In this document: positions 1 through 64,000 of the stretch, piece after piece
Layout: each line of letters starts with the position of its first letter
Numbering within the stretch: position 1 is the stretch's first letter
From: Deltaproteobacteria bacterium
Lineage (GTDB): Bacteria > Desulfobacterota > DSM-4660 > Desulfatiglandales > HGW-15
Direction: 5' to 3'
Length of the DNA stretch: 64,000 nucleotides
Assembly (NCBI GenBank): GCA_019310485.1
Contig: JAFDEF010000002.1
Coordinates: forward strand, 28,124-92,123
The notes under the pieces: model-generated
What the model was told of the DNA's origin: nothing
The model's input: only the letters and a program-made list of their open reading frames with translations
Databases searched by the model: none
Program-made: the position numbers and the translations under genes

Positions 1-261
1 GGCAAGTTTCCCGGTGTTTCCTCCCCCAGACTGGCTTTCGGCAGGTGCTTGAAAGGGCTGGATTTCGACTGCATGGATGGGCAGCCCGCGTACCTGTTTT
101 TCCTGTTGGTAGCGCCTGAAAATTCTGCCAGCGTGCACTTAAAGGCCTTGGCCAAGATAGCGAAAATCTTGAAAAATAGCTCGTTCCGCAAGTTGTTGCT
201 GGAAGCTAACGACAAGCGGGAAATCTACCAGACGATTATCAAAAACGACGAAGACTTTTAG
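1..261 (+). CDS. ptsN: PTS EIIA-Ntr (PtsN-like) nitrogen-regulatory protein, C-terminal part; the 5' end is outside the window
   Basis: Frame 1 is open from base 1 (GKFPGVSSPRLAFGRCLKGLDFDCMDGQPAYLFFLLVAPENSASVHLKALAKIAKIL...). This matches the PtsN/EIIA-fructose C-terminal pattern (D-G-x-P-V..lvFll.aP....HL..La.la). Confidence 0.65.
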   Translation, partial: GKFPGVSSPRLAFGRCLKGLDFDCMDGQPAYLFFLLVAPENSASVHLKALAKIAKILKNSSFRKLLLEANDKREIYQTIIKNDEDF

Positions 262-304
262 GGGAGCTTCCACACGGGGAAACATCAAAGTGCGGGTTTG
301 ACTT

Positions 305-706
305 ATGATAGGACTATTGATTGTCACGCATTGCGACCTGGGAGGGGAACTGCTCAATGCTGCACAGTTCATTGTTGGAAAAATTGACAATGCCGACACA
401 GTTCCGATTACGGAAACCACGGGAAGCGAAAAAATCAGGAAGGTAATCGAAGAAAGGGTCAATGCCCTTAATACTGGGGATGGAGTCATTATCCTTACAG
501 ATATGTTTGGTGGAACACCTTCAAATTTAAGTCTTTCTTTTCTGAAAAAAGAAAAGGTCGAAGTCCTGACAGGGGTCAATCTCCCGATGATAATAGCTAT
601 AATTCAAAATCGGCCAAACCTAAAACTGGATGCTGTTGCGGAAAAGGCCCAGGAAGCCGGCAAGAATGGAATATCTCTGGCAAGCAAGCTGCTGGAGTCA
701 TCATGA
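305..706 (+). CDS. PTS EIIA component, mannose/sorbose type (regulatory PTS)
   Basis: 133 aa. The N-terminus MIGLLIVTHCDLGGELL carries the conserved His of EIIA-Man. It sits next to ptsN, as in regulatory PTS clusters. Confidence 0.7.
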   Translation: MIGLLIVTHCDLGGELLNAAQFIVGKIDNADTVPITETTGSEKIRKVIEERVNALNTGDGVIILTDMFGGTPSNLSLSFLKKEKVEVLTGVNLPMIIAIIQNRPNLKLDAVAEKAQEAGKNGISLASKLLESS

Positions 707-1185
707 ACTCCATTGTAGAGATCACCGAGGAGAACCAGGGATTATACTTGGGCCCAATCCTGGAAATCGAGAATCTTTCCTTCCCCTCCCCGTGGTCGCT
801 TAACGGATTTGTGCAGGAAATAAAAAACCCGATTTCACACTTAAGGGCGCTTCTCAGGGGTAAAACCCTGGAAGGTTACAATTGCTTCTGGATGTTTGAC
901 AGGGAGATTCAGCTCGTCAACATAGCCGTGCATCCGGTTGCAAGAAATAAGGGGGTTGCTTCGACCCTTATAAAAAACATGATTGAAAGCGCCGCTCACG
1001 CACAGATGTATTCTGTTTGGCTGGAGGTTAGGGTATCTAATTTCAAAGCCAGGAACCTGTATGAGAAGATCGGGTTTCAGGAAGTTGGGCGAAGGCGCGG
1101 CTATTACCATGACACGAAGGAAGATGCAATAGTTATGTCACTTGCCATTGCGGGAAAAAGAAGATTGAGCAATGTCTCAAATTGA
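703..1185 (+). CDS. rimI: ribosomal-protein-alanine N-acetyltransferase (GNAT family)
   Basis: 160 aa with a GNAT core (NIAVHPVARNKGVASTLI ... LEVRVSNFKARNLYEKIGFQEVGRRRGYY). ATGA start/stop overlap with the upstream gene. Confidence 0.8.
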   Translation: MNSIVEITEENQGLYLGPILEIENLSFPSPWSLNGFVQEIKNPISHLRALLRGKTLEGYNCFWMFDREIQLVNIAVHPVARNKGVASTLIKNMIESAAHAQMYSVWLEVRVSNFKARNLYEKIGFQEVGRRRGYYHDTKEDAIVMSLAIAGKRRLSNVSN

Positions 1186-1258
1186 ATAGAGTGTTTGTTT
1201 CTTCCACATTTGGTATATGCGTATTTTTTCTCGGAATATTTCAGGAGGGAGGTAGGTA

Positions 1259-2257
1259 ATGTCGGTAAAAGTTGCAATTAATGGTTTCGGCCGTATTGGG
1301 AGAATGACTTTCAGGGCAGGTATTTCAAACGATGAAATAGAGTTTGTTGCCGTAAACGACCTGACGAACCCTGCAACCCTGGCTCACCTCTTAAAGTATG
1401 ATTCTTCCCAGGGAATACTTGATGCTGATGTTTCGCACGCGGATCATTCCCTGATTGTAAATGGAAGGGAGATTCAGATTTTCACTGAAAAAGACCCCTC
1501 TAAGATTCCCTGGGGCGATGTGGGTGCAGAAATCGTGCTCGAATGTACCGGCCTTTTCAGGGACAGGGAAAAAGCTTCTGCCCACCTGAGATCCAGTGTT
1601 CGGAAGGTCATCATCTCTGCGCCCGCCACCAATCCTGACATAACAATCGTAATGGGAGTTAACCACCTGGACTACGATTCTGACAAACATCACATTGTGT
1701 CAAACGCCTCCTGCACGACTAACTGCCTCGCACCCGTGTGCAAGGTGCTTTTAGACAACTTCGGAATAGAAAAGGGACTTATGACGACAACCCATTCTTA
1801 CACCGGAGACCAACGACTCCTCGACTTTCCCCACAGGGATCTTCGGCGGGCAAGAGCAGCCGCTCTTTCCATGATCCCCACCACTACAGGTGCTGCCAAG
1901 GCCGTTGGAGTAGTTCTCCCTCAACTTGCAGGGAAGCTGAGTGCAATGGCAATCAGGGTACCAACGCCGAACGTCTCAGTGGTCGACCTGGTAGCGCAGC
2001 TTTCCAGGCGGGCAAGTGTTGATGAGGTCAACGCTGCTATGAAAGAAGCTGCCGAGGGACAGTTAAAGGGCATACTTGCTTACTGTGAGGAACCACTGGT
2101 ATCCATTGATTTCAATGGAACCAGCGTTTCCGGTACAGTGGACGCTCTTTCCACAATGGCAGTGGATGACATGGTAAAAGTAATAGCCTGGTATGACAAT
2201 GAGTTCGGATATTCAAGCCGGATGGTTGATCTGGCTCTCTATATGGCAAAGGCGTAA
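1259..2257 (+). CDS. gap: type I glyceraldehyde-3-phosphate dehydrogenase
   Basis: 332 aa with the INGFGRIGR NAD-binding N-terminus and the active-site motif SNASCTTNCLAP. GGAGG-type RBS upstream. Confidence 0.95.
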   Translation: MSVKVAINGFGRIGRMTFRAGISNDEIEFVAVNDLTNPATLAHLLKYDSSQGILDADVSHADHSLIVNGREIQIFTEKDPSKIPWGDVGAEIVLECTGLFRDREKASAHLRSSVRKVIISAPATNPDITIVMGVNHLDYDSDKHHIVSNASCTTNCLAPVCKVLLDNFGIEKGLMTTTHSYTGDQRLLDFPHRDLRRARAAALSMIPTTTGAAKAVGVVLPQLAGKLSAMAIRVPTPNVSVVDLVAQLSRRASVDEVNAAMKEAAEGQLKGILAYCEEPLVSIDFNGTSVSGTVDALSTMAVDDMVKVIAWYDNEFGYSSRMVDLALYMAKA

Positions 2258-2310
2258 CGCGATTTCTTCTTCCGGACCGGGAGATACCGTCTAATTGTGG
2301 GATGTGAACC

Positions 2311-3081
2311 ATGAGCGAAAGAAAACCCATGATTGCAGGGAACTGGAAGATGAATTTGACCCTTGAACAATCCACTTCCCTGGTAAAGACTATAGTGAAA
2401 GAATGCGGGAGACTTAAAGGAGTCGAGGTCCTGGTAGCCCCGCCCTTTACAGCCCTTTCCACTATTAAAGAGGCGATAGGCGACAGCGGTATTTTGCTTG
2501 CAGCCCAAAATATGCACTGGGAATTAGAAGGCGCTTACACCGGGGAGATCTCCCCTAAAATGTTGGTAGAGGCAGGGTGTTCCCATGTTATTCTCGGTCA
2601 CTCTGAGAGAAGAAACCTTTTTTTTGAGACAAACGACACAATTAATCTTAAAACTGAAGCGGCAATATCCACCGGGCTAGTACCGATCGTGTGTATCGGG
2701 GAGACCTTGGATCAACGGGAGCAAGGCCAAACATCGGAAGTTATCAGGGAGCAACTTGAAGGATCATTGAAAAACCTCTTAGAGAGAAAGAACTTGCCCT
2801 TATCAACCATTCTTGCATACGAACCGGTCTGGGCGATCGGCACCGGCAAAACAGCAACGCCCGATCAAGCACAGGAAGTTCACCAGTTTATCAGGCATTG
2901 GCTGGATGAAAATTTTGGTTCAAGAGCTGCCCGGGCTATAAGGATTCTTTACGGGGGAAGCGTAAAACCTGGAAATATCAGGGAGCTTATGTCCATGCCT
3001 GACATAGACGGTGCCCTTGTGGGAGGGGCCAGTTTGAAGGCACACTCTTTTCTCCCAATTATCAGGTTTCAGGAAAACTAG
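2311..3081 (+). CDS. tpiA: triose-phosphate isomerase
   Basis: 256 aa with the motifs MIAGNWKMN, GHSERR and AYEPVWAIGTG. Confidence 0.95.
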   Translation: MSERKPMIAGNWKMNLTLEQSTSLVKTIVKECGRLKGVEVLVAPPFTALSTIKEAIGDSGILLAAQNMHWELEGAYTGEISPKMLVEAGCSHVILGHSERRNLFFETNDTINLKTEAAISTGLVPIVCIGETLDQREQGQTSEVIREQLEGSLKNLLERKNLPLSTILAYEPVWAIGTGKTATPDQAQEVHQFIRHWLDENFGSRAARAIRILYGGSVKPGNIRELMSMPDIDGALVGGASLKAHSFLPIIRFQEN

Positions 3082-3174
3082 AACAAAGATTTTTTGTTGC
3101 ATTAAATGCTTTTTTTGCTAAGATTTCATAGATAGAAGAATAGAAGGTCTGGATTTCAGACAGGAAAATAACTT

Positions 3175-3501
3175 ATGAGGCTTATATTAATATTGATTCA
3201 CGTCCTGGTTTGCCTTGCCCTTATACTGATTATTCTGTTTCAAAGGGGTAAGGGCGCTGATATGGGGGCTGCTTTTGGCGGCTCCAGCCAGGCTGTTTTT
3301 GGAAGCACGGGGGCGACCTCATTCCTTCACAAGATGACGGTGGCTGCTGCTGTTGTATTTATGCTAACCTCTCTGATTCTTGCCTTCCTGTTCGGAAGGG
3401 GTGCCACCTCCTCTGTGATGAAAGGGGTAAAACCGCCCCAGTCGCAAACGACCCAACTGCCTCAGAGTGCTCCCCCTGCTGGTGGCTCTGAGAAGAAGTA
3501 G
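3175..3501 (+). CDS. secG: preprotein translocase subunit SecG
   Basis: 108 aa, two hydrophobic helices, GGSSQAVFGSTGA motif. It lies between tpiA and tRNA-Leu, the position conserved in many bacteria. Confidence 0.85.
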   Translation: MRLILILIHVLVCLALILIILFQRGKGADMGAAFGGSSQAVFGSTGATSFLHKMTVAAAVVFMLTSLILAFLFGRGATSSVMKGVKPPQSQTTQLPQSAPPAGGSEKK

Positions 3502-3517
3502 TGCTTTTCCCAATAGT

Positions 3518-3604
3518 GCCGAAGTGGTGGAATCTGGTAGACACGCTATCTTGAGGGGGTAGTGGGTTATGCCCGTGCGGGTTCAAGTCCCGCCTTCGGC
3601 ACCA
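3518..3604 (+). tRNA. tRNA-Leu, anticodon GAG, CCA encoded
   Basis: Folded by hand. Acceptor GCCGAAG/CTTCGGC; anticodon stem CTATC/GGTAG with loop TTGAGGG (GAG); long variable arm; T arm GCGGG-TTCAAGT-CCCGC; 3' ACCA. The position after secG mirrors secG-leuU synteny in E. coli. Confidence 0.9.
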
Positions 3605-3609
3605 TTGAC

Positions 3610-3820
3610 AAAAGGGGTCACACCTATTTTCAGACCTATTTTTCAGTTCGAATAATACCACGGATCCTCTATCTCCTGGAACACGTCCTGGCGGTTGGTT
3701 CCGCGCCCTACAGCGTGATGGCATATATTGGGGGGCAAGAAGGCAAGTGTTTCTTAGCATGATTGAGACACATCAGGGGTCCCGAGATAGTGTTAATCAA
3801 AATAGGTGTGACCCCTTTTC
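3610..3820 (+). repeat. Copy A of a ~200-bp MITE-like or structured element with perfect 21-bp terminal inverted repeats
   Basis: AAAAGGGGTCACACCTATTTT at the left end pairs with AAAATAGGTGTGACCCCTTTT at the right end. The interior aligns to copy B (4832-5021) at roughly 80% identity, with a 14-nt indel near the left end. Confidence 0.7.
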
Positions 3821-4702
3821 TATTTTCTTAAGCCTGTACTCTCCCCAAACAAGGAGTTCGATTCCCACAAGTGTGATGGTCCCACCTACAACCTGAGCGA
3901 CACTCGGCACCTGGTGCAGCCAGAAGTAGGAGCCGATAAGGACCAGCAGCGGATTGGTCGCGCGAGCCAGGGAAGCCTTTGACGCCTCGAGATATTGGAG
4001 CCCCGTAAAAAGCAAGAGCACTCCGCAAAAGGGGCCGAAAAACGCGCCTGCGCTGATTTCCAGAAGCGTTGGAAAGGGAGGCAGGGGCCTATCAGTGTGC
4101 AGAAAAAAGAGGTACGAGATGCTGGTAAAAAGCAGGAAGGTTCTGTATGCTGAAAAAGCAAGGGGATGAACATCCTTCAGTATTACCTTAACCAGGATGG
4201 TATTAATGGAAAAGAGAAGGGAGAAAAGAAGAATGAGTAAGAATCCTATGAGAACCGTTTTGCTTGATTTATATGTCATCAATACAACCCCGATTCCCAG
4301 GATCAGGCCGCCGATTCCTTCAAGGGTTGTAAAACGTTCTTTAAGGAAGATGATCCCTAGCGAGATGGTCATTGCAATAGATATATTCTCGTAAAAGGAG
4401 GCAAGTGCAGGATTCATCAGACGAATGGTATAGAAAAACAAAAACGTGCCCGTGACCTCGAATACTCCCATCAAGATGGCGAGGGGGATCCAGCGCCTCG
4501 GGATCCTGAAGGTTTTCAGGCCGCTTGAGAAAGCCATTGATAGGAGATAAAAGATGCTTCCACTCAAAAACCAGTAAAAAAGAAAAGGATAGAGGTCCAT
4601 CCTCGGTTGGACATCCTTGGTAATCAAGAATACTGTGGCTAAACAGACATTGGCCAAGAATATCAGGCCGTAACCTTTTAGAGCTTTTCCCTTAATTTCC
4701 AC
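3797..4702 (-). CDS. EamA/DMT-family (drug/metabolite transporter) permease
   Basis: About 10 hydrophobic segments with the two-EamA-repeat architecture. I prefer the GTG start at 4702 (GGAGGT RBS 6 nt upstream) over the TTG at 4720. The last 8 codons and the stop lie inside repeat copy A. Confidence 0.75.
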   Translation of the reverse strand: MEIKGKALKGYGLIFLANVCLATVFLITKDVQPRMDLYPFLFYWFLSGSIFYLLSMAFSSGLKTFRIPRRWIPLAILMGVFEVTGTFLFFYTIRLMNPALASFYENISIAMTISLGIIFLKERFTTLEGIGGLILGIGVVLMTYKSSKTVLIGFLLILLFSLLFSINTILVKVILKDVHPLAFSAYRTFLLFTSISYLFFLHTDRPLPPFPTLLEISAGAFFGPFCGVLLLFTGLQYLEASKASLARATNPLLVLIGSYFWLHQVPSVAQVVGGTITLVGIELLVWGEYRLKKIEKGSHLF

Positions 4703-4831
4703 TTTTGCACCTCCAAACAAGGCGAGGGCATGGCAGCAACAACAAGCACTTAGAGATGCACTCCGTCCCTCGCCCTTCTATCTTCTCAAATCTTCAGCAC
4801 CTTCATTTCTTTGACAACCCACGAATCCAGA

Positions 4832-5021
4832 AAAAGGGGTCACACCTATTTTTCACAACCCACCCTCTGCCTCTTGGAACACGCACGTCCTGGCAGTTGG
4901 TTCCGGGCTGTACAGTGTGATGGCGTAAATTTGGGGCAATGAGGCGAGTGTTTCTTTGCACAATTGAGACATCTCAGCACTCCCGATACAGTGTCGATCA
5001 AAATAGGTCTGACCCCTTTTC
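4832..5021 (+). repeat. Copy B of the MITE-like or structured element
   Basis: Same orientation as copy A. TIRs are AAAAGGGGTCACACCTATTTT and AAAATAGGTCTGACCCCTTTT (one mismatch). The core is conserved: GGAACACG..TCCTGGC.GTTGGTTCC...GTGATGGC...AGTGTTTCTT.GCA..ATTGAGACA. Confidence 0.7.
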
Positions 5022-5167
5022 TCAGTTGAAAACAAAAACCTGGGCATGTTAGAAGAAAACATTTGCAAATTCAATCCCAATTAGGGGGTAATTAGAGGGA
5101 CAACATACATATTTAGTTCCGAAAAACAGTAAACTGTAGATAAACAGCTATAGTGTGCTGGATTAAA

Positions 5168-5659
5168 ATGAAGGAAGTGGAGAAAAAATTTCTGGTTAAG
5201 GACGGTTCTTGGCGCAGGGAAGCCCGTGGCTCCCTGTATCGCCAGGGATATCTGTGCGCATTAAAGGAACGGGTAGTCAGGGTGAGGACATTTGATGGGA
5301 GGGGGTTCCTGACAATCAAAGGTGTCACCAGGGGAATCACACGGGTTGAGTATGAGTATGAAATCCCTGTGAGGGAGGCCAACGAAATGCTCGAGCATCT
5401 GTGCAAGAAACCTGTTGTCGAAAAAAAACGTTACAGAATCGAGTATGAGGGCCATGTGTGGGAGGTGGACGAATTCTTGAGTGAAAACCAGGGCCTCGTT
5501 TTGGCAGAGGTAGAGCTAGAAAGGGAAGATGAGGAAATCAAATTTCCTCCCTGGGTCGGTGAAGAAGTTTCCGGGGACCCAAGGTACTACAACATAAATC
5601 TTGTTGATAATCCTTACAAAAATTGGAATGAGAGTAAAACCGAGAAAGAGAGGGGCTGA
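5168..5659 (+). CDS. CYTH-domain protein (triphosphatase / class IV adenylate cyclase fold)
   Basis: The N-terminal MKEVEKKFLV (the E-x-E-x-K signature of CYTH) and the later EYE / EVE acidic strands fit a CYTH domain. ATG at 5168 chosen as start. Confidence 0.7.
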   Translation: MKEVEKKFLVKDGSWRREARGSLYRQGYLCALKERVVRVRTFDGRGFLTIKGVTRGITRVEYEYEIPVREANEMLEHLCKKPVVEKKRYRIEYEGHVWEVDEFLSENQGLVLAEVELEREDEEIKFPPWVGEEVSGDPRYYNINLVDNPYKNWNESKTEKERG

Positions 5660-5715
5660 GCAAAAAGCGTGAATTTGGCTCAAGAAGGGCAAAAACCAGG
5701 GATTGCTCTAACCTT

Positions 5716-7005
5716 TCAGCCGGTTATCATATCGGATAACTCCTGGGCAAACTGAACCAGAAGTTCATCCTCCCCGAATTTCCCCACTATTTGAAGCCCA
5801 TGGGGAAGCCCCGCTTTATCAAAACCACATGGGATCGAAATCGCCGGCATACCAGCGTATGTCCATGGAAGGCTCATGATGGGACTTCCCGTGCTCTCAA
5901 GACCTTCAGGAGCATGGTCCGTAGCTGAAGGTGTAAGCCAGAATCTAATTTCATGCTCATTCATTTCGCGATCAATTTGGTCACGAACTGATTCCCTTCC
6001 AGAAACAAGTTTCTGTAGCTCCTCATTATCGACTCTCAGACCTTTCTCAATCACTTCCACGGTTTTAGGAGAATAAAGATCCCTGTACTTGCTATACCAC
6101 TTCCTGTGAACGCGGGCCATTTCACCAGAAATCATTCTCATATGAAAGTCATTTATTTTTTCAATGTTTGAAAGAGCCTCAAATCGAACTATTGAAATCC
6201 CCTTCTCCTCCATGATTGCCGCCGCCCTGTTCAGAAAATTTATGGTATTTTCGGTAGCCTGACTCAGGTAGGGGCCTTCAGGTATTCCGGCTTTGACCTT
6301 TTCAAGATCCGGCAGGTTGTCTCTGTCCTCCCAGTCGTGAATGAGAACCGTGGAAACAATCGGCAGCAGGGAGGTATCCTTGCAAAAAAAGCCGACATGA
6401 TCAGCAGAAGGTGAAAACGGGAGTATTCCATCAAGGGCAATCCGGCCAAAAGAAGGCTTGAAGCCGACCACGCCACAATATGCTGCCGGCCGAATAACAG
6501 ATGCCGCCGTCTGCGTGCCGAGCGCCAACTGAAAGAATCCCCGGGAAACTCCTGCGGCCGACCCACTGCTTGATCCCCCGGGTGTGTGCCCCGGGTTGTA
6601 GGGATTTCGCGTAGGCCCGGGCTCGAATCCAGCAAACTCCGTGGTAACCGTTTTCCCCATTACAAGCGCTCCTGCTTGCTTTAGTCTGGTCACACAGCTC
6701 GCCTCAGCTCCTTCAAACAAGTGCTGAGGAAGCTTTGAGCCACACCTTGTAGGAAACCCTTTGACGCGGATTATGTCTTTTACGCCAAGGGGCAGCCCGA
6801 ATAGCGCCGGACGGTTTTCCTGTTTCGGAAAATCGTGTAGGAGTCGCCCGGCATCTGAAATTATTCTTTTCCTACCATAGGTGCCGGGCACCAGTGCATG
6901 GATCACCGGATCTTCCTTTTCTATGAGAGAGCAAACCGAATCCAGGTACGAGAGAAGTCCCAGTTTTCCTGAGCGAAGGGCCTCAAGCTCCTCACATGTC
7001 TTCAA
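5716..7005 (-). CDS. amidase-signature family amidase (GatA-like fold)
   Basis: 429 aa with the amidase signature GGSSSGSAAGV and catalytic-Lys context GVKDIIRVKGFPT. The TTG start overlaps the upstream stop (TTGA), and AGGAGG lies 7 nt upstream. Confidence 0.85.
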   Translation of the reverse strand: MKTCEELEALRSGKLGLLSYLDSVCSLIEKEDPVIHALVPGTYGRKRIISDAGRLLHDFPKQENRPALFGLPLGVKDIIRVKGFPTRCGSKLPQHLFEGAEASCVTRLKQAGALVMGKTVTTEFAGFEPGPTRNPYNPGHTPGGSSSGSAAGVSRGFFQLALGTQTAASVIRPAAYCGVVGFKPSFGRIALDGILPFSPSADHVGFFCKDTSLLPIVSTVLIHDWEDRDNLPDLEKVKAGIPEGPYLSQATENTINFLNRAAAIMEEKGISIVRFEALSNIEKINDFHMRMISGEMARVHRKWYSKYRDLYSPKTVEVIEKGLRVDNEELQKLVSGRESVRDQIDREMNEHEIRFWLTPSATDHAPEGLESTGSPIMSLPWTYAGMPAISIPCGFDKAGLPHGLQIVGKFGEDELLVQFAQELSDMITG

Positions 7006-7649
7006 GAGGTTCCCTCCTTCTTGCTTCGCTCCTCAACGTACTTGAAGGAATTTGGCGGGAAAATATAGGAAACTTTTGGGTTCGTACCTTTAGAAACGAG
7101 CACTTGTCTGGATGCCCAAAGTTTCTCCCCGACAGGGCTATCCAGCTCGTCAAGATCCCCGAAAATCATGGCCTTTGAGGGGCATCCTGCAACGCAGGCA
7201 GGCTCCCTTCCCTCCTCTATTCTATGCACGCACAAGGTGCACATCGAGGCCTTTCCAGGTGGATGCTGCCTGTGAGGGTCAAGATTTTCCTCAAGGGGAA
7301 GTTTTTCTCCGGGAAAATATTTCTGATCGGGGTTTATTCCTATGACACCGTAGGGACAGGCCTTTGCGCACTCTGCGTGCCCCTGGCATTTGTCGTGGTC
7401 AATGAGGACAATTCCATCCGGGCGCTTGTTAATCGCGTGCTCAGGGCAAGCTTCAACGCAGGGTGGATTATCGCAGTGCATACATGCGTAACGAAAATAA
7501 ATTATCCTATCCAGCGATTCACCCTCCACTTCGAAAACCCTGTTCCACCACACCCCGGGCAGCGTAAAATTTTCCTCTTTGCACGCCACAACACATGTCA
7601 TGCATCCTGTACAGCGATTCAGGTCAACAACTATCCCGTATCTGGCCAT
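7002..7649 (-). CDS. 4x[4Fe-4S] electron-transfer subunit of a DMSO-reductase-family enzyme (DmsB/PsrB-like)
   Basis: 215 aa with four Cys clusters (CTGCMTCVVACK, CMHCDNPPCVEACP, CQGHAECAKACP, CTLCVHRIEEGREPACVAGCP). Confidence 0.85.
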   Translation of the reverse strand: MARYGIVVDLNRCTGCMTCVVACKEENFTLPGVWWNRVFEVEGESLDRIIYFRYACMHCDNPPCVEACPEHAINKRPDGIVLIDHDKCQGHAECAKACPYGVIGINPDQKYFPGEKLPLEENLDPHRQHPPGKASMCTLCVHRIEEGREPACVAGCPSKAMIFGDLDELDSPVGEKLWASRQVLVSKGTNPKVSYIFPPNSFKYVEERSKKEGTS

Positions 7650-7675
7650 GATTGACTCTTAACCCCCTTCGCTAT

Positions 7676-9856
7676 CTATTTGGCCACCTCTTTTGTCACT
7701 TCGCAAACAACCTCCTTAAAAGGAGGAAACCCTGAGATCGGATCAAATTGCCTGGGAATCAATTCGTTCACGTTCGCTTTCGCCCATCCGTGCATTATCC
7801 CTACAATCCCGGGCGGCACCATGATGGTTGGCTTCGCTTTCACGCGTATCTGCCCCCACGCAGTCTTGAGAATAACGTCATCTCCCGCGTAAATACCCCT
7901 TTTTTTGGCATCCTCAGGATTTATCGTGAGAAGAGGCTCCCTTTGAAGCTCCAGCAACCAGGGAGAATCCTCTCGCCATTTGCTATGTGTAATATAAGGA
8001 ATTCTGGACCCTGATATCAAAATGAGGGGATATTCCTTGCTTGTTGCCATGGGCTCTTTGTACTCAGGCAGCGCAGGATAACCATGCTTTTCCAGCCTTG
8101 TGGATAAAGCTTCAATTTTCCCCGAAGGTGTCATAAACCCCGGCTTACCATCCGGTCTCATTTCACCTGTTTCATACTTGCGGTATTTCTCCGGGCCCTT
8201 GGGCGGAACAGTTATCCCCTGCTCCTGGTTCTTTCTCAAGTCTTCATAACTAAGGCCCCACATACCAAGGATATCATTGCAGGCTGCTTCCACATCTCCA
8301 TTGAAAAAGAGATCCTTGTACCCCAGCCGCACTCCTATATCCAGGGCTATCTTCCAGTCTTCTTTGCACTCTCCGAGTGGTTTTACAGGCGTGCGGCCAA
8401 ATATCTGGCGCTTGAAAAAAGCAAAGGGAGCAAGCCTTTCATAGCACATGGCAGCGGGCAGCACCAGGTCAATGTAGTGGTGGGTCCAGGGTCGGTAGAA
8501 ATAATCCACCGCCATCGAGAACTCCAGGCCCGCAATTGCCTGCTGGTACTCATGAGACTGAGGCCAAATCATGGTGTTGAAACCCCAACCCAGAAAAGCC
8601 TTGATCTTTCCCTCCTTTATCCACTCGACAAGGTGATTGGTCTGCACTTCCCAGAATATTTCGGCCCAGACCGGGAAGACTTCTCTATCAAGTCGGTGAC
8701 CTTTCATTTCAGTCATCTTGTCCCGCATGGAAAATTTCGGCGGCCCATCAAACCACGGGGCCATTTCTTCAAGCGGTTCCGTGGGCTTTAAAATACCCCC
8801 CGGTACATCAATGTAACCGCATATTGCAGGCAACAGTAATATCCCGCGATGATTATTCGTGGCATTCAAATCATGGGTCGTCCCCTGCGCGCCTGTCTTA
8901 AAGCCCCCGGGGCCATGGGTGGCATAAAGGCGTGCTGCATCAATAATTTTTTTTGCAGGCACCCATGTAATTTTCTCAACCCTTTCCGGGGGAAACTCAC
9001 TGACATAACTCTTTAGTTCATCTATTCCATGAATCCATTTTTCACAGAATTCTTTATCCTCGAGATTTTCCTTGAAGATAACGTGCATCATGCCTGCAGC
9101 AAGGGCTGCAGTGGTGGCCGGACGGGGCTGCAAGTGAATGGCGGCCAGTGTTCCGGCCGTCGGGGTATTCCTGGGGTCGACCACAATAAACTTTACGCCT
9201 CGTTCCTTGGCATCCATGAAATGGCCGTGGCACATGAAGGGCGAGCCGGAATAAGCCAGATTAGTGCCCCAGATAAGCATAACCCTTGTTTCCTCGGCAG
9301 GTAGATCTCCCATGGTCGGGAACCCATATGTGAGCATCTCAGCCAGTTGAGCGCCCCTGCGGCAGGCAGTAGAACTCTCGCAACCGTAATTTACGGATCC
9401 GTAAACCGCAGCAAGGCGCTGGACCGCTGCCCGAGGCTCCTTGGGATCGCCCACATAAAAAAACGCTGCGTGAGGGCCATAGGCTTCCTTTATTCGATTC
9501 AGATGACCCACGATCATGTCGTAGGCCTCATCCCAGGAAATCCTCTCGTAGCCGGGATCAGGAGCTCCCTTTGGATTGGTTCGTTTCATCGGGAACCTGA
9601 GACGTTTTGGATGGTAGAGACGCTGTAGAGTTGCATAAGCTTTTGAGCAGATGGGAGCTGCCGGAAATCCTGGCCAGGACTCTATCCTGGTTACCACATT
9701 GCCCTTCTTGTAAAATTTTATTCCACAAAAAGGCACTTCATTACATCCGTCGCAAAAGGTATACCCCACTTCGTCGTTTTCTTTTTGAGCCAGTGAAGTC
9801 CGTTTCGGGTTACCGGAAACGGGTGTATCGCCTCGTAAATCCCATTTGCCAGCCAT
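7676..9856 (-). CDS. molybdopterin (Mo/W-bisPGD) oxidoreductase catalytic subunit; cytoplasmic, no twin-arginine signal
   Basis: About 726 aa. N-terminal FeS motif C-x2-C-x5-C...C (FCDGCNEVPFCG...PICSKAY), candidate metal-ligand Cys in ESSTACRRG, and a C-terminal dinucleotide-binding beta-barrel region. ATG at 9856 has a GAGGGGG RBS. Confidence 0.85.
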   Translation of the reverse strand: MAGKWDLRGDTPVSGNPKRTSLAQKENDEVGYTFCDGCNEVPFCGIKFYKKGNVVTRIESWPGFPAAPICSKAYATLQRLYHPKRLRFPMKRTNPKGAPDPGYERISWDEAYDMIVGHLNRIKEAYGPHAAFFYVGDPKEPRAAVQRLAAVYGSVNYGCESSTACRRGAQLAEMLTYGFPTMGDLPAEETRVMLIWGTNLAYSGSPFMCHGHFMDAKERGVKFIVVDPRNTPTAGTLAAIHLQPRPATTAALAAGMMHVIFKENLEDKEFCEKWIHGIDELKSYVSEFPPERVEKITWVPAKKIIDAARLYATHGPGGFKTGAQGTTHDLNATNNHRGILLLPAICGYIDVPGGILKPTEPLEEMAPWFDGPPKFSMRDKMTEMKGHRLDREVFPVWAEIFWEVQTNHLVEWIKEGKIKAFLGWGFNTMIWPQSHEYQQAIAGLEFSMAVDYFYRPWTHHYIDLVLPAAMCYERLAPFAFFKRQIFGRTPVKPLGECKEDWKIALDIGVRLGYKDLFFNGDVEAACNDILGMWGLSYEDLRKNQEQGITVPPKGPEKYRKYETGEMRPDGKPGFMTPSGKIEALSTRLEKHGYPALPEYKEPMATSKEYPLILISGSRIPYITHSKWREDSPWLLELQREPLLTINPEDAKKRGIYAGDDVILKTAWGQIRVKAKPTIMVPPGIVGIMHGWAKANVNELIPRQFDPISGFPPFKEVVCEVTKEVAK

Positions 9857-10082
9857 TATCAATGCCCCCTCACAAACTATCGTGTCGTCTTATTTCTTGT
9901 TTGCCCTCGGTCTATCTTTTCTTCATTCCAAGAGTCAGGTCTGATTGAAAGCATCATGGTGCTTTTGCAAACCTTAAATCAAACCGAATTCCTGCTTGAC
10001 ACAAAAACCACTTCCAACCTATTGTCTGTTTGACAAAAAGCTCTATAGCTCAAGAAGAACAGGAAGGCAAGAACAGATTACT

Positions 10083-10586
10083 ATGAAAAGAATAACTGTA
10101 TTCACGGGAAACGGAGCCGGAAAAACAACCGCCGCACTCGGCCGTGCTCTAAGAGCAGCCGGACACGGCTATAAAGTAGTATTTATCCAGTTCATGAAGG
10201 GAAGGAAAAGCGGAGAGCACAAAGTCAAAATCCCAAACCTGACCTTCTACCAGTTCGGGAGAGAAGAATTCGTTAAGCTGGGCAGCCCAACAGAAAAAGA
10301 CAGGGAACTGGCAAGAAAGGGGCTCGAACATGCAAGAAATTTTTTAAAGGGCGGAGTTTTCATGCTTGTTCTTGACGAAGCCATAACCGCGGTAAATTAC
10401 CAATTGCTCACCTTAAATGAGATAACCAGTTTTCTAGAGCTTGTTCCCGAAGGAATGGCTGTTATACTAACAGGCAGGAACGTGCCCAATGAAATTCTCG
10501 ATGCTGCCGACCTGGTCACAGAGATGAAAAAGGTGAAACATCCCTTTGACCGTGGCGAAGATGCTGTTGAGGGATGTGAATACTGA
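10083..10586 (+). CDS. cobO: cob(I)yrinic acid a,c-diamide / cob(I)alamin adenosyltransferase (CobO/BtuR type)
   Basis: P-loop FTGNGAGKTTAALGRALRAAGHG, FIQFMKG and VLDE motifs. ATG at 10083. Confidence 0.8.
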   Translation: MKRITVFTGNGAGKTTAALGRALRAAGHGYKVVFIQFMKGRKSGEHKVKIPNLTFYQFGREEFVKLGSPTEKDRELARKGLEHARNFLKGGVFMLVLDEAITAVNYQLLTLNEITSFLELVPEGMAVILTGRNVPNEILDAADLVTEMKKVKHPFDRGEDAVEGCEY

Positions 10587-10637
10587 GAAGCCCTACTAAC
10601 GCAGACAGCATCAGAAACTCGAGAAAGTGGGAATAAC

Positions 10638-10883
10638 ATGGCCTACACAGTCATAACACGGCTTGAAGACGTCCTAGAAGGTGTTCCAAAAGATAGAACA
10701 CCGATTGGGCCTCTGGTGGGAGGATGGGTTTCAAAAAACTTCTCCGACTTTCTTGTATCTAAAACAGCACAGGGTGCCCAGCTCATTGCCAAGGCGCAAA
10801 TCAGGGCGATGGAGATAGTTGGCTATAATGCGTTTTTTGCTTACGCCGATGCTCTTTATGTGCCGAAGGAGGATACCGGTTAA
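10638..10883 (+). pseudogene. N-terminal ~80-aa fragment of a URO-D-fold (MtaA/CmuA-like) corrinoid methyltransferase
   Basis: The 81-aa ORF (RLEDVLEGVPKDRTPIGPLVGG...AQIRAMEIVGYNAFFAYADALYV) resembles only the first quarter of ~340-aa MtaA-type enzymes. It stops at the start codon of the next gene. Confidence 0.45.
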
Positions 10884-12940
10884 TGGGAAAAGATAAGGCG
10901 ATGGTGATATTTCAGCCCTCCGGACGAAGAGGTGAAGTTCCGAAGGGTATTACCCTAATTGAAGCCTCAAGGCTCCTGGGGGTGGACATAGAAAGCCTTT
11001 GCGGCGAAAAAAAAGTATGTGGCAAATGTAAAGTCAGGGTTGAAGAAGGCAACTTCGAAAAATTTCATGTTCACTCAAGCAAAACGCATGTAAGTCCGTG
11101 GCTAGAAGAAGAGGGAAAATTTATCAGCCCACAGGAAAGGGAGCAGGGACTCCGATTGGGCTGTGCTGCGAAAGTGGAGGGAGATTTATTGGTCTTTGTC
11201 CCGGAAGAATCTAGGGCCGGAAAACAGGTGGTAAGCAAAGCACCCCGTGATATCCACATAAAGCATGATCCTGCCGTGAAACTCTACCACGTGAAACTTG
11301 AAAAACCCTCATTTGAAGACCCCACAGGCGATTTTGAGAGGGTTGCCAGGGAGCTGGAGAAAAGTTATGGCCTGAAGAACCTTCGTATTGACCTCCACGC
11401 CCTGAGGCAATTGCCGGAAGCATTAAGACAAGCTGAGTGGGAAGTGACCGTAAGCGTCTGGATGGACCGGGAAATCATCCGGGTGCGGCCGGGTAAGGTT
11501 AAAGATCATTACGGCATCGCAATAGATGTTGGCACCACGACCATAGCAGGTTACCTTTGTAACCTTCAAACAATGGAGGTCATTGACACAATCTCCCTTA
11601 TGAATCCCCAGTGCAAGTACGGCGAAGACGTGATGGCGCGTATCACCTACCAGATGACAAATCCTGGTGGCCTTAAGCGAATGAGCGATGATGTTATAGA
11701 AGGCCTCAACTGGCTCGTGGAAGAAGCAGTCAAGGGTACCCATCCACCAAAGAAAAAAGTGAAAGCCAGTGAAGAAAAAGAAAAAAAAGAAGAGTGGATC
11801 GAGGAACCTGAAAAGGGAAAGGAATACCTTCGCCTTGCTAGAGAAGACATAGAGGACATCACCCTTGGCGGCAATACCGCGATGCACCACATCTTGCTTC
11901 AACTTAATCCGGAGTACGTTGGCCTTGCTCCCTTCCCGCCTGTTATTCACCACAGCCTTGATATCAAGGCAAGGGACCTGGGCCTCAGGATCAATCCATC
12001 TTCCTATGTATTCGTGCTTCCAAATGAAGCAGGATTCGTGGGCGCAGATAACGTTGGGGTGCTGATCACTGAGGAGCCTTACAAATCAGATGAAACCCAG
12101 CTTATTATCGACATCGGTACAAACGGAGAACTTGTCCTTGGAAACAAAGATAAGCTCATCTCCTCATCCTGTGCCACAGGGCCGGCATTTGAAGGTGCTC
12201 AAATACAGTTTGGGATGAGAGCAGCTCCCGGAGCAATTGAGCGCATCAAGATTGACCCCGACACGCACGAGGTGGATTACAAGGTAATCGGTCGTGAAGC
12301 ATGGAGAAGTTACTCCAGGCCGGAGGAAATGAAGACAAAGGGCATTTGCGGCTCTGGGATTCTGGATGTTTTAGCTGAACTTTACAGGGCTGGCATCATC
12401 ACCAAGACAGGCGCCTTCAACAAGAAGCAGAAATCCAAGCGCTTTCGCAGAAACCCTGAAACCAACCAGCCTGAATTCGTTCTGGCCTGGGCTGAAGAAT
12501 CAAGCATCGGCAAAGATATCGTGATAACGCAAAAAGATGTCCGCCAGATACAGCTTGCAAAGGGAGCACTTTATGCGGGCTGCAAGCTCATGATGCGCCG
12601 ACTGGGCATTGATAAAGTGGATAAGGTTAAAATAGCCGGAGCGTTCGGCACTCACGTGGACAGGGAAAAAGCCCTTATCATGGGCCTGTTTCCCGATTGT
12701 GAGCTCGAAAAGATCATCTCCATTGGCAATGCCGCAGGAGATGGATGCAGGGCCGCGCTCCTTAACCGCGAAAAAAGAGACGAGGCCAACTGGGTATCCC
12801 GCAATGTGGAATATATAGAGCTGACTGTTGAAGGGGACTTTCAAAAAGAATTCATGGGGGCTATGCACATCCCTCATATGAAGGATGAGTTTTCCCATCT
12901 TGAAGGACTTGTAAGCCCGGAGATCCTCCACGAAAACTGA
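10883..12940 (+). CDS. reductive activator of corrinoid proteins (RACo-type: plant-type 2Fe-2S ferredoxin domain + ASKHA ATPase domain)
   Basis: 685 aa. N-terminal 2Fe-2S motif (CGEKKVCGKCKV...LGCA). The ASKHA domain begins DVGTTTIAGYL and includes DIGTNGE and GNAAGDG. Confidence 0.8.
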   Translation: MGKDKAMVIFQPSGRRGEVPKGITLIEASRLLGVDIESLCGEKKVCGKCKVRVEEGNFEKFHVHSSKTHVSPWLEEEGKFISPQEREQGLRLGCAAKVEGDLLVFVPEESRAGKQVVSKAPRDIHIKHDPAVKLYHVKLEKPSFEDPTGDFERVARELEKSYGLKNLRIDLHALRQLPEALRQAEWEVTVSVWMDREIIRVRPGKVKDHYGIAIDVGTTTIAGYLCNLQTMEVIDTISLMNPQCKYGEDVMARITYQMTNPGGLKRMSDDVIEGLNWLVEEAVKGTHPPKKKVKASEEKEKKEEWIEEPEKGKEYLRLAREDIEDITLGGNTAMHHILLQLNPEYVGLAPFPPVIHHSLDIKARDLGLRINPSSYVFVLPNEAGFVGADNVGVLITEEPYKSDETQLIIDIGTNGELVLGNKDKLISSSCATGPAFEGAQIQFGMRAAPGAIERIKIDPDTHEVDYKVIGREAWRSYSRPEEMKTKGICGSGILDVLAELYRAGIITKTGAFNKKQKSKRFRRNPETNQPEFVLAWAEESSIGKDIVITQKDVRQIQLAKGALYAGCKLMMRRLGIDKVDKVKIAGAFGTHVDREKALIMGLFPDCELEKIISIGNAAGDGCRAALLNREKRDEANWVSRNVEYIELTVEGDFQKEFMGAMHIPHMKDEFSHLEGLVSPEILHEN

Positions 12941-12956
12941 TGCATGAGGGGTCGAT

Positions 12957-13307
12957 ATGGCGAGCCAACATCAAAGCGAGCTTGTTCAAATTTACGTTGA
13001 AGTTGATCCAGGCATATGTGGGTTTCCATGTACCATAGTGGCCACTGGTACCGACAAAACAAGGGTTTCAGTTGAAATTACTGATTCACGCTGCGAGCAT
13101 GTTCAGAAAATGGCAGGGCTCCTGGACAAGGTAACGTTAAGGGATATTTTCACTCCAATTGGCGAGAATCCCATCTTTAAATGTGCAGCACAGGCCGGCT
13201 GCCACCCTTCCTGCATCGTTCCCCTGGCCACGTTGAAGGCAGTTGAGGCAGCTATGGGCATGGCACTTCCCAGAGAAGTCCGCATAACCTTCAAGCAAAT
13301 ACACTGA
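12957..13307 (+). CDS. small Cys-rich hypothetical protein
   Basis: 116 aa, GAGGGG RBS, several conserved-looking Cys (GICGFPC, SRCEH, KCAAQAGCHPSC). No family recognised with confidence. Confidence 0.45.
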   Translation: MASQHQSELVQIYVEVDPGICGFPCTIVATGTDKTRVSVEITDSRCEHVQKMAGLLDKVTLRDIFTPIGENPIFKCAAQAGCHPSCIVPLATLKAVEAAMGMALPREVRITFKQIH

Positions 13308-13750
13308 TCTCACTCAATGCCTTTTTATCTCTGACGCCGAGCGTCATACACCTATTCCTTCTTTTATTATGTTTCGATAGATTGTCCAACCCCTGGAAGG
13401 ATCCGGTGCGAGGCAAAACTAACGCAGGGCATTCGCCCCGATGTAGTAAACGGCGTCTTCGGCTGGTGATTTCCTGAAAAAGAAACAATACAAAATGGCT
13501 GCCTTGAAACAAATATCAACTGGGTGATGTCCTACGATCCGCCCTGCGACCCTGAGATTGGTATCAACAAAAGCAAAACTGATAACTTGCCTTATTACAA
13601 TTAAGAACAAATTGATAAATGATCTTTGACTGTTTTTGAGGGGGATATAAGTCCTTGTATCCTTCCTTTGTGCCTTACACAATGACACCTATGCTTTGGC
13701 GATCCATAGGATTCCTCCCCATAACTTATCTTGTAGCAGTGGGATAATTC

Positions 13751-15172
13751 TTATTTATCTATGTCAAGGGCTTCTTTTACCGCTTCTTCCTTTGAATTTA
13801 TGTCTGCGAGCATTTGCAAGAATATGATCGCAGCAGCAGGCGAGCCACCGCCGTGTATCCCCCCTAACAGATGTGAGCTCGTTGCCCAGAACTCGATGAA
13901 TTTTATAATCTTAAGCCTCTGCTCGGTAGTGAAGTTCGGGCTTGCCTTCAGGTATTTTTCCACTAATGCACCAATTTCGGGATTTCGCAGATCAAATTCC
14001 GATGGAGCGGTTACCGGAATCCCTCCCGCTATTTCAGCTAGGTTCATTAGAACCTTGTTGAACCCCTCCACACCAATTATTTTCCCCGCATTTGCAATGA
14101 GACGGTTGGACTGCCACGACCCATAATCGTTGAAGCCTTTAGTGGCAGCGCCCACAGCTATCCCATAAGTGGCTTCACATATCCCCACCATCTCTCCTAT
14201 TTTCTGTCTGAGAGCCGGGACCTTCTCAAGGCCGTTGGCCTTAAGCATGAGGCTGGCAGCCCCTATCATTGAGTCAATGAAACCTGCTTTACATGCAGCA
14301 CCAGCACATCTGTGAGATATAGCAAAGTTTGTCAAAACTCCTTGTTCTGCCTTCAGGTCTTCAAACACGAAAACCCTTTCCCATGGGATACAGACATCAT
14401 CAAAGAGAACAGTGCAAGTCAGCCTATCCCCATATTTGCGATTGCCTGCCTCGAAGGATCCGCCTTCTCTTAGCTTTGCCTGATAACCTGTATTTTGGAG
14501 GATATACTTGACCCCTTCGTCTTCAGGGGTCACTGCGAATGCTATAGCAAACTCCTCTTCCCCTTCCTTGAAAGCCTGAGTTGGGAGGACAAAGTTTACA
14601 TCTGCCGCAAAAGCGCCACTCTGGTGAATTTTGGCGCCACTGACCACAATGCCCTCATTCCTTCTTTCCACTACGTGAACATACATGTCCCTCTCTTCTC
14701 TTGGCCTTTTGGACCTATCTCCCTTGGTATCGGTCAGCGCACCAGTGCACGCATAATCCTTTGACTGTATTTCTTTTAGAAATGATAAGAATTTTTTGTG
14801 GTAATCGGTGCCCAATCTTTCGTCTAGCTCTTTTGTCGCCGGATAAATTGAGCAGATGGCATCCGCTCCTGGGCACCTATAGTGACAAGTGCCGGTGCGC
14901 ATACTTAGCTCTCTCTGGAAATCGAGCCTTGCTATAAGATCTCCAGCGTTCGCGTTTACATAGTTGAGCCTATTTACTTTCTCGCCTATGAGGTCAGAGT
15001 GTGGTGAATATTCATCCTTTTTCGAAGCCAGGTCATAGGTAAATGCAATGGCGTTTATAGCCGGGCGGATGTTTGGATGTTCTACAAAGTTTTGGATCTT
15101 GTCTCCTTTAACAAAGATCTCTCTTTTGTAGCCAGAAAGTCTCTCAACATAATCATTTCCCGAAATCAGCAT
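13751..15172 (-). CDS. 4-hydroxybutyryl-CoA dehydratase / vinylacetyl-CoA isomerase family protein (HpaB/AbfD fold)
   Basis: 473 aa. CHYRC (C-x3-C) and HRCAGAAC (H-x6-C) match the [4Fe-4S] ligand pattern of AbfD. Confidence 0.75.
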   Translation of the reverse strand: MLISGNDYVERLSGYKREIFVKGDKIQNFVEHPNIRPAINAIAFTYDLASKKDEYSPHSDLIGEKVNRLNYVNANAGDLIARLDFQRELSMRTGTCHYRCPGADAICSIYPATKELDERLGTDYHKKFLSFLKEIQSKDYACTGALTDTKGDRSKRPREERDMYVHVVERRNEGIVVSGAKIHQSGAFAADVNFVLPTQAFKEGEEEFAIAFAVTPEDEGVKYILQNTGYQAKLREGGSFEAGNRKYGDRLTCTVLFDDVCIPWERVFVFEDLKAEQGVLTNFAISHRCAGAACKAGFIDSMIGAASLMLKANGLEKVPALRQKIGEMVGICEATYGIAVGAATKGFNDYGSWQSNRLIANAGKIIGVEGFNKVLMNLAEIAGGIPVTAPSEFDLRNPEIGALVEKYLKASPNFTTEQRLKIIKFIEFWATSSHLLGGIHGGGSPAAAIIFLQMLADINSKEEAVKEALDIDK

Positions 15173-15240
15173 CCTCCTCCTCCTTTTCTTGCTTAAATAT
15201 GAAAATTTATCTTGCGAAACCCATGGGTGCTACTAATCGA

Positions 15241-15250
15241 TGGTATACCA
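15241..15250. promoter_or_regulatory. perfect palindrome TGGTATACCA upstream of the AbfD-family gene; candidate FadR-subfamily GntR operator
   Basis: 10-bp perfect palindrome 69 nt upstream of the start at 15172. GTATAC-core palindromes recur next to the GntR gene at 24457-24632. Confidence 0.3.
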
Positions 15251-15391
15251 CTGGAACTGGACTTTAGGAAAATTGCGGATTCAAGTCAAACAAAACCCGC
15301 TGGATCTCAATTTTTATAGATCCGCTTATCATAAGATGATGGTATAGGTTGGCCCAAGAGGTCATGTGAAGGGCAAAAAAGCAAATGGACC

Positions 15392-15469
15392 TTATGATAT
15401 CCACCTTTTTCCTCGGAAGGTGTTTATACCCATCTCTTTGGCCATTTTTCGGATATCATTGAATTTCAC
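15392..15469 (-). pseudogene. frameshifted remnant of a small Rho_N/SAP-like protein
   Basis: GAGGGGG RBS followed by GTG, encoding VKFNDIRKMAKEMGINTFRGKRWIS*. Shifting one base in the A-run gives ...GKKVDIIRSI, which continues the typical MK.NDIR..AK.MGI....KK.D.IR.IQ pattern. Confidence 0.3.
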
Positions 15470-15578
15470 ATTGCACCCCCTCGCTTGATGAAACGGCTGG
15501 CAGGTATTTACTTTGGCGTCGGCTTGGATACCTATGATCAATTATGAACCAGTGTTTCGCCGGGTCAAGGGTGGAGCC

Positions 15579-15710
15579 CCACGGGCAAGCCCGTGGCACC
15601 ACTTAGTATCGCCGAATTGCTTCGCAATCGGCGGGACTTAGTGGTACGACATCCCGCCCGCCCTTAACCGCATTCATCCACGGCTAAAGCCGTGGCTTTC
15701 TGCGGGCGGG
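15579..15710. other. GC-rich element of three consecutive stem-loops; unknown class (REP-like, IS-end-like or ncRNA)
   Basis: Hairpins: CCACGGGC-AA-GCCCGTGG (15579-15596); a nested imperfect stem ACCACTTAGT...CGCCGAATTGC-TTC-GCAATCGGCG...ACTTAGTGGT (15597-15650); and CCCGCCCGC...CCACGGC-TAAA-GCCGTGG...GCGGGCGGG (15652-15710). It overlaps the stop of the truncated MtaA-like ORF. Confidence 0.5.
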
Positions 15711-16189
15711 GTAAAGGGAGACCGAGACACAAAAGTAACGGGCAGACCGTATTCATTCTGAAGCTTGGCAAGCGCCGTGGCTTTGAGCAATCGATCTGAT
15801 GCCATGGGCTTGGGCACCACCAATTTCTCCACATCCTCTTCGTTTTCCACCGGATATCTCGTGATCACCATAGCTCCCTCGAATTCGCTTCCGGGGAGTC
15901 TAACCTCGCCCCCAAAGTCTGCCGCCCCAAGAACGGTATGAGGGCAATTCTGAGGGATAGAATCCCAGCCAAACTGTTCCGCTGTCCATAAAAAGGCATT
16001 AAAATAGGTTTCAGGATTGCGGTAGCCGTCGGCCACGGGGCGCCCAATATTCCTGCATACAAAACCCACACTGATCATGTTAATAGGTACGCGATCTGGT
16101 TTTTCGTATCGAAACAGGGTCTGTATTCTCTCCATGGGACTCATCCGATCTTGCCTAAGTTGCATTAGAAGCAGTGCCTCCTTGCTCAA
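15674..16189 (-). pseudogene. N-terminal half of a URO-D-fold (MtaA-like) methyltransferase, truncated
   Basis: The 171-aa ORF (MSPMERIQTLFRYEKPDRVPINMISVGF...) covers about half of a normal ~340-aa enzyme. Its last codons (..ESHGFSRG*) are encoded by the hairpin element. Confidence 0.55.
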
Positions 16190-16291
16190 GCCGTTCCAGG
16201 CCCAGGGTCAACTCCTAGACCCTTATGGGCCCAGAACACTTCTTCTCACCCCGGTATTTACCGCTACCCAGAAGAGTTGACACGGTAGCGA

Positions 16292-17479
16292 CTAACTGTG
16301 CATCGCCTCAAGCAGGATTTCTGCAATGTCCTTAACCATAATGGTATCTTCTTTGTCCAGGACCTTTACAGCGTCTTCAAAATTGATCAAGCAGAAGGGG
16401 CAGGCCGTGGCAAGCACTTCTGCACCGGTCTCCAGCGCTTCGAGAACCCTTATCTCAGCCAAATGTTCTTTTTCCTCAAAATCGGCCCACATCCGGCCAC
16501 CCCCCCCACCACAGCACAGGCTGTTCTGCCGATTTCTTTCCATCTCCACAAGCTCAATCCCTGGAATCGCCTCCAGTATTTTTCGCGGTGCCTCGTAAAT
16601 TTGATTATGCTTTCCCAGATAGCACGGATCATGATAGGTCACCCTCTTTTTGGAGACCTTTCTTATAGGAACCCTTTTTTGTTCCACGAGATCAGCGAAG
16701 AACTCCGTGTAGTGCTTCAGCTCAATCGTCTTAATCCCTTGAGGGTAGTATTTCAAGAAGCAGTTTAAATCATGAGGGGAGGTGGCTATAATTGTTTGGA
16801 TGTTCATGTGCTTGAACTGATTTAGGTTTTGCTCGGCGAGCATCTGAAATAACCCTAGCTCTCCCATTACCAAGGCAGGGTCGCCTGAGCATTTTTCGTT
16901 TTCTAAAATGCCAAAAGAGATATCCCCTTTTTGCAGAACTGTAGCAATTGACCCAGCCACAGCCTGGACCCTGCTGTCATAGGAGGGCGTGCAGCCCACA
17001 TAGTAAAGTGTGCTGATATTATCCGTCGGATCGGCAAGTTTCTTCAAACCCCGGCCTTCGGCCCACGCCGTCCTTTTGGAGGTCGGCATGCCATAGGGAT
17101 TTCCGAAGACCTGCAAAGACTCCAGCGCTTTCTGCTGCTCACGGATAGGATTGATACCTTCTTCAAACAAAAGCGCCCTCCCCATCCTTATGGCATCAAC
17201 CAAGCTCACAGCCGCCATAATTCTCTCGCACAGAATCTCACAACTACGACAGGTGGTGCAACGCATAAGGATGTCTCTCAAGATCTCGTCAATCTTGTTC
17301 AGTTTTATCCCATAATACAAAGACTGGGTGATTCCTGATGCCCCTTGTACCACCCATTTGTCTGAGACCTCATAGACCGGACACTGGCTGAAGCAAAAAC
17401 GGCATCGAACACACTTGGACACAATGCCAAGTATTTTCTCTTTCAGTATGTCCGCATCTCCAAACTCTACTGCCATCAT
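16292..17479 (-). CDS. (Fe-S)-binding oxidoreductase subunit with two 4Fe-4S motifs and two CCG domains (GlcF/HdrD-like)
   Basis: CVRCRFCFSQCP and CTTCRSCEILCE ferredoxin motifs. CCG-type Cys motifs (YYVGCTPSY; YHDPCYLGKH; LCCGGGGG). Confidence 0.8.
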   Translation of the reverse strand: MMAVEFGDADILKEKILGIVSKCVRCRFCFSQCPVYEVSDKWVVQGASGITQSLYYGIKLNKIDEILRDILMRCTTCRSCEILCERIMAAVSLVDAIRMGRALLFEEGINPIREQQKALESLQVFGNPYGMPTSKRTAWAEGRGLKKLADPTDNISTLYYVGCTPSYDSRVQAVAGSIATVLQKGDISFGILENEKCSGDPALVMGELGLFQMLAEQNLNQFKHMNIQTIIATSPHDLNCFLKYYPQGIKTIELKHYTEFFADLVEQKRVPIRKVSKKRVTYHDPCYLGKHNQIYEAPRKILEAIPGIELVEMERNRQNSLCCGGGGGRMWADFEEKEHLAEIRVLEALETGAEVLATACPFCLINFEDAVKVLDKEDTIMVKDIAEILLEAMHS

Positions 17480-17574
17480 GACTCCACCTTTGCATTTTTC
17501 TCAGTACTAGGTCTTATCGAGACTCAAAAATTGTGAGTGCGGGAGAAAAAAATAGAAGATTGATGTACGTGATT

Positions 17575-18984
17575 TTACAGACCCTCAAGGACACCGCGGT
17601 TGAGGATGTCTTTTGGATCAAAAACACGCTTTATTTGTTTTATAAGATTATAGGCTCCTACCCCGTAGCGCTTTTTGAAAAACTGTGTCCTCTTGCCGAA
17701 CTGGAGCCATTCCCCCCCGCATGTCCCGTAACGGAGATTCATCTCGCTCTCTATCTCGAATTCTGCGTCCACCAAGCGCCTTCTTCTTTCGTTGTCCCAA
17801 TCCCTAGGAACGATGAGCGTGGGGTGGAAAGTGAGGGCCCCAATGTGGCCGAGAAGATAAAAGGGAAGCCCCTTAAAGATAGGCGCCTTCTCCCCGTAAT
17901 GCTCCAGTTCCTTTATGCACTCTACAAGCTTAGATAGGGTAGAGACAATTTCCGGTCCAGAAAAATATCCGTCATGTTTCTGCATCAAAGAAGCAATGAT
18001 CACCTCTCGTGCTGTCCAAATTTTCAGCCACTCCTCAAGATCTTTGATCTCTTCTACTTGGATGGGATCCTCCTTGCCCATAACATCCAGAAGGCGTTGG
18101 ACGTTCTCAGAGGCTATTTCCGTGGTGGGGCCAAAGGAGGCAAAAAAAATGGAACATCCTGGAGGGACTGATAGGCCAGCATGCTCGAAGCCGATGGTAG
18201 TCGTGGCCCTATCCATGAATTCCATAAACAAGGGAGCTGGTGCCTTTTCCCTGTACATCCTGACAACGGCCTTTGCCACGGACTCCGGTTCATGATAATA
18301 GGCAATGCCAAAGGCCCTTTTCCGGGCCGGGACAAGCCTCATGCGTATCTTGGTCACAATGCCGGTCAATCCGTCGTTGCCCACAAAAAACTTTGTCAGA
18401 TCCGTACCCGCAGGTTTTCTAAGCCCCTTTGATCCTGTTTCAAGAATCCCACCCGTAGGGAGAACAACATGCAAACCCAATACATAATCCGCGGGCTTCC
18501 CAATACATGCATCAATAATGTGCCCACTGGTGTTGCCGGCCATCATACCCCCCATAGTCGCCACCAGTCTGCTGCCTGGATAGACGGGAAGGAAGAAACC
18601 CTTTCTGCTAAGAGCTGTGTCCACGGCATCGACAGTGGCCCCCGGGCCGCACTCGAAGTAACCCTCATCCGTGTGGATCTCTAGGAAATCGATCCTGCCC
18701 GTGTTCAGAATTATACCCCTTTCAGGGGCTCTTGCAGAGCCTGTAAGGCTGGTCCCCGACCCTCTGGGATAGACCGCGATGTTCTCTTGATTGGCTAACC
18801 GAAATATCTCGCTGATTTCCTTTTCGTCCTTTGGCTTGACTACGGCGTATGGCAACACATCTTTGTCAAGGTCGAAATCATAGGGGAAAGGATCAAGACT
18901 GTTGTTGACCAGTTCAAAAAAGTTGTCGGAGATGTTCTTTTCACCTACAATGTTTTTCAGTCTATCGTATATAGATTCTCCCAT
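17575..18984 (-). CDS. FAD-linked oxidase (GlcD / D-lactate dehydrogenase family)
   Basis: 469 aa with an FAD_binding_4-type N-terminal domain (YPRGSGTSLTGSA) and a C-terminal FAD-oxidase domain. Paired with the GlcF-like gene. Confidence 0.85.
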   Translation of the reverse strand: MGESIYDRLKNIVGEKNISDNFFELVNNSLDPFPYDFDLDKDVLPYAVVKPKDEKEISEIFRLANQENIAVYPRGSGTSLTGSARAPERGIILNTGRIDFLEIHTDEGYFECGPGATVDAVDTALSRKGFFLPVYPGSRLVATMGGMMAGNTSGHIIDACIGKPADYVLGLHVVLPTGGILETGSKGLRKPAGTDLTKFFVGNDGLTGIVTKIRMRLVPARKRAFGIAYYHEPESVAKAVVRMYREKAPAPLFMEFMDRATTTIGFEHAGLSVPPGCSIFFASFGPTTEIASENVQRLLDVMGKEDPIQVEEIKDLEEWLKIWTAREVIIASLMQKHDGYFSGPEIVSTLSKLVECIKELEHYGEKAPIFKGLPFYLLGHIGALTFHPTLIVPRDWDNERRRRLVDAEFEIESEMNLRYGTCGGEWLQFGKRTQFFKKRYGVGAYNLIKQIKRVFDPKDILNRGVLEGL

Positions 18985-19103
18985 GGCCCAAGCTCTCTGC
19001 TTTCAGATGCGGTAATGTTTTAATTCCAGGGAAAAATCCACCTACTTTACTGCTTTACAAAAAATACGTGTCTTTCAATAAAAAACCGTGAGCAATGCCC
19101 TTT

Positions 19104-20474
19104 TCAGTACCCAAGACGGGTAATTTCAGAAACATTCGATAGCTGTTCTAACTTCTCCACCAGTTCAATGACCTTGTCTGCATTGCCCCTTGAAATAACG
19201 CCCTCGGTCTGAGAAAGGAATTTCTCTATAATCTCCTCATGGGTCATAGGTTGCTGGGGATCCCCTTTGCAGTACTCAGTTCCTTTCGTATAGACTTTGC
19301 CTTCCCTGGTCTTAACCTCTAACCGTGTGATCGATTTCTGAGGCTCATTGACAAACGCCTCAACTGCCTCCGGAAGGGTGTTGATCTTTACTTTTTGCAT
19401 GAATTGCTTGTGTTCTTCGTCACTGAAACGTTCCTCAGCGTACCACGCAGGTCCAACCTTATAGCCGAGGGCCGCGTTGGCAAAGGCCCATGGAACACTC
19501 CAGTAGCTGTCCTCCACACTCGACGGGTTCACGTTATCGAAAGGATAGCCCGTCACCTTTTCATGGGCGTGATAGATTACCTCAACAATATCTTGGCATG
19601 TAAGACCATGGGTGCTCATGATCTCCAACAGGGACTGGATGCCACCTTGGGCCCAGCGACAGCTTGGCCACGGTTTGAATGCTAGGGCGCTTGTAATATA
19701 GAAATCTTTGCCCAGATCTCTGGTGTAGATATCCCAGTCATTGTTATCAGAAATCGTCGTCCAGTAGGCAAAGGGTTCATCCAAGATTTCGTAGTAACCG
19801 GTGTAGCCAAGCCTAGCCAGCTGGGCTGCGCCGATTGCCACAAAACTATGAAACTGGTTGCCACATTTGGACATGGATGCCGGTACGTAGAGGATGTTGT
19901 GGACATTCATGGTAGGGCTATTGCCGAGGCCCATGCCAAAGGCGTTCATCCCCTGTTCCTCATCTAGTCCAAGGAGTTTGGTTGCCACTACCAGAGGACC
20001 ACATCCTTGCCAACTCGAGTTCCATACACGCCTCCTGTGCTCAGGAGAGGGGAAGGTGGCATCAATAATCCGTCCCGTCACATCATACGCAGTGCATACT
20101 GCCGTTATTATATCCTGACCGCTGGTCTTCTCTCTCTCGCCGAGAGCAAGAGCCGCCATAACCATCCCCGAGCCCGGATGACCCCTATTCTTGTAGGTTT
20201 CCATCAGCTCCAGGCCCATGCACAACTGGGTATTGACACCTGAGGCAATCGCAGCCGGCACTTTGGCGCCGTCACCGAATAAGGTTGCCTCAGGGGAGCC
20301 GCCCAGTTGTTTGGCCCACTTAGTGATGATCTTTCCAGAGTTCATTGCCGTGCCGCCCAAAGCATTGCCTATTTCGTCCAGAATAAACTCCTTTGTTCGG
20401 GAAACAGCCTTCTCTGGAATATTTTCAAAACGGGCGTTTATAATATAATTGACCAGCCTCCTTGTAACACTCAT
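19104..20474 (-). CDS. MmgE/PrpD-family protein (2-methylcitrate dehydratase superfamily)
   Basis: Start moved to the ATG at 20474 (MSVTRRLVNYIINARFENIPEKAV..., AAGGAAAGG RBS). The longer track ORF would overlap dctM. Confidence 0.85.
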   Translation of the reverse strand: MSVTRRLVNYIINARFENIPEKAVSRTKEFILDEIGNALGGTAMNSGKIITKWAKQLGGSPEATLFGDGAKVPAAIASGVNTQLCMGLELMETYKNRGHPGSGMVMAALALGEREKTSGQDIITAVCTAYDVTGRIIDATFPSPEHRRRVWNSSWQGCGPLVVATKLLGLDEEQGMNAFGMGLGNSPTMNVHNILYVPASMSKCGNQFHSFVAIGAAQLARLGYTGYYEILDEPFAYWTTISDNNDWDIYTRDLGKDFYITSALAFKPWPSCRWAQGGIQSLLEIMSTHGLTCQDIVEVIYHAHEKVTGYPFDNVNPSSVEDSYWSVPWAFANAALGYKVGPAWYAEERFSDEEHKQFMQKVKINTLPEAVEAFVNEPQKSITRLEVKTREGKVYTKGTEYCKGDPQQPMTHEEIIEKFLSQTEGVISRGNADKVIELVEKLEQLSNVSEITRLGY

Positions 20475-20536
20475 AGCTTCAACCTTTCCTTGTGCTTTAT
20501 GAAAGCCTCTTTTTGTGTCCCTGCACACATCTATTC

Positions 20537-21841
20537 TCATGGCCCCATAAGTCGGGGAAGGTATAGTGCTATTTGAGGGAACATTACGACAAGGATAATA
20601 CACAGTACCATCATACAAAGGAATGGCACAATCCCTTTGAAGATGGTAAACAGGGGAACCTCCTTTGCAACCCCGTGGATAACATAGACATTCATGCCCA
20701 CAGGCGGTGTAATGACTCCCATTTCGGACACAAGCACCATTATTACGCCGAACCAGATGGGATCGAATCCCAGCTTTACAATAACAGGGTAAAAAATAGG
20801 CACTGTAAGGATCACCATGGCAAGAGTATCCATGATGCAGCCGAGCAAGAGATAAACCACCAGGATGCAAATAAGGATGACAGTCGGGGGCACCTGAAGG
20901 TCACCCACAAAGCTAGCCAGCTGGAATGGAACCCTGCTGATGGCCAGGAAGTAGCCAAAGATCATGGCACCAATAACAATAACAAAGATCATTGCTGTTG
21001 AGCGCATAGTTTCTGTTACAGCGGCGATCAAGTTCTTCTTGGTCAAACGCCTTGTGAAAGCGGTAAACAGAAAGGCGCCAAAGGCGCCGACTCCGGCTGC
21101 CTCGGTTGGTGTGAAAAGGCCCAAGTATAGTCCCCCCATAATGACGACAAACAGTACCAACACACCCCAGCTATCCTTCAAAGAAGCAATTTTCTGGGAA
21201 AACGTTGTCTTGATTCCTGGAGGTCCCAATTTCTTGTTGAACCTGACCCGAATCGCAATGCACAGCATAAAAAGTGAGGCGAGAATAAGGCCTGGAAAGA
21301 CCCCTGCCATGAAAAGCTTACCAATAGATTGCTCTGTGATGATACCGTAAATGATAAGAATAGAACTGGGTGGGATCAAGATGCCCAGTGAGCCCCCAGA
21401 GGCCACCACCCCTGTGGCTAGGGCTGGATCGTAATTGTACTTTTTCATCTCAGGCAGCGCAATCATGCCCATGGTCGCTGCTGTAGCCAAGGTTGATCCA
21501 CTGACTGCTGCAAATCCACTGCATCCAATCACGGTCGCCATGGCCAGGCCACCCGGTGCACCGCCTATCAACTTGTAGGCACTGTTGTAAAGCCTTTCAC
21601 TCAATCCAGAATAAAAAGCAAAAGACCCCATCAAAAGAAACAAGGGAAGTACAGAAAGGTCATAGCTTGCAGCGGTGGTGAATGGAACGGTCCTCAATAT
21701 CCCCAAGGCACCTTCCAGGCTAGTCAAGTAGTAAAAGCCGGCGAATCCGACCGCCGCCATAACGAGCCCAACAGGCATCCGCAGGAAGAGCAGAATAATC
21801 AGGACGCCTATTCCTATTAATCCTACGGTAAAAGGATTCAC
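20537..21841 (-). CDS. dctM: TRAP transporter large permease (DctM)
   Basis: Polytopic membrane protein. The GTG start at 21841 overlaps the dctQ stop (GTGA). Confidence 0.85.
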   Translation of the reverse strand: MNPFTVGLIGIGVLIILLFLRMPVGLVMAAVGFAGFYYLTSLEGALGILRTVPFTTAASYDLSVLPLFLLMGSFAFYSGLSERLYNSAYKLIGGAPGGLAMATVIGCSGFAAVSGSTLATAATMGMIALPEMKKYNYDPALATGVVASGGSLGILIPPSSILIIYGIITEQSIGKLFMAGVFPGLILASLFMLCIAIRVRFNKKLGPPGIKTTFSQKIASLKDSWGVLVLFVVIMGGLYLGLFTPTEAAGVGAFGAFLFTAFTRRLTKKNLIAAVTETMRSTAMIFVIVIGAMIFGYFLAISRVPFQLASFVGDLQVPPTVILICILVVYLLLGCIMDTLAMVILTVPIFYPVIVKLGFDPIWFGVIMVLVSEMGVITPPVGMNVYVIHGVAKEVPLFTIFKGIVPFLCMMVLCIILVVMFPQIALYLPRLMGP

Positions 21842-22344
21842 TTCCTGAATACCCCATGTAAGTATTCGAAAAAATTCACTACGAGAACGAGGTCCAAAGC
21901 AGCGCACCCAACAACAAGAACAATGAGGAATGGGAAATGGGGGATATGAAGAACTCCTGACACATGCCTACATTCCCATAGGCTTCGGGCCTGGACCAAC
22001 CCCTCCCAGGTAATCAGTGTCACCACACCGATACTGAAAAGAGATGTAACGGCATCAATTGCCTTCTGGGTTCTCTCCGGCAAAAGGCTGACAAATAGGT
22101 CAACGCGTACGTTTCCACCATGCATTGCACAATAACCAAATCCCAGAAAAACGACAAAAGTCATGAGGAACTCAATGAGTTCCACGGTTCCAGGGACGGG
22201 ACGGTTAAAGAAATACCGCCCCGCCACATGGACAACAACTAGTAACATGAGAATAAGAAGGAAAAATCCACCCCCATAGTTGATGGCACGGCCTAAGGGA
22301 TAAGCTATCCTCGCTATTGTATCAGCGACTTTTTTCAGGTACAT
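21838..22344 (-). CDS. dctQ: TRAP transporter small permease (DctQ)
   Basis: 168 aa, four hydrophobic helices, located between dctP and dctM. Confidence 0.8.
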   Translation of the reverse strand: MYLKKVADTIARIAYPLGRAINYGGGFFLLILMLLVVVHVAGRYFFNRPVPGTVELIEFLMTFVVFLGFGYCAMHGGNVRVDLFVSLLPERTQKAIDAVTSLFSIGVVTLITWEGLVQARSLWECRHVSGVLHIPHFPFLIVLVVGCAALDLVLVVNFFEYLHGVFRK

Positions 22345-22361
22345 TGTAACCCCTGTTTATC

Positions 22362-23423
22362 TTAATCCTGCCAGCTGCCGAACTCCTCATTGTACTTCTT
22401 GATCAACTGCTTCGCTCTTTCCACAAACTTCCTTGCTGGATAGCCTTTTGCTTCCATGCGGGTGATCCACGACTTTGTAATGGGGGCACACTGTCTTTCC
22501 CACTTGGACATCTCATCCGCGCTTAGCCTAATTACCTTCATACCTCGCTTCTTGCCCAGCTCGAAACCCGCTTTGTCCGCAGCATTCCAAGCCCTTCCAA
22601 CGAGGTCAGCAGCTACAGTGCCGCTGGATTCATCTATGGCCTTCTGGATGTTCTCAGGCAGACTCTCATACTTTTTTTTGTTCATGGCAACCCAGAACCA
22701 CTGGACGTAGAAGTCCCCAATATTCATGTATTTAGTTACTTCATAAAGTTTCCAGGTCTTTATCGCTTCGCAGGGGAAGATCGTCGCGTCAACAGTACCT
22801 TTTGATAAGGCGAGGTAGCATTCAGGAGCAGGTGTTGAGACCGGAGAACCTCCCAGGGCCTTAACGATTTCTCCGATGCCACCCGGAGCCCTGACGATAA
22901 GCCCCTTCATATCATTCATTGAGCGCACAGGCTTTCTGGAAAAGATCTGACCAGGCCCTTGAGAAAACAACCACAAAAGATGGGTGTCGGCGTATTCCCT
23001 CTGTAATGCTGGAAACTCTTTATAAAGATCCATCCAGGCTCGACTTGCGGCCCAGGAGGAGTGGGCACCAAGGAACGGAAGCTGCGTGGCCTCGCTCATG
23101 GGAAAACGCCCAATGTAATATGGCCCTGGATCAAGACAAATATCAATGCTACCTGCTTTGACCGCATCGTACATGGTTCCAGGTCTGGCCAAGGCACTGC
23201 CAGGGTAAATGTTCACCTTGACGCGCCCGTTCGTCTTTTGCTCAACCATCTTTTTCCAGGGCACAATCACATTGGTATGCATCCAGGCAACCTCTGGAAA
23301 AAGGTGATTAAAACTAAGGATAATCGGTTTTTTACCCCTAGCCTGCGCCACTGAAAGAGGCGCCATGACCAGAGCCAATCCCATCAAAAGAGTTACTACA
23401 GAAATTGGAAGACTCTTTCTCAT
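22362..23423 (-). CDS. dctP: TRAP transporter substrate-binding protein (DctP family)
   Basis: 353 aa with a signal peptide (LMGLALVMAPLSVAQA). DctP-like fold positions, first gene of the P-Q-M order. Confidence 0.85.
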   Translation of the reverse strand: MRKSLPISVVTLLMGLALVMAPLSVAQARGKKPIILSFNHLFPEVAWMHTNVIVPWKKMVEQKTNGRVKVNIYPGSALARPGTMYDAVKAGSIDICLDPGPYYIGRFPMSEATQLPFLGAHSSWAASRAWMDLYKEFPALQREYADTHLLWLFSQGPGQIFSRKPVRSMNDMKGLIVRAPGGIGEIVKALGGSPVSTPAPECYLALSKGTVDATIFPCEAIKTWKLYEVTKYMNIGDFYVQWFWVAMNKKKYESLPENIQKAIDESSGTVAADLVGRAWNAADKAGFELGKKRGMKVIRLSADEMSKWERQCAPITKSWITRMEAKGYPARKFVERAKQLIKKYNEEFGSWQD

Positions 23424-23730
23424 TGCAAAACCTCCTCTCCAAATGTGTTGTTGTTTTGAAAAAGCGTTTCCCTAGCAACAGGGCATATTCAACCACCAGG
23501 CAAATCGGACGATCCCTTTGTCCTTTACCTTTTTATCCGCCCAATGGTCTGTCCTATCGTACCGGGATGGAGTTGCTCACCCTCAAGAATTTCCTGCACT
23601 CCAAAAAGGAATCAAACGGAAATAAGCTTGTAGGTTCGCGTTGATATCCCGTACCTACCTGCAATTGACAAAAGCCATGGCTAATGTGGAATATTCCGCA
23701 AATCGCGGGAAGCTGTTTTTGGAAACCCCT

Positions 23731-24375
23731 TTACATAATAAGACCTTGCATGATCGCGAACTTCTTTTGTGCATGCTGGAGGTGCAGTTTTGTGAGCCTT
23801 TTCAATTCACCTGCATTTTTCTTTTCTAAAGCTTCAAGCATACTTTCATGATCACTGATGGACTCTTGTGCCCCGGCTGGCGCATGCAGGGCAATAGCGC
23901 GGAGCCAGTGAAACTTATCCACGAGGTGCGAAATAGTCTCAATGAAAACTTCTGACTTGGCTGCCTTATAGAGGATCTGGTGGAATTCTGTTTCGTATCG
24001 AATGATGTTATGCATGTCAACCGTCTTAAGAGCCCTCCAAGCGTCTGCAAGGTTTCGTCTCAAAGCCTTCATCTCAGAAGCTGTTATACGCTCAACAACT
24101 AAAGGAATAGCAAACTCTTCGATGACACTTCTTATGGCAAAGTAGTCAGTCACCACATTGGAGCCCAGTTTCCTTACAATGAACCCCTGCTTATCGGTAC
24201 ACTCAAGTAATTTCTCGTTTTCCAGCATCAAGAGGGCTTCTCTAACAGGGGTTCGACTCATCTTCAGTTTCTTAGCGATCTCACTCTCAAAGATCTTCTC
24301 CCCGGGCTTCAACTCATAGAAGATGATCTTCTTCTTGATCTCATCATAGGCCTTGTGACGGAGATTTCTCTTCAT
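23731..24375 (-). CDS. GntR-family transcriptional regulator, FadR subfamily (wHTH + FCD domain)
   Basis: N-terminal YDEIKKKIIFYELKPGEKIFESEIAKKLKMSRTPVREAL, an all-helical C-terminal domain with His residues. ATG at 24375. Confidence 0.85.
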   Translation of the reverse strand: MKRNLRHKAYDEIKKKIIFYELKPGEKIFESEIAKKLKMSRTPVREALLMLENEKLLECTDKQGFIVRKLGSNVVTDYFAIRSVIEEFAIPLVVERITASEMKALRRNLADAWRALKTVDMHNIIRYETEFHQILYKAAKSEVFIETISHLVDKFHWLRAIALHAPAGAQESISDHESMLEALEKKNAGELKRLTKLHLQHAQKKFAIMQGLIM

Positions 24376-24456
24376 AGGATGGGGCCTTTCCCCAAGCAAG
24401 ATGTATATTAACTCGTATATTTAAAAATCTCTCTTGTCAAGTTTTTTCTTGCTTCG

Positions 24457-24632
24457 TGGTATACTCTTTTTACAAAAGATAGACCCTATAATATACTGTA
24501 ATATAAGGAAGTTAAAGTATACGCAAAATTCGTAGAACTGCTGCTCTCAATAAAAATAATTTTTTAATTTTATCATAAATTCACCATTAATTGCGGCATT
24601 AAATAGCAATAATGTATACATACCTGTATACA
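24457..24632. promoter_or_regulatory. cluster of GTATAC-core palindromes in the AT-rich gntR upstream region (candidate operators)
   Basis: TGGTATAC (24457-24464), GTATAC (24517-24522), and two tandem TGTATACA palindromes (24613-24620 and 24625-24632) separated by 4 nt. Confidence 0.3.
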
Positions 24633-24770
24633 ACTTACGAACCTTCTTTCTCACTTTTTGTGGGTTTTTGGATAGGAAGGCATATTCTTTGTGCTCTTTG
24701 GGTGTTCCGGCTGGTTCGAGGATGGAAAGTGTTATACTGTCCAGGGGAGATACGAATTGAATTTATATGC

Positions 24771-25184
24771 CTATAAATCAGCCATCAATTTTTTTCTAAG
24801 CCTGTCTATTTCCTCTACCATCTTTTCTGCGATTTTCAAGGAGTCCTCTGCGTCCGAGATCTCCTGGGTATCGAAATCCCCGTAATCCACATCTGTTCTT
24901 CTAGAGAGGAGGATTTTAAAATTCTTGACAATCTCTACAGGGAGAATCCCAGGTTTGATGAACCTAAGACTCAGCATTGTGACAGCTCCATCATGGGTTT
25001 CCGGATTTACGCCTTCAAGAATGAGCAATGACCTTACAGCGTTGAGGGCTGCATAATAACTTCTGTTTAGTGAAGTCCTTATCCTTGTTTCTTTTAAATT
25101 GGCACGGGCGTCTTCCAAGAACTCCAGAGCCTTTCTCATTCTAATATCGCTCAATGCTTTCTTATCTTTAACATCAAGGGTCAT
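24771..25184 (-). CDS. HEPN-domain protein (partner of the upstream nucleotidyltransferase)
   Basis: 137 aa, all-helical, with an NRSYYAALNAVRSLL core like HI0074-type HEPN. I could not find an Rx4-6H RNase motif. ATGA overlap with the MNT gene. Confidence 0.7.
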   Translation of the reverse strand: MTLDVKDKKALSDIRMRKALEFLEDARANLKETRIRTSLNRSYYAALNAVRSLLILEGVNPETHDGAVTMLSLRFIKPGILPVEIVKNFKILLSRRTDVDYGDFDTQEISDAEDSLKIAEKMVEEIDRLRKKLMADL

Positions 25185-25504
25185 ATGCGTATCCCTTCTT
25201 TTGTTATGTTTTGATAAAAGGGTGAATTGTATCGCATTTCAAGCTCAAAAGAACTGAGGTCCTTGATGACAGGCGTAAAGGATAAACCACTTTTCATCTC
25301 TTCTTGAACAATTATTTCCATAATTCTGTCTTCAATTGCAGGATTCCTGTTCTTCACCACAATAAGGATATCAAAGTCGGAGCTTTTATCATGATCCCCC
25401 CTTGCCTTTGAACCAAAGGCATGGACCGAGATAATCCTGCCCCGAAACTTGCTAATGAGTTGCCTTGTGATACGTTCAAGTATTTTTTTTTCATAAAAAT
25501 ACAT
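25181..25504 (-). CDS. minimal nucleotidyltransferase (MNT) domain protein
   Basis: 107 aa with the motif HAFGSKARGDHDKSSDFDILIV (G-S-x-A-R-G...D-x-D). Confidence 0.8.
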   Translation of the reverse strand: MYFYEKKILERITRQLISKFRGRIISVHAFGSKARGDHDKSSDFDILIVVKNRNPAIEDRIMEIIVQEEMKSGLSFTPVIKDLSSFELEMRYNSPFYQNITKEGIRI

Positions 25505-25759
25505 GCCTGAAAATTCCGATCTGGTTCAGTTGATATGGATCTTCGGTATTTGTTCAATGTCCAGTAGTTCAATTCAATATAGAACCAATAAACGCAGTTT
25601 GTCGCAGCACATATCTCCCACTTCTTTCTTTGTCCGTACATTAAGTAATCACGGTAAAATCAAGTTAGGGGAAAACTGCCTTGTATGTCAAGGCAAAATA
25701 AGCCAAAAACAAGAGGCTAAGCTTCGCATACCCCGCCCCTTGCCTGAGGAGGAGAATGA

Positions 25760-26078
25760 AAATTAGCGGGCATATTGGACTTTTTATATCACCTTCAAGC
25801 TGGGGAGACTATGATCGTTGATGCCCGGCCCCCAATGACTATCTCAGGGAGCACATCAAAGGCGCCGTTTCCATTCCCTTTTACGACATGGACAAAATGG
25901 TCGGAAAGTTGCCAAAAGACATCTGGATAATCACTTATTGCGCCTGCCCCATGCGATGGCCAAAAGAGCTGCAGACAAATTGAGGGCAGCCGGGTATGAT
26001 AAAGTGGGAGCTCTGGACGAAGGATTTAACGCATGGAAAGGAAACGGATACCAGACACAAAGTGGTAACGCCAAATAA
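25760..26078 (+). pseudogene. rhodanese-domain remnant with a frameshift
   Basis: Frame a reads ..MIVDARPPNDYLREHIKGAVSIPFYDMDKMVGKLPKDIWIITYCACP and then stops. The -1 frame (one base upstream of frame a) continues HAMAKRAADKLRAAGYDKVGALDEGFNAWKGNGYQTQ*. The frames switch near 25945-25955, no start codon or N-terminal region is present, and no >=60-aa ORF covers the region. Confidence 0.55.
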
Positions 26079-26250
26079 ACAGAGAAACTGGCTTTGAACA
26101 AGGATACTCTAAGTAACAGTAAGGCTGCTCGGAGGGTACAGTTTGGGAATCTCCACTGCCAAGTCTATAGAGCAGGGAGGCTCTCACCCCGACCAGAGGT
26201 CAATTGCCAACATTTTCATGAAAGCCTTTTGGGGAACAGGGGGCCCTTTG

Positions 26251-26937
26251 TCATGACGGGCGATTCTTTAGGCTCCTGTAATAGCTGTCGATATTGTAAA
26301 TCGCCGCAAGTGGATTATGCCCAAGCAATCGGTCTTTCACTGCCAGGACCGTACAGGGCGCTTCAGCATATTTCAAGAACAGGGAATCATGCCCCACGCA
26401 TAGCCCCATCACTACATTGAAATCCGTTTTTGAATCATTAAGCACCATCGCCTGCATGATCGGGTTACACATGGATTCAAACTGCCCAATAGCGATCTTT
26501 TGATCATCACGAATTCCGATCTTTTCTTTGGGAGTACGTCCGGCCTTGCAGACAACCGAGACGACCTCAAATCCCCACTTGGAGAAAACCATTTCAACCG
26601 CCTGGGCTTCCTTTCTAAGGCCAATGCAAAATACCAGCCCCAAACGCTTGTAGCCCATTTTTTGAGCAAACTCCATGACCTCAACAATGCGTGGTTTTAT
26701 GGGGCGAACACGGGCATAGCCGAGTTCTTTGTCTCCATAGCCTTGCGCCTCCTGAATGGAGGCCTGTCTTGCAAATTCCTTAATTTCCAGGTGCTCGTAT
26801 TCTTGTAGAGATTTCTCGATAATCTCCTTTTTATAGAGCGTAGGACAAAAAGCCGGTCCTTTCCCATTCTCTTTCCTGCACGCCCTCTCAGAAAGCTTCA
26901 CACTACATTTGGCACAATTAGGCAATTTGTCATTCAT
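26251..26937 (-). CDS. DUF1847-like putative metal-binding protein
   Basis: 228 aa with an N-terminal Cys motif (PNCAKCSVKLSERACRK...GPAFCPT) and GGAAAGGAG RBS. Family assigned from memory of the motif only. Confidence 0.55.
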   Translation of the reverse strand: MNDKLPNCAKCSVKLSERACRKENGKGPAFCPTLYKKEIIEKSLQEYEHLEIKEFARQASIQEAQGYGDKELGYARVRPIKPRIVEVMEFAQKMGYKRLGLVFCIGLRKEAQAVEMVFSKWGFEVVSVVCKAGRTPKEKIGIRDDQKIAIGQFESMCNPIMQAMVLNDSKTDFNVVMGLCVGHDSLFLKYAEAPCTVLAVKDRLLGHNPLAAIYNIDSYYRSLKNRPS

Positions 26938-27203
26938 TCCCGGCGCTCCTTTCCGGGCCAGTGGTCTTCAAACTTCTTCCTGGCCCAAACAGAAGTCTCT
27001 CTACCTCCTTTGTTGACGCTTGTCAACCAGGCTCCCTTTCAAGGTTTGCTAACATGGCCCTAACAGGGGTATGCAAATTCTTTTGCTACTTGGGACGCCC
27101 GAATAACTCGCTTCCAGCACCAGGTCTTCCCATAGGCTTAAGATCTGGAGGTAGTTCTACCTGATCGGCTTGGTAAAAGGCATAATGAGTAGAAGGCCAA
27201 GGA

Positions 27204-27990
27204 TCACCCGGTCAGGCCCAGATTCTTCCTGTCGGCTCTCGTGGCAAGAGAAAGCAACACCCATGAGTCAACCTTTTCCATATTTCGAATGCCGTATCCG
27301 AACCGGTTCAAAAAGGCCTTAAGATGAAGCGCCTGCTCCTTCTTCGCCAGTATCAGAGTGCCGGACTCGCGCGAGTCAAGTTCTCTTGCCAGGCTTTCCT
27401 GTGCAAAAAGGTAGTTTGAGTACGAAGTAGAAGTGGATACGACACGTTCCACCTCGCTCCGCAGATAAAAGCCTAAGCCCCAGAAAGGCATCGAGTCAAC
27501 GAACAGGATCTCAGAAGGCAAAGGTGCCACCTTTGCCGCGATCGCCCGGGCTACAGGGCGGTTGTCCCGACGGTATGGGTACTGGGAAGCCCCCCATTTA
27601 AGCACAACCAAACCTATCAGCCAGGCCGCAAGAAGGCATGTACTGAGCCGCCCGGGGAATCCTTTGCCCACCACCCTTCCTGTTGTTAGGGCCAGAGGTA
27701 CAAAGAGCGGTAGCACATACAGAGGCAATCTCGAACGACTGAGGCAAAATATTCCTAAGGGAACAAACACCCACAGCGCAAGGAAACCGACCCACTGATC
27801 CTGCTTCAGTTTCCTCCGCCACCATACAAGTGAGAACAGCCTCTGGGGCAAAGATTTCGCTGCACGCAGCAATGAAAACGTCCACGGCAAAGTTCCTCCT
27901 ACAAGAGCGGGCCCGTGGGGCTCCACCTTCAGTTATCCAGTGCTGCTCATCAAAAATAACGGGATTCTCATATCTATCCAAAATGGCCCG
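27204..27990 (-). pseudogene. C-terminal part of a GT39/ArnT-PMT-family glycosyltransferase, frameshifted and N-terminally truncated
   Basis: ..FDEQHW... then (frame change near 27926) ..HGPALVGGTLPWTF...LSRSRLPLYVLPLFVPLALTTG. These motifs are typical of the distal half of ArnT-like enzymes. Nothing upstream encodes the first ~250 aa. Confidence 0.55.
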
Positions 27991-28174
27991 ATAAAATCAG
28001 ATTGGGTGGCCGGTTTCAATCGGATTACGCGTATCATAACAAAAAGTCAAATTACTATGCACTAACTGTCAAAAAAACTTCGCGCTTATCAGGATAGGAG
28101 GTTGTGCCTACCTGAATCGTTTTCTGCACTGCAAGGCCTTGGAGGAGTGGGTGGATGCGAATATATATCCGGGT

Positions 28175-29131
28175 CTAGTTGTCTGAGCAAGAGCAAAAAG
28201 AGGATATTTCGGTAATCATGGCCAGTGCCTGCCTATAACCCATATTTATGGTCCTGTTTATCTTCCTTCTATCCCGCGTAATGAACTTAGCCGGAGGAGT
28301 CTTTTCGGGTGCTATGATTAGGGCCCTATGAGGACTTTCTTCTGCCATAGTTTCCATCTGGGCCACTTCTTGTCCGTAAGACTGGGCTGCTTCCCAGAGC
28401 CTGTCCAGCATCCATTCGTGACGATGAAAATATCGCCAAAAAAGAGTCCTTTCCAAGATAGTTGGTGGTCCTCCTTCGCAACCCACGGGTTTTGTCAGGA
28501 CAGCCACAATTTTTTCCTCGGCCTGCGATTTAGCAAGAAGCTTGCGGGCAGTGGATTTACTGTACCTCCATCCACAAAGTGATCTTTTCCAATCTGGACG
28601 GTGCCAGGATAGCATCCCGGAACTGCGGGACATGCCCAAAATATCTCATAGATGTCACCGCTAGGCACCTTCGTTGCTGCGAAATGGAATAGGGTATCGA
28701 CCTTCCGGAGTCGTTCTATATCAAGGGGATACTTTTTTGAAAACATCATAGATAAGATAATCAATGTTAAGTACCGGCCTCTTTGGAGAAAATGCTAGAG
28801 AGGCAGCAGGGATATTCCTATAACAGACAAGCTTGGGGGTGCATAGTTCGTTATGCCACACTGCCTCCATTTCCTTGCGCTGGCCCGTCAGGAAGTAAGC
28901 AAGCGTGGGCACGCTGGCAGATACGGCCAAGGTCTCACCGAAATGAGTTATATTATTATCCAGTAATGCCATGAGTACCCCAGCCACAAATCCTGCTCTC
29001 ATTCCTCCCCCTTCCAGTATTAGGGGCACCTTCCCGTCTTTTTCCACTTCCACCCCCATGTGTGAGGCAAATTGTATAATCCAATTGTACACAAATAGGG
29101 GGATAGGTTCATCACTTTTTGAATTTGACAA
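28175..29131 (-). pseudogene. patatin-like phospholipase, broken into three reading frames
   Basis: The pieces 28721-29131 (EGGGMRAGFVAG; degenerate lipase motif AVSASV instead of G-x-S-x-G), 28495-28764 (VDGG Asp motif) and 28175-28639 read as one protein only with at least two frameshifts. Confidence 0.7.
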
Positions 29132-29559
29132 GTATCAGCTCAATAAAAAGGGGGAGGAGGGTTTTTCTGAAGCGACTGTCGGGAGAGTGCCGTCTTTTCT
29201 TCGCTCGACTCAGACCCCACCCTTTAGGCGAATGCCTGGTTTTGTGACTTATCAGCGGGGAAACCGCTCTTTTTTTACCCAAATTACTCCAGGCGTACCC
29301 AAGTTAGCCTAAGGCGCCACCCCCTTCATCCTCCTGGGCCATAACTAAAACGAAGAGCTGATATGACATAGAAAAGCAATCATCCTATGGGTGGATGATT
29401 GGTTTTTTAGCAATCCATACCTTTCTTCTGAAGGATAAATCAAACTAGCCTCACCATCTAATAAGTGCAAAACGGAATTGAAACAAGGCGTCTGATAGCT
29501 TAAGAATGACCCTTTTGTATCGCAAATTTTGTGGGGTAGAATCTGTTTGCCCCACAACG

Positions 29560-29931
29560 CAGGATTTCAATCCCGTAATCTGTTACTAAGGTGGGTATAC
29601 CGCCTCTCAGTCTTATTGTTCTTGACTTCAATTGTAAGGGCTTTTTTGTCCCGAGCACCACCACAAGCCTTCTTGCCGTTGTCTCAGCCGTGTAAATGAG
29701 GTTAACCTGCGGGAGTGCGTAGTGCTGGGTCAAAACAGCAATTACGACAGCCTGGTACTCAGAGCCCTGTGACTTGTGTACCGAAACAGCATGGGCCAAG
29801 GTCAACTCGTCCTGGTCCGCAAAGTCGTAATCCACCTCACGCTCATCGAAAGAGGTAGTTATCACCTGGTTTTCCACATCAATTGCTCTTATTTTCCCAA
29901 CGTCGCCGTTGAGATTGTAAATGCCAACCAA
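29560..29931 (-). pseudogene. C-terminal fragment of an SF1 RecD-like helicase
   Basis: ..NGDVGKI...LTLAHAVSVHKSQGSEYQAVVIAV...NLIYTAETTARRLVVVLG matches only the last ~125 aa of RecD2-type helicases. The N-terminal ~600 aa are absent. Confidence 0.6.
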
Positions 29932-29947
29932 TCTTGGATTTGGGGGT

Positions 29948-30261
29948 TGGACGAAGATTTTTGGTGACCCGGTGATAACAGCCGTATTGCTGGATAGGTT
30001 AACTCATAGAGCTTACTTCATCAACTGCAGGTGGAAAAGTTACCGGTTAAAACAAAGCCTGAGAAAACGATCAATGTGAATAACCCTGTGGAAAATGGAA
30101 AGCTATTCCAACAGGGTCATTAATTAGGGCCTTTGTCAGGTGAAACTTCGTTCGCCTTACGGCCTACCTCCGTTTTACCTGCTGCTTGCGTAACATTGAA
30201 GGTACCTTGGCCATCTACCGGAATTTTAATCAGCCACCAGGGTGGTCAAAATTAGCTTGTC
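29948..30261 (+). mobile_element. IS21-family remnant: last ~43 codons of istB plus the probable right end
   Basis: WTKIFGDPVITAVLLDRLTHRAYFINCRWKSYRLKQSLRKRSM* (29948-30079) fits the IstB C-terminus (DRL.H...i...G.SYR.K). Repeated AATTTTAATCAG / CAAAATTAGC motifs lie before ...CTTGTCA at 30261. No istA and no IstB N-terminus are present. Confidence 0.5.
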
Positions 30262-30500
30262 ATTACCACCCTTACAAACCAAAAGGCAATGTTATTCGCC
30301 AGAGGTGGGAGGTTGGACCGGCTTAATTAAGGCGATCATTGACACGAATCCTCTTGGTTCACCTTTACAGATCTCAAAATGAAAATGGGGAGACGGGAAC
30401 GCCCTAAATCCCTTCAGTAGAAATTTCTTGACAGACGTCCTTTTTAATGATAGTTAGAATCTCAAAACAATATTATTTTGCTCTAACAAAGGATTCAGAC

Positions 30501-31067
30501 ATGCAGACTGACGAAAGTAAAAAGTCGACCCCAAGGGCCTTGACCGCCAGCATGGAGGATTACTTGGAGGCTATTGTGAATCTGGAAAACGAGAAAAAGG
30601 CTGTCAGGGTCAAAGACATTGCCAAAAGGCTCGGGGTGCGTATGCCTACGGTTACGAGCATGCTCAAGACCTTGGGCAAGGCAGGCCTTGTGAATTACGA
30701 GAAGTATGAATATATCCAACTTACAAACAGGGGGAAAAAGGTTGGCAAGGAAATTGACCGAAGACATCATGCGTTGAAGAAGTTTCTTAGAGACATACTT
30801 GGTATTGACCCCGATACCGCCGACGAAGAGGCCTGCAAGATGGAACACGCTGTAAGCGCCTCAACACTGAATAGGTTCGTGGAATTTATGGGTTTCATCG
30901 AGTCTTGCCCCAGGGCAGGCAAGCAGTGGCTTGAATACTTCCAGGAGTATAGACAACACGGCAGGAACAAGGCAACATGCCTTGAATATATGCGCAGCTT
31001 TGAACAACTTTTCAAAAAACAACTTGAAGCTGCAGAAATGGAGACAGAAATAGAAAATGGTGCTTAG
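30501..31067 (+). CDS. DtxR/MntR-family metal-dependent repressor
   Basis: MEDYLEAIVNLENEKKAVRVKDIAKRLGVRMPTVTSMLKTL (wHTH), followed by the metal-site helix region (HHALKKFL...DEEACKMEH). ATG at 30501. Confidence 0.85.
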   Translation: MQTDESKKSTPRALTASMEDYLEAIVNLENEKKAVRVKDIAKRLGVRMPTVTSMLKTLGKAGLVNYEKYEYIQLTNRGKKVGKEIDRRHHALKKFLRDILGIDPDTADEEACKMEHAVSASTLNRFVEFMGFIESCPRAGKQWLEYFQEYRQHGRNKATCLEYMRSFEQLFKKQLEAAEMETEIENGA

Positions 31068-31272
31068 CCAAGCAGAGCCGGGGAAAGAGGTTACTCTGGT
31101 GGATATAATCGGAGGAAGAGGTGTAAAATCCAAGCTGTACAGCATGGGGCTTATACCTGGCACAAAGGTCAAGATTCTCACCCACGCCTCAATGGGTCCT
31201 GTCATGGTGAGGGTAAGAGACTGCAGGTTGGCCTTGGGCCGCGGTATGGCGGAAAAAATAATCGTGGAGTAA
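31057..31272 (+). CDS. feoA: FeoA-family protein
   Basis: 71 aa, SH3-like FeoA pattern (G..v.l..i.GG......L..mGl.pG..v.v). The start overlaps the dtxR end by 11 nt. Confidence 0.8.
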   Translation: MVLSQAEPGKEVTLVDIIGGRGVKSKLYSMGLIPGTKVKILTHASMGPVMVRVRDCRLALGRGMAEKIIVE

Positions 31273-31361
31273 TTTTTTTTGAGGTAAAACTTAGATCTAT
31301 CTAACAATGATGTGTTCTTCTAAATTATGCCGCAAAATATCAAACAAAAGGAGGAAAAACC

Positions 31362-31595
31362 ATGGACTTATCATTACGCGAGATGGACGTGGGCTCCAGG
31401 GGAAGAGTGAAGGGCTACAAGGAAGGTGCAAAACCTTACCTGGATAAAATCCTTGCCATGGGCCTTACCATAGGGGCCGAATTCACGGTAAGTCGGGTAG
31501 CTCCCCTGGGAGACCCGGTAGAGTTGAATGTGCGAGGGTATGACATAACCCTTAGGAAAAATGAGGCTGAAATCTTGATAGTGGAAAGGAGGTAA
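31362..31595 (+). CDS. feoA: FeoA-family protein (second copy)
   Basis: 77 aa, LDKILAMGLTIGAEFTV...GDPVEL. AGGAGG RBS. Immediately upstream of feoB. Confidence 0.8.
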   Translation: MDLSLREMDVGSRGRVKGYKEGAKPYLDKILAMGLTIGAEFTVSRVAPLGDPVELNVRGYDITLRKNEAEILIVERR

Positions 31596-31597
31596 AT

Positions 31598-33931
31598 ATG
31601 GGCATAATAACCATAGGTCTTGGAGGCAATCCCAATTGCGGAAAAACCACACTCTTTAATGCCCTTACCGGTGCAAAGCTCAAGGTGGGAAACTGGCCCG
31701 GGGTCACCGTTGAGAAAAAGGCAGGTAGTTATACTTTTAAAAATCTAGATGTTGAAGTAGTTGATCTGCCGGGTATCTATTCCCTTTCGGCCACGTCAGT
31801 GGATGAAAGGATCGCGAGAGACTATGTGGCATCGGGCGAGCCTGATCTCATAGTCAACATAGTGGATGCCTCCAACATGGAGCGCAACTTATATCTTACT
31901 TTACAGCTTTTGGAGATGAATGTACCGCTCATTATTGCCCTAAATATGATGGATATTGCCCGGGCGCGCGGAATCAAGATTGACATAAAGTCCCTTGAAA
32001 GACTCCTTGGCTGTCCTGTGGTCCCCATGGTGGCAAAGGAGGGCGAGGGTATCGTCCCGCTCAAAGAGGCTATCAAGAAATGGGCAAAGGAGAAGCGGCA
32101 TGCTGATTTTAGGATGGATTACGGTTCCGAAATAAAATCGGCTCTTGAAAGGCTTCTGCCTTTAATTCAGGAGAGTTCAGAAAGGGTTTATATTCACCCC
32201 GAATGGCTCGGCCTGAAACTCCTAGAACAGGATGAGATGGCCCTTGCCTTTGCAGGTGATTCGATCGGCAACACACTAAAAGAGGTCGCCGATACTATAA
32301 AGGTAAAGACGGGTATGGAGCCGGAGGCCTTCGTGGCGATGGCACGCTATAATTATATTGAAAACATCTGCAGCCAGGCAATCAAAAAACGATCAAAGCT
32401 GGGGAAAAACATCTCGGATATCATCGACTCGGTAGTGCTAAACCGCTACCTTGGTATTCCTATCTTTCTCCTCGCAATGTATCTAACCTTTATGTTCACC
32501 ATCAATGTGGGTGGTTGTTTTATAGACTTTTTCGACATGCTCTTTGGGACTGTATGTGTAGATGGGTTCGGCAGGCTACTCTCAGTACTACACTTTCCAC
32601 AATGGCTCATAACCATCCTGGCTGACGGCGTGGGAGGTGGCGTCCAGACCGTCTCAACATTTATTCCTCCCATAGGATTCATGTTCCTGTGCCTTTCAAT
32701 ACTTGAAGATTCAGGCTATATGGCCCGTGCCGCCTTTGTAATGGACCGGTTTATGAGAGCAGTGGGACTTCCAGGAAAGGCCTTCATACCCATGCTGGTA
32801 GGTTTTGGCTGTAATGTCCCGGCAATCATGGCCACAAGGACACTGGAAAACACGAAAGACAGAACCCTAACCATTGCAATGAACCCTTTTATGTCATGCG
32901 GGGCGCGGCTGCCTGTATATGCCCTTTTTGCGGCCGCCTTCTTTCCAAGGGGAGGGAGGAACGTGATCTTCAGTCTTTATCTCATTGGGATAATGGTGGC
33001 GGTCTTAACTGGCCTTTTCCTCAAAAGGACCGTGCTCAAGGGCGAAGTATCGCATTTTATCATGGAGCTTCCGCCCTACCACATGCCTACCATAAGAGGT
33101 GTGCTCATACATACCTATGAGAGGCTCAAGGTCTTCATGTTCCGCGCAGGCAAGGTCATCATTGCGATAGTCATAGTCTTGAGTTTTTTGAACTCTGTCG
33201 GTACAGATGGTACGTTCGGCCACGAAGACAGTGGCTCATCCCTCCTTGCTGCAATCGGCAAGGGTATCACCCCGGTCTTTTATCCCTTGGGCATCCATAA
33301 GGAGAACTGGCCTGCCACTGTAGGGCTTTTTACCGGGGTCTTCGCCAAGGAGGCGGTGGTCGGCACGCTCAATTCCCTTTATAGCGCAGAGGCACAGACT
33401 GGAGAAGAGGAAGAAGGCTTCAACCTGGTTCAGGGAATCAAAGATGCCTTTTCATCCATACCTGAGAACCTTTCAGGGCTTGCCGGATCCCTTGCAGATC
33501 CCCTCGGCATAGGCTCTGCTACAGAGGAGGCACCTGAAGAGATGGGGAAAAGTACATTTGGGGTCATGGGCAAGCGTTTTGATGGAAAGGTAGGGGCCTT
33601 TGCGTATCTTCTCTTTGTGTTGCTCTATATACCGTGCCTTGTGGCAGTTGCCACCATCTACCGCGAGACAAATGCGAGGTGGGCCGTCTTTGAGGTGGTT
33701 TACACAATCTTTGTGGCCTGGGTCGTATCAACCCTTTTCTATCAGATGGCTACCTTTGGCAAGCATCCGGCCGCCTCGCTGGCTTGGGTTATAGGTATAG
33801 GGTTCGCATGTGCTGTACTTTACTATGTGATGAAAAGGGCTGGAAGGAAACTCCTTTTGCTCGCCGCAAAGGGAAGACCCACAATAGGGCCGGCTCATGA
33901 AACCCTGCCTGTTTTTCAAAGGATAAGATAG
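31598..33931 (+). CDS. feoB: ferrous iron transporter FeoB
   Basis: 777 aa with an N-terminal G-domain (GNPNCGKTTLFNALTG, DLPG) and a polytopic membrane domain with gate motifs. Confidence 0.95.
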   Translation: MGIITIGLGGNPNCGKTTLFNALTGAKLKVGNWPGVTVEKKAGSYTFKNLDVEVVDLPGIYSLSATSVDERIARDYVASGEPDLIVNIVDASNMERNLYLTLQLLEMNVPLIIALNMMDIARARGIKIDIKSLERLLGCPVVPMVAKEGEGIVPLKEAIKKWAKEKRHADFRMDYGSEIKSALERLLPLIQESSERVYIHPEWLGLKLLEQDEMALAFAGDSIGNTLKEVADTIKVKTGMEPEAFVAMARYNYIENICSQAIKKRSKLGKNISDIIDSVVLNRYLGIPIFLLAMYLTFMFTINVGGCFIDFFDMLFGTVCVDGFGRLLSVLHFPQWLITILADGVGGGVQTVSTFIPPIGFMFLCLSILEDSGYMARAAFVMDRFMRAVGLPGKAFIPMLVGFGCNVPAIMATRTLENTKDRTLTIAMNPFMSCGARLPVYALFAAAFFPRGGRNVIFSLYLIGIMVAVLTGLFLKRTVLKGEVSHFIMELPPYHMPTIRGVLIHTYERLKVFMFRAGKVIIAIVIVLSFLNSVGTDGTFGHEDSGSSLLAAIGKGITPVFYPLGIHKENWPATVGLFTGVFAKEAVVGTLNSLYSAEAQTGEEEEGFNLVQGIKDAFSSIPENLSGLAGSLADPLGIGSATEEAPEEMGKSTFGVMGKRFDGKVGAFAYLLFVLLYIPCLVAVATIYRETNARWAVFEVVYTIFVAWVVSTLFYQMATFGKHPAASLAWVIGIGFACAVLYYVMKRAGRKLLLLAAKGRPTIGPAHETLPVFQRIR

Positions 33932-33989
33932 ATGAGACCCTCACAGTCATGAATTCTTTCAAATTGATTTATATGAGGTGAGTTGACCC

Positions 33990-34283
33990 ATGAAAGCACC
34001 GGCCAAAGAGGACTTAATCAATGCCATTGATAGGGGTGTGGAGGAATTGCACCCGCACATTGAGATGCATCGTTATCTCATGACGAGTATCTTAAGACAG
34101 AAGGTCGAGGAGAGGGGGCTTAAGACGCTGCCCCTGGCCCTTCGCTCTCCCTATGAGGAGAAGATGAAAGGGGCTATCGAGGAGGCGATAGTTACGCTGG
34201 AAGAAAGCAGAAAGGCCTTCAAATCAAAGAGATTGGAGGCCCTCCGAAAGAGACTGACAAAGGTTTTGATAGAAAGTGCATAA
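33990..34283 (+). CDS. hypothetical helical protein downstream of feoB
   Basis: 97 aa, GAGGTGAG RBS, Lys/Glu-rich helices, no Cys. No family recognised. Confidence 0.45.
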   Translation: MKAPAKEDLINAIDRGVEELHPHIEMHRYLMTSILRQKVEERGLKTLPLALRSPYEEKMKGAIEEAIVTLEESRKAFKSKRLEALRKRLTKVLIESA

Positions 34284-34332
34284 TCAGAAAAGGTAGTCAG
34301 CCTTACGGGTCTTGCTTCGGGCAAGGCAAGTG

Positions 34333-34385
34333 AAGGCGCATCGAAAACGGCTTCAAAGTTGGTTTTCATGCGCCTTTTTATTTTC
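34333..34385 (+). terminator. rho-independent terminator after the feo operon
   Basis: Stem AAGGCGCATCGAAAAC / GTTTTCATGCGCCTT (one bulge) with a 13-nt loop, followed by TTTTTATTTT. Confidence 0.6.
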
Positions 34386-34522
34386 TGTGAAGAAAGGAGG
34401 TGGTGGGAAAGAATGCAAAAGATGCAAATGCAGCGGATTTCGCTATGCCTGCTGTAGAAACCAGCAAGTTCAAGGCGAACCCGGGATTGTTATCCGGATT
34501 ACCAAAAAGGAGGTACGAACAG

Positions 34523-35689
34523 ATGAAAGCATGCATAGCGGCTCTTGTAGCAGTTTTTGTAAGTGGTTTTTTTGGCCCGATGGTGTTCGGGCAGGAGATC
34601 ACCAAGGATGAGATTGCAAAAGAGTTGAAGTCGCTCAAGGCGAGGATCAACAAACTTGAACAGGAAGTCACTCGGAAAGACAAGGAAATTGAAGGGCTCA
34701 AGGCGAAGGTGGAAAAGCCACCGGAGACGGCGTTTGCTGAAGAAGGGCAGGAGAAATGGACCGACAGGATCACATTTTCCGGTGCTATTGAGGTGGAGTA
34801 CGGAAGCGAGAAGCACAAGGTGAAAGAGCCCGGGACGGGGAAATCCACGAGCACCAGGGATGATGACATCACCCTCTCCACCGTGGAACTGCACGCGGAC
34901 GCGCAGATAAACAAGTACACGAAAGGGCATGTGGTGTTTCTGTACGAGGAAGATGAAGACGAGGACCGGGCCCGCATTGATGAAGGTACCATCCGGCTCG
35001 GGGGTATCAAGCAAACCCATAACCTCTACTTCCAGGCCGGGAAATATTATCCCCATTTCGGGGAATTGAACTCGTGGTTCATATCTGATCCCCTAACCTG
35101 CCAGGTCTTTAAGATTCAGGAATCGGCAGCAGAAGTGGGATACGATGCAGAGTGGTTTTCTTTTGCTGCTGGGATGTTTCATGGGGATCTACAGAAGAAA
35201 GGGGAGGATGAGAGCAGGATCAAGGGTTTTTTCGCCGATGCCAATGTCCATAATCAGGAGGATACTCTGGGAGGATTCTCTTTGCTGGCCGGGGTATCCT
35301 ACCTGAACAACGTTGCCGATACGGATACGCTCCAGGACGAGGTGAATCAGATCAGGGACTATGTGGGAGGAGTGGCCCTGTACCTGGTTGCCGAATACAA
35401 CAACTTCAGTTTCGGGGCCGAGTATATCACTGCTATGGACGACTTCCATGCAGGGGAAATGAGGTATGCCGTTGACCGGAACGGCAACCCAGCAGAAACA
35501 AAACCTGTGGCCTGGAATGTTGAACTGGCGTACAGGCCCATGGATCGTCTCCAGCTTCCCGTGAAATACGAAGGGACCAAGGACATATTCGGGCTGTTTC
35601 CTGAGAGACAATATGGTGTTGTGGTCAGCTATGATCTGTTCGAGTCCACCACCATTTCTGCAGAATACCTGCACGGGGAATATGAATGA
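34523..35689 (+). CDS. putative outer-membrane porin with an N-terminal coiled coil (siderophore/iron-associated porin-like); the 3' end appears frameshifted
   Basis: ATG at 34523 after AAGGAGG. Signal peptide MKACIAALVAVFVSGFFGPMVFG, a coiled coil (KELKSLKARINKLEQEVTRKDKEIEGLKAKVEK), then alternating beta-strand-like sequence. The expected terminal strand ..TLQLAVEF* is in the +1 frame at 35691-35765. Confidence 0.55.
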   Translation: MKACIAALVAVFVSGFFGPMVFGQEITKDEIAKELKSLKARINKLEQEVTRKDKEIEGLKAKVEKPPETAFAEEGQEKWTDRITFSGAIEVEYGSEKHKVKEPGTGKSTSTRDDDITLSTVELHADAQINKYTKGHVVFLYEEDEDEDRARIDEGTIRLGGIKQTHNLYFQAGKYYPHFGELNSWFISDPLTCQVFKIQESAAEVGYDAEWFSFAAGMFHGDLQKKGEDESRIKGFFADANVHNQEDTLGGFSLLAGVSYLNNVADTDTLQDEVNQIRDYVGGVALYLVAEYNNFSFGAEYITAMDDFHAGEMRYAVDRNGNPAETKPVAWNVELAYRPMDRLQLPVKYEGTKDIFGLFPERQYGVVVSYDLFESTTISAEYLHGEYE

Positions 35690-35931
35690 CAATAACCAGA
35701 ACGGAGATGGCAATGTAGAAGACTCAAAAGATGCGGTCACCCTGCAACTGGCCGTGGAATTCTGATTGGGATTTTTCTCAATGATGATACCCCGCTTCCT
35801 CTGCAGGAGGCGGGGGTCTCCCTACCCGCACCAACCCCTATCTCTTTTCCATTTTTGGAGCACTACTCTGCCTGAGTGGAGAGTACAATCTTTCCTTGAT
35901 GCTGGATAGTTCTAAGAACCCATAAGCAATC

Positions 35932-35961
35932 TTGACAAAAGGCGCCAGAGTTATAGATAAT
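35932..35961 (+). promoter_or_regulatory. sigma70-like promoter upstream of the J-domain gene
   Basis: TTGACA (35932-35937), 18-nt spacer, GATAAT (35956-35961). Confidence 0.4.
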
Positions 35962-36049
35962 GATTAATATTCTAGGCGTGCATGCAGACGGCCATAGTTG
36001 CAAAAATGGCCATAGATGAATACCCCTATACATGAAGGAGCAAGCGACC

Positions 36050-36451
36050 ATGATGGTCAAAGATTACTATCGAATCCTTGGGGTGAGCAGGGATGCCTCC
36101 GATGAGGAAATCAAAAAGGCATATCGAAGCCTTGCAAAGCAATACCATCCTGATACAAACCACGGAAACCCTGCCAGCGAAGAAAGGCTGAAGGAAATCA
36201 ACGAGGCCTATGACATTCTGGGGGATAAAGAAAAAAGAACGCTTTACGACCTTCAAGTTAGTCGGTCACCAAAATATGAATTTGTACAGGATAGTAGAGT
36301 TGTTAATCACTTATCTGAACTAATTGATCTTTTTTCCAGACTCTCTAGCAGTGGATTTTACAAAGTACGACCTGGTGGATGTAGAAGAAGGGGGTTTGGC
36401 AGGGGCTGCCGTGGCAGGCGCAGATTTTTTTTCGATGATGTGTTTGATTAA
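36050..36451 (+). CDS. J-domain (DnaJ-like) protein with a short Arg/Gly-rich C-terminal tail
   Basis: [39 protein letters not shown] (HPD motif). The tail is [25 protein letters not shown]. No Zn-finger or C-terminal DnaJ domains. GAAGGAG RBS. Confidence 0.85.
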
Positions 36452-36457
36452 ATATAA

Positions 36458-36486
36458 CGAGGGCAGGGGTAAAACCCCTGCCCTCG
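36458..36486. terminator. bidirectional GC-rich hairpin between convergent genes
   Basis: Perfect 12-bp stem CGAGGGCAGGGG / CCCCTGCCCTCG with loop TAAAA. A T-rich run follows only on the minus-strand side. Confidence 0.55.
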
Positions 36487-36499
36487 TCACTGTCATTTA

Positions 36500-36886
36500 T
36501 TAGGTTTCGGCTTGCTGTTGTGTTTCGAGCTCCTCAATGCGTTTGCTAATTTCATCCAGGGCGCGTTTCATGTCTTCTGCCTCGGCCTTCAGCATTTCGG
36601 CTTCTTCCGAGGGGCTCATTCCATAGGGACCATAAGGGCTACCATAGGTTGGACCCCAATAGCCTCCTGCCCAGCCTGGAGCGTACGCTCTCCAGCCCCA
36701 GCCTCTGCTATAACCACGGCCCCAGCCGAACCACCCTCGGCCGTAACCGCTGCCTCGGCCATACCAGCCTCCATACCAAGGGCCGTAAGCACCTCTCCAG
36801 GCAGGGTTACAAAGGCCACGGCCTCCTCCTGTCATAGGGCCAGCGCCCCAAGGGCCTGTTCCGTCTAGTCCTGGCATACCAGACAC
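36500..36886 (-). CDS. DUF5320-like protein: Gly/Trp/Tyr/Arg low-complexity core plus an acidic coiled-coil tail
   Basis: 128 aa. The N-terminus is MSGMPGLDGTGPWGAGPMTGGGRGLCNP, the core is a GW/GY/RG repeat region, and the tail is SPSEEAEMLKAEAEDMKRALDEISKRIEELETQQQ. AGGAGGTG RBS. Confidence 0.75.
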   Translation of the reverse strand: MSGMPGLDGTGPWGAGPMTGGGRGLCNPAWRGAYGPWYGGWYGRGSGYGRGWFGWGRGYSRGWGWRAYAPGWAGGYWGPTYGSPYGPYGMSPSEEAEMLKAEAEDMKRALDEISKRIEELETQQQAET

Positions 36887-36907
36887 CTCCTTTCCTCATA
36901 AATTATT

Positions 36908-37126
36908 CTACCAGTAAACAGGGCCATAAGCGGGACCCCAAAACGGGCCTGCCCATCCGGGACCATAGGCCCTCCAGCCCCAGCCTCGGCCATAACCACG
37001 GCCCCAGCCGAACCAGCCTCTGCCAAAGCCTCGACCCCAGCCTCTGCCGTAGCCTCGGCCTCTTCCGAAACCCCAGCCAAACCAGCCTGGGTACCACGGT
37101 CCGTAGAATCCCGGCATTCCAAACAC
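36908..37126 (-). CDS. 72-aa Gly/Trp/Arg/aromatic low-complexity protein (core-only DUF5320 paralog)
   Basis: MFGMPGFYGPWYPGWFGWGFGRGRGYGRGWGRGFGRGWFGWGRGYGRGWGWRAYGPGWAGPFWGPAYGPVYW. AGGAGGTG RBS. It shares a 52-nt, ~92% identical DNA segment with the 128-aa gene. Confidence 0.6.
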   Translation of the reverse strand: MFGMPGFYGPWYPGWFGWGFGRGRGYGRGWGRGFGRGWFGWGRGYGRGWGWRAYGPGWAGPFWGPAYGPVYW

Positions 37127-37164
37127 CTCCTTCCTTCGTCTAGTATTCTCTAAGATATAAAAGG

Positions 37165-37404
37165 TTAAAAGATTCCCCTTCTACCTCTACCAAAGCGACC
37201 CATCATCTTACCTCGGCCTCCTGCCTGGCCTCGTCCTAGGCCCCTTCGCAGGCCCATTCCTCGACCATAACCAGGGAATTGACCAGTTTGTGGCACCTCA
37301 GGGCCATTCATCATACGATTTGGATTACAGTAACCAAGCCCTCTTCCAGTTCCAGGGCCATTTCCCATAGGTCCAGTTCCATCAAAACGTGGCATTCTGC
37401 TCAC
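37165..37404 (-). CDS. 79-aa DUF5320-N-motif protein with an RG-rich tail
   Basis: MSRMPRFDGTGPMGNGPGTGRGLGYCNP... carries the same N-motif as the 128-aa protein. The tail is GLGRGQAGGRGKMMGRFGRGRRGIF. AAGGAGGTG RBS. Confidence 0.6.
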   Translation of the reverse strand: MSRMPRFDGTGPMGNGPGTGRGLGYCNPNRMMNGPEVPQTGQFPGYGRGMGLRRGLGRGQAGGRGKMMGRFGRGRRGIF

Positions 37405-37410
37405 CTCCTT

Positions 37411-37752
37411 TCAAAAAGGGCCTCTACCCCAACCTCGACCTCTTCGCCTGCGGCCTCTGGGCGGAAGCTCAAAATGACCGCCTTCAATCCTCAGAACCCT
37501 TCCCATAACCAATGCCTCAGCCACAATCCTGCGAGCCTCGCCAAGGATTCGACCAAAGGTCTGGCGCGAAACATTCATACGTTCTGCAGCGGTTTCCTGA
37601 TCCAGCCCCTCAAAATCGCTCAATCGAATTGCCTCGAACCCTTCAATTGGAAGCACTATCTCACCACGGCCCCAGGGCGCCAACCTATTGGGTATAAACC
37701 CGGTTACCACCGGCGGGCCTTGAACAAATCTCATTTTTCTTGGTCTAGGCAT
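37411..37752 (-). CDS. DUF134 (UPF0251) putative DNA-binding protein with an RG-rich C-terminal tail
   Basis: MPRPRKMRFV...EAIRLSDFEGLDQETAAERMNVSRQTFGRILGEARRIVAEAL is the canonical DUF134 sigma70-region-4-like HTH. The tail is PPRGRRRRGRGWGRGPF. Confidence 0.8.
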   Translation of the reverse strand: MPRPRKMRFVQGPPVVTGFIPNRLAPWGRGEIVLPIEGFEAIRLSDFEGLDQETAAERMNVSRQTFGRILGEARRIVAEALVMGRVLRIEGGHFELPPRGRRRRGRGWGRGPF

Positions 37753-37786
37753 ATCCTATTTTTCTCCATTTTGAGCTTACGCTCAT

Positions 37787-37814
37787 AATATAAAACCCGC
37801 CATTTCATTGTCAA
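37787..37814 (-). promoter_or_regulatory. near-consensus sigma70 promoter of the DUF134/DUF5320 operon
   Basis: On the minus strand: TTGACA (37814-37809), 16-nt spacer, TATATT (37792-37787), about 35 nt upstream of the DUF134 ATG. Confidence 0.45.
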
Positions 37815-37976
37815 GCATTTTTTGTAAGCATATGCCCAAAAATCTCCTAAGGGCTTCGGTGCCGTGGGTCTTACGGGCATCCCAAATAGAAGCCCCGACT
37901 TCTGTTATAAGCCACCTCCACACCCCCATCTATATGGGCATACCTAAAAGGAGTCCCCACAGAGGGCTCTATAGAT

Positions 37977-38297
37977 TCAGGCCGTCTCCTCTGCGAGCCT
38001 TTTCACCCATTGGGGCACGGTGGCCTCTTCTATGCAATGATAGTCCTTAATATATGGCTTTACATCCACAATAGGGCTGCCGACCAGGGCCTCAAGGCCT
38101 TTTGCTAGGAGCACATTGCCCCTCCGGCGCATAAGCCTAACGGGGGAGAGCAGAATAGGATTTGGTCTCATTGGACTACATGTGGCGAAAATGCCCCTTT
38201 TCGGCATATCTTTGCTACCCATGGCACGAACCTGTAGAATCCCCTTACGCTCTTCAGGGATAAGGTGGGCCCAGTAGAGAACCATGATATGGGAAAA
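37977..38297 (-). pseudogene. TrmO/YaeB-family (TsaA-like) methyltransferase fragment lacking ~50 N-terminal residues
   Basis: FSHIMVLYWAH...RGIFATCSPMRPNPILLSPVRL...LEALVGSPIVDVKPY aligns by eye to E. coli TrmO residues ~55-150. The N-terminal strands are absent, and upstream DNA encodes a PhoU fragment on the other strand. Confidence 0.55.
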
Positions 38298-38330
38298 ATA
38301 TGTCGTGAAGTGGATACGATGAAGCACCGC

Positions 38331-38537
38331 TGTTATGACCTGGTCAAAGAAGCCCTAAAAAAAGAGCCTGACAGGGCAGACTGTCTCATCAATCTGCTTC
38401 TCGTCTCCCGGCACCTGGAACGAATCGCAGACCATGCCACCAATATCGCCGAGGAGGTTATTTATTTGATAGAAGGTGAGATCCATCGGCACAACAGGGA
38501 CACCCTGGATCCGGATCAGGACACATCAGCCCAATAA
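38331..38537 (+). pseudogene. C-terminal fragment of PhoU
   Basis: ..CLINLLLVSRHLERIADHATNIAEEVIYLIEGE is the last PhoU repeat (ERIgDhatNIaE.viY). The first ~150 aa are missing. Confidence 0.6.
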
Positions 38538-38609
38538 AAAGAGGCAAAAGGCAGTGCCCCCTATAACCGGGAACCATGTCAGGAGAGGGCCTCCCATTTC
38601 AGGCAATCG

Positions 38610-38705
38610 GGGAGGCTTTTGTCCTCTCAGGCCTGCCAGGAGATTCTCCGCTGCCCTGAGCCCCATTCTCGTCCTGGTTTCAACGGTTGCACTTCCTAAC
38701 GGATA
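38610..38705 (-). pseudogene. C-terminal ~30-aa fragment of a D-isomer-specific 2-hydroxyacid dehydrogenase
   Basis: ..LGSATVETRTRMGLRAAENLLAGLRGQKPP matches the HIGSAT.e.R..Ma..a..Nl.a.l.G..P tail of glyoxylate/hydroxypyruvate reductases. Nothing else of the enzyme is present. Confidence 0.5.
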
Positions 38706-38825
38706 AGAACTCGCTTTTGTGAGGAAGGGCAAGACGGAATTTTGGCTGGTGTCAAGAAAAAAAGCGGACCACAACATACGGTATAGGCAAAATTGGTGAT
38801 GGCGGTGGGGTGAATGCAGCGGCAT

Positions 38826-38935
38826 TGGCCAGGCGGGCTCCCCACTCGTTCCACCCCAGGAGTTTAATCCCCGCGGCTATGGCCCAGTATGTCAGCGGAG
38901 GCTTGGCAAAGTGAGGCTGGTCGTCGTTAAAGGCG
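38826..38935 (-). pseudogene. ~37-aa N-proximal fragment of a GT39/ArnT-PMT-family glycosyltransferase
   Basis: PAFNDDQPHFAKPPLTYWAIAAGIKLLGWNEWGARL matches the ..G.pyFeKPPL.YW......lfG..e...RL motif of ArnT-like enzymes. It is bounded by an in-frame stop upstream and a junction with unrelated sequence downstream. Confidence 0.45.
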
Positions 38936-38980
38936 GGAAATGAAATTTTCCGATTGATTCAATTATCAGAAGACTAGCGG

Positions 38981-41254
38981 TTAGGGGGGATTGAAGCTCT
39001 GGAGGGCAACAAGAATTTTCTCCTGTGTTATGGGCAACTCTTTCATCCTCACACCCACAGCATCGTAGATAGCATTTGCAATGGCAGATGCCGTACCGAT
39101 CATCGTAGCTTCCCCTATGCCCTTAGCACCAAAGGGACCGGTCGGTTCATGGCTTTCAACAATGACTGCATCTATGCGCGGAATATCGCACGATCTCGGG
39201 ATCCTGTAATCTGCAAAATTGCTGTTCATAACTTTGCCATTTTCTATAACAAGCCCTTCGGTCAGGGCATAGCCGATGCCCATTACCTCTCCTCCTGCTA
39301 TCTGGCCTTCTATGTGGGCCGGGTTAATAGCCTTTCCCACATCAAAAGCCCCTACCAACCTAAGAACCCGAACTCCGCCGGTTTCTGTGTCAACTTCGAC
39401 TTCTGCAAAATGAGCTCCGTAAGTAGGCGGCATGGAGGGGGCCACTCCAGTAGCTGCACCTATTATTTGCTCGCAAAGAGAGAGATCCTCAATTTGAATC
39501 TTTCTCATTAGATCGGCCAGTGAAATGTTTAACGAGGGCCTCTTTGTGTCGTAAATCACACCCTCTCTGATATCCAGCCTGTTTTGCGGGGTGTTAAGAT
39601 GTTTGGATGCAAAAACAAGTACACTCTTTTTTGCTTGAGCCGCAGCCTTTCTTACTGCGATCCCCCCACAATAAGTCTGCCTGCTTCCATGTGTTCCTCC
39701 ATCCAGGGGTGTTGTATCAGTGTCAGTGTCGGAAACCGATATCTTCCTCCAATCAATGCCAAGCTCTTCGGCGGCAATTTGAACAAGCCCTGTCTTGTTG
39801 CCCTGCCCATCGTCCGCGGCAGCGGTTTCAAGGCTGACAGAACCGTCTGCATTAATCAACACAATGGCTGATGCCGGGTCAGGGAGGCCAAAACGGGCGC
39901 CTGTGCCGTGCATAAGGCAAGACATTCCCACCCCCTTCCTTATTTTACCACGCCTGGATGACCTCCTGGACTTCTTCTTCCATCTGATCTTCTCAGCCCC
40001 TTGAAAGAGGCATTCTTTCAAACCGCAGCTCAATATCTTTTCGTTAAATACCGGGTCAATCTCTCCCGCGCCACGATAGTTCTTCAGCCTTAGTTCAATG
40101 GGATCCATGCCAAGCTTTTCAGCTACTATATCCATTTGGGATTCCTGTGCAAAGTTCATTTGGGGATTTCCATATCCCCTGAAGGCGCCGTTCAGAGACT
40201 TATTGGTATAAACGCAGTATCCTTCAAACTTAACATGAGGTATCCGGTACAGCCCTACACCAGTAGAAAGGGCATCTGCAATAACGCCGATGTAATGAGT
40301 GGCATACGCACCCACATCCATTACTATCTTGATGCTGTTGGCTGTGAGGATACCTTCCTTGGTAAATCCGGTTCTAAGTTCAACTAAGAAGGGATGGCGT
40401 CCTTCTGTGGCCTCAAAATCTTCCTTCCTGGTAAAGGACATTTTAACCGGCCTGCCCGCCTTCTTGGAAAGGTGGCAGCACATGAGTTCGAGTCCATGAA
40501 TCAGGCCACATCTCCCGCCGAATGCACCCCCCGTATAAGGCTTAATTATCCGTACGTTGCTGCTTGGAAGACCAAGGGCTCCTGCTAGATACATTCGACT
40601 CCAATGGGGAAGCTGCGTGGAGGAGTAAACACTTAATTTTCCGCTCGGGCTATAGTCGGCGATACAGCTCCCGATCGGTTCAATTGTAGCGTGCTTTTGC
40701 TTTGATGTAACAAACCTATTTTCAATTACAAAATCTGCTTCTCTGAAGCCTTTTTCAATGTCTCCGTATTCTTTCAGCACGTGAAAAGCGATGTTGCCGC
40801 GTTCGTGGATCTTGATAGTTTGATCTTTCATGGATTCAACCGGATCAAAAACAGGGGGCAGTTGCTCGTATTGCACCAGGATCATCGACAGAGCCTCCTC
40901 AGCCGAATCTTCATCCTCAGCAGCCACTCCCAGCACAGGGTCTCCAACAAAGCGCACCACATTGTCCTGCATGAACATCTTTTTCATTCCTTTTTCAGTG
41001 CGAAGGTTCCACCAGTATCCTACCACCTTTGGCACTTCTTCAATAGTGGCAATGGCTTTCACTGCGGGGTGGCTTTTCGCCCTTGAAACGTCTAGTGCTT
41101 TTACTCTTGCATGTGGGTACGGGCTTCTGAGAAGTTTTGCATGGAGCATACCCTCAAGCTTTAGATCCCGACAATACCTGGCCCGGCCCGTGACCTTATC
41201 ATAGGCATCTATACGAGGTACGCTCTTACCTACTACGGAGAATTCATTTTTCAT
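38981..41254 (-). CDS. xanthine dehydrogenase / aldehyde oxidase family molybdopterin-binding large subunit
   Basis: 757 aa with an Ald_Xan_dh a/b-hammerhead N-terminus (GRARYCRDLKLEGMLHAKLLRSPYPHA) and MoCo-binding motifs (GGAFGG, GYGNPQ). Confidence 0.9.
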   Translation of the reverse strand: MKNEFSVVGKSVPRIDAYDKVTGRARYCRDLKLEGMLHAKLLRSPYPHARVKALDVSRAKSHPAVKAIATIEEVPKVVGYWWNLRTEKGMKKMFMQDNVVRFVGDPVLGVAAEDEDSAEEALSMILVQYEQLPPVFDPVESMKDQTIKIHERGNIAFHVLKEYGDIEKGFREADFVIENRFVTSKQKHATIEPIGSCIADYSPSGKLSVYSSTQLPHWSRMYLAGALGLPSSNVRIIKPYTGGAFGGRCGLIHGLELMCCHLSKKAGRPVKMSFTRKEDFEATEGRHPFLVELRTGFTKEGILTANSIKIVMDVGAYATHYIGVIADALSTGVGLYRIPHVKFEGYCVYTNKSLNGAFRGYGNPQMNFAQESQMDIVAEKLGMDPIELRLKNYRGAGEIDPVFNEKILSCGLKECLFQGAEKIRWKKKSRRSSRRGKIRKGVGMSCLMHGTGARFGLPDPASAIVLINADGSVSLETAAADDGQGNKTGLVQIAAEELGIDWRKISVSDTDTDTTPLDGGTHGSRQTYCGGIAVRKAAAQAKKSVLVFASKHLNTPQNRLDIREGVIYDTKRPSLNISLADLMRKIQIEDLSLCEQIIGAATGVAPSMPPTYGAHFAEVEVDTETGGVRVLRLVGAFDVGKAINPAHIEGQIAGGEVMGIGYALTEGLVIENGKVMNSNFADYRIPRSCDIPRIDAVIVESHEPTGPFGAKGIGEATMIGTASAIANAIYDAVGVRMKELPITQEKILVALQSFNPP

Positions 41255-41730
41255 TTCTCGCCTCTCATTCTTCTAGCCGCTTCAAGTATTGCTTTGACGG
41301 GTTTCTCATATCCTGTACACCGACACAGGTTATTGGAAATAGCCCTCCTGACCTTTTCTTCAGATGGGTCGGCATCCTTGTCCAGAAGAGCTTTTGCACT
41401 CATTATCATTCCCGGCGTACAATAACCGCACTGTATGGCGCCCTGTTCCACAAAGCTTTCCTGAAGAGGATGTAGATGAGAACCCTGCTCAAGGCCTTCA
41501 ATTGTCTCTATATCCTTGCCATCCACATGTGCTGCAAGAGTGAGACAGGAAAGAGTGGCGTTTCCTTCAACGAGAACAGTACATGCCCCGCATTCCCCAT
41601 CTCCGCAACCATATTTTGCAGCCAGTAACCCCAACCGCTCCCTCAGAGTATCCAGTAATGTCTCGTGCGCTTCAACCCCGAGTTCCTGCAATTTGCCGTT
41701 CACCTTGATCTTTATATTTACTCTGGCCAT
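41251..41730 (-). CDS. (2Fe-2S)-binding small subunit of the XDH-family enzyme
   Basis: CGDGECGACTV plus C..YC.PG and CRCTGY motifs. The ATG at 41730 (MARVNIKIKVNG) is preferred, though the start is uncertain by 3 codons. Confidence 0.9.
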   Translation of the reverse strand: MARVNIKIKVNGKLQELGVEAHETLLDTLRERLGLLAAKYGCGDGECGACTVLVEGNATLSCLTLAAHVDGKDIETIEGLEQGSHLHPLQESFVEQGAIQCGYCTPGMIMSAKALLDKDADPSEEKVRRAISNNLCRCTGYEKPVKAILEAARRMRGEK

Positions 41731-42596
41731 ATGCCACACCTCCTTGAACTCTCCTCAAGGGCTCTTCTTACAAGCACTGCTGCCATTTTTTTTCTATACC
41801 ATTTTGAGCCGCGCACATCGTCTATCGGATTTACCTCTTCCGATGCTGCACTTGCAGCTTCTTGAATAATGGCTGCATTCGGCCTTTTCTTTCCAAGCAA
41901 TGCCTCAGCCTTCCTGGCATAAATTGGGGTAGGTGCAACAGCTCCAAGAGCTATACTGGCCTTTACGCAGGCCTGTTTTTCGCACGTCATCCTGGCTGCA
42001 ACATTTACAATCGCAATATCTATTGATGTTTGGTGGTGCCTCAGCTTCTGAAATGAAGTTCCGCATCTTCCCCTGCTGGCAGGAATATTTATGCTCAAGA
42101 GTAACTCATCTGCCTGGATATTTTTTCCGCCGATATTTTCAAAGAATTCCCCAATGTTCACCTCCCTTTTTCCAGCCGGCCCCATAATCGTCAGACTTGC
42201 ACCAAGAACCATCAGCGCAAGTGGAAGGTCTGCTGCAGGGGATGCGTTACAAATATTTCCCCCAATTGTAGCCATGTTCCTGATCGTAGGCGTGCCAAGC
42301 GCACACGCGGCATCTCTTAAAACCAGGTAAGGCTCTGAGGATAGAGAGCCGGATACCCCTATGGATCGAACAGTCGTTGCTGCTCCTATCTCTACACCGT
42401 TTTCATGCTCTTTTATATATTCCAAACCCAGATCGGCAATATCTATAAGGCACTCCGCACCTGAAGGCTTTTGGACCAAGAGATCCGTACCACCAGCAAG
42501 GACTTTTGCCCTGTCTCCAAAATTTGAAAGAAGCTCCACGGCCTTGCCCAAGCTACCCGGGCGAAAGTATGCTTTTGGCTTAAAAAAGGGTTTCAT
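41718..42596 (-). CDS. FAD-binding medium subunit (CoxM/XdhB-like) of the XDH-family enzyme
   Basis: 292 aa with AGGTDL and TIGGNI FAD motifs. No Cys-rich insertion. Confidence 0.85.
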   Translation of the reverse strand: MKPFFKPKAYFRPGSLGKAVELLSNFGDRAKVLAGGTDLLVQKPSGAECLIDIADLGLEYIKEHENGVEIGAATTVRSIGVSGSLSSEPYLVLRDAACALGTPTIRNMATIGGNICNASPAADLPLALMVLGASLTIMGPAGKREVNIGEFFENIGGKNIQADELLLSINIPASRGRCGTSFQKLRHHQTSIDIAIVNVAARMTCEKQACVKASIALGAVAPTPIYARKAEALLGKKRPNAAIIQEAASAASEEVNPIDDVRGSKWYRKKMAAVLVRRALEESSRRCGIWPE

Positions 42597-42684
42597 GGGT
42601 TTTCTCCACCTGGCCGCCCCTTGTGATAAATGGACACGAGAGGGTTAAGTGAGAGGGGCTGGATCAAGATACCGGGTGATCGCT

Positions 42685-43491
42685 TTAGTCAGGGGTTATA
42701 ACAGGAACAACATTTGCCTTTACCTCCTTGATCCCCTCAACCCGGTTCAGCAGTTTTACCACTTTCTCTGAGGCAGAAGAATCCCGAATCATCGTTCCTT
42801 TGACATTAACATAGACAACTCCATCTCTGCTGGTAACTTCGGCTGTAGGGAACTCATTTACCAGTGCGGCATGAGCTCTGGCAGCAAGCAAGAGATCACT
42901 GAGGATCTTTTTTGATTCAGGCGTTGTTTGAAAACAGGGGCGCTTGGCCATACCGGCAAGTATTTCCACTGCATCATCTACCCCTAAGTTATCAATGTGC
43001 AAAACAACGTCATAAAGACTGGCATCTGATGTATCTATTCCATAAAGGTAAAGGCCCCATTTGCGCCTTTCCTCATCATCTTTTCTGAGTATGTAACGAG
43101 CTTCTTTCTCCGAGATTTTCTCTCGTTTCATTTCCTCTTTTACCCTGTCTTCCATGTTTGCAATTATTCTCACCTTGAGCACATGGGGAACTCCTTTAAG
43201 GAAGAAATGGCCGGCAAGACCATGGTATATGACATTGTCTTTTGCCACATGCTCTAGCAGTGCTTTGCGGATGTAGCTTATGTATCTTTCTTTTCCATAA
43301 GTAAAGCGCTCTAGCACGGAGGGGGAGTCGTGGAGGGCGCGGATAAGTTTGATTTCCGGAACATTAAAACTTTCTGATGCCTCTATGAGGATGTCCCTGG
43401 ATACACATTGGTATCCCAGGTTCTGGGCAAGTTTCTCAGCAATTTCCTTCCCTTTGCTGTAGGACCCCCTTGAAATTGTTATTATCCCCAT
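42685..43491 (-). CDS. cytidylate-kinase-like family protein with a C-terminal BON-like domain
   Basis: MGIITISRGSYSKGKEIAEKLAQNLGY (degenerate P-loop typical of this family). The C-terminal VTSRDGVVYVNVKGTM...VEGIKEVKANV resembles BON. Confidence 0.6.
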   Translation of the reverse strand: MGIITISRGSYSKGKEIAEKLAQNLGYQCVSRDILIEASESFNVPEIKLIRALHDSPSVLERFTYGKERYISYIRKALLEHVAKDNVIYHGLAGHFFLKGVPHVLKVRIIANMEDRVKEEMKREKISEKEARYILRKDDEERRKWGLYLYGIDTSDASLYDVVLHIDNLGVDDAVEILAGMAKRPCFQTTPESKKILSDLLLAARAHAALVNEFPTAEVTSRDGVVYVNVKGTMIRDSSASEKVVKLLNRVEGIKEVKANVVPVITPD

Positions 43492-43843
43492 TTTGCACCT
43501 CCCATTTGAAAAATAATTGTAACTACCCAACTATTTAGATTTAAGACTGAAAACCGAAGTGTTTTCAATGAGCAAACCAAGGCTGCTTCCCTTTCACCGA
43601 CTTCAAACGCGGGAACATCGAACTTGCCTGTATGGAACCGCGTACAAGCGGATGATTTCGCACCGTTTTTCCTTCGGCCTTCTACCCGCCACTGGATCTG
43701 CGGCCAAGCATTCAGTCTATCCACCTAAGTAGTCACAAATCGCCCCTTTTTAAGGTATGCCATTCCTTGTGCGCCAACAGAAAGCCTTAAGAAATGGCAA
43801 AGACAAACATTCTCGACCTGTTTAGCGCCGCAGAAAGTGTAAG

Positions 43844-44875
43844 TCAAGTCTGCAGTGTGTCCAGAAACTCCATAAGAGGAGAAAGCTTCTTATCTCCCAG
43901 GTTCTTAACAAGGCTTTTCAGGGACCCCAGGGCGTGGGGGATGTACGCTTCAAAGTATGCTTTCCCCTGCCTCTTGCTCAGAAAGGCAAAAGCTCCAAGG
44001 ATCTGAAGGTTTCTCTGTATTGCCAGGTATGGATATGAAATTTCAAAGGAATGGACCATTGATGGCTTGTTCTCCTGGAGCAGGCTGATATAAGCCTCGT
44101 ACACCTGCTTCTTCTCAGAACCAGAGAGTTCTGTGTACGGATCAATTATTAAGGAGGCAAGGTCATAAGCAAGAGGTCCCAGGCGGCCTCCCTGCCAGTC
44201 CAGAATCCCTATTTTTTCGCCTGAAAGAATAATGTTCCTGGACTGGAAATCGCGGTGAAGAAAGAAGTCGGCTCCCGCCTTTTCCCCCATGTCTGCCAGG
44301 TAATCGAAAGCGCCTTCAAGTTCAGGCAATCGCTCCTTTAGCCCGAGGTAACTGGCCAGAAAGGCATCGCAGAAATAATCGGACTCGTAGCGCCGCATTA
44401 CAACACGGTCATATCTTTCGGTCTGGCAGGTCCAGGCAGTATCAAAGCCTTTTGCACCTTCTAGCTGAAGTCGAAAAAGAATCTGAACCGCTTTTTCATA
44501 CAGCAAAAGCCTCTGATCGCTGTTAAGCGCTTTTTCCTGGAGGCTTTCCCCACCCATGTCTTCCAGGATAAAGAACCCCCTTTCCACGGAAGCCCTGTAG
44601 ATCTGGGGCACCGGCAACCCTTTGCTGAAAAGATGCTTCCCAATCATCAGGTAGGCGTAGTTTTCACGTACCGAGAGATCATCGTGCGGGGGATTTTCCA
44701 TGGTTACGTAAGTAGTGCTGTCAGTGCGGGGGGAAATGCGCCAAAACCGCCTCTTTGAACCATTTCCGGCAATGGCTCTGCAATCAAATGTTTTATCGGA
44801 CAGGCCTCTTTGCTTTAGAAAAACGGAAATGAATTCCTTCAATTCGGCACTGCACTCCTCACTTGGTTCAACCAT
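43844..44875 (-). CDS. aminoglycoside-phosphotransferase-fold kinase (APH/AmgK-like)
   Basis: 343 aa with the Brenner-type motif FLHRDFQSRNI and a downstream DWQ (metal-binding) motif. Confidence 0.7.
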   Translation of the reverse strand: MVEPSEECSAELKEFISVFLKQRGLSDKTFDCRAIAGNGSKRRFWRISPRTDSTTYVTMENPPHDDLSVRENYAYLMIGKHLFSKGLPVPQIYRASVERGFFILEDMGGESLQEKALNSDQRLLLYEKAVQILFRLQLEGAKGFDTAWTCQTERYDRVVMRRYESDYFCDAFLASYLGLKERLPELEGAFDYLADMGEKAGADFFLHRDFQSRNIILSGEKIGILDWQGGRLGPLAYDLASLIIDPYTELSGSEKKQVYEAYISLLQENKPSMVHSFEISYPYLAIQRNLQILGAFAFLSKRQGKAYFEAYIPHALGSLKSLVKNLGDKKLSPLMEFLDTLQT

Positions 44876-44951
44876 CTCAGCCGTCCTTCAAAGGCGTGAA
44901 AGGCCCGATTCTCGTGCTTATAAAAGGTGACGATTCCTTCTCACCACACTT

Positions 44952-45839
44952 TCATCCGGCAAGAAGAAAAAACCCGTTGTCGACTACTACCCTTCCCTGC
45001 TCCTTGAGACGCTCAAGATGCTTTTTCATCATAGCCTTTTCAGAAAGGGAAAGATCCCAAAACCCAGCTACGACTCTTGGAGGGCCATAGATAATGCCCT
45101 GCTCGGTGATCTCCTCGAGTGACTTTGCCCCTCCTGAAAGGAAATCAATAAGCCTTTCTTCTCTTTCCTCTATTATCCCTAAATATCGGGTAACGTAAGA
45201 AGGATCACCGTCAAATATTCCTTCTCCGTGAGCAGTGAGGTAGGTTTCTACCTCGATTGTAGCGATCCGGTTTAGGGATTCAATGATATCGTTGAGACTC
45301 CCGTTTACATCGCCATAATAAGGTCCTGCCTGTGTTAGATCCAGGTCACCCAGGTACAGAACCTTATCCTCCAGGAAATGGAAAGCACAGTGCCCCGGAG
45401 TATGACCGGGCGTGTGGATGACCCTGCAATGGGTATTTCCGAAGTCAAGCACCTCCCCATCCCTGAGCAAACGATCAGGCTTTCGTGGCTCGTAGAGGCT
45501 CACTTTTTCAATCAGCTCTTTCCACTGGGCCCTTTGAGCTTCAGTTTCGGGGGCATAGCAATCCACTAGGTTCTCAACATCAAGAAAAACCGGGGCATCC
45601 TGCTCGTGGACCCAGAATTGTGCTCGAGGAAAAAGCGCGTTATACATGGTGTGATCCTCATGGCCATGGCTGGCTATTAAGATATCAACCTGTCTTTCGC
45701 TGTCAATTGCAGTGAGAACGTCTTTGTGGCTGGATGCGTCAATAAACGCACGGCGTTCATCATCAACAAAGACAGTATGGCAATGTGGGTACTTACCACC
45801 TCGAATGAACTTTATTGACCCTTTCTCAAATTCAAACAT
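44952..45839 (-). CDS. MBL-fold metallo-hydrolase with a C-terminal wHTH-like extension
   Basis: HGHEDH metal motif, a later HTPGHTPGH, and a C-terminal ~70-aa helical extension. Confidence 0.8.
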   Translation of the reverse strand: MFEFEKGSIKFIRGGKYPHCHTVFVDDERRAFIDASSHKDVLTAIDSERQVDILIASHGHEDHTMYNALFPRAQFWVHEQDAPVFLDVENLVDCYAPETEAQRAQWKELIEKVSLYEPRKPDRLLRDGEVLDFGNTHCRVIHTPGHTPGHCAFHFLEDKVLYLGDLDLTQAGPYYGDVNGSLNDIIESLNRIATIEVETYLTAHGEGIFDGDPSYVTRYLGIIEEREERLIDFLSGGAKSLEEITEQGIIYGPPRVVAGFWDLSLSEKAMMKKHLERLKEQGRVVVDNGFFLLAG

Positions 45840-45860
45840 CCACTTACACCCTCAAGAAAA

Positions 45861-46646
45861 TCAATCCAATCTTCTTGCCGCTTCTGCTCTGGCTAACAGC
45901 GCCGCCCCAAGGGCGCCCATTATTTGTGGCTCTTCAGGAACAAGAATCTCAAGGCTGAGCTCGTCTTCCAGTGCTTTTTTCATGCCCTCGTTCTTAGCCA
46001 CACCCCCTGTAAAGACAACTTCTTTTCTGAAACCAACGGATCTACCCATGAGGGCTACGCGGTGAGCCATAGCCTTATGAATGCCGGCAATAATATTCTC
46101 ACGGCTTTCACCCCGTGCACGCAGTATAACCATTTCTGACTCGGCAAATACGGTACAAGTACTGCTAATCGAACAAGGTTCAGTGCCTTGAAGAGAAATC
46201 CTTCCCATGTTATCGATACCTATACCCAGCACTTTTGACATGACTTCAAGAAACCTTCCAGTCCCCGCAGCGCATTTGTCATTCATAACAAAATTGTCCA
46301 CATTGCCTTTGTCATCGATCCCTATCACCTTACTATCTTGTCCTCCGATATCAATAACAGTCCTTGCCTCTGGTACCATCCAATTCACACCGCAAGCATG
46401 ACAAATAATCTCCGTGATTGCCTTATTGCTCAAGGCAACAGCATTTCTTCCATAGCCTGTGGAGACAACAAAGGAAAGCTCCTGAATTTTACGCCCCGAA
46501 TTTTCAAGAGCCTCTCGGATCACCGATTCCGCAGCCGTAGAAACATCATAACCGGTAGGAATAACAACAGAGCCGGTTACCGATTCATCACTCAGAATAA
46601 CCGCCTTCGCTGTAGCGGCTCCTACATCAATACCGGCAACCATCAT
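45861..46646 (-). CDS. acyl-CoA dehydratase activase (BadF/BadG/BcrA/BcrD ATPase; HgdC-like)
   Basis: 261 aa with GIDVGAATAKAV, DIGGQDSKVI and the cluster-bridging Cys context (NDKCAAGTGRFLE). Confidence 0.85.
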   Translation of the reverse strand: MMVAGIDVGAATAKAVILSDESVTGSVVIPTGYDVSTAAESVIREALENSGRKIQELSFVVSTGYGRNAVALSNKAITEIICHACGVNWMVPEARTVIDIGGQDSKVIGIDDKGNVDNFVMNDKCAAGTGRFLEVMSKVLGIGIDNMGRISLQGTEPCSISSTCTVFAESEMVILRARGESRENIIAGIHKAMAHRVALMGRSVGFRKEVVFTGGVAKNEGMKKALEDELSLEILVPEEPQIMGALGAALLARAEAARRLD

Positions 46647-46754
46647 AAAAGTCTTGACCAGCCTTCACACACATTTCATATCTGTTGATCTATTGGGGTT
46701 CGAAATCTGATGGCTATTGAGATTTACGCCTGCCTATAACCTGAGAACTGGATT

Positions 46755-48152
46755 TCATGCTTTTGCCTTTCTAGCCCTGAGCATTTCTGCAAACGTTTCC
46801 ACCTTTGTCCTCAATGCTTCCGCCCCATAAGTTCTGCTCTCATAGTAATCCATCTCCAGTGAGAGGGTGGGTATTCCTGTTTCCTCCTCTATGAATTGCT
46901 TGAAAAGATGGGAACCAAGTGCCATCGGCCTGCAATTGTACTGATAGCCCCATATAACACCATCCATACTAAGGCTTCGAGCGGCCTCCGCAAATCTTTT
47001 TGCAAATCCGTAAGTGCTATGATAAGCACCTCCTCTCATGGCGCTCTCAGCCAGCTCTTCGCCAAGGCTGTAAAGTTTCAATGACTTGTCACGCTTGCCA
47101 GGTGGGACGGTTACAAAAGACGCAGCTAAAGCAAGGCCTGCCTTTTCTATCATATGTGTTATCCCTGGGTCAGAGAATGAGTGTGCGAAATTCAGAACCC
47201 GGGGAGCCCCCTTTTCCAGAATACCATAGCCGCTCTTAACGCGCCCTTCTACTTCCTTGCACAAAGTGCTCAGTGCATCAGGCCCCTCGCTCATGGAACG
47301 TCCTGTGGAAGCTGCTGCCAAGTTCATTGCAATCCCCGACACCACGCCGCTGATGGGCATCGGATCAGCCGTCATTAAAGAGGTAAGTTGTCCCAGGGCG
47401 CTATAAAGCACTCGGCTCGTAGCCATCGCCTTCTTCATGGAGCGTCGGGTGACTTCAATGCCGAGGATTTTCTCAACATTTGCGAAGAGCTTATCCAGTT
47501 GTCCGCCAAGAAACCTTATTCTTTCAAGATCGTAGCGGGGAAATTCTCCCCACCTCGAATCCATTGACCCGTCTATGTAAACTGCGGGATGACCATATAT
47601 TTCGTGAAGCAATTCATCCGCCTTTGAACCCATGTCACAATAATAACTTGATGCTATCACCAGATCGGGAACAGGGACAACCCCCAGGGCCAGCCCACCA
47701 TTTCTTATTTGCTGAAGAGAGCATAGTCCGTGGCCTGGTGGTAATCCATTTGTTTCGGCAGCCTCTAAAAAAGGAGCCAATTTATCAAAAATCAGACCTA
47801 CCGTATGGCACAGAACAACATCGGGGCACCCGACATAGACATTTTCTCCAGATTCGGAGCTTATTGCCATCCCCGGCCCCTGGATGCTTGGGTAGCCGTA
47901 GTATATGACCGTTTTGCCCTCTTCTTTCGCCAGAACAAGGTCCAGCAGCTCAAGAATCCAGGCCCTCAAGATCTTTCTCACCCCCTCCAGTTCAACCTCA
48001 TGTTGCTCCCGGAGCCTTTGCTCGACACGGGGTATGTCTTCAGGGCCTACCCCTATCTTATCAAGCGCCCTTTCAATTCTTGATCTTTCCCTTTCTATCT
48101 CAGTGTCCTGAAATCCACAGATCCCAAATATTCTGTCATAATATTCCGGCAT
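46755..48152 (-). CDS. 2-hydroxyacyl-CoA dehydratase / benzoyl-CoA reductase B/C-family subunit
   Basis: 465 aa, HgdA/B-BcrB/C-family size and context, with conserved Cys positions. Adjacent to a partner subunit and the activase. Confidence 0.7.
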   Translation of the reverse strand: MPEYYDRIFGICGFQDTEIERERSRIERALDKIGVGPEDIPRVEQRLREQHEVELEGVRKILRAWILELLDLVLAKEEGKTVIYYGYPSIQGPGMAISSESGENVYVGCPDVVLCHTVGLIFDKLAPFLEAAETNGLPPGHGLCSLQQIRNGGLALGVVPVPDLVIASSYYCDMGSKADELLHEIYGHPAVYIDGSMDSRWGEFPRYDLERIRFLGGQLDKLFANVEKILGIEVTRRSMKKAMATSRVLYSALGQLTSLMTADPMPISGVVSGIAMNLAAASTGRSMSEGPDALSTLCKEVEGRVKSGYGILEKGAPRVLNFAHSFSDPGITHMIEKAGLALAASFVTVPPGKRDKSLKLYSLGEELAESAMRGGAYHSTYGFAKRFAEAARSLSMDGVIWGYQYNCRPMALGSHLFKQFIEEETGIPTLSLEMDYYESRTYGAEALRTKVETFAEMLRARKAKA

Positions 48153-48154
48153 CT

Positions 48155-49297
48155 TTATTTCCCCAGATTGTAAATGAATGTCTCGATACGTGTCTGCATG
48201 GGCCCAGCTTCTGAAGGATCGTAATCGGATTCCAGCACGAGCATGGGAACAGAGGCTTCTTCTTTCAAACGCTTCGGGAAATAATAGGACTCTGTCTTAT
48301 AGGACTCACGAAACATAAGTTGATACCAGATTACGCCATCTACTTTAAAACGTTTCACCAGTTCGATTAGAAAATCGAGCCTCTCCCGACCTGGTCTGAA
48401 CCAGGCTGGGGGAACTCTCTTCATGAAATAAGCTTCAGCCAGGAGCGCAAGAAGATCTGAACCCGTCGACACATTTTCCCAGTAAGGCCTGATCCCTTCC
48501 GCAAATTCCTCTATAACTATATTCCCTCCAGCCTCTTCAATAAGATTGACAACAGTGGAATCTCCCATCGCCAGTGTTGATCCGGTCAGAAGAATCCGGG
48601 GACGTTTTTGTATTCTTAAGGGGTCTTCTTCTATTTTAGTAACGACTGATTCGAGGAGGCCAATCATAAATGCCTTATCAGCAACAAAGGATCCATGGTT
48701 GAGGGCAACAAAGTCTTTTCCGCTTAGAGGCGGCGGGTCTGAGGTACGCAGCATGCTTATTTTTTTTATTAACTCCCTTTCCTTGTTACAGAGAAGGATA
48801 GCCTCCCTAAGCTTGGAGTAGCTGATTCTAGTTCCGGTTATTTCCTCCGCTTTCTCTTTGAACTTGTTTACACCATGAAGGTAATACCTGAAAGCAGATT
48901 CTTCTTTCATGTGCGGTACACCAAATGGGAAGATCTCAATATCCGTATTGTAGTCCAGTACGTCCGATATTGCCCGCGTATGATTATCCGTGATTGGAAT
49001 AGCCAGCAGATCCAGGAGCTTGTAATAGGGATCCAGGCCGGATATCCCGTACCCTATTTGAGCCCTGCAGAAGCTATCGAACCAGCGGCAAATATAGGAA
49101 CTTGAAAGCTCGACTGCAGAGTGATCGCCACCGCGCACAAGGCCAATAGGAATAGCTCCGGCAGCAATAACGATTTCTTCCGGTAGATACCCGCCAGGGA
49201 TATAGCCAACAACCTTTCTACCCTCCCTTCTGGCCTGAATTATTTCATGCTCCCTAGTTGCAAGGTGCGAAAGTAATTTTTCGGTCAATTCCTTCAC
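48155..49297 (-). CDS. 2-hydroxyacyl-CoA dehydratase family subunit (partner)
   Basis: Family-typical ...GRKVVGYIPGGYLPEEIV..., CRWFDSFC. I chose the GTG at 49297 (AAAGGAA upstream), just after the thiolase stop. The track start at 49399 would overlap the thiolase by 65 nt. Confidence 0.7.
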   Translation of the reverse strand: MKELTEKLLSHLATREHEIIQARREGRKVVGYIPGGYLPEEIVIAAGAIPIGLVRGGDHSAVELSSSYICRWFDSFCRAQIGYGISGLDPYYKLLDLLAIPITDNHTRAISDVLDYNTDIEIFPFGVPHMKEESAFRYYLHGVNKFKEKAEEITGTRISYSKLREAILLCNKERELIKKISMLRTSDPPPLSGKDFVALNHGSFVADKAFMIGLLESVVTKIEEDPLRIQKRPRILLTGSTLAMGDSTVVNLIEEAGGNIVIEEFAEGIRPYWENVSTGSDLLALLAEAYFMKRVPPAWFRPGRERLDFLIELVKRFKVDGVIWYQLMFRESYKTESYYFPKRLKEEASVPMLVLESDYDPSEAGPMQTRIETFIYNLGK

Positions 49298-49334
49298 AAT
49301 AACCGGCGTTCCTTTTGCTGCCTGATGCCGCGAC

Positions 49335-50534
49335 TTACGGGCCAACAATGTTAACGGAGACCGTGCACCCCCCTGGCGTCCCTCCCAGGTTGTGAGCAAG
49401 CCCCAGTTCCGGGTTCTTTACCTGCCTCTGGCCAGCTTTCCCCTGAATCTGCTTGTAAAGTTCATAAACCATCCTCAAACCCGATGCCCCTATTGGATGG
49501 CCGAAACACTTTAACCCACCGTCCATATTTACGGGCAGTTCGCCGTTCAGTTCAAAGGTCCCAGCCTCGATGTCCTCCTTACAACGCCCCCTTGGAGAAA
49601 ACTGAAGATCTTCGTAGATTACGGCCTCTGTTATGGAAAAGCAGTCATGAACTTCAGCCATGCTTATTTCCTTTCTCGGGTTCTTGATCCCAGCTTCATC
49701 ATATGCGGCCTGACCAGCCCTGAAAGTTTCCTGAACCATGGTCCAGTCATTCTTGGGATTCATATATCCATCGGAAGGCCCCACCGCAATTTGTGATGCT
49801 TTGATAAACACAGGATCAGACCTAAAACTCCTTGCCATCTCCTTTCTTACCAGAATGGCTGCAGCTGCTCCGTCACTTACACCGCAGCAATCCAGCAATC
49901 CCAGAGGCCACGCAATTACCGGGGCTTTGAGAACCTGCTCGACTGTGATCTCCCTCCTGAAGTGGGCTTTTGGAGACATCGTGCCATTGTGGTGATTTTT
50001 TACCATAATTTTGGCAAGCATGGTTCTTCCTTCCTCAGGATCAAGGCTGTATTTGTTAAAGTAACTTGTAGCCATCATGGCAAAATGGCCCGGAGCAGTG
50101 AAGTTGCGGCTTCTGAAAGTGTTGGGCGCTGTGGAAACAAGGCCCATTGCAATATCATCGGTTGGCAATCCACTGTAGCCCGAGTCTTTAAGCTTCTCAA
50201 ATCCAATGGCAAGCGCGATGTCATAAACTCCAGAAGCAACTCCATACGCTGCATTGCGCAGTGCATCAGAAGCAGTGGCACACATGTTCTCCAGGCGTGT
50301 AACCGGCCTGTAGTCAAGTTTCAGAAGCGTCGCCAGAGGCTGGCTAGGTGCAGGCAGATTGGACCAGTATGAACCGACCCACACAGCCTGGATATCCACC
50401 GGCTCAATTCCGGCATCTTCATACGCCTCGTACACGGCCTCAATAATCATATCGTCTGAGCTCTTATCCCAGTTCTCTCCAAACTTCGTGCATCCCATAC
50501 CGACTATGGCAACCCTGTCTTTAATACTCTCCAT
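49335..50534 (-). CDS. thiolase-superfamily protein (SCP-x / nonspecific lipid-transfer-type thiolase)
   Basis: 399 aa with RVAIVGMGCTKFG, a nucleophile context ENMCATAS and a C-terminal GHPIGASG. Confidence 0.85.
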   Translation of the reverse strand: MESIKDRVAIVGMGCTKFGENWDKSSDDMIIEAVYEAYEDAGIEPVDIQAVWVGSYWSNLPAPSQPLATLLKLDYRPVTRLENMCATASDALRNAAYGVASGVYDIALAIGFEKLKDSGYSGLPTDDIAMGLVSTAPNTFRSRNFTAPGHFAMMATSYFNKYSLDPEEGRTMLAKIMVKNHHNGTMSPKAHFRREITVEQVLKAPVIAWPLGLLDCCGVSDGAAAAILVRKEMARSFRSDPVFIKASQIAVGPSDGYMNPKNDWTMVQETFRAGQAAYDEAGIKNPRKEISMAEVHDCFSITEAVIYEDLQFSPRGRCKEDIEAGTFELNGELPVNMDGGLKCFGHPIGASGLRMVYELYKQIQGKAGQRQVKNPELGLAHNLGGTPGGCTVSVNIVGP

Positions 50535-50574
50535 CGCGTTCTAACCTCCTTTTTGGATCATTCCTTCCACTCGC

Positions 50575-51990
50575 TCACCTGATGGGGCGAGATTTCCACC
50601 AGTACACCTGGATACCATGCGTTTGTCGAAATTTCCGAAAAGTCATCTCAAGAGGCATACCCACCTTAATCTCGGAAGGGTCCCGATCCGTAACATCCAT
50701 CATTATCCTTCCTCCTTCCTCAAAATCCACTGCTGCAAGAGTGGTAGGAGGATCAGGTGAAACGGCAAGGTTATCGTGTGAAAATGTGGCAATCTTGCCC
50801 TGCTTTTCTGCAAAAGGGTAATACTCGAAATTGTCTTTTGATCTGCACTCCATGCATATTCTTTGAACTGGGTAATGGATCGCCCCGCATGCTCTACATT
50901 TTGACCCGTAAAGTGCCAGGCCGCATTTTCTGTCCCTGTATAGGGCGACAGCGGAAGCAGGCTCAGTTCTCGGCCTCATGGGTGGTTCCGTGTCGATTAT
51001 CTCCCTCCACCTCAGATACTTTTGGTAGGAGGTCTGTCTCTTAGAGCTCAGGAATCTGTTTACACTTTGCTTTGCTTTCACCTTTTCAATTTCTTTCGTG
51101 ACCGTTAATGAAAATATATCACACCCATCTCCGTAACTTACAAAAAGCAGTTTATCCCCGGGATTTGCCTCATCGAGTGCGGCTGCTAACAGAATCATTG
51201 CGTGAGCAGAACCGCAGTTACCCACCATCTGCCATATTGGGTCAGTGGCCTGCGACTTGGGGTCAAATCCAAGTTTCTTTACAGCCCCACCGAGATAAGT
51301 TGGGTTGGGCGCAAAGAATATTGCTTTTGCAAAATCTGCCGGCGACATTCCGAATTTCTCCAGAGCAGCTCTCACCGCACTCGACATTACGCCCACATAC
51401 CCGGTCTCGCGCAGAAAGCGATCCTCCCACGAACTGACAAATCTCTCCTCCGCTGGTCTATAGACACTGTAGATTTCCGTATTTGAGCTATATACGTTGT
51501 CTATTGTTGCTATAAGATCGGACTTTCCTACCAGCAAAGCTGCAGCGCCGTCACCAAACTCCAGCTCTTTCCCCCCATTTGGCATCCCCAACCTCGAATC
51601 AGAAGAGCACACAAGCACATTGCCCAGGCTTCCCGCTTTTACTGCATCCATGGCAGCTCGCATAGCATTGCTTCCGGACCGAAGAGTGCCTGAAAAATCG
51701 ATCGTTAGAGCATCCTGACTGAGGTCAAGTGCGCCAGCAGCCAGAGCAGAACACTGTTTCTCTAAATAGGGAAAAGTCGTGGAAGCAAAATAGAGGCCGC
51801 CGATCCCTGCCCTATCAAATCCCGTCAGACAATCCCTGCAGGCTTCCACGCCCATGGTAACGGCATCCTCGTCAAAGTTAGCAACCGCTTTTTCGCCGGG
51901 AAGCTGGAAACTTTCCCAAAATTTCCCTATTTCTGCTCTGCTTACCCTGTAATAAGGGATATAAACTCCATAAGACTTGATTCCAACCAT
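50575..51990 (-). CDS. HMG-CoA-synthase-like condensing enzyme fused to a C-terminal DUF35 (Zn-ribbon + OB-fold) domain
   Basis: The N-terminal ~350 aa are HMGS-like (GIKSYGVYIPYYRV...DEDAVTMG...EKQCSA). The C-terminal ~120 aa have CRACGAIHYP..CMEC plus an OB-fold (..GRIMMDVTD...VGMPLEMTFRKF). Confidence 0.75.
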   Translation of the reverse strand: MVGIKSYGVYIPYYRVSRAEIGKFWESFQLPGEKAVANFDEDAVTMGVEACRDCLTGFDRAGIGGLYFASTTFPYLEKQCSALAAGALDLSQDALTIDFSGTLRSGSNAMRAAMDAVKAGSLGNVLVCSSDSRLGMPNGGKELEFGDGAAALLVGKSDLIATIDNVYSSNTEIYSVYRPAEERFVSSWEDRFLRETGYVGVMSSAVRAALEKFGMSPADFAKAIFFAPNPTYLGGAVKKLGFDPKSQATDPIWQMVGNCGSAHAMILLAAALDEANPGDKLLFVSYGDGCDIFSLTVTKEIEKVKAKQSVNRFLSSKRQTSYQKYLRWREIIDTEPPMRPRTEPASAVALYRDRKCGLALYGSKCRACGAIHYPVQRICMECRSKDNFEYYPFAEKQGKIATFSHDNLAVSPDPPTTLAAVDFEEGGRIMMDVTDRDPSEIKVGMPLEMTFRKFRQTHGIQVYWWKSRPIR

Positions 51991-52029
51991 AGCTACCTCC
52001 AAAAGGTCCTCATGTTTTTTTCGCTTGTG

Positions 52030-53166
52030 TTATCCTTGTTCCATAATACTTCTTATAAACGGTTCAAAATTTGCACTGTTTTTCGTGGCGAATTTCATAT
52101 TCGACGTGGCGACAACATCTCCGGACCTTTCCATTAACTCTAGATGGCTTAGCACCTCGTTAATGGCAAGGTTCATCCCGTAGCCCTCAAGCAATCTCTG
52201 TTCAAAGCATTGTTGAGCAATCTCCTCGGCGGTTCTAGGCCCATCCTTTAGGGCACGTTTAATGCTTTCGCATCGTTCAATGTGGTGTTCAAACAGGTCC
52301 TGGACCCTTGATTCTAGCTCAACAAACTGCCATCTGTCTTCAAAAAAAAGACGATGCCCAGGAAGCAAAAGAAGCCCAGGAAACTTTCTTCCCAATTTCT
52401 TTATCTCTTTGATCGAGCGAAGGTAAGCCTGCAGGCCATATATTTGCTGTGCTTTTGCATATTTCTCGGGAAGAATTGTTTTGGTAAGATCATAAAATCT
52501 TTCCTGTGTCGGATGTGGAGTTATGTCGGGCAAGATTGTATCCCCGGGCAATAGAGCCTCGTTGTCCACAACAACCGTTAACGCATCAGGGGAATGACCT
52601 GGTGTATGAAAAAGCTTTATCGCTTCAGACAATTCATATTCCGGCCCTTCAATGCCATTGATTGCCAGACCCATCCTTTCTCTATGGTAATCGCGGCAGT
52701 TCTCCCGAACAAAAGACTCCGGCATTGGGCATCTCCAGCAAGAGGCGGGGAAGTTTTGCTTCTCAGGGGAGGGCGCTTTGCCGGGGTACGGCTTAATGAG
52801 GTATTGATAGATTTCATGGGCACTGATTTTGGCGCCTGTTCTGTCAGCTACATAAGAAAGCCCGCCGTCATGGTCTTCATGACCGTGGCTCAGTATCACG
52901 CAATCGAGCTCTGGGGCTGAAAAACCGGCCAGGCTAATCATTTCCATAAGGCTGGGCCCGCTTCCCCTTCTGCCGGTATCAAGAAGGAAAAGCCTATCTC
53001 CAGTGATAAGGTAGTTCCAGGTGGGACCTAAGTTCCAGTTTCCTCCATAGATATTTTTTGTTGCAAAAGCAAAGATTTTCCTCCCGGATGAAAGCTTTAT
53101 CTTCACTATCATGCCATTGCCGGAGGAATCCCCCATTTCAACAACATCTACTGTCTTACCTGCCAT
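52030..53166 (-). CDS. MBL-fold metallo-hydrolase with a C-terminal helical extension
   Basis: 378 aa with the SHGHEDHDGG motif and a later HTPGHSPD. Confidence 0.8.
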   Translation of the reverse strand: MAGKTVDVVEMGDSSGNGMIVKIKLSSGRKIFAFATKNIYGGNWNLGPTWNYLITGDRLFLLDTGRRGSGPSLMEMISLAGFSAPELDCVILSHGHEDHDGGLSYVADRTGAKISAHEIYQYLIKPYPGKAPSPEKQNFPASCWRCPMPESFVRENCRDYHRERMGLAINGIEGPEYELSEAIKLFHTPGHSPDALTVVVDNEALLPGDTILPDITPHPTQERFYDLTKTILPEKYAKAQQIYGLQAYLRSIKEIKKLGRKFPGLLLLPGHRLFFEDRWQFVELESRVQDLFEHHIERCESIKRALKDGPRTAEEIAQQCFEQRLLEGYGMNLAINEVLSHLELMERSGDVVATSNMKFATKNSANFEPFIRSIMEQG

Positions 53167-53198
53167 TACCTAGGACCCCGAGTGTGCAGGGAGCATTT

Positions 53199-53552
53199 TC
53201 ACCAGAACTGCACATCGTTGATACTTTCTTCCCTCATCAAGAACCCTTTGATCTTTCTTCTTTCATCTTCATCCGCAATCGGATCAACCAAAGAGATGGC
53301 GTTCCCTTGAGCATCGCTCCTGTACTTCCACTTTTTCACATATCCTGGAACAAGAGCATATCTACACCCCCAGACCCCGCAGCAGGAAGAGTCGACAACC
53401 GCATTGCCTACGACATAAAGGATGTCAAGCCCTTCCATGTCGATTCTCTCCTCACGCTCAAGCATGTACCTTCCGGATATAGACCTGATCTCCTTGCCTA
53501 GCTCGTGCGTATAATCTTTAGCCATCTTTGTTTTCGCCTCATTTTCCTGCAA
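53199..53552 (-). CDS. hypothetical protein
   Basis: 117-aa ORF (start could be the internal ATG at 53525). It contains a DSSCCGVWGCRY motif. It lies within the operon with short gaps on both sides. No family recognised. Confidence 0.4.
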   Translation of the reverse strand: MQENEAKTKMAKDYTHELGKEIRSISGRYMLEREERIDMEGLDILYVVGNAVVDSSCCGVWGCRYALVPGYVKKWKYRSDAQGNAISLVDPIADEDERRKIKGFLMREESINDVQFW

Positions 53553-53588
53553 ACATTTTCCGATGCGGCTTTGTTCGACTCTACTGGC

Positions 53589-55163
53589 TCACGAAACCAT
53601 GCGATCCTTGCCCGCCCAGTACTTTGCCCTTATGGCTTTCTTGTCCACTTTTCCCAGATTGGTAAGGGGAATACTCTCCCAGAACTCTACCGTCTTGGGC
53701 GCCATTAAGCTCCCTTTTCGTTCCTTTACGAACTGTATTATTTCCTTCTCCGTAACAGATTCTCCTTCGTGGAGCACAACTATCGCCTTCACCTCCTCTC
53801 CCCATTTTTCGTGGGGAACACCAATTACGGCTGCACCTTTTACCGCTGGATGCTCAAAAAGAACATCCTCTATTTCCCTGGGAAAGATGTTAAAACCCCC
53901 GCTAACGATCATGTCTTTCTTCCTGTCCACAATATAGAGGAAACCCTCCTCATCCATTTTTGCAATATCCCCTGTGTGTAACCACCCGTTCTTGATCGTT
54001 TCAGCAGTTGCTTCAGGATTCTTGAAATAACCGTGCATCATGTTCGCGCAGCGTGTCACAACCTCTCCGGGCTCTCCTGTTTTAACTTCATTGCCATTAT
54101 CATCCAAGAGTTTTATTTCCGCATGAAAAGTGGGACGCCCCGCCGAACTTAAAATCATTTTCTCTCGTTGTGGCTCTTTAACAATGTGCTCTTCCCTTGA
54201 GAGGACACTGAGCATCATTGGGGCCTCGGTCTGCCCGAAAAGCTGGCTGAAAATTGGTCCGAATGTTTCAAGTGCCTGTTTCAGCCGATCAGGGGCTATT
54301 GCAGAGGCGCCATAAATAATGTTTCTAAGACTGCTGAGATCGTATTTCTTGAGTTCCGGGTAGTCCAGCAAAACGTAGATCATGGTGGGAACTAGAAAGG
54401 ACATGGTCACCTTTTCCTTTTCTATTGTTTCAAGAAAAAGTCCGGGATCGAAATGATCTATGATCACACATCGGCCTTTTCTAAGCATCACCGGAAGCAT
54501 CAAACAGCCACCAGCGTGAGTGAGGGGGGTTGGATAGAGAAAAACTTCCTCCCAGCCAAATCCCAGCTCCAGCATCTCGATCAATATGGTGTAGACCCAG
54601 GCTCTATGGGATAGCATTACCCCCTTTGGTTTACCTGTTGTGCCTCCAGTGTAGTAGATTCCTACAAGATCCTCAGGGTCAATCTCCACTTTCTCTGCCT
54701 CCGGGGAACTCTCCTTCATCAGGCTCTGCAGGTGAAGGTGTCCCTCCATGACTGAGGATGGATCTTTGCTGACACAGATAAAATGTTTAACAGTCTCAAG
54801 CTGCGGGATCATGTCCTTGACCCTGGATGCCAGGGCCTCGTGATAGATCAAGGCCTTGCACTCTGCCTGGTTCATCATATAGATATGATCGTTATTGCTC
54901 AGCAGCACGGCGAGGGGAACTCTTATGCACCCACTCTTAGCCACTGCATATTCACAAAAAATATATTCAGGGCAATTCGCCATCAAGAATGCTATTGTAT
55001 CTCCCTTCTTAAGGCCGATTTTCCGCAATGCGCTAAGAAGGCAGTTCGCATTGTAGCCCATCTCGTTGTATGTATAGGATTCTTCCCCGTACGTTATGGC
55101 CGTGTGATTGCCATAGAAGTTAACGCAACGGTCGTAGTAATCTCCAATTGTTAATGAAATCAT
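53589..55163 (-). CDS. AMP-dependent acyl-CoA synthetase/ligase
   Basis: Start set to the ATG at 55163 (AAAGGAGGAAAC RBS; MISLTIGDYYDR...). AMP-binding motif YYTGGTTGKPKGVMLSH and a later TGD motif. Confidence 0.9.
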   Translation of the reverse strand: MISLTIGDYYDRCVNFYGNHTAITYGEESYTYNEMGYNANCLLSALRKIGLKKGDTIAFLMANCPEYIFCEYAVAKSGCIRVPLAVLLSNNDHIYMMNQAECKALIYHEALASRVKDMIPQLETVKHFICVSKDPSSVMEGHLHLQSLMKESSPEAEKVEIDPEDLVGIYYTGGTTGKPKGVMLSHRAWVYTILIEMLELGFGWEEVFLYPTPLTHAGGCLMLPVMLRKGRCVIIDHFDPGLFLETIEKEKVTMSFLVPTMIYVLLDYPELKKYDLSSLRNIIYGASAIAPDRLKQALETFGPIFSQLFGQTEAPMMLSVLSREEHIVKEPQREKMILSSAGRPTFHAEIKLLDDNGNEVKTGEPGEVVTRCANMMHGYFKNPEATAETIKNGWLHTGDIAKMDEEGFLYIVDRKKDMIVSGGFNIFPREIEDVLFEHPAVKGAAVIGVPHEKWGEEVKAIVVLHEGESVTEKEIIQFVKERKGSLMAPKTVEFWESIPLTNLGKVDKKAIRAKYWAGKDRMVS

Positions 55164-55336
55164 GTTCCGTTTCCTCCTTTGTGAATATTTCGATCCTTCG
55201 GCATCTGCTCCCCCTACCCGGATCCCGTCAGCAAGGTTGCTTTCCAGTGGGAACAGTTTAAAGATTCTCCTGTAGCGGAGGCCCCGGGAAAAGGATCGCC
55301 GCCGTCTGTGATCTTTTAACTCCCTGACTTTGCCCC

Positions 55337-56596
55337 TTACTCTTTTTGAAGTATGTTTATGCAACAAGAGAACTCTTCAGTGGATATCACCCCTCCTCCG
55401 TTTTCAGTTAGACCTATTTTCGCATTTCTAACCTGCCGCGCTCCAGCCTCGCCTCGTAGCTGGCTGATGATTTCATATATCATTGAAAGGCCGGTTGAGC
55501 CTACCGGGTGCCCCTTGGATACAAGCCCCCCTGAGGTATTAACTGGAATGGTTCCCTCCAGCTTTGTGGCTCCTGACTCTATAAATTTTCCGCCTTCTCC
55601 TATTGGACAGAAACCCAGCATCTCTGCCTGGTAAATCTCACAAAAAGAAGTGGCATCATGAAGCTCTGCCACATCAATGTCTTTCGGTTCAAGATCCGCC
55701 ATTTTGTAAGCCCTATCGGATGCCCATTTGCTTAAGCTCGGCTCTTTGATGTCTCTATGCTTCCCTGACGAAAGAACACTAGCGATCACCTTTACGGCTC
55801 TGGACCTCACCTCAGGTGGCTGGCTCTTTAAGTAATCTTCAGAGCAAAGAATAGCAGCCGCCCCTCCATCACCTATCGGCGCACACATGGACCTTGTTAG
55901 AGGATAGCTGACCATATAATCTTCCAGAACTTTTTCCACCGGGACCTCGAACTGGTACTGCGCCTTGGGGTTGAGAGAACCATAATAATGATTTTTTGAG
56001 GCCCCTATTGCTATTTGCCTCTGGGTGGTTCCGTATCTCCACATGTGCCAGCATGCCTGCATTGCATAAGTATCCATGAAAATGGTGTGCCCGGGACCGA
56101 GCTTGAATTCTCTGCCGCACTCTTTACCCACAGCCTCATACTCTTGAACCAGTCTTTGTTTGTCGCTCCTGTCTATTCCCTGCTCATAGGCGAACAACAC
56201 CTTTTCCATGTCGGGATGGTAGAATTTGTCAACACCTATGGCCAGGGATACATCGCACTGACCGCTTAATATATCCTTCCAGGCTCCGTGAAACGCCATT
56301 GAAGCCGTGGCGCAGGCACCCTCGACATTGATAATGGGGATGCGCTCGGGGAAAACTCCTTCCTCCACCAGGGGAGACATACAGACGTGTCCCCTGATTA
56401 TGTCCTGTTCCCACAGCGTTCCCATGGAACAACTCCCAAACCATGCAAACTCGATATCTCTCCCGTCTTTCATCCTGGCGTCTTCAAGAACCCCTAGATA
56501 GGTATCGCGGGTCAAATCCTTCATGGATTTATCGAGCCACTTTTTGAACCTGGTGCTATAGGAACCTATAACGTAAACGCTGCCCGGCTTTTTCAT
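55337..56596 (-). CDS. thiolase-superfamily protein (SCP-x type)
   Basis: 419 aa with nucleophile context EGACATAS and a C-terminal GHPVGSTG. Confidence 0.85.
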   Translation of the reverse strand: MKKPGSVYVIGSYSTRFKKWLDKSMKDLTRDTYLGVLEDARMKDGRDIEFAWFGSCSMGTLWEQDIIRGHVCMSPLVEEGVFPERIPIINVEGACATASMAFHGAWKDILSGQCDVSLAIGVDKFYHPDMEKVLFAYEQGIDRSDKQRLVQEYEAVGKECGREFKLGPGHTIFMDTYAMQACWHMWRYGTTQRQIAIGASKNHYYGSLNPKAQYQFEVPVEKVLEDYMVSYPLTRSMCAPIGDGGAAAILCSEDYLKSQPPEVRSRAVKVIASVLSSGKHRDIKEPSLSKWASDRAYKMADLEPKDIDVAELHDATSFCEIYQAEMLGFCPIGEGGKFIESGATKLEGTIPVNTSGGLVSKGHPVGSTGLSMIYEIISQLRGEAGARQVRNAKIGLTENGGGVISTEEFSCCINILQKE

Positions 56597-56675
56597 TTCT
56601 CAGCCTCCGTGTACTTAACTTCCACATGTGTGTATTGCAAAAGATGGGGGGTTTGTTGCATCATTATCCGTTTTG

Positions 56676-57125
56676 CTAGGTTCGCATGTGGAACATCATC
56701 TTGTAGTCAAAAACCATTACTTTTTCACCCTTTTGGTTTTTTACGCTATAGCGCCACACCTGCACCCCACGGTCAGGCTTGCTTGTTTTTTGCTTGTCTA
56801 TAACTTCCACCTCGACACTTATGGTATCTCCAATATAGACAGGAGCCAGCATTTTCATATTGTCTGCCCCCAGCCATGCGATGGCAGCGTCTCCTGCAAA
56901 ACCTTTAGTGCTCACCAGGCCCACTGCCAGGGCAAAGATCAAGGGTCCATGTGCAAGTCTCTGACCGAATTGGCTTTTGGCTGCATACTCCTTGTCTACA
57001 TGGAGCGGGTAAAAGTCCATAGTGAGCCCTGCCCAGTTTACCAGGTGTGTCTCGGTTACCGTTATGGCACCTGTTGTGTAAACATCCCCCACATTAAAAT
57101 CGTCTCCGTACTTGCTGTGTTCCAT
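56676..57125 (-). CDS. MaoC-like (R)-specific enoyl-CoA hydratase/dehydratase (hot-dog fold)
   Basis: 149 aa with ..DFYPLHVDKEYAAKSQFGQRLAHGPL..., the typical MaoC signature. Confidence 0.85.
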   Translation of the reverse strand: MEHSKYGDDFNVGDVYTTGAITVTETHLVNWAGLTMDFYPLHVDKEYAAKSQFGQRLAHGPLIFALAVGLVSTKGFAGDAAIAWLGADNMKMLAPVYIGDTISVEVEVIDKQKTSKPDRGVQVWRYSVKNQKGEKVMVFDYKMMFHMRT

Positions 57126-57215
57126 ACTTTACCTCACTTTTTTCTCAAATTGCTGTTTTTGTGATCAAGAGGGTTTCCTTTAGCAGAAGATTGGGCTTCT
57201 TGCCCAAAACATTTC

Positions 57216-57629
57216 TCACTCCTTGGCCGGCTTGAATTTGGGTAATGTAAACCCATCGTTTAGTTTTTCAAATGTTACCTCTACAGGCATGTCGCATTTG
57301 AGCTCACTGGGTTCACAACCAACTATATTGCTCAACATTTGAACACCCTCTTCAAGTTTTATGATTGCTACCACATAGGGCATATCATCAATAAAGGCAG
57401 AGGGAGCATTATTCACTACAACAGTATAGGAATATATCGTCCCCTTGCCGGATGCTTCCACCCACTCGACATTTTCTGAAAAGCAATAAGGACATACAAT
57501 TCTCGGGTAGAAAATAAATTTTTCACAGTCCTTGCATTTTTGAATCAGCAGTTTTCTTTCGCGAGCGCCCTCCCAGAAAGGTTTTGCCCACGGATTCACA
57601 ACTGGAAGTGGTTTTTTGATCTTTCCCAT
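57216..57629 (-). CDS. DUF35 Zn-ribbon/OB-fold protein (thiolase scaffold subunit)
   Basis: 137 aa with CKDCEKFIFYPRIVCPYC followed by an OB-fold (GTIYSYTVV...VVAIIKLEEG). Confidence 0.85.
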   Translation of the reverse strand: MGKIKKPLPVVNPWAKPFWEGARERKLLIQKCKDCEKFIFYPRIVCPYCFSENVEWVEASGKGTIYSYTVVVNNAPSAFIDDMPYVVAIIKLEEGVQMLSNIVGCEPSELKCDMPVEVTFEKLNDGFTLPKFKPAKE

Positions 57630-57643
57630 ATCAGTCCTCCTCC

Positions 57644-58828
57644 CTATGGAATCTCAGTGCCTAAAATAGTAACTTGCGCATCCATGTAAGTCCCTCCTGT
57701 TCCTGTCTCTACTGCAAACCTGGCCCCTTCCACCTGCCTTTGTCCCGCCTTTCCCATCAGTTGCCTAGCGGCTTCGACAATGAGGGAAACCCCGCCTCCT
57801 GCTCCTATGTGCCCTTTGGAGAGCATGCCTCCATCGGTGGTGGTAGGGATTTTGCCTCCTGGCCATGTCTCTCCTCTCATAAATATTTCACCTGCTTCTC
57901 CCCTCTGGCAAAACCCCAGTTCCTCAAAGCCGATGAGTTGATATACCGGGTAAGAGTCGTAGATTTCAGCAACGTCAATATCCTCAGCGCTCAGTCCTGC
58001 TTCACCAAAGGCCTCCTTTGCCGCTTTTGCCCAGCCAAACCGGCACAAGTCAGGTTCCTGAGAAAATACAAAATGGGTAACAACTCCGCCTTCGCCCAGC
58101 ACATAGACAGGTTTGTTAGGAAGATCCTTTGCCCTTTCTGCAGACGTGAGGATAAAGGCCGAGCCTCCATCAAAAAGCATATTGGACATCTTTGCCCTCA
58201 AGGGCGTGGAGAGCATCTTGGAAGAAAGCACCTCCTCTATTGTAAGCGGCTTTTTGAAGAACGCGTTGGGATTTAATTCCGCCCACTTTCTGTTTGAGAC
58301 GCACACTGCCGCCAGTTGCTCATCAGTGCAACCCGTTTCAAACTTGTATCTGGTTGTCGTGAGTGCAGCTATGGCCGAGTAGTGCTGACCATAAGGAACC
58401 TCCCACTCCGCAGAAATTCCGGCAGTGGAGAACAGGTCTATCCCCTCCTGCAAGTTCACTCCAGTGCCAAGTCTGTCAGCATGGACATATAAAACATACT
58501 TGGCCGCACCTGTAACAATGAGACTACCGGCCATTTGAAGTCCACAGCTTCCGCTTGAGCCCCCTGAAAAAACCTGGCAGTTCTTCTTGCAATTGACCAG
58601 ACCCAGTTCCTCTACAATACGTGAGGTAACCAGTTCCGTATTAAACTGGGGGCTAAAAAGTGCTGCTGTTGGCATAACAAAATCGATCTCTTCCTTTTTT
58701 ATGCCAGCATCTTTTATGGCGCGCCGTGCAGACTCAATGGCATGGTAAATAGCCGCTGTTTCCGGAAATCTTCCAGTAGGAACCTCGCCGATTCCAACAA
58801 TTGCCACTTTGCCTCTTAACCCAGTCAT
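57644..58828 (-). CDS. thiolase-superfamily protein lacking the canonical nucleophile Cys (possible Ltp2-like aldolase/lyase)
   Basis: ATG at 58828 (GGAGGAG RBS). Where the two paralogs have (M/A)CATAS, this one has GGSSGS by eye alignment. The C-terminal GHIGAGGG is retained. Confidence 0.75.
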   Translation of the reverse strand: MTGLRGKVAIVGIGEVPTGRFPETAAIYHAIESARRAIKDAGIKKEEIDFVMPTAALFSPQFNTELVTSRIVEELGLVNCKKNCQVFSGGSSGSCGLQMAGSLIVTGAAKYVLYVHADRLGTGVNLQEGIDLFSTAGISAEWEVPYGQHYSAIAALTTTRYKFETGCTDEQLAAVCVSNRKWAELNPNAFFKKPLTIEEVLSSKMLSTPLRAKMSNMLFDGGSAFILTSAERAKDLPNKPVYVLGEGGVVTHFVFSQEPDLCRFGWAKAAKEAFGEAGLSAEDIDVAEIYDSYPVYQLIGFEELGFCQRGEAGEIFMRGETWPGGKIPTTTDGGMLSKGHIGAGGGVSLIVEAARQLMGKAGQRQVEGARFAVETGTGGTYMDAQVTILGTEIP

Positions 58829-58956
58829 AAAAGTCTCCTCCACGCGGGTTACAAATTTTTCAAAACTCTTTTCTAAAAGCTCCCAGAGATCGCCCTCTAT
58901 TCATTGCCTTAAAGACCTTTGCCGCGTTCAGCTCTCTCCGCGATACCCATTTTGTT

Positions 58957-60264
58957 TCAAGCATGCTTCAGGCGGGTTGCAGCATCCTTGGCTGCAGCTA
59001 TCCCACTCTGGGCAGCTCCCGCCATTGCGGTCATGCCTGGTTCTGAGATAAAGCCGTCCCCAACAGCATATAGATTCACTATTGGAGTTCTTTGAGGCAT
59101 GGCCTGCCCTGCGATGCTAAACATTGCGGGCCAGTCTCCATGGTAGATTCCAGTCATTAATACCTCTGCATGGGATTCAAAGGCAGGCAGAATTTCCCTC
59201 AGGTCCTGCAGGCAGAGGTCAATTTCTTCCCGCGCTTCTATTGGATTGAGGGAACTCACGGGATCCGCGCCGGCAACCAAGTAATGGGTTCCCGGTGGTG
59301 CCAGTTCAGGACATACGCTGGTAAGCTGAAAAATAGCATTCACCCTTCGGGCCCCAACAACAAGCAAGTGGTCATAGTCCAGCAAAGGCACCTCGGATTT
59401 TATATGAATACCAATGGCTCTGGCCGGCGTAAGCCTCCCGAGCGCCTCAACGTAGCCCTTGCCAAAGTTTTCTTTGCCTGCAAGGGCCACTGTCCTCCCC
59501 GGCCCGCAATTACTTATTACCACAGAAGCTTTCACTTCCAGCTCCTTGCCTCCCCTGCGCACAATAGCCCCCGTGACCTTTCCATCTTCTGAAAGAATAT
59601 GGATTGCTGGAGAGTTCGTCCAAATCTTTCCCTCATGGCGCTCAATCACCTTGGCAAGGGAGCTGGGAAGTGCAATGCTACCCTCGGGGCAAACTCCCCA
59701 GTCGCGAAAGCCCCTGTGTTGCTTTAGAAAAAGGAAAAACCCCTTGGCTGATATCTGATCTATGCCCACAATCGCTGTGGCCGCTGCCATTGTTTGAAAT
59801 AGATCAAGCACACTCTTGGTCTTTGCAAACTGCAAGAGCCACTCCTTCATGGTGATTGTTTCAGGCGGCGGAGCCCAGTTCATGGCTCTGGCGAAAGCCC
59901 TGACAACCCCCTCAATTTCATCCTCATCATCAGTTGCAGCTGAGAGCAGGGCCCTCAGTCCTCCTTTAGCAGGTAGTTCCACTACCTTTCCGTTAATGAG
60001 GTAGTGAGGAATGCCACATTCCCGAACGTTAAACTCGGCCCCAACATGTTGAAAAAGTTCTTCAAGCGGGCCGCCCAGACCCGGACCTACCACTCCCGTG
60101 GTGCACTTTATCCCGTTATACTCAATAGTTGAACAATGCCCTCCAATACGCGGCAGTGCCTCAACTACCAGAACCTTGTATCCCTCATGGCTTAAGTAAG
60201 CCCCGGCGCACATTCCCGCTATGCCGGAACCTATAATGAGCACTTCAACCTGTTTTTTTGCCAT
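58957..60264 (-). CDS. FAD-dependent oxidoreductase (phytoene-desaturase / amine-oxidase-like fold)
   Basis: 435 aa with the dinucleotide motif VLIIGSGIAGMCAGAYL and a C-terminal FAD motif (LYAVGDG). Confidence 0.8.
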   Translation of the reverse strand: MAKKQVEVLIIGSGIAGMCAGAYLSHEGYKVLVVEALPRIGGHCSTIEYNGIKCTTGVVGPGLGGPLEELFQHVGAEFNVRECGIPHYLINGKVVELPAKGGLRALLSAATDDEDEIEGVVRAFARAMNWAPPPETITMKEWLLQFAKTKSVLDLFQTMAAATAIVGIDQISAKGFFLFLKQHRGFRDWGVCPEGSIALPSSLAKVIERHEGKIWTNSPAIHILSEDGKVTGAIVRRGGKELEVKASVVISNCGPGRTVALAGKENFGKGYVEALGRLTPARAIGIHIKSEVPLLDYDHLLVVGARRVNAIFQLTSVCPELAPPGTHYLVAGADPVSSLNPIEAREEIDLCLQDLREILPAFESHAEVLMTGIYHGDWPAMFSIAGQAMPQRTPIVNLYAVGDGFISEPGMTAMAGAAQSGIAAAKDAATRLKHA

Positions 60265-60442
60265 GACCCTCTCCCTCGTTGTTCTCCTTCAGTGCCCCCA
60301 CCGGACAAAAATCCAGACAAAGTAAGCATTCACTGCAATTCTCATTGACCTCTGCCCTTCCATAGCACGAAATAGCTCCCTCGGGGCAAACCGGAACACA
60401 CAAAGAACAACCCACGCATCTTTCTTCGACAACCTTAACCAT
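60245..60442 (-). CDS. 2x[4Fe-4S] ferredoxin
   Basis: 65 aa from the ATG at 60442, with CVGCSLCVPVCP and CSECLLCLDFCP. The 3' end overlaps the oxidoreductase start by 20 nt. Confidence 0.8.
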   Translation of the reverse strand: MVKVVEERCVGCSLCVPVCPEGAISCYGRAEVNENCSECLLCLDFCPVGALKENNEGEGHGKKTG

Positions 60443-60612
60443 GATTAACTTCTCTCCTGAAAAGACCCTGCTCAAAGGCTCCTGCAAGTACCTTCAAATG
60501 CAGGGTAGAAAAACTCCCCCTCCCGACACTCACTGGAGGGCTTTTCTGCTGCCGCTCTTCCCGGCACAGCAAAAGCTGCGGCCACGGTGCCGGCCGCATC
60601 TGCCCCTCCCGG

Positions 60613-61758
60613 CTACAAGCCGAGTTGTTTACCTATTATGTTTTTCTGAATCTGGGTGGTTCCACCTCCTATGGAAAGAACCAGCACATCCCGGAGGTAT
60701 CTTTGCGCATCATATTCCATGGTATATCCATATCCACCAAGGATCTGCACACCATTTAGTGCAATTTTCTTGGCAACCTCTGAGCAGAAGTACTTGGACA
60801 TCGAAGTCTCTTTTACACACTCCATCCTTTGAGTTTCTTTCCATGCAGCATAGTACGCAAGCCTTCTCGCAGCCTCTAATTCAGTTGCCATATCCACCAG
60901 TTTATGCTGGATAACCTGGAAAGTCCCGATAGGCTTCCCAAACTGCTCTCTTTGTTTCGCATAATTGAGTGCATACTCAAATGCTCCCTGGCCTATGCCC
61001 AGTGCACAGGCTGAAAGCAAGAGCCTCTCCGTATTGAGCAGTCTCATCATTTGTTTCCATCCGTGATTAAGGCACTCGGGTCCTCCAAGGATATTTTCAA
61101 GTGGCACCTCGACATCATCATAGTATACTTCACAAGTGTTGGAGCCTCTGTAGCCAAGATCTTTGATCGGCCTCGTGCTGAATCCTTTAGAAGAAGTTTC
61201 CACAAGGAAATCAGTAATTCCACCAAACCTTGGCTCTGCCGTCCGAGCATTCGTGACCACGATATCACTAACCCCCGCTCCGGTTATAAATATCTTGCTC
61301 CCATTGATGATGTAGCGTCCATCCCTCAGTTCGGCCTTGGTGCGAATGCTCGCCGCATCTGATCCGGCATTTGGCTCGGTGAGCGCGTAGGCAAAAATCA
61401 CCTCCCCCTTGGCGAGCCTGGGAAGATATTTTTTCTTTTGCTCCTCGCTTCCATTTGTCTTGATTATCTCATTACCATAAAGGATGATGTTCCCTGCTGC
61501 CCACGCAAGCACCGGAAGAGCCCTGGATATTTCTTCGAATAGGATCATTTCGTCTACAATATTACCCCCCTGCCCCCCGTACTCTTCCGGTACATTGATG
61601 CCCATTATTCCCAGCTCGCTGAGTTTTGCGAGCAGTTCACGCGGAAACCTGTCTTGCTCGTCGATTTCTCTTGCAACCTCGGGAGGAATCTCAGCTTGCG
61701 TGAACTTTCGAACCATGTCTCTGAGCATGTTTTGTTCTTCTGTGAAACTGTAATCCAT
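60613..61758 (-). CDS. acyl-CoA dehydrogenase
   Basis: 381 aa with typical ACAD N/M/C domains (..ALTEPNAGSD.., ..QILGGYGY..). Confidence 0.9.
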   Translation of the reverse strand: MDYSFTEEQNMLRDMVRKFTQAEIPPEVAREIDEQDRFPRELLAKLSELGIMGINVPEEYGGQGGNIVDEMILFEEISRALPVLAWAAGNIILYGNEIIKTNGSEEQKKKYLPRLAKGEVIFAYALTEPNAGSDAASIRTKAELRDGRYIINGSKIFITGAGVSDIVVTNARTAEPRFGGITDFLVETSSKGFSTRPIKDLGYRGSNTCEVYYDDVEVPLENILGGPECLNHGWKQMMRLLNTERLLLSACALGIGQGAFEYALNYAKQREQFGKPIGTFQVIQHKLVDMATELEAARRLAYYAAWKETQRMECVKETSMSKYFCSEVAKKIALNGVQILGGYGYTMEYDAQRYLRDVLVLSIGGGTTQIQKNIIGKQLGL

Positions 61759-61863
61759 TTACTCCTTCCTCCTAGTTCACCCTTTCTCTTACGACAGCAG
61801 GTCATAAAAAAAGCCTGCTCATTTTTCAGTCCACTCTCTCCCCTGAATCGCGCAAATAAGGCA

Positions 61864-62769
61864 TTAGGCTTTACCTGGATCTATGCTACTTACAAGCCTT
61901 TTGCACGCTTCATGATAGTTTTGGACCATTTCACGTATCACTTCTGCTGCGCTCTTTATTTCGTCAACCTGCGCCACACTCTGACCTGCGCTCCAAAACT
62001 CCCGCCAGCGCTTCGAGCGCACATGCGGTTGCCTGTCAAAGCTTTCTATGCTTTTTGCGATCCAGGTAGCCCGGTTTCCGGTTATCCTGTCAGTGCAAAC
62101 TATGTCTTCAGGACCAGCCTGCACCACTGCTTTTTTGTATTCAGTGAGAGCCCTTGACTCTGTCGTTGCAACCAGTCTTGTCCCAACTACAACGGCACAG
62201 GCACCTATGGCCATAGCCGCCGCCATTTGTGCGCCTGTGCTGATACCTCCAGCCGCTATTACGGGAAGCCCTGTTTTCGATTTAAGGTACGGAACCAAAA
62301 TTATAGTTGGTATTTCGCCGCAGTGACCCCCGGCACCGCACGCCACTGCCACAAGCCCGTCAACGCCCCTCTCACGTGCTTTCAGCGCCTGCTCGAGGTT
62401 AATTACGTCGGCAAAAACTCTCCCTCCACTAGCATGGACATCGTCGAGGATCAATCGTGGATCCCCAAGGGAAGATATAAAAAACTTCACGCCTGCTTCC
62501 AGGCACAGACCAAGTTGTTCTTTCCAGTCAAACCTTCCTGAAAGATGGATATTAACTCCAATGGGTTTATCTGTTCTTTCCCTAATCTTGATAAGTGTTT
62601 TTTTCAGTTCCTCTGTGGTACGGAAATTTGGAAGAGGAATAGCGCCCATTCCCCCGGCCTCCGAGACCGCTGCCGCGAGCTCCTCGTAGGATATCAAGAA
62701 CATTGGCGCGCCTATGATGGGATAATCAATACCCATCATTTTGGTGAACTCTGTTTCAATCCTTTTCAT
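61864..62769 (-). CDS. nitronate monooxygenase / FabK-like FMN enoyl reductase family protein
   Basis: 301 aa with MGIDYPIIGAPMFLIS...EAGGMGAIP and AAGGI motifs. Confidence 0.8.
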   Translation of the reverse strand: MKRIETEFTKMMGIDYPIIGAPMFLISYEELAAAVSEAGGMGAIPLPNFRTTEELKKTLIKIRERTDKPIGVNIHLSGRFDWKEQLGLCLEAGVKFFISSLGDPRLILDDVHASGGRVFADVINLEQALKARERGVDGLVAVACGAGGHCGEIPTIILVPYLKSKTGLPVIAAGGISTGAQMAAAMAIGACAVVVGTRLVATTESRALTEYKKAVVQAGPEDIVCTDRITGNRATWIAKSIESFDRQPHVRSKRWREFWSAGQSVAQVDEIKSAAEVIREMVQNYHEACKRLVSSIDPGKA

Positions 62770-62824
62770 TGAAATCTCTTCCCGCCCCGTGAATCCCGTT
62801 ACAGTGCTTGGGCGCAGTCAAAGG

Positions 62825-63367
62825 CTAGTCTACAAGCATGAGGCAGTACTCATTGTTGGTCTCTTCTCTTCGTCTGAGAGTTTTTATAAAAAAACCATTA
62901 TTTCTGGCAGTCTGATACACATCAATCCCACATGCCTCCATACACGGCCTGGCCCTGTCCAGGAAATTGCACGGCTTTCCCTCAAGCTTTGCGCATTTCT
63001 TACAAATCCTGCATGGACCGGCAAGCATAACGAATGCCTTGTAAAAACCGTCCTTAAACATCTCACCTTCCAGGTCTACGAGATTGTCAAAAAATTCCCT
63101 GTAGCGCTTTTCCTTCTTCGGCATGTGGGGTACTTCAATATGAAAAAGAATGCACCGGTGGTAGCTGTCCAGAATAGTTCTTGTCTGCTCCGGTGTTGGT
63201 GTATCAGGAGGGCAACAGTACCCTTTGCCATACCCTACACAGCCAAACTGGCATTTCAACCTCACCCAAGGTGCTGTTACAACGCTACTGGGGTGAATTT
63301 CCTTTGCATCCCTCGCACCTCTCGCAACTGCCTGCGCACAATATTTCTCCAGATCTGCATCGACCAT
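62825..63367 (-). CDS. DUF2284-like predicted metal-binding protein
   Basis: 180 aa with CQFGCVGYGKGYCCPP and a later CRICKKC. Family assigned from motif memory. Confidence 0.6.
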   Translation of the reverse strand: MVDADLEKYCAQAVARGARDAKEIHPSSVVTAPWVRLKCQFGCVGYGKGYCCPPDTPTPEQTRTILDSYHRCILFHIEVPHMPKKEKRYREFFDNLVDLEGEMFKDGFYKAFVMLAGPCRICKKCAKLEGKPCNFLDRARPCMEACGIDVYQTARNNGFFIKTLRRREETNNEYCLMLVD

Positions 63368-63446
63368 TTATACCCTCCTCCACTCATGTCAAACACAGAA
63401 AGCCCCTTGGCCGGGCTACTTGGGATTATGAACTCAGGCAATGTCA

Positions 63447-64000
63447 TCATTTTTTCGGAAACCACGGTATAAATTTGCTTGTTCGCTTTTTGTATTCGCC
63501 AAATTCCGGGAAATCCCGTAACATATTTTCCGCCAGCGGAACGCCCGATACATGGAGCAACATAAAGGTAAGAAGGAACGGTCCAAAAAAAGTGATCCAG
63601 CCCCCCTTTACGTTCAAGGCGATCAGGAAGATGCCCCACCACAATGTTGCCTCGCCAAAGTAGTTAGGGTGGCGCGTATACTTCCATAAGCCTTTTGTCA
63701 TCACATGTCCTCGATTTTCCTCCTTATTAAGAAACCGTTTCAATTGATGATCACCAACAACCTCCCACATAAATCCAAATACCCAAACCGCTGTTCCCAA
63801 CCAGTAGAGCCAGCTGATGCCGAGTTTCTCCGAGCAGTTGATCATCAAAATGGGGGCGGCAATAATTAGGGCCGTAAGACCCTGCATCAGGTAGATGCGC
63901 AGATAGCTGTTAAGCAGGGCATAGGCGCGTTTTTCAAAACTCTTGCGCATATATGTGTAACGCTCATCTTCTTCCTGGCCACGACTGCGTATACCGATGT
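63447..64000 (-). CDS. DUF1295 / steroid-5-alpha-reductase-like membrane protein; the 5' end is outside the window
   Basis: ..GLWKYTRHPNYFGEATLWWG.. signature. The frame stays open upstream of the first Met to base 64000 (..EEDERYTYMRK..). Confidence 0.75.
   Translation of the reverse strand, partial: IGIRSRGQEEDERYTYMRKSFEKRAYALLNSYLRIYLMQGLTALIIAAPILMINCSEKLGISWLYWLGTAVWVFGFMWEVVGDHQLKRFLNKEENRGHVMTKGLWKYTRHPNYFGEATLWWGIFLIALNVKGGWITFFGPFLLTFMLLHVSGVPLAENMLRDFPEFGEYKKRTSKFIPWFPKK

Follow-up and report, generated by a model that had tools for sequence, protein, structure and literature searches.

What do three small proteins dense in glycine, arginine, and aromatic residues do behind a regulator of the DUF134 family, and do they form one system with a neighboring J-domain protein and an iron-uptake module? 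We addressed this question in a 64-kb stretch of DNA (64,000 nucleotides; here, the window) of an uncultured bacterium resembling sulfate reducers, for which a first-pass annotation had proposed nucleic acid binding or condensate formation, with a metal- or cofactor-handling role as the fallback. All five open reading frames (ORFs) that it described are present, and Pfam confirmed the DUF134 and J-domain assignments. The operon (37838 to 36454, minus strand) holds the DUF134 regulator gene and three DUF5320-type genes, the J-domain protein gene lies convergent to it, and Arg-Gly/aromatic segments occur in all five proteins. The features, in window positions, are as follows.

37825 to 37838, minus strand: imperfect distal palindrome copy (TGGGCATATGCTTA), immediately 5' of the -35 hexamer; candidate DUF134 operator
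37787 to 37814, minus strand: sigma-70-type promoter TTGACA-16-TATATT, matching at 11 of 12 positions
37772 to 37785, minus strand: exact proximal palindrome TGAGC-N4-GCTCA, 3' of the -10 hexamer and 5' of the start codon; candidate repression site (operator) for DUF134
37411 to 37752, minus strand: DUF134 (UPF0251) helix-turn-helix (HTH) regulator, 113 aa (Pfam PF02001, 75.6 bits)
37165 to 37395, minus strand: p76, a 76-aa DUF5320-type protein of layout N-L (Pfam PF17253, 37.5 bits)
36908 to 37117, minus strand: p69, a 69-aa Gly/Trp/Arg/Tyr/Phe protein consisting of L alone (custom DUF5320 HMM, E = 5.6e-9)
36500 to 36877, minus strand: p125, a 125-aa full DUF5320 protein of layout N-L-H (Pfam PF17253, 83.1 bits)
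36454 to 36490, no strand: strong hairpin between the convergent genes (-33.7 kcal/mol, z = -8.6), a probable bidirectional terminator
36032 to 36451, plus strand: J-domain-only protein (Pfam DnaJ, 96.9 bits)
35932 to 35974, plus strand: promoter-like site of the J gene, TTGACA-18-GATAAT, with an overlapping Fur-box-like match
30447 to 35689, plus strand: iron-uptake module with a DtxR-like repressor, two FeoA, FeoB, a conserved 97-aa protein, and an LbtU-family porin

The near-consensus promoter of the first-pass annotation and the AGGAGG sites 5' of all three small genes were both borne out. The layout supports an operon in which one promoter drives the DUF134 gene and the three DUF5320-related genes, and this operon is probably a self-contained, autoregulated cassette. 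The promoter was kept in five contigs with unrelated flanks farther upstream, and the same four-gene operon recurs with other flanks at loci L001 and L006. An Rfam scan of the 30- to 39-kb region found no RNA family match.

The small ORFs are real genes. Compared with two related contigs, all four operon genes had dN/dS values of 0.07 to 0.24 in the annotated frame (p125, 0.07 to 0.12; DUF134, 0.08 to 0.12; p69, 0.12 to 0.24; p76, 0.19). Values of 1 or more were obtained when other sense frames were read (1.0 to 2.3 for p69). The low-complexity segments are thus maintained by purifying selection. This frame specificity rules out noncoding repeat DNA and answers the Ka/Ks check that had been proposed for the small ORFs. 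Long ORFs are also open in other frames across this region. Gene callers often choose the wrong frame for the Gly/Trp gene, and such proteins are consequently underannotated. Each small gene likely starts at an ATG that lies three codons into its GTG ORF, for lengths of 76, 69, and 125 aa rather than 79, 72, and 128 aa, because the N termini of the family have an invariant M1 and P2.

The three proteins are built from up to three modules, here called N (the N-motif, MPxxDGTGPxGxGPxTGxGxGxC), L (a low-complexity core of Gly, Arg, and aromatic residues), and H (a coiled-coil helix). p125 is a full-length DUF5320 protein, above the PF17253 gathering score, in which the N-motif with its invariant Cys is followed by a Gly/Arg/Tyr core rich in Trp and then by an acidic helix of heptad repeats. 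AlphaFold2 (AF2) predicted disorder for residues 1 to 85 (pLDDT below 50) and a helix at residues 89 to 124 (pLDDT 78 to 87), with hydrophobic residues in 4-3-4-3 spacing (L96, A100, M103, L107, I110, I114, and L117). p76 has the N-motif (MPRFDGTGP...GYC) and an Arg-Gly low-complexity region without the C-terminal helix; its Pfam match is above the gathering score and covers only profile positions 1 to 57 of 99. It has a pI of 12.0, one Cys, and orthologs in L001, L086, and L087 and none in L006. The view that all three are DUF5320-like thus holds by Pfam for p76 and p125, whereas p69 fails the PF17253 gathering score and has no Pfam match. Its link to the family comes from the custom HMM, which was built from the DUF5320 alignment and matches the core, and from a 119-nt repeat (78% identity) that its gene shares with the p125 gene, together with the ribosome-binding site and start region. 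On sequence grounds, the p69 gene is a partial tandem duplicate of the neighboring p125 DUF5320 core. p69 (pI 11.0, 36% Gly, no Cys) has orthologs in L001, L006, and L087; a homolog search returned only two hits, as composition correction strips low-complexity matches.

Among the 265 window ORFs that are 60 aa or longer, the three small ORFs rank highest in combined Gly, Arg, and aromatic content. The residue counts previously given for the 72-aa ORF (26 G, 11 W, 8 R, 7 Y, 7 F, and 7 P) proved exact, with A, V, and M as the sole other residues. Across the family, the low-complexity regions are 32% Gly, 13% Arg plus Lys, 23% aromatic, and 1.5% acidic residues. Those of the window lineage are especially Trp rich, with a pI of 11 to 12, and the p125 region has 14% Trp compared to a family median of 3.4%. 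Trp stacking is nevertheless not essential to the DUF5320 family, since many members have Met or Gln in place of aromatics.

The DUF134 protein matched its Pfam family well above the gathering cutoff of 27 bits, over profile positions 6 to 96 of 98. AF2 gave a confident core (pLDDT 88) and a tail predicted to be disordered (pLDDT 56 to 58), which is the Arg-Gly stretch PPRGRRRRGRGWGRGPF. The three-helix HTH superposes on sigma-70 region 4 and on the DeoR DNA-binding domain at 0.6 to 0.9 Å over about 40 to 49 residues, and there were subthreshold Pfam Sigma70_r4_2 matches; Foldseek found no full-length structural match (best E value, 0.08; query-normalized TM-score, at most 0.43). DUF134 therefore has the HTH fold in common with sigma-70 region 4, extracytoplasmic function (ECF) sigma domain 4, and DeoR (SorC family), but it is extended by beta strands at both termini and by the Arg-Gly tail, and it lacks sigma region 2. 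A wide search yielded 3,350 DUF134 representatives at 50% identity. Fusions to NifX-like domains were found in 16 of 143 full-length DUF134 representatives and fusions to DUF5320 modules in at least 4, as well as in L039 and L042; Cys-rich domains are further fusion partners. A literature search for UPF0251/COG1342 found nothing functional, and in the searchable literature we found neither binding nor metal nor expression data on proteins of the DUF5320 and DUF134 families.

A conserved pair of TGAGC-N4-GCTCA palindromes brackets the operon promoter, and the proximal copy is the sole exact match in the window. Palindromes centered about -22.5 from the DUF134 ATG were found in 24 of 41 DUF134 loci. 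Distal palindromes recur among the loci at about -75.5, at a distance of 52 to 53 bp from the proximal ones, and the positions homologous to the distal copy read TGAGCATATGCTCA in L006 and others. At loci without an intervening DUF134 gene, the same palindrome cassette lies directly 5' of the DUF5320 genes. In total, 42 of the 65 sites found in 890 kb fell no more than 150 bp upstream of a DUF134 or DUF5320 start. This placement suggests that DUF134 probably binds both palindromes around its own promoter. Its Arg-Gly tail could merely give extra DNA contacts. At the head of otherwise similar operons, Fur takes the place of DUF134. The Fur-box-like match at the J-gene promoter (15 of 19 positions to GATAATGATAATCATTATC) is the best in the window and is kept in L086 and L087, but it is a lead only, as we estimate that about 0.5 such matches would be expected by chance. 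A scan with the DtxR-box consensus reached at best 13 of 19 and found nothing near the operon.

The convergent J protein is 139 aa long when read from position 36032, and it probably starts at 36050 (133 aa) because its homologs are 133 aa. In the family alignment, H39, P40, and D41 of the HPD motif in the J domain (PF00226) are invariant. The protein scored below the cutoffs for full-length DnaJ (TIGR02349; 108 versus 377 bits) and HscB (TIGR00714; 25 versus 46.75 bits). Its C terminus had been misplaced, as the protein extends past FFF. The shared Arg-Gly tails are not peculiar to this locus; they are family traits, present on 40 of 42 distinct DUF134 proteins and, throughout the J family, as a conserved 25-residue Arg-Gly box (GGC-x7/8-C) with two conserved Cys. 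Like the HscB/Jac1-type co-chaperones, the J protein combines a J domain and HPD motif with an absence of DnaJ client-binding domains, and the genes of its relatives adjoin NifU_N, ferredoxin, and ParA-like genes; unlike HscB, it has no C-terminal helical domain and carries the Arg-Gly box with its two Cys. Because the small J protein recurs alone beside NifB-like, NifU, ferredoxin, ParA-like, and CooT genes, the J and DUF5320 proteins belong to one wider Fe-S-related gene network.

The iron-uptake module encodes two FeoA proteins (72 and 65 bits) and a 777-aa protein with FeoB_N, Gate, and FeoB_C domains. The operon is flanked by Feo, the LbtU-family porin, and DtxR both in the window and in L087, which has identical synteny. 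In L086, the flanks are a TonB receptor and an FecCD ABC transporter, and in L007, FeoB lies nearby together with J. A dedicated system with J and feo thus describes the closest relatives and L007, but not L001 and L006. We treat the iron-uptake module as context to the operon.

To place the operon more widely, we surveyed 81 DUF5320 loci from many anaerobic phyla. DUF134 was directly upstream of DUF5320 in about half of them. At least two DUF5320-type ORFs were present in 39 loci and at least three in 13, so the triplicated set is not special; multiple copies are widespread, while the linkage to Feo and J is confined to close relatives. The commonest neighbors were NifX-like proteins, MinD/Mrp Fe-S ATPases, OrpR-like activators, NifU, and Fur. 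Within 5 kb, NifX-like genes occurred in 35 loci, MinD/Mrp-type ATPases in 26, PAS sigma-54 activators in 22, NifU_N in 14, and Fur in 8, and an ORP-type gene cluster surrounded DUF5320 in 38 of the 81 related loci. Each of the three possible pairs among DUF134, NifX-like domains, and DUF5320 modules occurs as a fusion. A (GMGR)n tail plus the DUF5320 helix was present on at least 13 NifX-like proteins, and Pfam assigned both PF02579 and PF17253 to one of them. Judged by these matches, the DUF5320 low-complexity-plus-helix module is the tail of some NifX-like proteins. The H helix is also found on ferredoxins. Together, the NifX-like, Mrp, MinD-Fer4, NifU, and Fur neighborhoods and the NifX-like tails favor what had been the fallback, metal or cofactor handling. 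The window itself has no NifX-like (PF02579), Mrp, or OrpR-like gene; two weak matches were ordinary ferredoxins. A P-type ATPase beside DUF5320 in L004 and L005 led us to consider ferrosomes (fez), defined by the P1B-6 ATPase FezB (D[Y/F]SCA and HNxxT motifs) plus GxxxG membrane proteins. This candidate was rejected: no fez-like genes recurred, the L004 ATPase has a CPC motif and not the FezB signature, and there is no P-type ATPase near the operon in the window.

The tails invite comparison with IssA, the iron-sulfur storage protein of Pyrococcus furiosus (PF2025/Q8TZG9), which has a disordered tail behind a NifX-like domain (Vaccaro et al. 2017, PMC5524996). That tail has 70 residues (7 cationic, 14 aromatic, and 15 Gly, with conserved Trp, Gly, and Arg) and is proposed to wrap anionic thioferrate (PMC5524996). 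The published tail criteria (pI of at least 9, fewer than 5 Cys, and at least 20% Gly at the C terminus) hold for p69, p76, and the N-L part of p125 (pI 9.8). The shared traits are a cationic, Gly-, aromatic-, and Trp-rich disordered chain with almost no acidic residues and one Cys; the likeness is one of published composition, not of alignment. The bacterial NifX-like proteins at related loci have Gly/Arg tails that score as DUF5320. Unlike IssA, the window proteins are tail only, lacking the required NifX-like domain (IPR003731/PF02579), and they have the N-terminal DGTGP...C motif, their own HTH regulator and, in p125, the coiled-coil helix. The IssA mechanism is itself unsettled, as cells without IssA still form thioferrate-like iron (PMC8219758). 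A second parallel is the ORP system: the content of DUF5320 neighborhoods matches the orp clusters of D. vulgaris Hildenborough (PMC6345978, PMC8359166), and many DUF5320 loci have two or three NifX-like proteins, two MinD-like 4Fe-4S ATPases, Mrp/NBP35, and a PAS sigma-54 activator. These ORP genes are absent from the window, where the operon is probably under sigma-70 and DUF134 rather than sigma-54 and OrpR, and neither DUF5320 nor DUF134 is described as an ORP component (PMC6345978, PMC8359166).

Our best explanation, which we hold tentatively, is that the three proteins act as detached IssA-like tails: polycations that, together with NifX-like proteins, engage anionic iron-sulfur species, with DUF134 autoregulating their operon. 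p76, p69, and p125 are modular, intrinsically disordered polycations, and their partners would be the NifX-like (PF02579) proteins of an anaerobe ORP/IssA-type system. The Arg side chains may neutralize the charge of these anionic species, whether they are thioferrate-like (FeS2-)n chains or other metal-sulfide clusters, while the aromatics would pack around them, and the outcome may be storage or buffering. The H helix could join the proteins into larger assemblies with partners bearing the same helix. The J protein would be an accessory that recruits DnaK to the polycation assemblies or to Fe-S scaffolds. This polycation model leaves the conserved N-motif unexplained. The absence of NifX-like, Mrp, and OrpR-like genes from the window also counts against it, as does the replacement of aromatics by Met or Gln in many DUF5320 proteins.

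The DUF5320 proteins might instead serve DUF134 in regulation, as its partners or sensor modules (co-repressor, anti-repressor, or ligand-sensing adaptor), rather than being a store or carrier, with the L, N-motif, and helix modules giving in trans what a fused NifX-like or Cys-rich domain gives DUF134 in cis. The position of DUF134 at so many loci, the probable autoregulation, and its NifX-like, Cys-rich, and DUF5320 fusions, which are typical of one-component regulators with swappable sensors, all fit such a role. We nevertheless consider it unlikely, because DUF5320 genes also follow Fur or sit behind the same operator without an adjacent DUF134, and several paralogs per locus and the NifX-tail fusions better fit structural or stoichiometric roles. 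It is also compatible with the polycation reading.

Nucleic acid binding or condensate formation in the manner of FUS/hnRNP low-complexity domains seems a still poorer fit. In its favor, the window proteins share the Arg-Gly and Tyr/Phe/Trp "sticker" composition and predicted disorder of these eukaryotic domains. Methanosarcina mazei DUF134 and DUF5320 proteins have been flagged for an RG-type quadruplex-binding motif (PMC7565180), but this is a motif match only. The window proteins differ from FUS/hnRNP in having no RNA-recognition domains and in their metal/Fe-S context: among 770 neighbors, no RNA- or DNA-metabolism genes recurred, and those that did were Fe-S or metal related. The same tail is, moreover, attached to NifX-like cluster-binding domains. 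The idea therefore found no contextual support. In a comparably speculative variant, the DUF5320 and tailed NifX-like proteins would form a protein-mineral coacervate, a membraneless iron-sulfide store made by condensation of the disordered Arg/aromatic chains around anionic FeS polymers; the DUF134 tail would sense loading, and the Cys-bearing J protein with DnaK would dissolve the store. If true, this would unite the condensate and metal-handling ideas.

We give little credence to the proteins being scaffolds or tethers for MinD/ParA-like ATPases of an ORP-type complex, with a part in positioning or cell division and not in the binding of a ligand. MinD/ParA-Fer4 and Mrp ATPases are frequent operon partners, the H helix is shared with ferredoxins, and the ORP complex has been proposed to act in cell division, with MrpORP at the poles (PMC6345978). 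Yet the operon has no ATPase gene nearby, either in the window or in L001, L006, L086, or L087, and the strongly cationic, acid-free composition would be left unaccounted for. The notion that the small ORFs are noncoding GC-rich repeats or precursors of secreted or modified peptides (RiPP or antimicrobial), prompted by the repetitive region with its alternative frames, a conserved N-motif and variable core superficially like a leader and core, and radical SAM genes at 4 loci, is hardly credible given the frame-specific purifying selection, Pfam membership, consensus ribosome-binding sites, conserved C-terminal helix, lack of a signal peptide, exporter, or consistently linked maturase, and absence of the supposed leader from p69.

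The buffering, storage, and traffic of iron and sulfide in strict anaerobes are poorly understood. IssA is, to our knowledge, the only characterized thioferrate-type store, and we know of no defined function for the ORP complex. The candidate operator TGAGC-N4-GCTCA could delimit the DUF134 regulon across phyla. Should the DUF5320 proteins prove to be detachable tails of the IssA type, two widespread families without an assigned function would gain a concrete biochemical hypothesis.

The five-gene observation of the first-pass annotation was real, with Pfam assigning a DUF134 protein, two DUF5320 (PF17253) proteins and a J-domain protein. The operon forms one compact transcription unit on the minus strand (37838-36454), with these features:

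37825-37838, imperfect copy of the palindrome below, upstream of the -35 hexamer; candidate operator
37814..37787, minus strand, promoter TTGACA-16-TATATT (11/12 positions match)
37772-37785, exact palindrome TGAGC-N4-GCTCA, between the -10 hexamer and the ATG; candidate operator
37411-37752, minus strand, DUF134 gene, 113 aa (75.6 bits; cutoff, 27)
37165-37395, minus strand, DUF5320 gene, 76 aa (37.5 bits; N-terminal half of the profile only)
36908-37117, minus strand, Gly/Trp gene, 69 aa (no Pfam match)
36500-36877, minus strand, DUF5320 gene, 125 aa (83.1 bits; full length)
36454-36490, strong hairpin ending the operon (-33.7 kcal/mol; z = -8.6)
36032-36451, plus strand, J-domain gene, convergent with the operon (96.9 bits)

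The family assignments proposed earlier therefore held for DUF134 and for the 76- and 125-aa products but not for the 69-aa product, whose earlier residue counts were exact on recount. In combined Gly, Arg and aromatic content, the three small proteins are the top 3 of 265 window ORFs. Their genes likely start at the ATG codons 3' of AGGAGG sites, a choice favored because Met1 and Pro2 are invariant at the family N terminus.

The small ORFs are genuine genes. In pairwise comparisons with related contigs, dN/dS was 0.07 to 0.24 for all four operon genes. Within the 69-aa gene, the annotated frame alone was under purifying selection (0.12 to 0.24, versus 1.0 to 2.3 in the other two sense frames), and the Ka/Ks near 1 anticipated for noncoding DNA was not seen there. 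The antisense frame in codon register gave 0.24 to 0.36, as expected because third positions are shared. Public calls place a wrong, overlapping Ala/Glu-rich frame over the Gly/Trp gene (related contigs L087, 7585-7800, and L086, 1425-1649; window equivalent, 36865-37122, minus strand), which by dN/dS is not the coding frame; Gly/Trp-type proteins are probably under-annotated in databases. The 69- and 125-aa genes have in common a 119-nt core (78% identity) and a 50-nt RBS/start segment (76%), and the former is a partial tandem duplicate of the latter that lost the N-motif and helix. In the close relative L086 (1309-1653, minus strand), the two genes have recombined via the common repeat into a single core-plus-helix gene without the N-motif. 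Operon gene content differs between near relatives: metagenome loci L001/L002 carry DUF134 with 76-, 69- and 114-aa genes, an uncultured Desulfobacteraceae locus (L006; 88% identical) lacks the 76-aa gene, and L087 has complete window synteny. The operon looks like a cassette sited at a rearrangement point.

DUF5320 proteins are modular, with an N-motif (N), a low-complexity core (L) and a C-terminal helix (H). N reads MPxxDGTGPxGxGPMTGxGRGxCNP, with Asp, Cys and several Gly and Pro invariant; L has a median composition of 32% Gly, 13% Arg+Lys, 23% aromatic and 1.5% acidic residues (120 homologs); H has hydrophobic residues spaced 4-3-4-3. AlphaFold2 (20-sequence alignment) predicted residues 1 to 85 of the 125-aa protein to be disordered (pLDDT, <50) and 89 to 124 to form a confident helix (pLDDT, 78 to 87). 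Across the 81 loci analyzed, architectures were N-L-H (78), N-L (23), L-H (12), NifX-L-H (12), L alone (5) and helix-ferredoxin (2), plus N-L with a zinc ribbon in 9 loci; the window operon comprises N-L, L and N-L-H. The triplicated set had been taken for a dedicated system, yet at least two DUF5320-type copies occur in 39/81 loci and at least three in 13/81. The window set exemplifies a family that is widespread, modular and uncharacterized, and the sole unusual trait of its lineage is a core with 14% Trp (family median, 3.4%). Small 2x[4Fe-4S] ferredoxins with an N-terminal helix matching the DUF5320 helix lie directly downstream of a small J gene in three loci (L011, 2747-3199, minus strand; L031, 12792-13130, minus strand; L095, 3370-3768).

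Scanning one genome per species gave 423 confirmed relatives. The best 80, which were kept, are mostly Desulfobacterota, with Dehalococcoidia, Omnitrophota, Elusimicrobiota, Calditrichaceae, Planctomycetales, Latescibacteria, Atribacteria and Clostridia also represented. In 41/81 loci, the immediately upstream gene, in the same orientation, encodes DUF134. We clustered 770 neighbor proteins and verified recurrent families by Pfam on representatives: NifX-like PF02579 (35/81 loci), MinD/ParA-Fer4 and Mrp ATPases (26/81), PAS sigma-54 activators (22/81), NifU_N (14/81), DGTGP zinc-ribbon proteins (9/81), Fur (8/81) and small J proteins (6/81). ARMT1-like, methyltransferase, CGGC (5 loci) and ArsP_2 families also recur. 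Several phyla repeat the order Fur, DUF5320, NifX, NifX, DGTGP-Zn ribbon, methyltransferase, ATPase-Fer4, oxidoreductase, ATPase-Fer4, Mrp, a gene content that matches the one published for the Desulfovibrio vulgaris orange protein complex (ORP) operons (PMC6345978, PMC8359166).

Fusions join the same families. Within these loci, the C terminus of at least 13 NifX-like proteins consists of a (GMGR)n tail and a DUF5320 helix, and Pfam matched both PF02579 and PF17253 on one of the tailed proteins. Searching the full library with DUF134 from the window gave 3350 representatives; among the 143 full-length top matches, 16 were DUF134-NifX-like fusions (four Pfam confirmed) and at least 4 more were fusions to DUF5320 modules (one above the Pfam cutoff); a further 25 had a Gly/Arg stretch of at least 24 aa and 74 a basic C terminus. 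DUF134 and DUF5320 are fused in frame in two loci (L039 and L042), and an Arg-Gly-rich tail is present on 40/42 distinct DUF134 proteins adjoining DUF5320. This fusion and neighborhood network ties DUF134, DUF5320 and NifX-like proteins together.

The DUF134 structure was predicted with confidence (pLDDT, 88; pTM, 0.76; tail, 56 to 58). Structural superposition of its three-helix core gave 0.6 to 0.9 Å against sigma-70 region 4, ECF sigma domain 4 and the DeoR DNA-binding domain; no whole-protein match was found among solved structures. In Dehalococcoidia DUF134 proteins (L080, L082, L084, L072, L051, L067 and L083), the Arg-Gly tail is preceded by an additional Cys4 insert resembling a zinc ribbon; one representative, P0368, also has a subthreshold HypA-like match. 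In five contigs with unrelated flanks, upstream conservation is confined to about -80 through the start codon. The window has a single exact palindrome. With up to one mismatch allowed, 24/41 loci have sites 52 to 53 bp apart whose centers lie about -22.5 and -75.5 relative to the DUF134 ATG. Of the sites in 890 kb, 42/65 are no more than 150 bp 5' of a DUF134 or DUF5320-type start, positions that by our estimate make up ~3% of the sequence. The pair brackets a TTGAC-N17-TATATTA promoter ahead of DUF134 or DUF5320 genes in many phyla (e.g., L034, 7561/7613; L035, 2440/2492; L037, 291/343), and the same cassette lies directly 5' of DUF5320 genes with no DUF134 in between. In L059 it is found ahead of an OrpR-like activator and in L063 ahead of an ArsR-like gene. 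We found no earlier description of this pair and infer that it is a candidate operator bound by DUF134. Homology between contigs ends at the distal operator. Just upstream of the operon are mutually overlapping, truncated TrmO_N and PhoU ORFs (37977-38327, minus strand; 38265-38537, plus strand), at whose position L087 and L090 have a DDE transposase.

The window iron module is solid, with DtxR-like, two FeoA, FeoB and an LbtU-family porin (231 bits; cutoff, 90). L087 has exactly the window order (DtxR, FeoA, FeoA, FeoB, 97-aa gene, porin, J, convergent DUF134 operon), and in L086, J and the operon adjoin a TonB receptor and a FecCD-type ABC transporter. In 6/81 loci, a small J gene and DUF5320 are separated by no more than 8 kb, and the genes between them differ from locus to locus; more distant J genes adjoin NifB-like, ferredoxin, NifU_N, ParA-like, CooT or radical SAM genes. 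Feo linkage is therefore limited to close relatives, although J and DUF5320 are both part of the wider Fe-S-related network. The window J protein is one of a family of J-only proteins (~125 aa) whose common tail has two conserved Cys; it passed neither the full-length DnaJ model nor the HscB model. Between feoB and the porin gene, a 97-aa protein without a family match is conserved (window, 33990-34283, plus strand; L087, 4731-5024). The best Fur-box match in the window (35956-35974; 15/19, E. coli consensus) overlaps the J-gene promoter -10 and is kept in L086 and L087, but is only a lead because chance alone would give ~0.5 such matches. Predicted metal-binding proteins of unassigned function (DUF1847 and DUF2284) are encoded at 26251-26937 and 62825-63367 (both minus strand).

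The closest characterized system is IssA, the iron-sulfur storage protein of Pyrococcus furiosus, which joins a disordered tail (7 cationic, 14 aromatic and 15 Gly among 70 residues) to a NifX-like domain; the tail conserves Trp, Gly and Arg and was proposed to wrap anionic thioferrate (PMC5524996). Thioferrate-like iron still formed without IssA (PMC8219758). The likeness of the window proteins is one of tail chemistry, judged against the published tail composition. Unlike IssA, they have no NifX-like domain, and no NifX-like gene was found in the 64-kb window; because this defining domain is absent, we do not class them with IssA, and Fe/S binding is only putative. From the tail chemistry and the DUF5320-type tails joined to NifX-like domains in relatives, our favored, though tentative, reading is that the operon products are tail-only IssA-like polycations that, controlled by DUF134, would serve an iron-sulfur system of the NifX-like/ORP type; this model does not account for the N-motif. 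A rather improbable alternative, compatible with the IssA-tail reading, is that DUF5320 proteins are regulatory partners of DUF134. Composition and one motif scan (PMC7565180) point to nucleic-acid-binding or condensate proteins, as first proposed, which we consider less probable still. Spurious small ORFs, or a RiPP, are unlikely. What the analysis adds is a network of DUF134, DUF5320 and NifX-like proteins, a candidate operator, a duplication origin for the Gly/Trp gene and the testable hypothesis that these proteins may act as IssA-like tails.

Follow-up and report, generated by a model that had tools for sequence, protein, structure and literature searches.

A candidate mosaic island for the catabolism of acids with blocked beta-carbons in an uncultured sulfate reducer

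We find that the genes at positions 43844–62769 of a 64,000-nucleotide stretch of DNA (the window) are best explained, with a probability that we put near 55% on the basis of sequence, as part of an island for catabolising imported acids whose beta-carbons are blocked, a mosaic rather than one fixed pathway. A recurring core probably removes side chains from CoA-activated acids through hydration and retro-aldol cleavage, and the island as a whole appears to have been laterally acquired and to be accreting, still gaining and losing genes. The host, which comes from hydrothermal or sediment metagenomes, is an uncultured sulfate reducer with dsrA, Had and Oah above their cut-offs. The original prediction had placed all of these genes in a single supercluster pathway; its call of CoA-thioester catabolism is supported, but on comparison with other genomes the region falls into four parts: the core, an appended block, an APH-fold kinase and an XDH operon.

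All features described below lie on the minus strand. The 18 co-directional ORFs exist as predicted, and 17 of them fall by Pfam in the families first named for them: oxidoreductases (NMO, ACAD, a 2x[4Fe-4S] ferredoxin and an amine-oxidase/CrtI-like protein), CoA-related proteins (three of thiolase fold, DUF35, MaoC, an AMP-ligase and a FabH/HMGS-like+DUF35 fusion), and two MBL, two HGD-D, one BcrAD/BadFG activase and one APH protein. The exception, a 117-aa ORF already listed as lacking a family, gave no match in Pfam, NCBIfam or Atlas. Listed ORFs are separated by -65 to +125 nt, and corrected starts open a 170-nt gap 5' of the ligase. The co-directional run comprises about 33 genes over ~37 kb and begins beyond the window's edge: it extends 12 more same-strand genes past that edge, to C82:104146 (DUF2284, DUF1295, an SDR, a Liv-type ABC importer with a FadD11-like AMP-binding protein, an SDR, an HpaB-like protein and a second CrtI-like flavoprotein, CrtI2), and is bounded by a divergently oriented gene for a TPR-GAF-sigma54 activator of 1041 aa. 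The gene order recurs in independent metagenome contigs (L017 and L018; 99–100% identity) and in Logan contigs from four runs. The DUF2284 Cys-rich metal-binding protein (62825–63367; PF10050, 5.5e-43) and the 287-aa DUF1295/steroid-5-alpha-reductase-like membrane protein (63447–64000, continuing beyond the window end; PF06966, 1e-51 for the part inside the window, 3.8e-70 for the complete gene from L006) are encoded by genes not found in core copies of other genomes.

Co-expression of all genes as one pathway would also fit the tight spacing, the single strand and the single upstream activator; against it, the core recurs without the appended block, and a sister strain has a deletion through that block. 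Upstream of the run's first gene, next to the activator, are a candidate sigma-54 -24/-12 element and a 12-nt inverted repeat, and a terminator-like hairpin follows ACAD (60598–60577), although terminator-like and sigma-54-like matches overall occur at chance frequency.

Across seven contexts outside this population, the core recurs in other Desulfobacterota families at 65–82% identity, in the order CrtI2, SDR, (ABC importer), NMO, ACAD, thiol1, DUF35, MaoC, (thiol2), ligase and (small Cys-rich protein), with variable genes in parentheses. The 18 genes do not form a single conserved unit; the recurring part covers only NMO through the ligase or 117-aa gene and begins outside their interval. 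L069 carries AMPabc, two permeases, SBP and then NMO through the small Cys-rich gene, including thiol2; L071 and L074 carry CrtI2, SDR2 and NMO through MaoC, with the ligase also in L074; and L075 carries a partial NMO, ACAD, thiol1, DUF35, MaoC and the ligase. CrtI2 and SDR2 were seen in two of the seven loci, the L069 contig beginning too late to tell.

The FMN-dependent NMO/FabK-like oxidoreductase (61864–62769; PF03060, 1.9e-38) has orthologs of 65–74% identity adjoining ACAD in L069, L071, L074 and L075, and scores 171.6 bits against the FabK model, under the 453.1 cut-off. The acyl-CoA dehydrogenase (60613–61758; three ACAD domains) lies immediately upstream of thiol1 in four of seven loci (75–79%), with a further ortholog in L007 (77%). 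It is of the ordinary single-gene type, which counts against the proposed reading, as steroid side-chain systems have two-gene ACADs. Between ACAD and thiol1 our sequence holds two genes that are inserts relative to the core: a 2x[4Fe-4S] ferredoxin (60245–60487; Fer4 families), not found at this place in L069, L071, L074 or L075, and a CrtI/amine-oxidase-like flavoprotein (58957–60264; PF01593, 3.4e-21), whose best PDB match is the uncharacterised archaeal oxidoreductase 3ka7 (8e-35) and which is 20% identical to CrtI2. Thiol2, an SCP2-type thiolase (55337–56596) with its Cys in EGACATAS and with HDAT and GHP motifs, has a 78% ortholog at the same position only in L069 (1/7). The acyl-CoA ligase (53589–55166; AMP-binding, 1.4e-81; NF004837 494 bits, over the 476 cut-off) was listed to 55367 and likely starts at about M68, where the alignment to its L069 ortholog begins; orthologs (78–79%) come after MaoC or thiol2 in L069, L074 and L075. 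The small Cys-rich protein of the 117-aa ORF (53199–53525; 108 aa from M10, motif DSSCCGVWGC) has homologs 3' of the ligase in L069 (49%) and L019 (43–69%, split over two frames).

The most constant element is a trio of thiol1, DUF35 and MaoC, present in all seven loci. Thiol1 (57644–58843), with Thiolase_C_1 as its sole Pfam match, is a thiolase-fold protein resembling Sal/Ltp2-type retro-aldolases (PDB matches 9myr_A, 152 bits, and 6ok1_A, 138 bits). Gly occupies the column of the thiolase nucleophile, in keeping with 105 of the 121 family representatives (4 have Cys), and YDSY occupies the HDxF position, where 8/8 orthologs keep it. CtSal likewise combines Gly with YDCY, Ltp2 has YDHF, and CtSal C304S is inactive (PMC12329534); in PfACAT, replacing the His of HDxF by Tyr leaves almost no thiolysis (PMC12960953). 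Thiol1 resembles Sal/Ltp2 in its Gly and its YDSY motif, but has Ser where Sal has its essential Cys and Ltp2 its His, so that no acid catalyst is recognised in it and it could perform chemistry other than retro-aldol cleavage. Also against the aldolase reading, the motif varies across the 121 representatives (YDCF 26, YDAF 20, YDSF 14, HDCF 5, YDSY 4). The stand-alone DUF35 protein (57216–57629; PF12172 + PF01796), with a C4 zinc ribbon (Cys-x2-Cys-x10-Cys-x2-Cys) and an OB fold, adjoins thiol1 in 7/7 loci and is most likely its partner. MaoC, an (R)-hydratase (56676–57125; PF01575, 1.7e-23) with a D-x-x-P-x-H dyad, adjoins DUF35 in 7/7 loci (68–82%). With its Sal/Ltp2 hydratase-aldolase active-site pattern, the trio strengthens the earlier guess of a branched or alicyclic substrate with a blocked beta-carbon.

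Bacteria take a hydration/retro-aldol route if the beta-carbon is not oxidisable or an aldehyde product is wanted. Observed directly are the genes present, their active-site patterns and conservation, and the deletion; every reaction proposed for this island, and its substrate, we infer. An imported carboxylic acid would be converted to its CoA thioester by the ligase or the importer's FadD11-like protein, desaturated by ACAD and hydrated by MaoC; DUF35-held thiol1 would then cleave the 3-hydroxyacyl-CoA in a retro-aldol reaction, yielding acetyl- or propionyl-CoA and a ketone or aldehyde, and the SDR, NMO and CrtI-like enzymes may handle the carbonyl or unsaturated product. As had been stated, the genes do not match bbs or bam/bcr: none of the curated equivalogs for bbs, bcr/bzd, had or FabK was reached. 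Nor are they the thn operon, since the domain content lacks a crotonase, CoA-transferase, AtuA-like lyase and four-subunit reductase.

Onto this core, the ferredoxin and the CrtI-like enzyme inserted beside it would have accreted, as would an appended block of MBL, HMGS-DUF35, thiolase, two HGD-D subunits, activase and MBL. The fusion (50575–52002) had been named after HMGS, but an HMG-CoA synthase function is rejected: aligned to 6esq_I, it has Leu107 at the catalytic Cys position and Phe230 at the His position, and among its 120 best homologs the catalytic Cys occurs in none and the His in two, whereas all 120 keep the four zinc-ribbon Cys. It appears to be an inactive scaffold. The adjacent SCP2/archaeal-type thiolase, thiol3 (49335–50534; NF004810 557 bits, over the 403 cut-off; best PDB match 6esq_A, 5e-58; 83% identity in L007), retains C85, HDCF and GHP and is most likely, by sequence-based prediction, the fusion's catalytic partner. 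Together they match a characterised type in which an inactive HMGS-DUF35 scaffolds a degradative thiolase and PfACAT/HMGS-DUF35 cleaves acetoacetyl-CoA (PMC12960953).

The HGD-D pair and its single activase (archerase) ATPase (45861–46646; TIGR00241 283 bits, over the 125 cut-off) would form a heterodimeric 3-Cys-type HGD/BCR-superfamily [4Fe-4S] enzyme that dehydrates or reduces a CoA ester by ATP-primed radical chemistry. Its small subunit (48155–49297; PF06050, 1.3e-72; 380 aa, 3 Cys) has 884 homologs at E<=1e-60; the 7-Cys DCCP motif was not found in it, and a double-cubane protein identity for the pair was rejected. The large, presumably catalytic subunit (46755–48152; PF06050, 1e-35) matches, among PDB entries, MbdO best (2e-16), then DCCP (8e-10) and HadB (1.6e-5). 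Two MBL-fold hydrolases with PF00753 and HGHEDH motifs would complete the accretion. MBL1 (52030–53166), with a C-terminal extension, stands alone in 13/13 other contexts and in L048 lies immediately upstream of the APH ortholog; MBL2 (44952–45839) has a 38% homolog downstream of the core in L069.

The original prediction treated the HGD block as integral, and a neighbourhood search had been suggested as a check. The core recurs across families; the appended block is common only to one ~77% lineage (L019), the one context of it inspected outside this population. There the ligase (71%), the small Cys-rich gene, MBL1 (53%, same position) and a 17-aa thiol3 remnant precede the two HGD-D subunits (HGDa, 76%; HGDb, the large one, 84%), the activase (79%) and, 3' of it, the MBL2 N-terminus (first 42 aa, 67%). 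In a sister strain of greater abundance, 4.9 kb running through the block are deleted (45986->50897); the deletion is seen in 4/4 runs, and depth over the shared flanks is roughly double that over the missing segment. Its joints fall within genes intact here, at 45986 in the activase and in the HMGS-DUF35 gene, which is truncated.

Lateral acquisition is favoured by thiol1: its orthologs occur in other families at 72–79% identity, yet at E<=1e-90 none was found in the three same-family and six same-order genomes sampled. The housekeeping APH protein reaches 63% at most within the family. This APH-fold kinase (43844–44875), which had been counted as a pathway member, is single-copy in 33/40 relatives and in relatives adjoins MurU-like NTP_transferase and GH3 genes; some sources name it N-acetylmuramate 1-kinase, and it is an AmgK-like housekeeping gene, probably outside the pathway. 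A 352-nt gap separates it from a further unit (38981–43491; Pfam) of a cytidylate-kinase-like gene and a three-subunit XDH-family Mo enzyme (FAD 41718–42596, 2Fe-2S 41251–41739, Mo 38981–41254), in the predicted order. The enzyme scores 661 bits against the XdhA model (cut-off 780) and 600 bits against the 4-hydroxybenzoyl-CoA reductase alpha model (cut-off 994.55), under both. The APH kinase and XDH operon are neighbours rather than demonstrated members of the pathway; the cytidylate-kinase-like/XDH order is the same in L018.

All 18 minus-strand ORFs of the original prediction were found at 43844-62769, and Pfam bore out its family labels for 17 of them; the remaining 117-aa, Cys-rich ORF (unk117) belongs to no family, as had been said, and had no match in the protein Atlas. 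The cytidylate-kinase-like gene and then the three-subunit XDH-family enzyme follow on the same strand, again as stated. Upstream of 62769, 12 further same-strand genes reach position 104146 of contig C82 in the source MAG (3.64 Mb, 103 contigs, 94% complete), where the window occupies C82:28124-92123. They begin with DUF2284, DUF1295 and SDR genes, continue with a Liv-type ABC importer (binding protein, two permeases, a 607-aa FadD11-like AMP-binding protein and two ATPases) and end with a second SDR (SDR2), an HpaB-family protein and CrtI2, a second CrtI/amine-oxidase-like flavoprotein. Beyond CrtI2 lie a divergent gene for a 1041-aa TPR-GAF-sigma54 activator and a FadB/J-like gene, and the whole same-strand run comprises ~33 genes. 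Gaps between the ORFs as listed are at most 125 nt and all are co-directional; corrected starts leave two intergenic gaps, one of 170 nt before the acyl-CoA ligase and one of 352 nt between the APH-fold kinase and the cytidylate-kinase-like gene. The DUF2284 protein (62825-63367) resembles the C-terminal parts of the MbdU and ArsM-DUF2284 selenoprotein models (111 bits each, far under their cut-offs).

We used the thiolase-fold protein thiol1 (57644..58843, minus strand) to delimit the part of this run that is conserved. Matches at E<=1e-90 occurred in 13 of 300 phylum genomes, with eight places 72-79% identical, all in other families, and none was found at that threshold in the three same-family and six same-order genomes of the sample. 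Seven such loci (L069-L075) define a core. The most complete, L069, holds AMPabc (67%), permeases and the binding protein (61%) of the importer, NMO (67%), ACAD (75%), thiol1 (79%), DUF35 (68%), MaoC (82%), the second thiolase thiol2 (78%), the ligase (79%) and unk117 (49%). L071 holds CrtI2 (80%), SDR2 (79%), NMO (72%), ACAD (79%), thiol1, DUF35 and MaoC (79%); L074 adds the ligase (79%) to the same genes; L075 retains a partial NMO, ACAD (78%), thiol1, DUF35, MaoC and the ligase (78%); and L070, L072 and L073 keep just the trio thiol1-DUF35-MaoC. These three genes stand side by side in all seven loci, with ACAD directly upstream in four. None of the seven contains the two HGD-type subunits (HGDa, small; HGDb, large), their activase, the HMGS-DUF35 fusion, the third thiolase thiol3, the metallo-beta-lactamase-fold protein MBL1, the ferredoxin or CrtI1, and DUF1295 likewise falls outside the conserved core. 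Thus, 43844-62769 spans the distal two-thirds of a conserved core together with a lineage-specific appendix. Core genes are up to 82% identical to those of other families, whereas the housekeeping APH gene reaches at most 63% within the family, which points to lateral acquisition of the core. Its neighbours elsewhere include DUF1302/DUF1329 outer-membrane genes (beside two core copies), extra AMP-ligases and a sigma54-type regulator. The large genomes G348 and G104, both of one genus, have six and four thiol1-family matches; at least three near-complete core copies in G348 suggest a paralogous operon family for related substrates.

The appended genes have a different distribution. Seeding a scan of genome contigs with the HMGS-DUF35 fusion gave two loci, one of them a Deltaproteobacteria MAG locus (L007) with ACAD (77%), HMGS-DUF35 (65%), thiol3 (83%), thiol1 (52%) and DUF35 (50%), surrounded by propionyl-CoA/methylmalonyl-CoA genes. 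HGDa had matches in 46 of 61 related genomes (best 59% identical); in eight contexts inspected among these relatives, HGDb adjoins in four and an activase in two, with no other cluster gene nearby in any, and HGDab homologs at 53-70% identity occur in unrelated contexts. A metagenome scan gave nine loci, of which only L019, a ~77% relative, shares the gene order (HGDa ~76%): a partial ligase (71%), a 117-aa homolog whose gene is split over two frames, MBL1 (53%), HGDa, HGDb (84%), activase (79%) and the start of the second metallo-beta-lactamase-fold gene, MBL2 (67%). The place of HMGS-DUF35 and thiol3 (L019:1959-2640) is taken by ~1.2 kb without a long ORF, with a 17-aa C-terminal remnant of thiol3 and an IS200-like transposase fragment. 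The neighbourhood comparison proposed with the original prediction, seeded with the fusion and the dehydratase subunits, recovered partial rows in L007 and L019 and not the full 18-gene order. MBL1 orthologs are present in 15 of 400 other phylum genomes, and no cluster synteny was seen around them in 13 contexts, MBL1 standing alone in each. Both MBL proteins carry HGHEDH; selenocysteine in MBL1 orthologs was considered and dropped, the apparent internal stops being gene ends.

The assembly is sound and the population polymorphic. Metagenome contigs L017 and L018 reproduced the window from thiol3 through the activase and from HGDa through the XDH genes at 99-100% identity, and the stretch is present in 20 DNA runs, none of them RNA, from 18 studies labelled as hydrothermal-vent or sediment metagenomes. 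We compared contigs from four runs with the window for joints and depth. In all four, 4910 nt are skipped at a joint 45986->50897, where the ends share 1 nt of microhomology, and a further joint (51624->51839) marks the loss of 214 nt from within HMGS-DUF35. The retained flanks (44000-45986; 50897 to ~54000) are covered about two to three times as deeply as the skipped part and 54000-63255. Because the larger joint has one end in the activase gene and the other in HMGS-DUF35, both of them intact in the window, the deletion is derived and belongs to a more abundant sister strain. Lost with it are HGDa, HGDb and thiol3, as well as the greater part of the activase gene and the 3' end of HMGS-DUF35, while MBL1, MBL2 and APH are retained without indels; the sister strain also differs upstream of ~54000 (loose ends at 53834-54144). 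A cluster of truncated HMGS-DUF35 proteins (P0248; 358 aa, 99% identical, 15 members) may be its product.

At the distal end, the APH-fold kinase gene (43844..44875, minus strand) is single-copy in 33 of 40 relatives. Among four contexts scanned, an NTP_transferase gene is directly adjacent in two, with a GH3 gene alongside, and nearby in one; this association with a MurU-like nucleotidyltransferase and GH3 suggests an AmgK-like cell-wall-recycling kinase. The NF045759 model gave 103.8 bits (cut-off 550), the MurU homolog of the source genome lies on another contig, and in one locus (L048) an MBL1 ortholog is directly upstream of APH. An alternative role for APH resembling that of 25-hydroxysteroid kinases, with MBL as phospho-lyase (an idea taken from PMC8449060), was dropped in favour of the AmgK-like reading of this conserved gene.

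These distributions bear on whether the 18 genes form one pathway, as originally predicted. A dedicated route for a single branched or alicyclic acid, with HGDab, the DUF35-scaffolded C-C enzymes, the kinase and the MBL proteins all obligatory, would be in keeping with the co-directional, closely spaced ORFs and the single divergent sigma-54 activator, with the joint presence of ACAD, HMGS-DUF35, thiol3, thiol1 and DUF35 in L007, and with the ligase-to-MBL2 order common to L019. We nevertheless consider it unlikely, given that the appended genes occur in none of the core loci, that HGDab homologs and MBL1 are found in other settings, that in a more abundant sister strain HGDab and thiol3 are gone and the activase and HMGS-DUF35 genes truncated, with flanking genes intact, and that APH is a probably AmgK-like gene conserved across relatives. 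The island is real but mosaic; what stands out is its conserved aldolase-type core, beginning upstream of 62769. Tight co-directional clusters in MAGs can be accretions; here, a sister strain has already lost 4.9 kb of the supposed pathway. From gene content, motifs, synteny and the deletion we infer, with a probability of roughly 55%, an accreted island for the hydration and retro-aldol cleavage of an imported acid.

The retro-aldol part of this reading rests on the active site of thiol1, which we aligned with 121 full-length family representatives (the 150 listed less 29 fragments of <360 aa). At the thiolase nucleophile column, Gly is found in thiol1 and in 105 of the 121 representatives and Cys in four; FSGGSSG of thiol1 faces ENMCATAS of thiol3 at this site. 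A three-sequence alignment had put the Cys of KKNCQ forward as nucleophile, a candidate that a 132-sequence alignment showed to be misaligned and for which the L007 ortholog has Phe. At the HDxF position, thiol1 and all eight of eight orthologs read YDSY. According to a recent report (PMC12329534), the retro-aldolase CtSal has Gly and YDCY and Ltp2 has YDHF, with Tyr as base, and the acid is Cys in Sal and a second Tyr in Ltp2, C304S inactivating CtSal; according to another (PMC12960953), changing His to Tyr in HDxF nearly abolishes thiolysis by a DUF35-associated thiolase. The Tyr of the Y-D-[C/H]-[Y/F] motif is thus kept in thiol1, but the third residue is Ser, in contrast to the His of Ltp2 and to the Cys (C304 in CtSal) that Sal requires. 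The best solved relatives include 9myr_A and the Ltp2 chain 6ok1_A. By alignment, then, the Gly and the Tyr of thiol1 follow the pattern reported for the Sal/Ltp2 retro-aldolases, and, judged by these residues, 'acetyl-CoA acetyltransferase' labels on thiol1-type proteins are wrong.

The genes around thiol1 fit the same comparison. DUF35 has a canonical C4 zinc ribbon and MaoC keeps its Asp/His dyad, and, as in Shy-Sal of Comamonas testosteroni and in ChsH1/ChsH2-Ltp2 of the igr operon, ACAD, a MaoC hydratase, DUF35 and a thiolase-fold protein adjoin, the last with Gly for the nucleophile and Tyr-Asp-x-aromatic at HDxF. In the island, however, DUF35 is a separate protein and not fused to MaoC, and, compared with steroid clusters, there is a single ordinary ACAD, the partners are instead a CrtI-like flavoprotein, an SDR and NMO, and the host is a strictly anaerobic sulfate reducer. 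A different reading of the same genes, as an (R)-specific, ACP-independent elongation system or an ordinary beta-oxidation complex formed by thiol1-DUF35-MaoC with SDR and NMO, draws on an archaeal fatty-acid synthase: in that work, KT, DUF35, ACR and MaoC, which are the thiolase-fold, DUF35, MaoC and SDR families found together here, form a stable complex in Sulfolobus acidocaldarius with CoA-dependent, (R)-specific chemistry (bioRxiv 10.1101/2024.07.05.601840). The core does encode an enoyl-reductase-like NMO and SDRs, yet thiol1 lacks both the nucleophilic Cys (Gly instead) and the HDxF His needed for Claisen chemistry, and the importer, two ligases and ACAD suggest breakdown, making elongation highly unlikely.

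Hydration and retro-aldol cleavage would proceed as follows. The imported acid would be CoA-activated, desaturated by ACAD and hydrated by MaoC; thiol1-DUF35 would then release acetyl- or propionyl-CoA and a carbonyl compound, and the SDR, NMO and CrtI-like enzymes would act on this product or ready the substrate. Ordinary rounds would be ended through thiolysis by thiol2 and by thiol3 with its scaffold, and HGDab with the activase would, in this lineage alone, carry out a single ATP-primed radical reaction of a CoA ester.

The two SCP2-type thiolases keep their catalytic residues: thiol2 has the Cys, HDAT and GHP motifs, and thiol3 has C85, HDCF and GHP and scores over the curated NF004810 cut-off. 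The 'HMGS' of the original prediction does not hold if read as HMG-CoA synthase, the HMGS-like domain having Leu107 at the Cys position and Phe230 at the His position (alignment to 6esq_I), both also lost in PhlA. Glu45 and Asn262 of the E-C-H-N tetrad are retained. Across the 120 best of 2761 homologs, the Cys column reads Leu in 117, Ile, Val and a gap in one each, and Cys in none; the catalytic His is found in two of the 120 and the four zinc-ribbon Cys in all. An archaeal-type HMG-CoA synthase is ruled out by the missing Cys and His and by NF003274 (236.2 bits, under the cut-off of 244). In a 2026 Nat Commun paper, the PfACAT/HMGS-DUF35 complex of Pseudomonas fluorescens makes no HMG-CoA and cleaves acetoacetyl-CoA (PMC12960953). 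As in that complex, the island has a Pfam-recognized fusion in which the HMGS Cys and His are lost, and beside it an SCP2/archaeal-type thiolase that retains Cys, HDxF and GHx; a biosynthetic neighbourhood is lacking in both cases. HMGS-DUF35 and thiol3 thus match the PfACAT/HMGS-DUF35 type, an already known kind, and are predicted to act by thiolysis. Relatives of that type are PhlACB (5m3k) and the archaeal thiolase/HMGCS/DUF35 complex (6esq). The island pair differs in retaining the Glu and Asn of the tetrad and in its setting, an anaerobic catabolic island with genes for an HGD-type enzyme immediately downstream. Among the families that we compared, this is the only one in which membership holds. 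For annotation, a family of at least 2761 proteins is labelled HMG-CoA synthase, and the catalytic Cys is missing in the 120 that we checked.

HGDab is harder to place. The best NCBIfam and PDB matches of HGDa are the double-cubane model (NF040772, 213.6 bits, under the 350 cut-off) and DCCP structures. DCCPs have the motif CX19CX18-19CX29CX166-170CX32-34CX32C (PMC7317905); HGDa has three Cys, HGDb has seven that are differently spaced, and a tolerant search for the seven-Cys motif gave no match. We dropped the DCCP reading of HGDa on the Cys count; for annotation, this is an HGD pair whose top score is to the double-cubane model although it is no double-cubane protein. Two HGD-D subunits with an activase fit the architecture of HadBC/HadI-type 2-hydroxyacyl-CoA dehydratases, but the HadC and HadB models gave 99.6 bits (cut-off 700) and 31.8 bits (cut-off 750), and Pfam found no CoA-transferase or 2-hydroxyacid dehydrogenase domain in the ~33-gene run, unlike had operons; this assignment was rejected too. 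A class I benzoyl-CoA reductase (Bcr/Bzd) was set aside for its four subunits, two of them distinct ATPases, against one activase gene here and for scores all under cut-off: BzdN 94.2 bits (453.8), BcrC 83.7 (421.15) and BzdQ 198.2 (380.2). HGDb is distant from any solved enzyme, the nearest being the catalytic (beta) subunit of 3-methylbenzoyl-CoA reductase at 2e-16; 884 metagenomic homologs of HGDa were found at E<=1e-60. What the pair shares with HadBC/HadI, Bzd/Mbd and DCCP is two HGD-D subunits with a BcrAD/BadFG-type activase, its few Cys being consistent with a three-Cys [4Fe-4S] type, and the neighbouring ligase and thiolase make a CoA ester the likely substrate. The single activase gene, Cys pattern and distant relatives thus identify HGDab, as far as sequence can, as a divergent heterodimer of the dehydratase/BCR superfamily, predicted to catalyse dehydration or reduction.

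We asked which acids the island might serve, and find an aromatic (phenylalkanoate) and an alicyclic or branched substrate about equally likely. In the aromatic case, which is possible if doubtful, phenylalkanoates or hydroxycinnamates would be shortened, the core yielding an aryl aldehyde and acetyl-CoA by CoA-dependent, non-beta-oxidative cleavage; the XDH-family enzyme would oxidize the aldehyde, the ligase would re-activate the acid, and HGDab, activase and ferredoxin would act as a two-subunit ATP-dependent aryl-CoA reductase feeding Had and Oah. The host, with dsrA above cut-off and no glycyl-radical enzyme found in its 94%-complete genome, does encode a lower benzoyl-CoA pathway (L076, C38:42901-46123) with a Dch-like crotonase, Oah (479 bits, cut-off 464.45) and Had (488 bits, cut-off 338.65). 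The kinship of HGDb to the 3-methylbenzoyl-CoA reductase beta subunit and the downstream XDH genes would also suit an aromatic substrate, as would corrinoid methyltransferase genes, which adjoin the core in L074 (a B12-binding and URO-D methyltransferase pair directly upstream) and lie 30-50 kb off in the window. The genome has two additional HGD-type systems, one of them a paralogous set (L077, C7:14909-22922) in which acyl-CoA ligase and thiolase genes are followed by an activase, an HGD-D protein (bzdN model, 164 bits), an HGD-like protein of 465 aa and another activase; with its BCR-like arrangement of four subunits, it could be the organism's aryl-CoA reductase. Against an aromatic role stand the Bcr/Bzd equivalog scores far under cut-offs, the one activase gene in place of two ATPase subunits, and the XDH-family enzyme itself, which passes no equivalog cut-off, is unlinked to the core in the seven core loci and at 292 aa falls short of the 4-hydroxybenzoyl-CoA reductase beta subunit (114 bits, cut-off 404.55). 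Known hydroxycinnamoyl-CoA hydratase-lyases are, moreover, crotonase-fold and not thiolase-fold.

For alicyclic or branched acids (naphthenic-acid-, isoprenoid- or steroid-like), a reading that we hold with the same reserve, the core would take an acetyl or propionyl side chain off a ring or tertiary carbon to leave a ketone, as igr/ChsH-Ltp2 does at C17, and CrtI-like flavoenzymes, SDRs, DUF1295 and MBL would desaturate, hydrate and open the ring. The order ACAD, aldolase-like protein, DUF35, MaoC and the Sal/Ltp2 active-site pattern argue for this, as do the match of DUF1295 to the steroid 5-alpha-reductase family (2.5e-10), the DNA in hydrothermal-vent and sediment metagenome runs, and the DUF1302/DUF1329 genes beside two core copies, these families being linked to uptake of hydrophobic substrates. 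It is weakened by the lack of an identified ring-opening enzyme, by an ACAD of the single-gene short/medium-chain type, by CrtI-like flavoproteins that match KstD models solely over the FAD-binding stretch, and by the position of DUF1295, CrtI1 and ferredoxin outside the conserved core. A role of the CrtI-like proteins like that of CtmAB/delta-24 desaturases (an idea from PMC11061730) was also considered; their PDB matches were uncharacterised archaeal oxidoreductases only.

Comparison with bbs, bcr and thn, which the original prediction had set aside, agreed with it: BbsA gave 48.3 bits (cut-off 250) and BbsB 135.7-186.3 bits (cut-off 750), Bcr/Bzd scores are under cut-off, and, on domain content only, the thn families (the four-subunit ThnBCDE reductase, crotonase hydratases/hydrolases, the ThnP CoA-transferase and the ThnQS AtuA-like lyase) are missing among the ~33 genes. 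In overall logic, the thn operon of the naphthalene degraders N47 and NaphS2 is nonetheless nearest, being a long one-strand operon with an ATP-dependent HGD/BCR-type enzyme, ferredoxin, MaoC, thiolases, ACADs and a metallo-hydrolase that serves a sulfate reducer in the breakdown of an alicyclic CoA ester (PMC12016498); what the island offers instead are DUF35 partners, an aldolase-like protein, MBL-fold hydrolases and CrtI-like flavoproteins.

Hydratase-aldolase side-chain cleavage is, to our knowledge, so far known from aerobic and denitrifying degraders of steroids and bile acids, and among the open-access full-text papers listed we found none that mentions both Ltp2 and sulfate-reducing bacteria. 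A bolder, rather unlikely proposal is that the core is an undescribed O2-independent Desulfobacterota route that cuts acetyl or propionyl units off beta-blocked acids (alicyclic; naphthenic-, isoprenoid- or steroid-like) with a YDSY variant of Sal/Ltp2, a free-standing DUF35 and a CrtI-like flavoenzyme, and that HGDab-activase would be a new family of two-subunit ATP-dependent reductases or dehydratases acting on the ring product. If the core works by hydration and retro-aldol cleavage as set out above, this chemistry would extend to strictly anaerobic sulfate reducers of hydrocarbon-rich sediments, and the core operon would serve as a marker of the degradation of acids refractory to ordinary beta-oxidation.

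Between the divergent activator (bEBP) gene and CrtI2, the sequence CGGCAT-N5-CTTGCA, 135 nt ahead of the first ATG, is a candidate -24/-12 element, and a 12-nt inverted repeat is found 70-125 nt further upstream. Because such matches occur at chance frequency overall, we treat both as a lead only. No more copies of the palindrome or of sigma-54 elements were found above chance inside the cluster, and a promoter and terminator scan gave the same counts as the shuffled expectation.

Several neighbouring genes merit brief mention. In a same-family genome (L013, G023:C98:12630-17570), another XDH-family three-gene set has an HGDa homolog (39%) immediately before it, a second HGD-XDH case. The strict anaerobe also has two HpaB-family proteins, one in the cluster (L006:11071-12618, that is, C82:101071-102618) and one at window 13751-15172; no CxxxC pair like that of the [4Fe-4S] ligands in 4-hydroxybutyryl-CoA dehydratase (AbfD) was seen in the cluster protein. 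The second HpaB-family gene is part of a corrinoid toolkit at 9996-16189, together with a CobA/BtuR adenosyltransferase, a RACo reductive activator, DUF6951 and a short URO-D-like ORF. A separate minus-strand trio at 5716-9862 encodes an amidase, a Fer4_11 protein and a DMSO-reductase-family molybdopterin oxidoreductase, and at 16292-24399 lies an importer-linked organic-acid unit with a CCG/Fer4_8 protein, an FAD-linked oxidase, MmgE/PrpD (588 aa), the TRAP transporter DctPQM and a GntR/FCD regulator.
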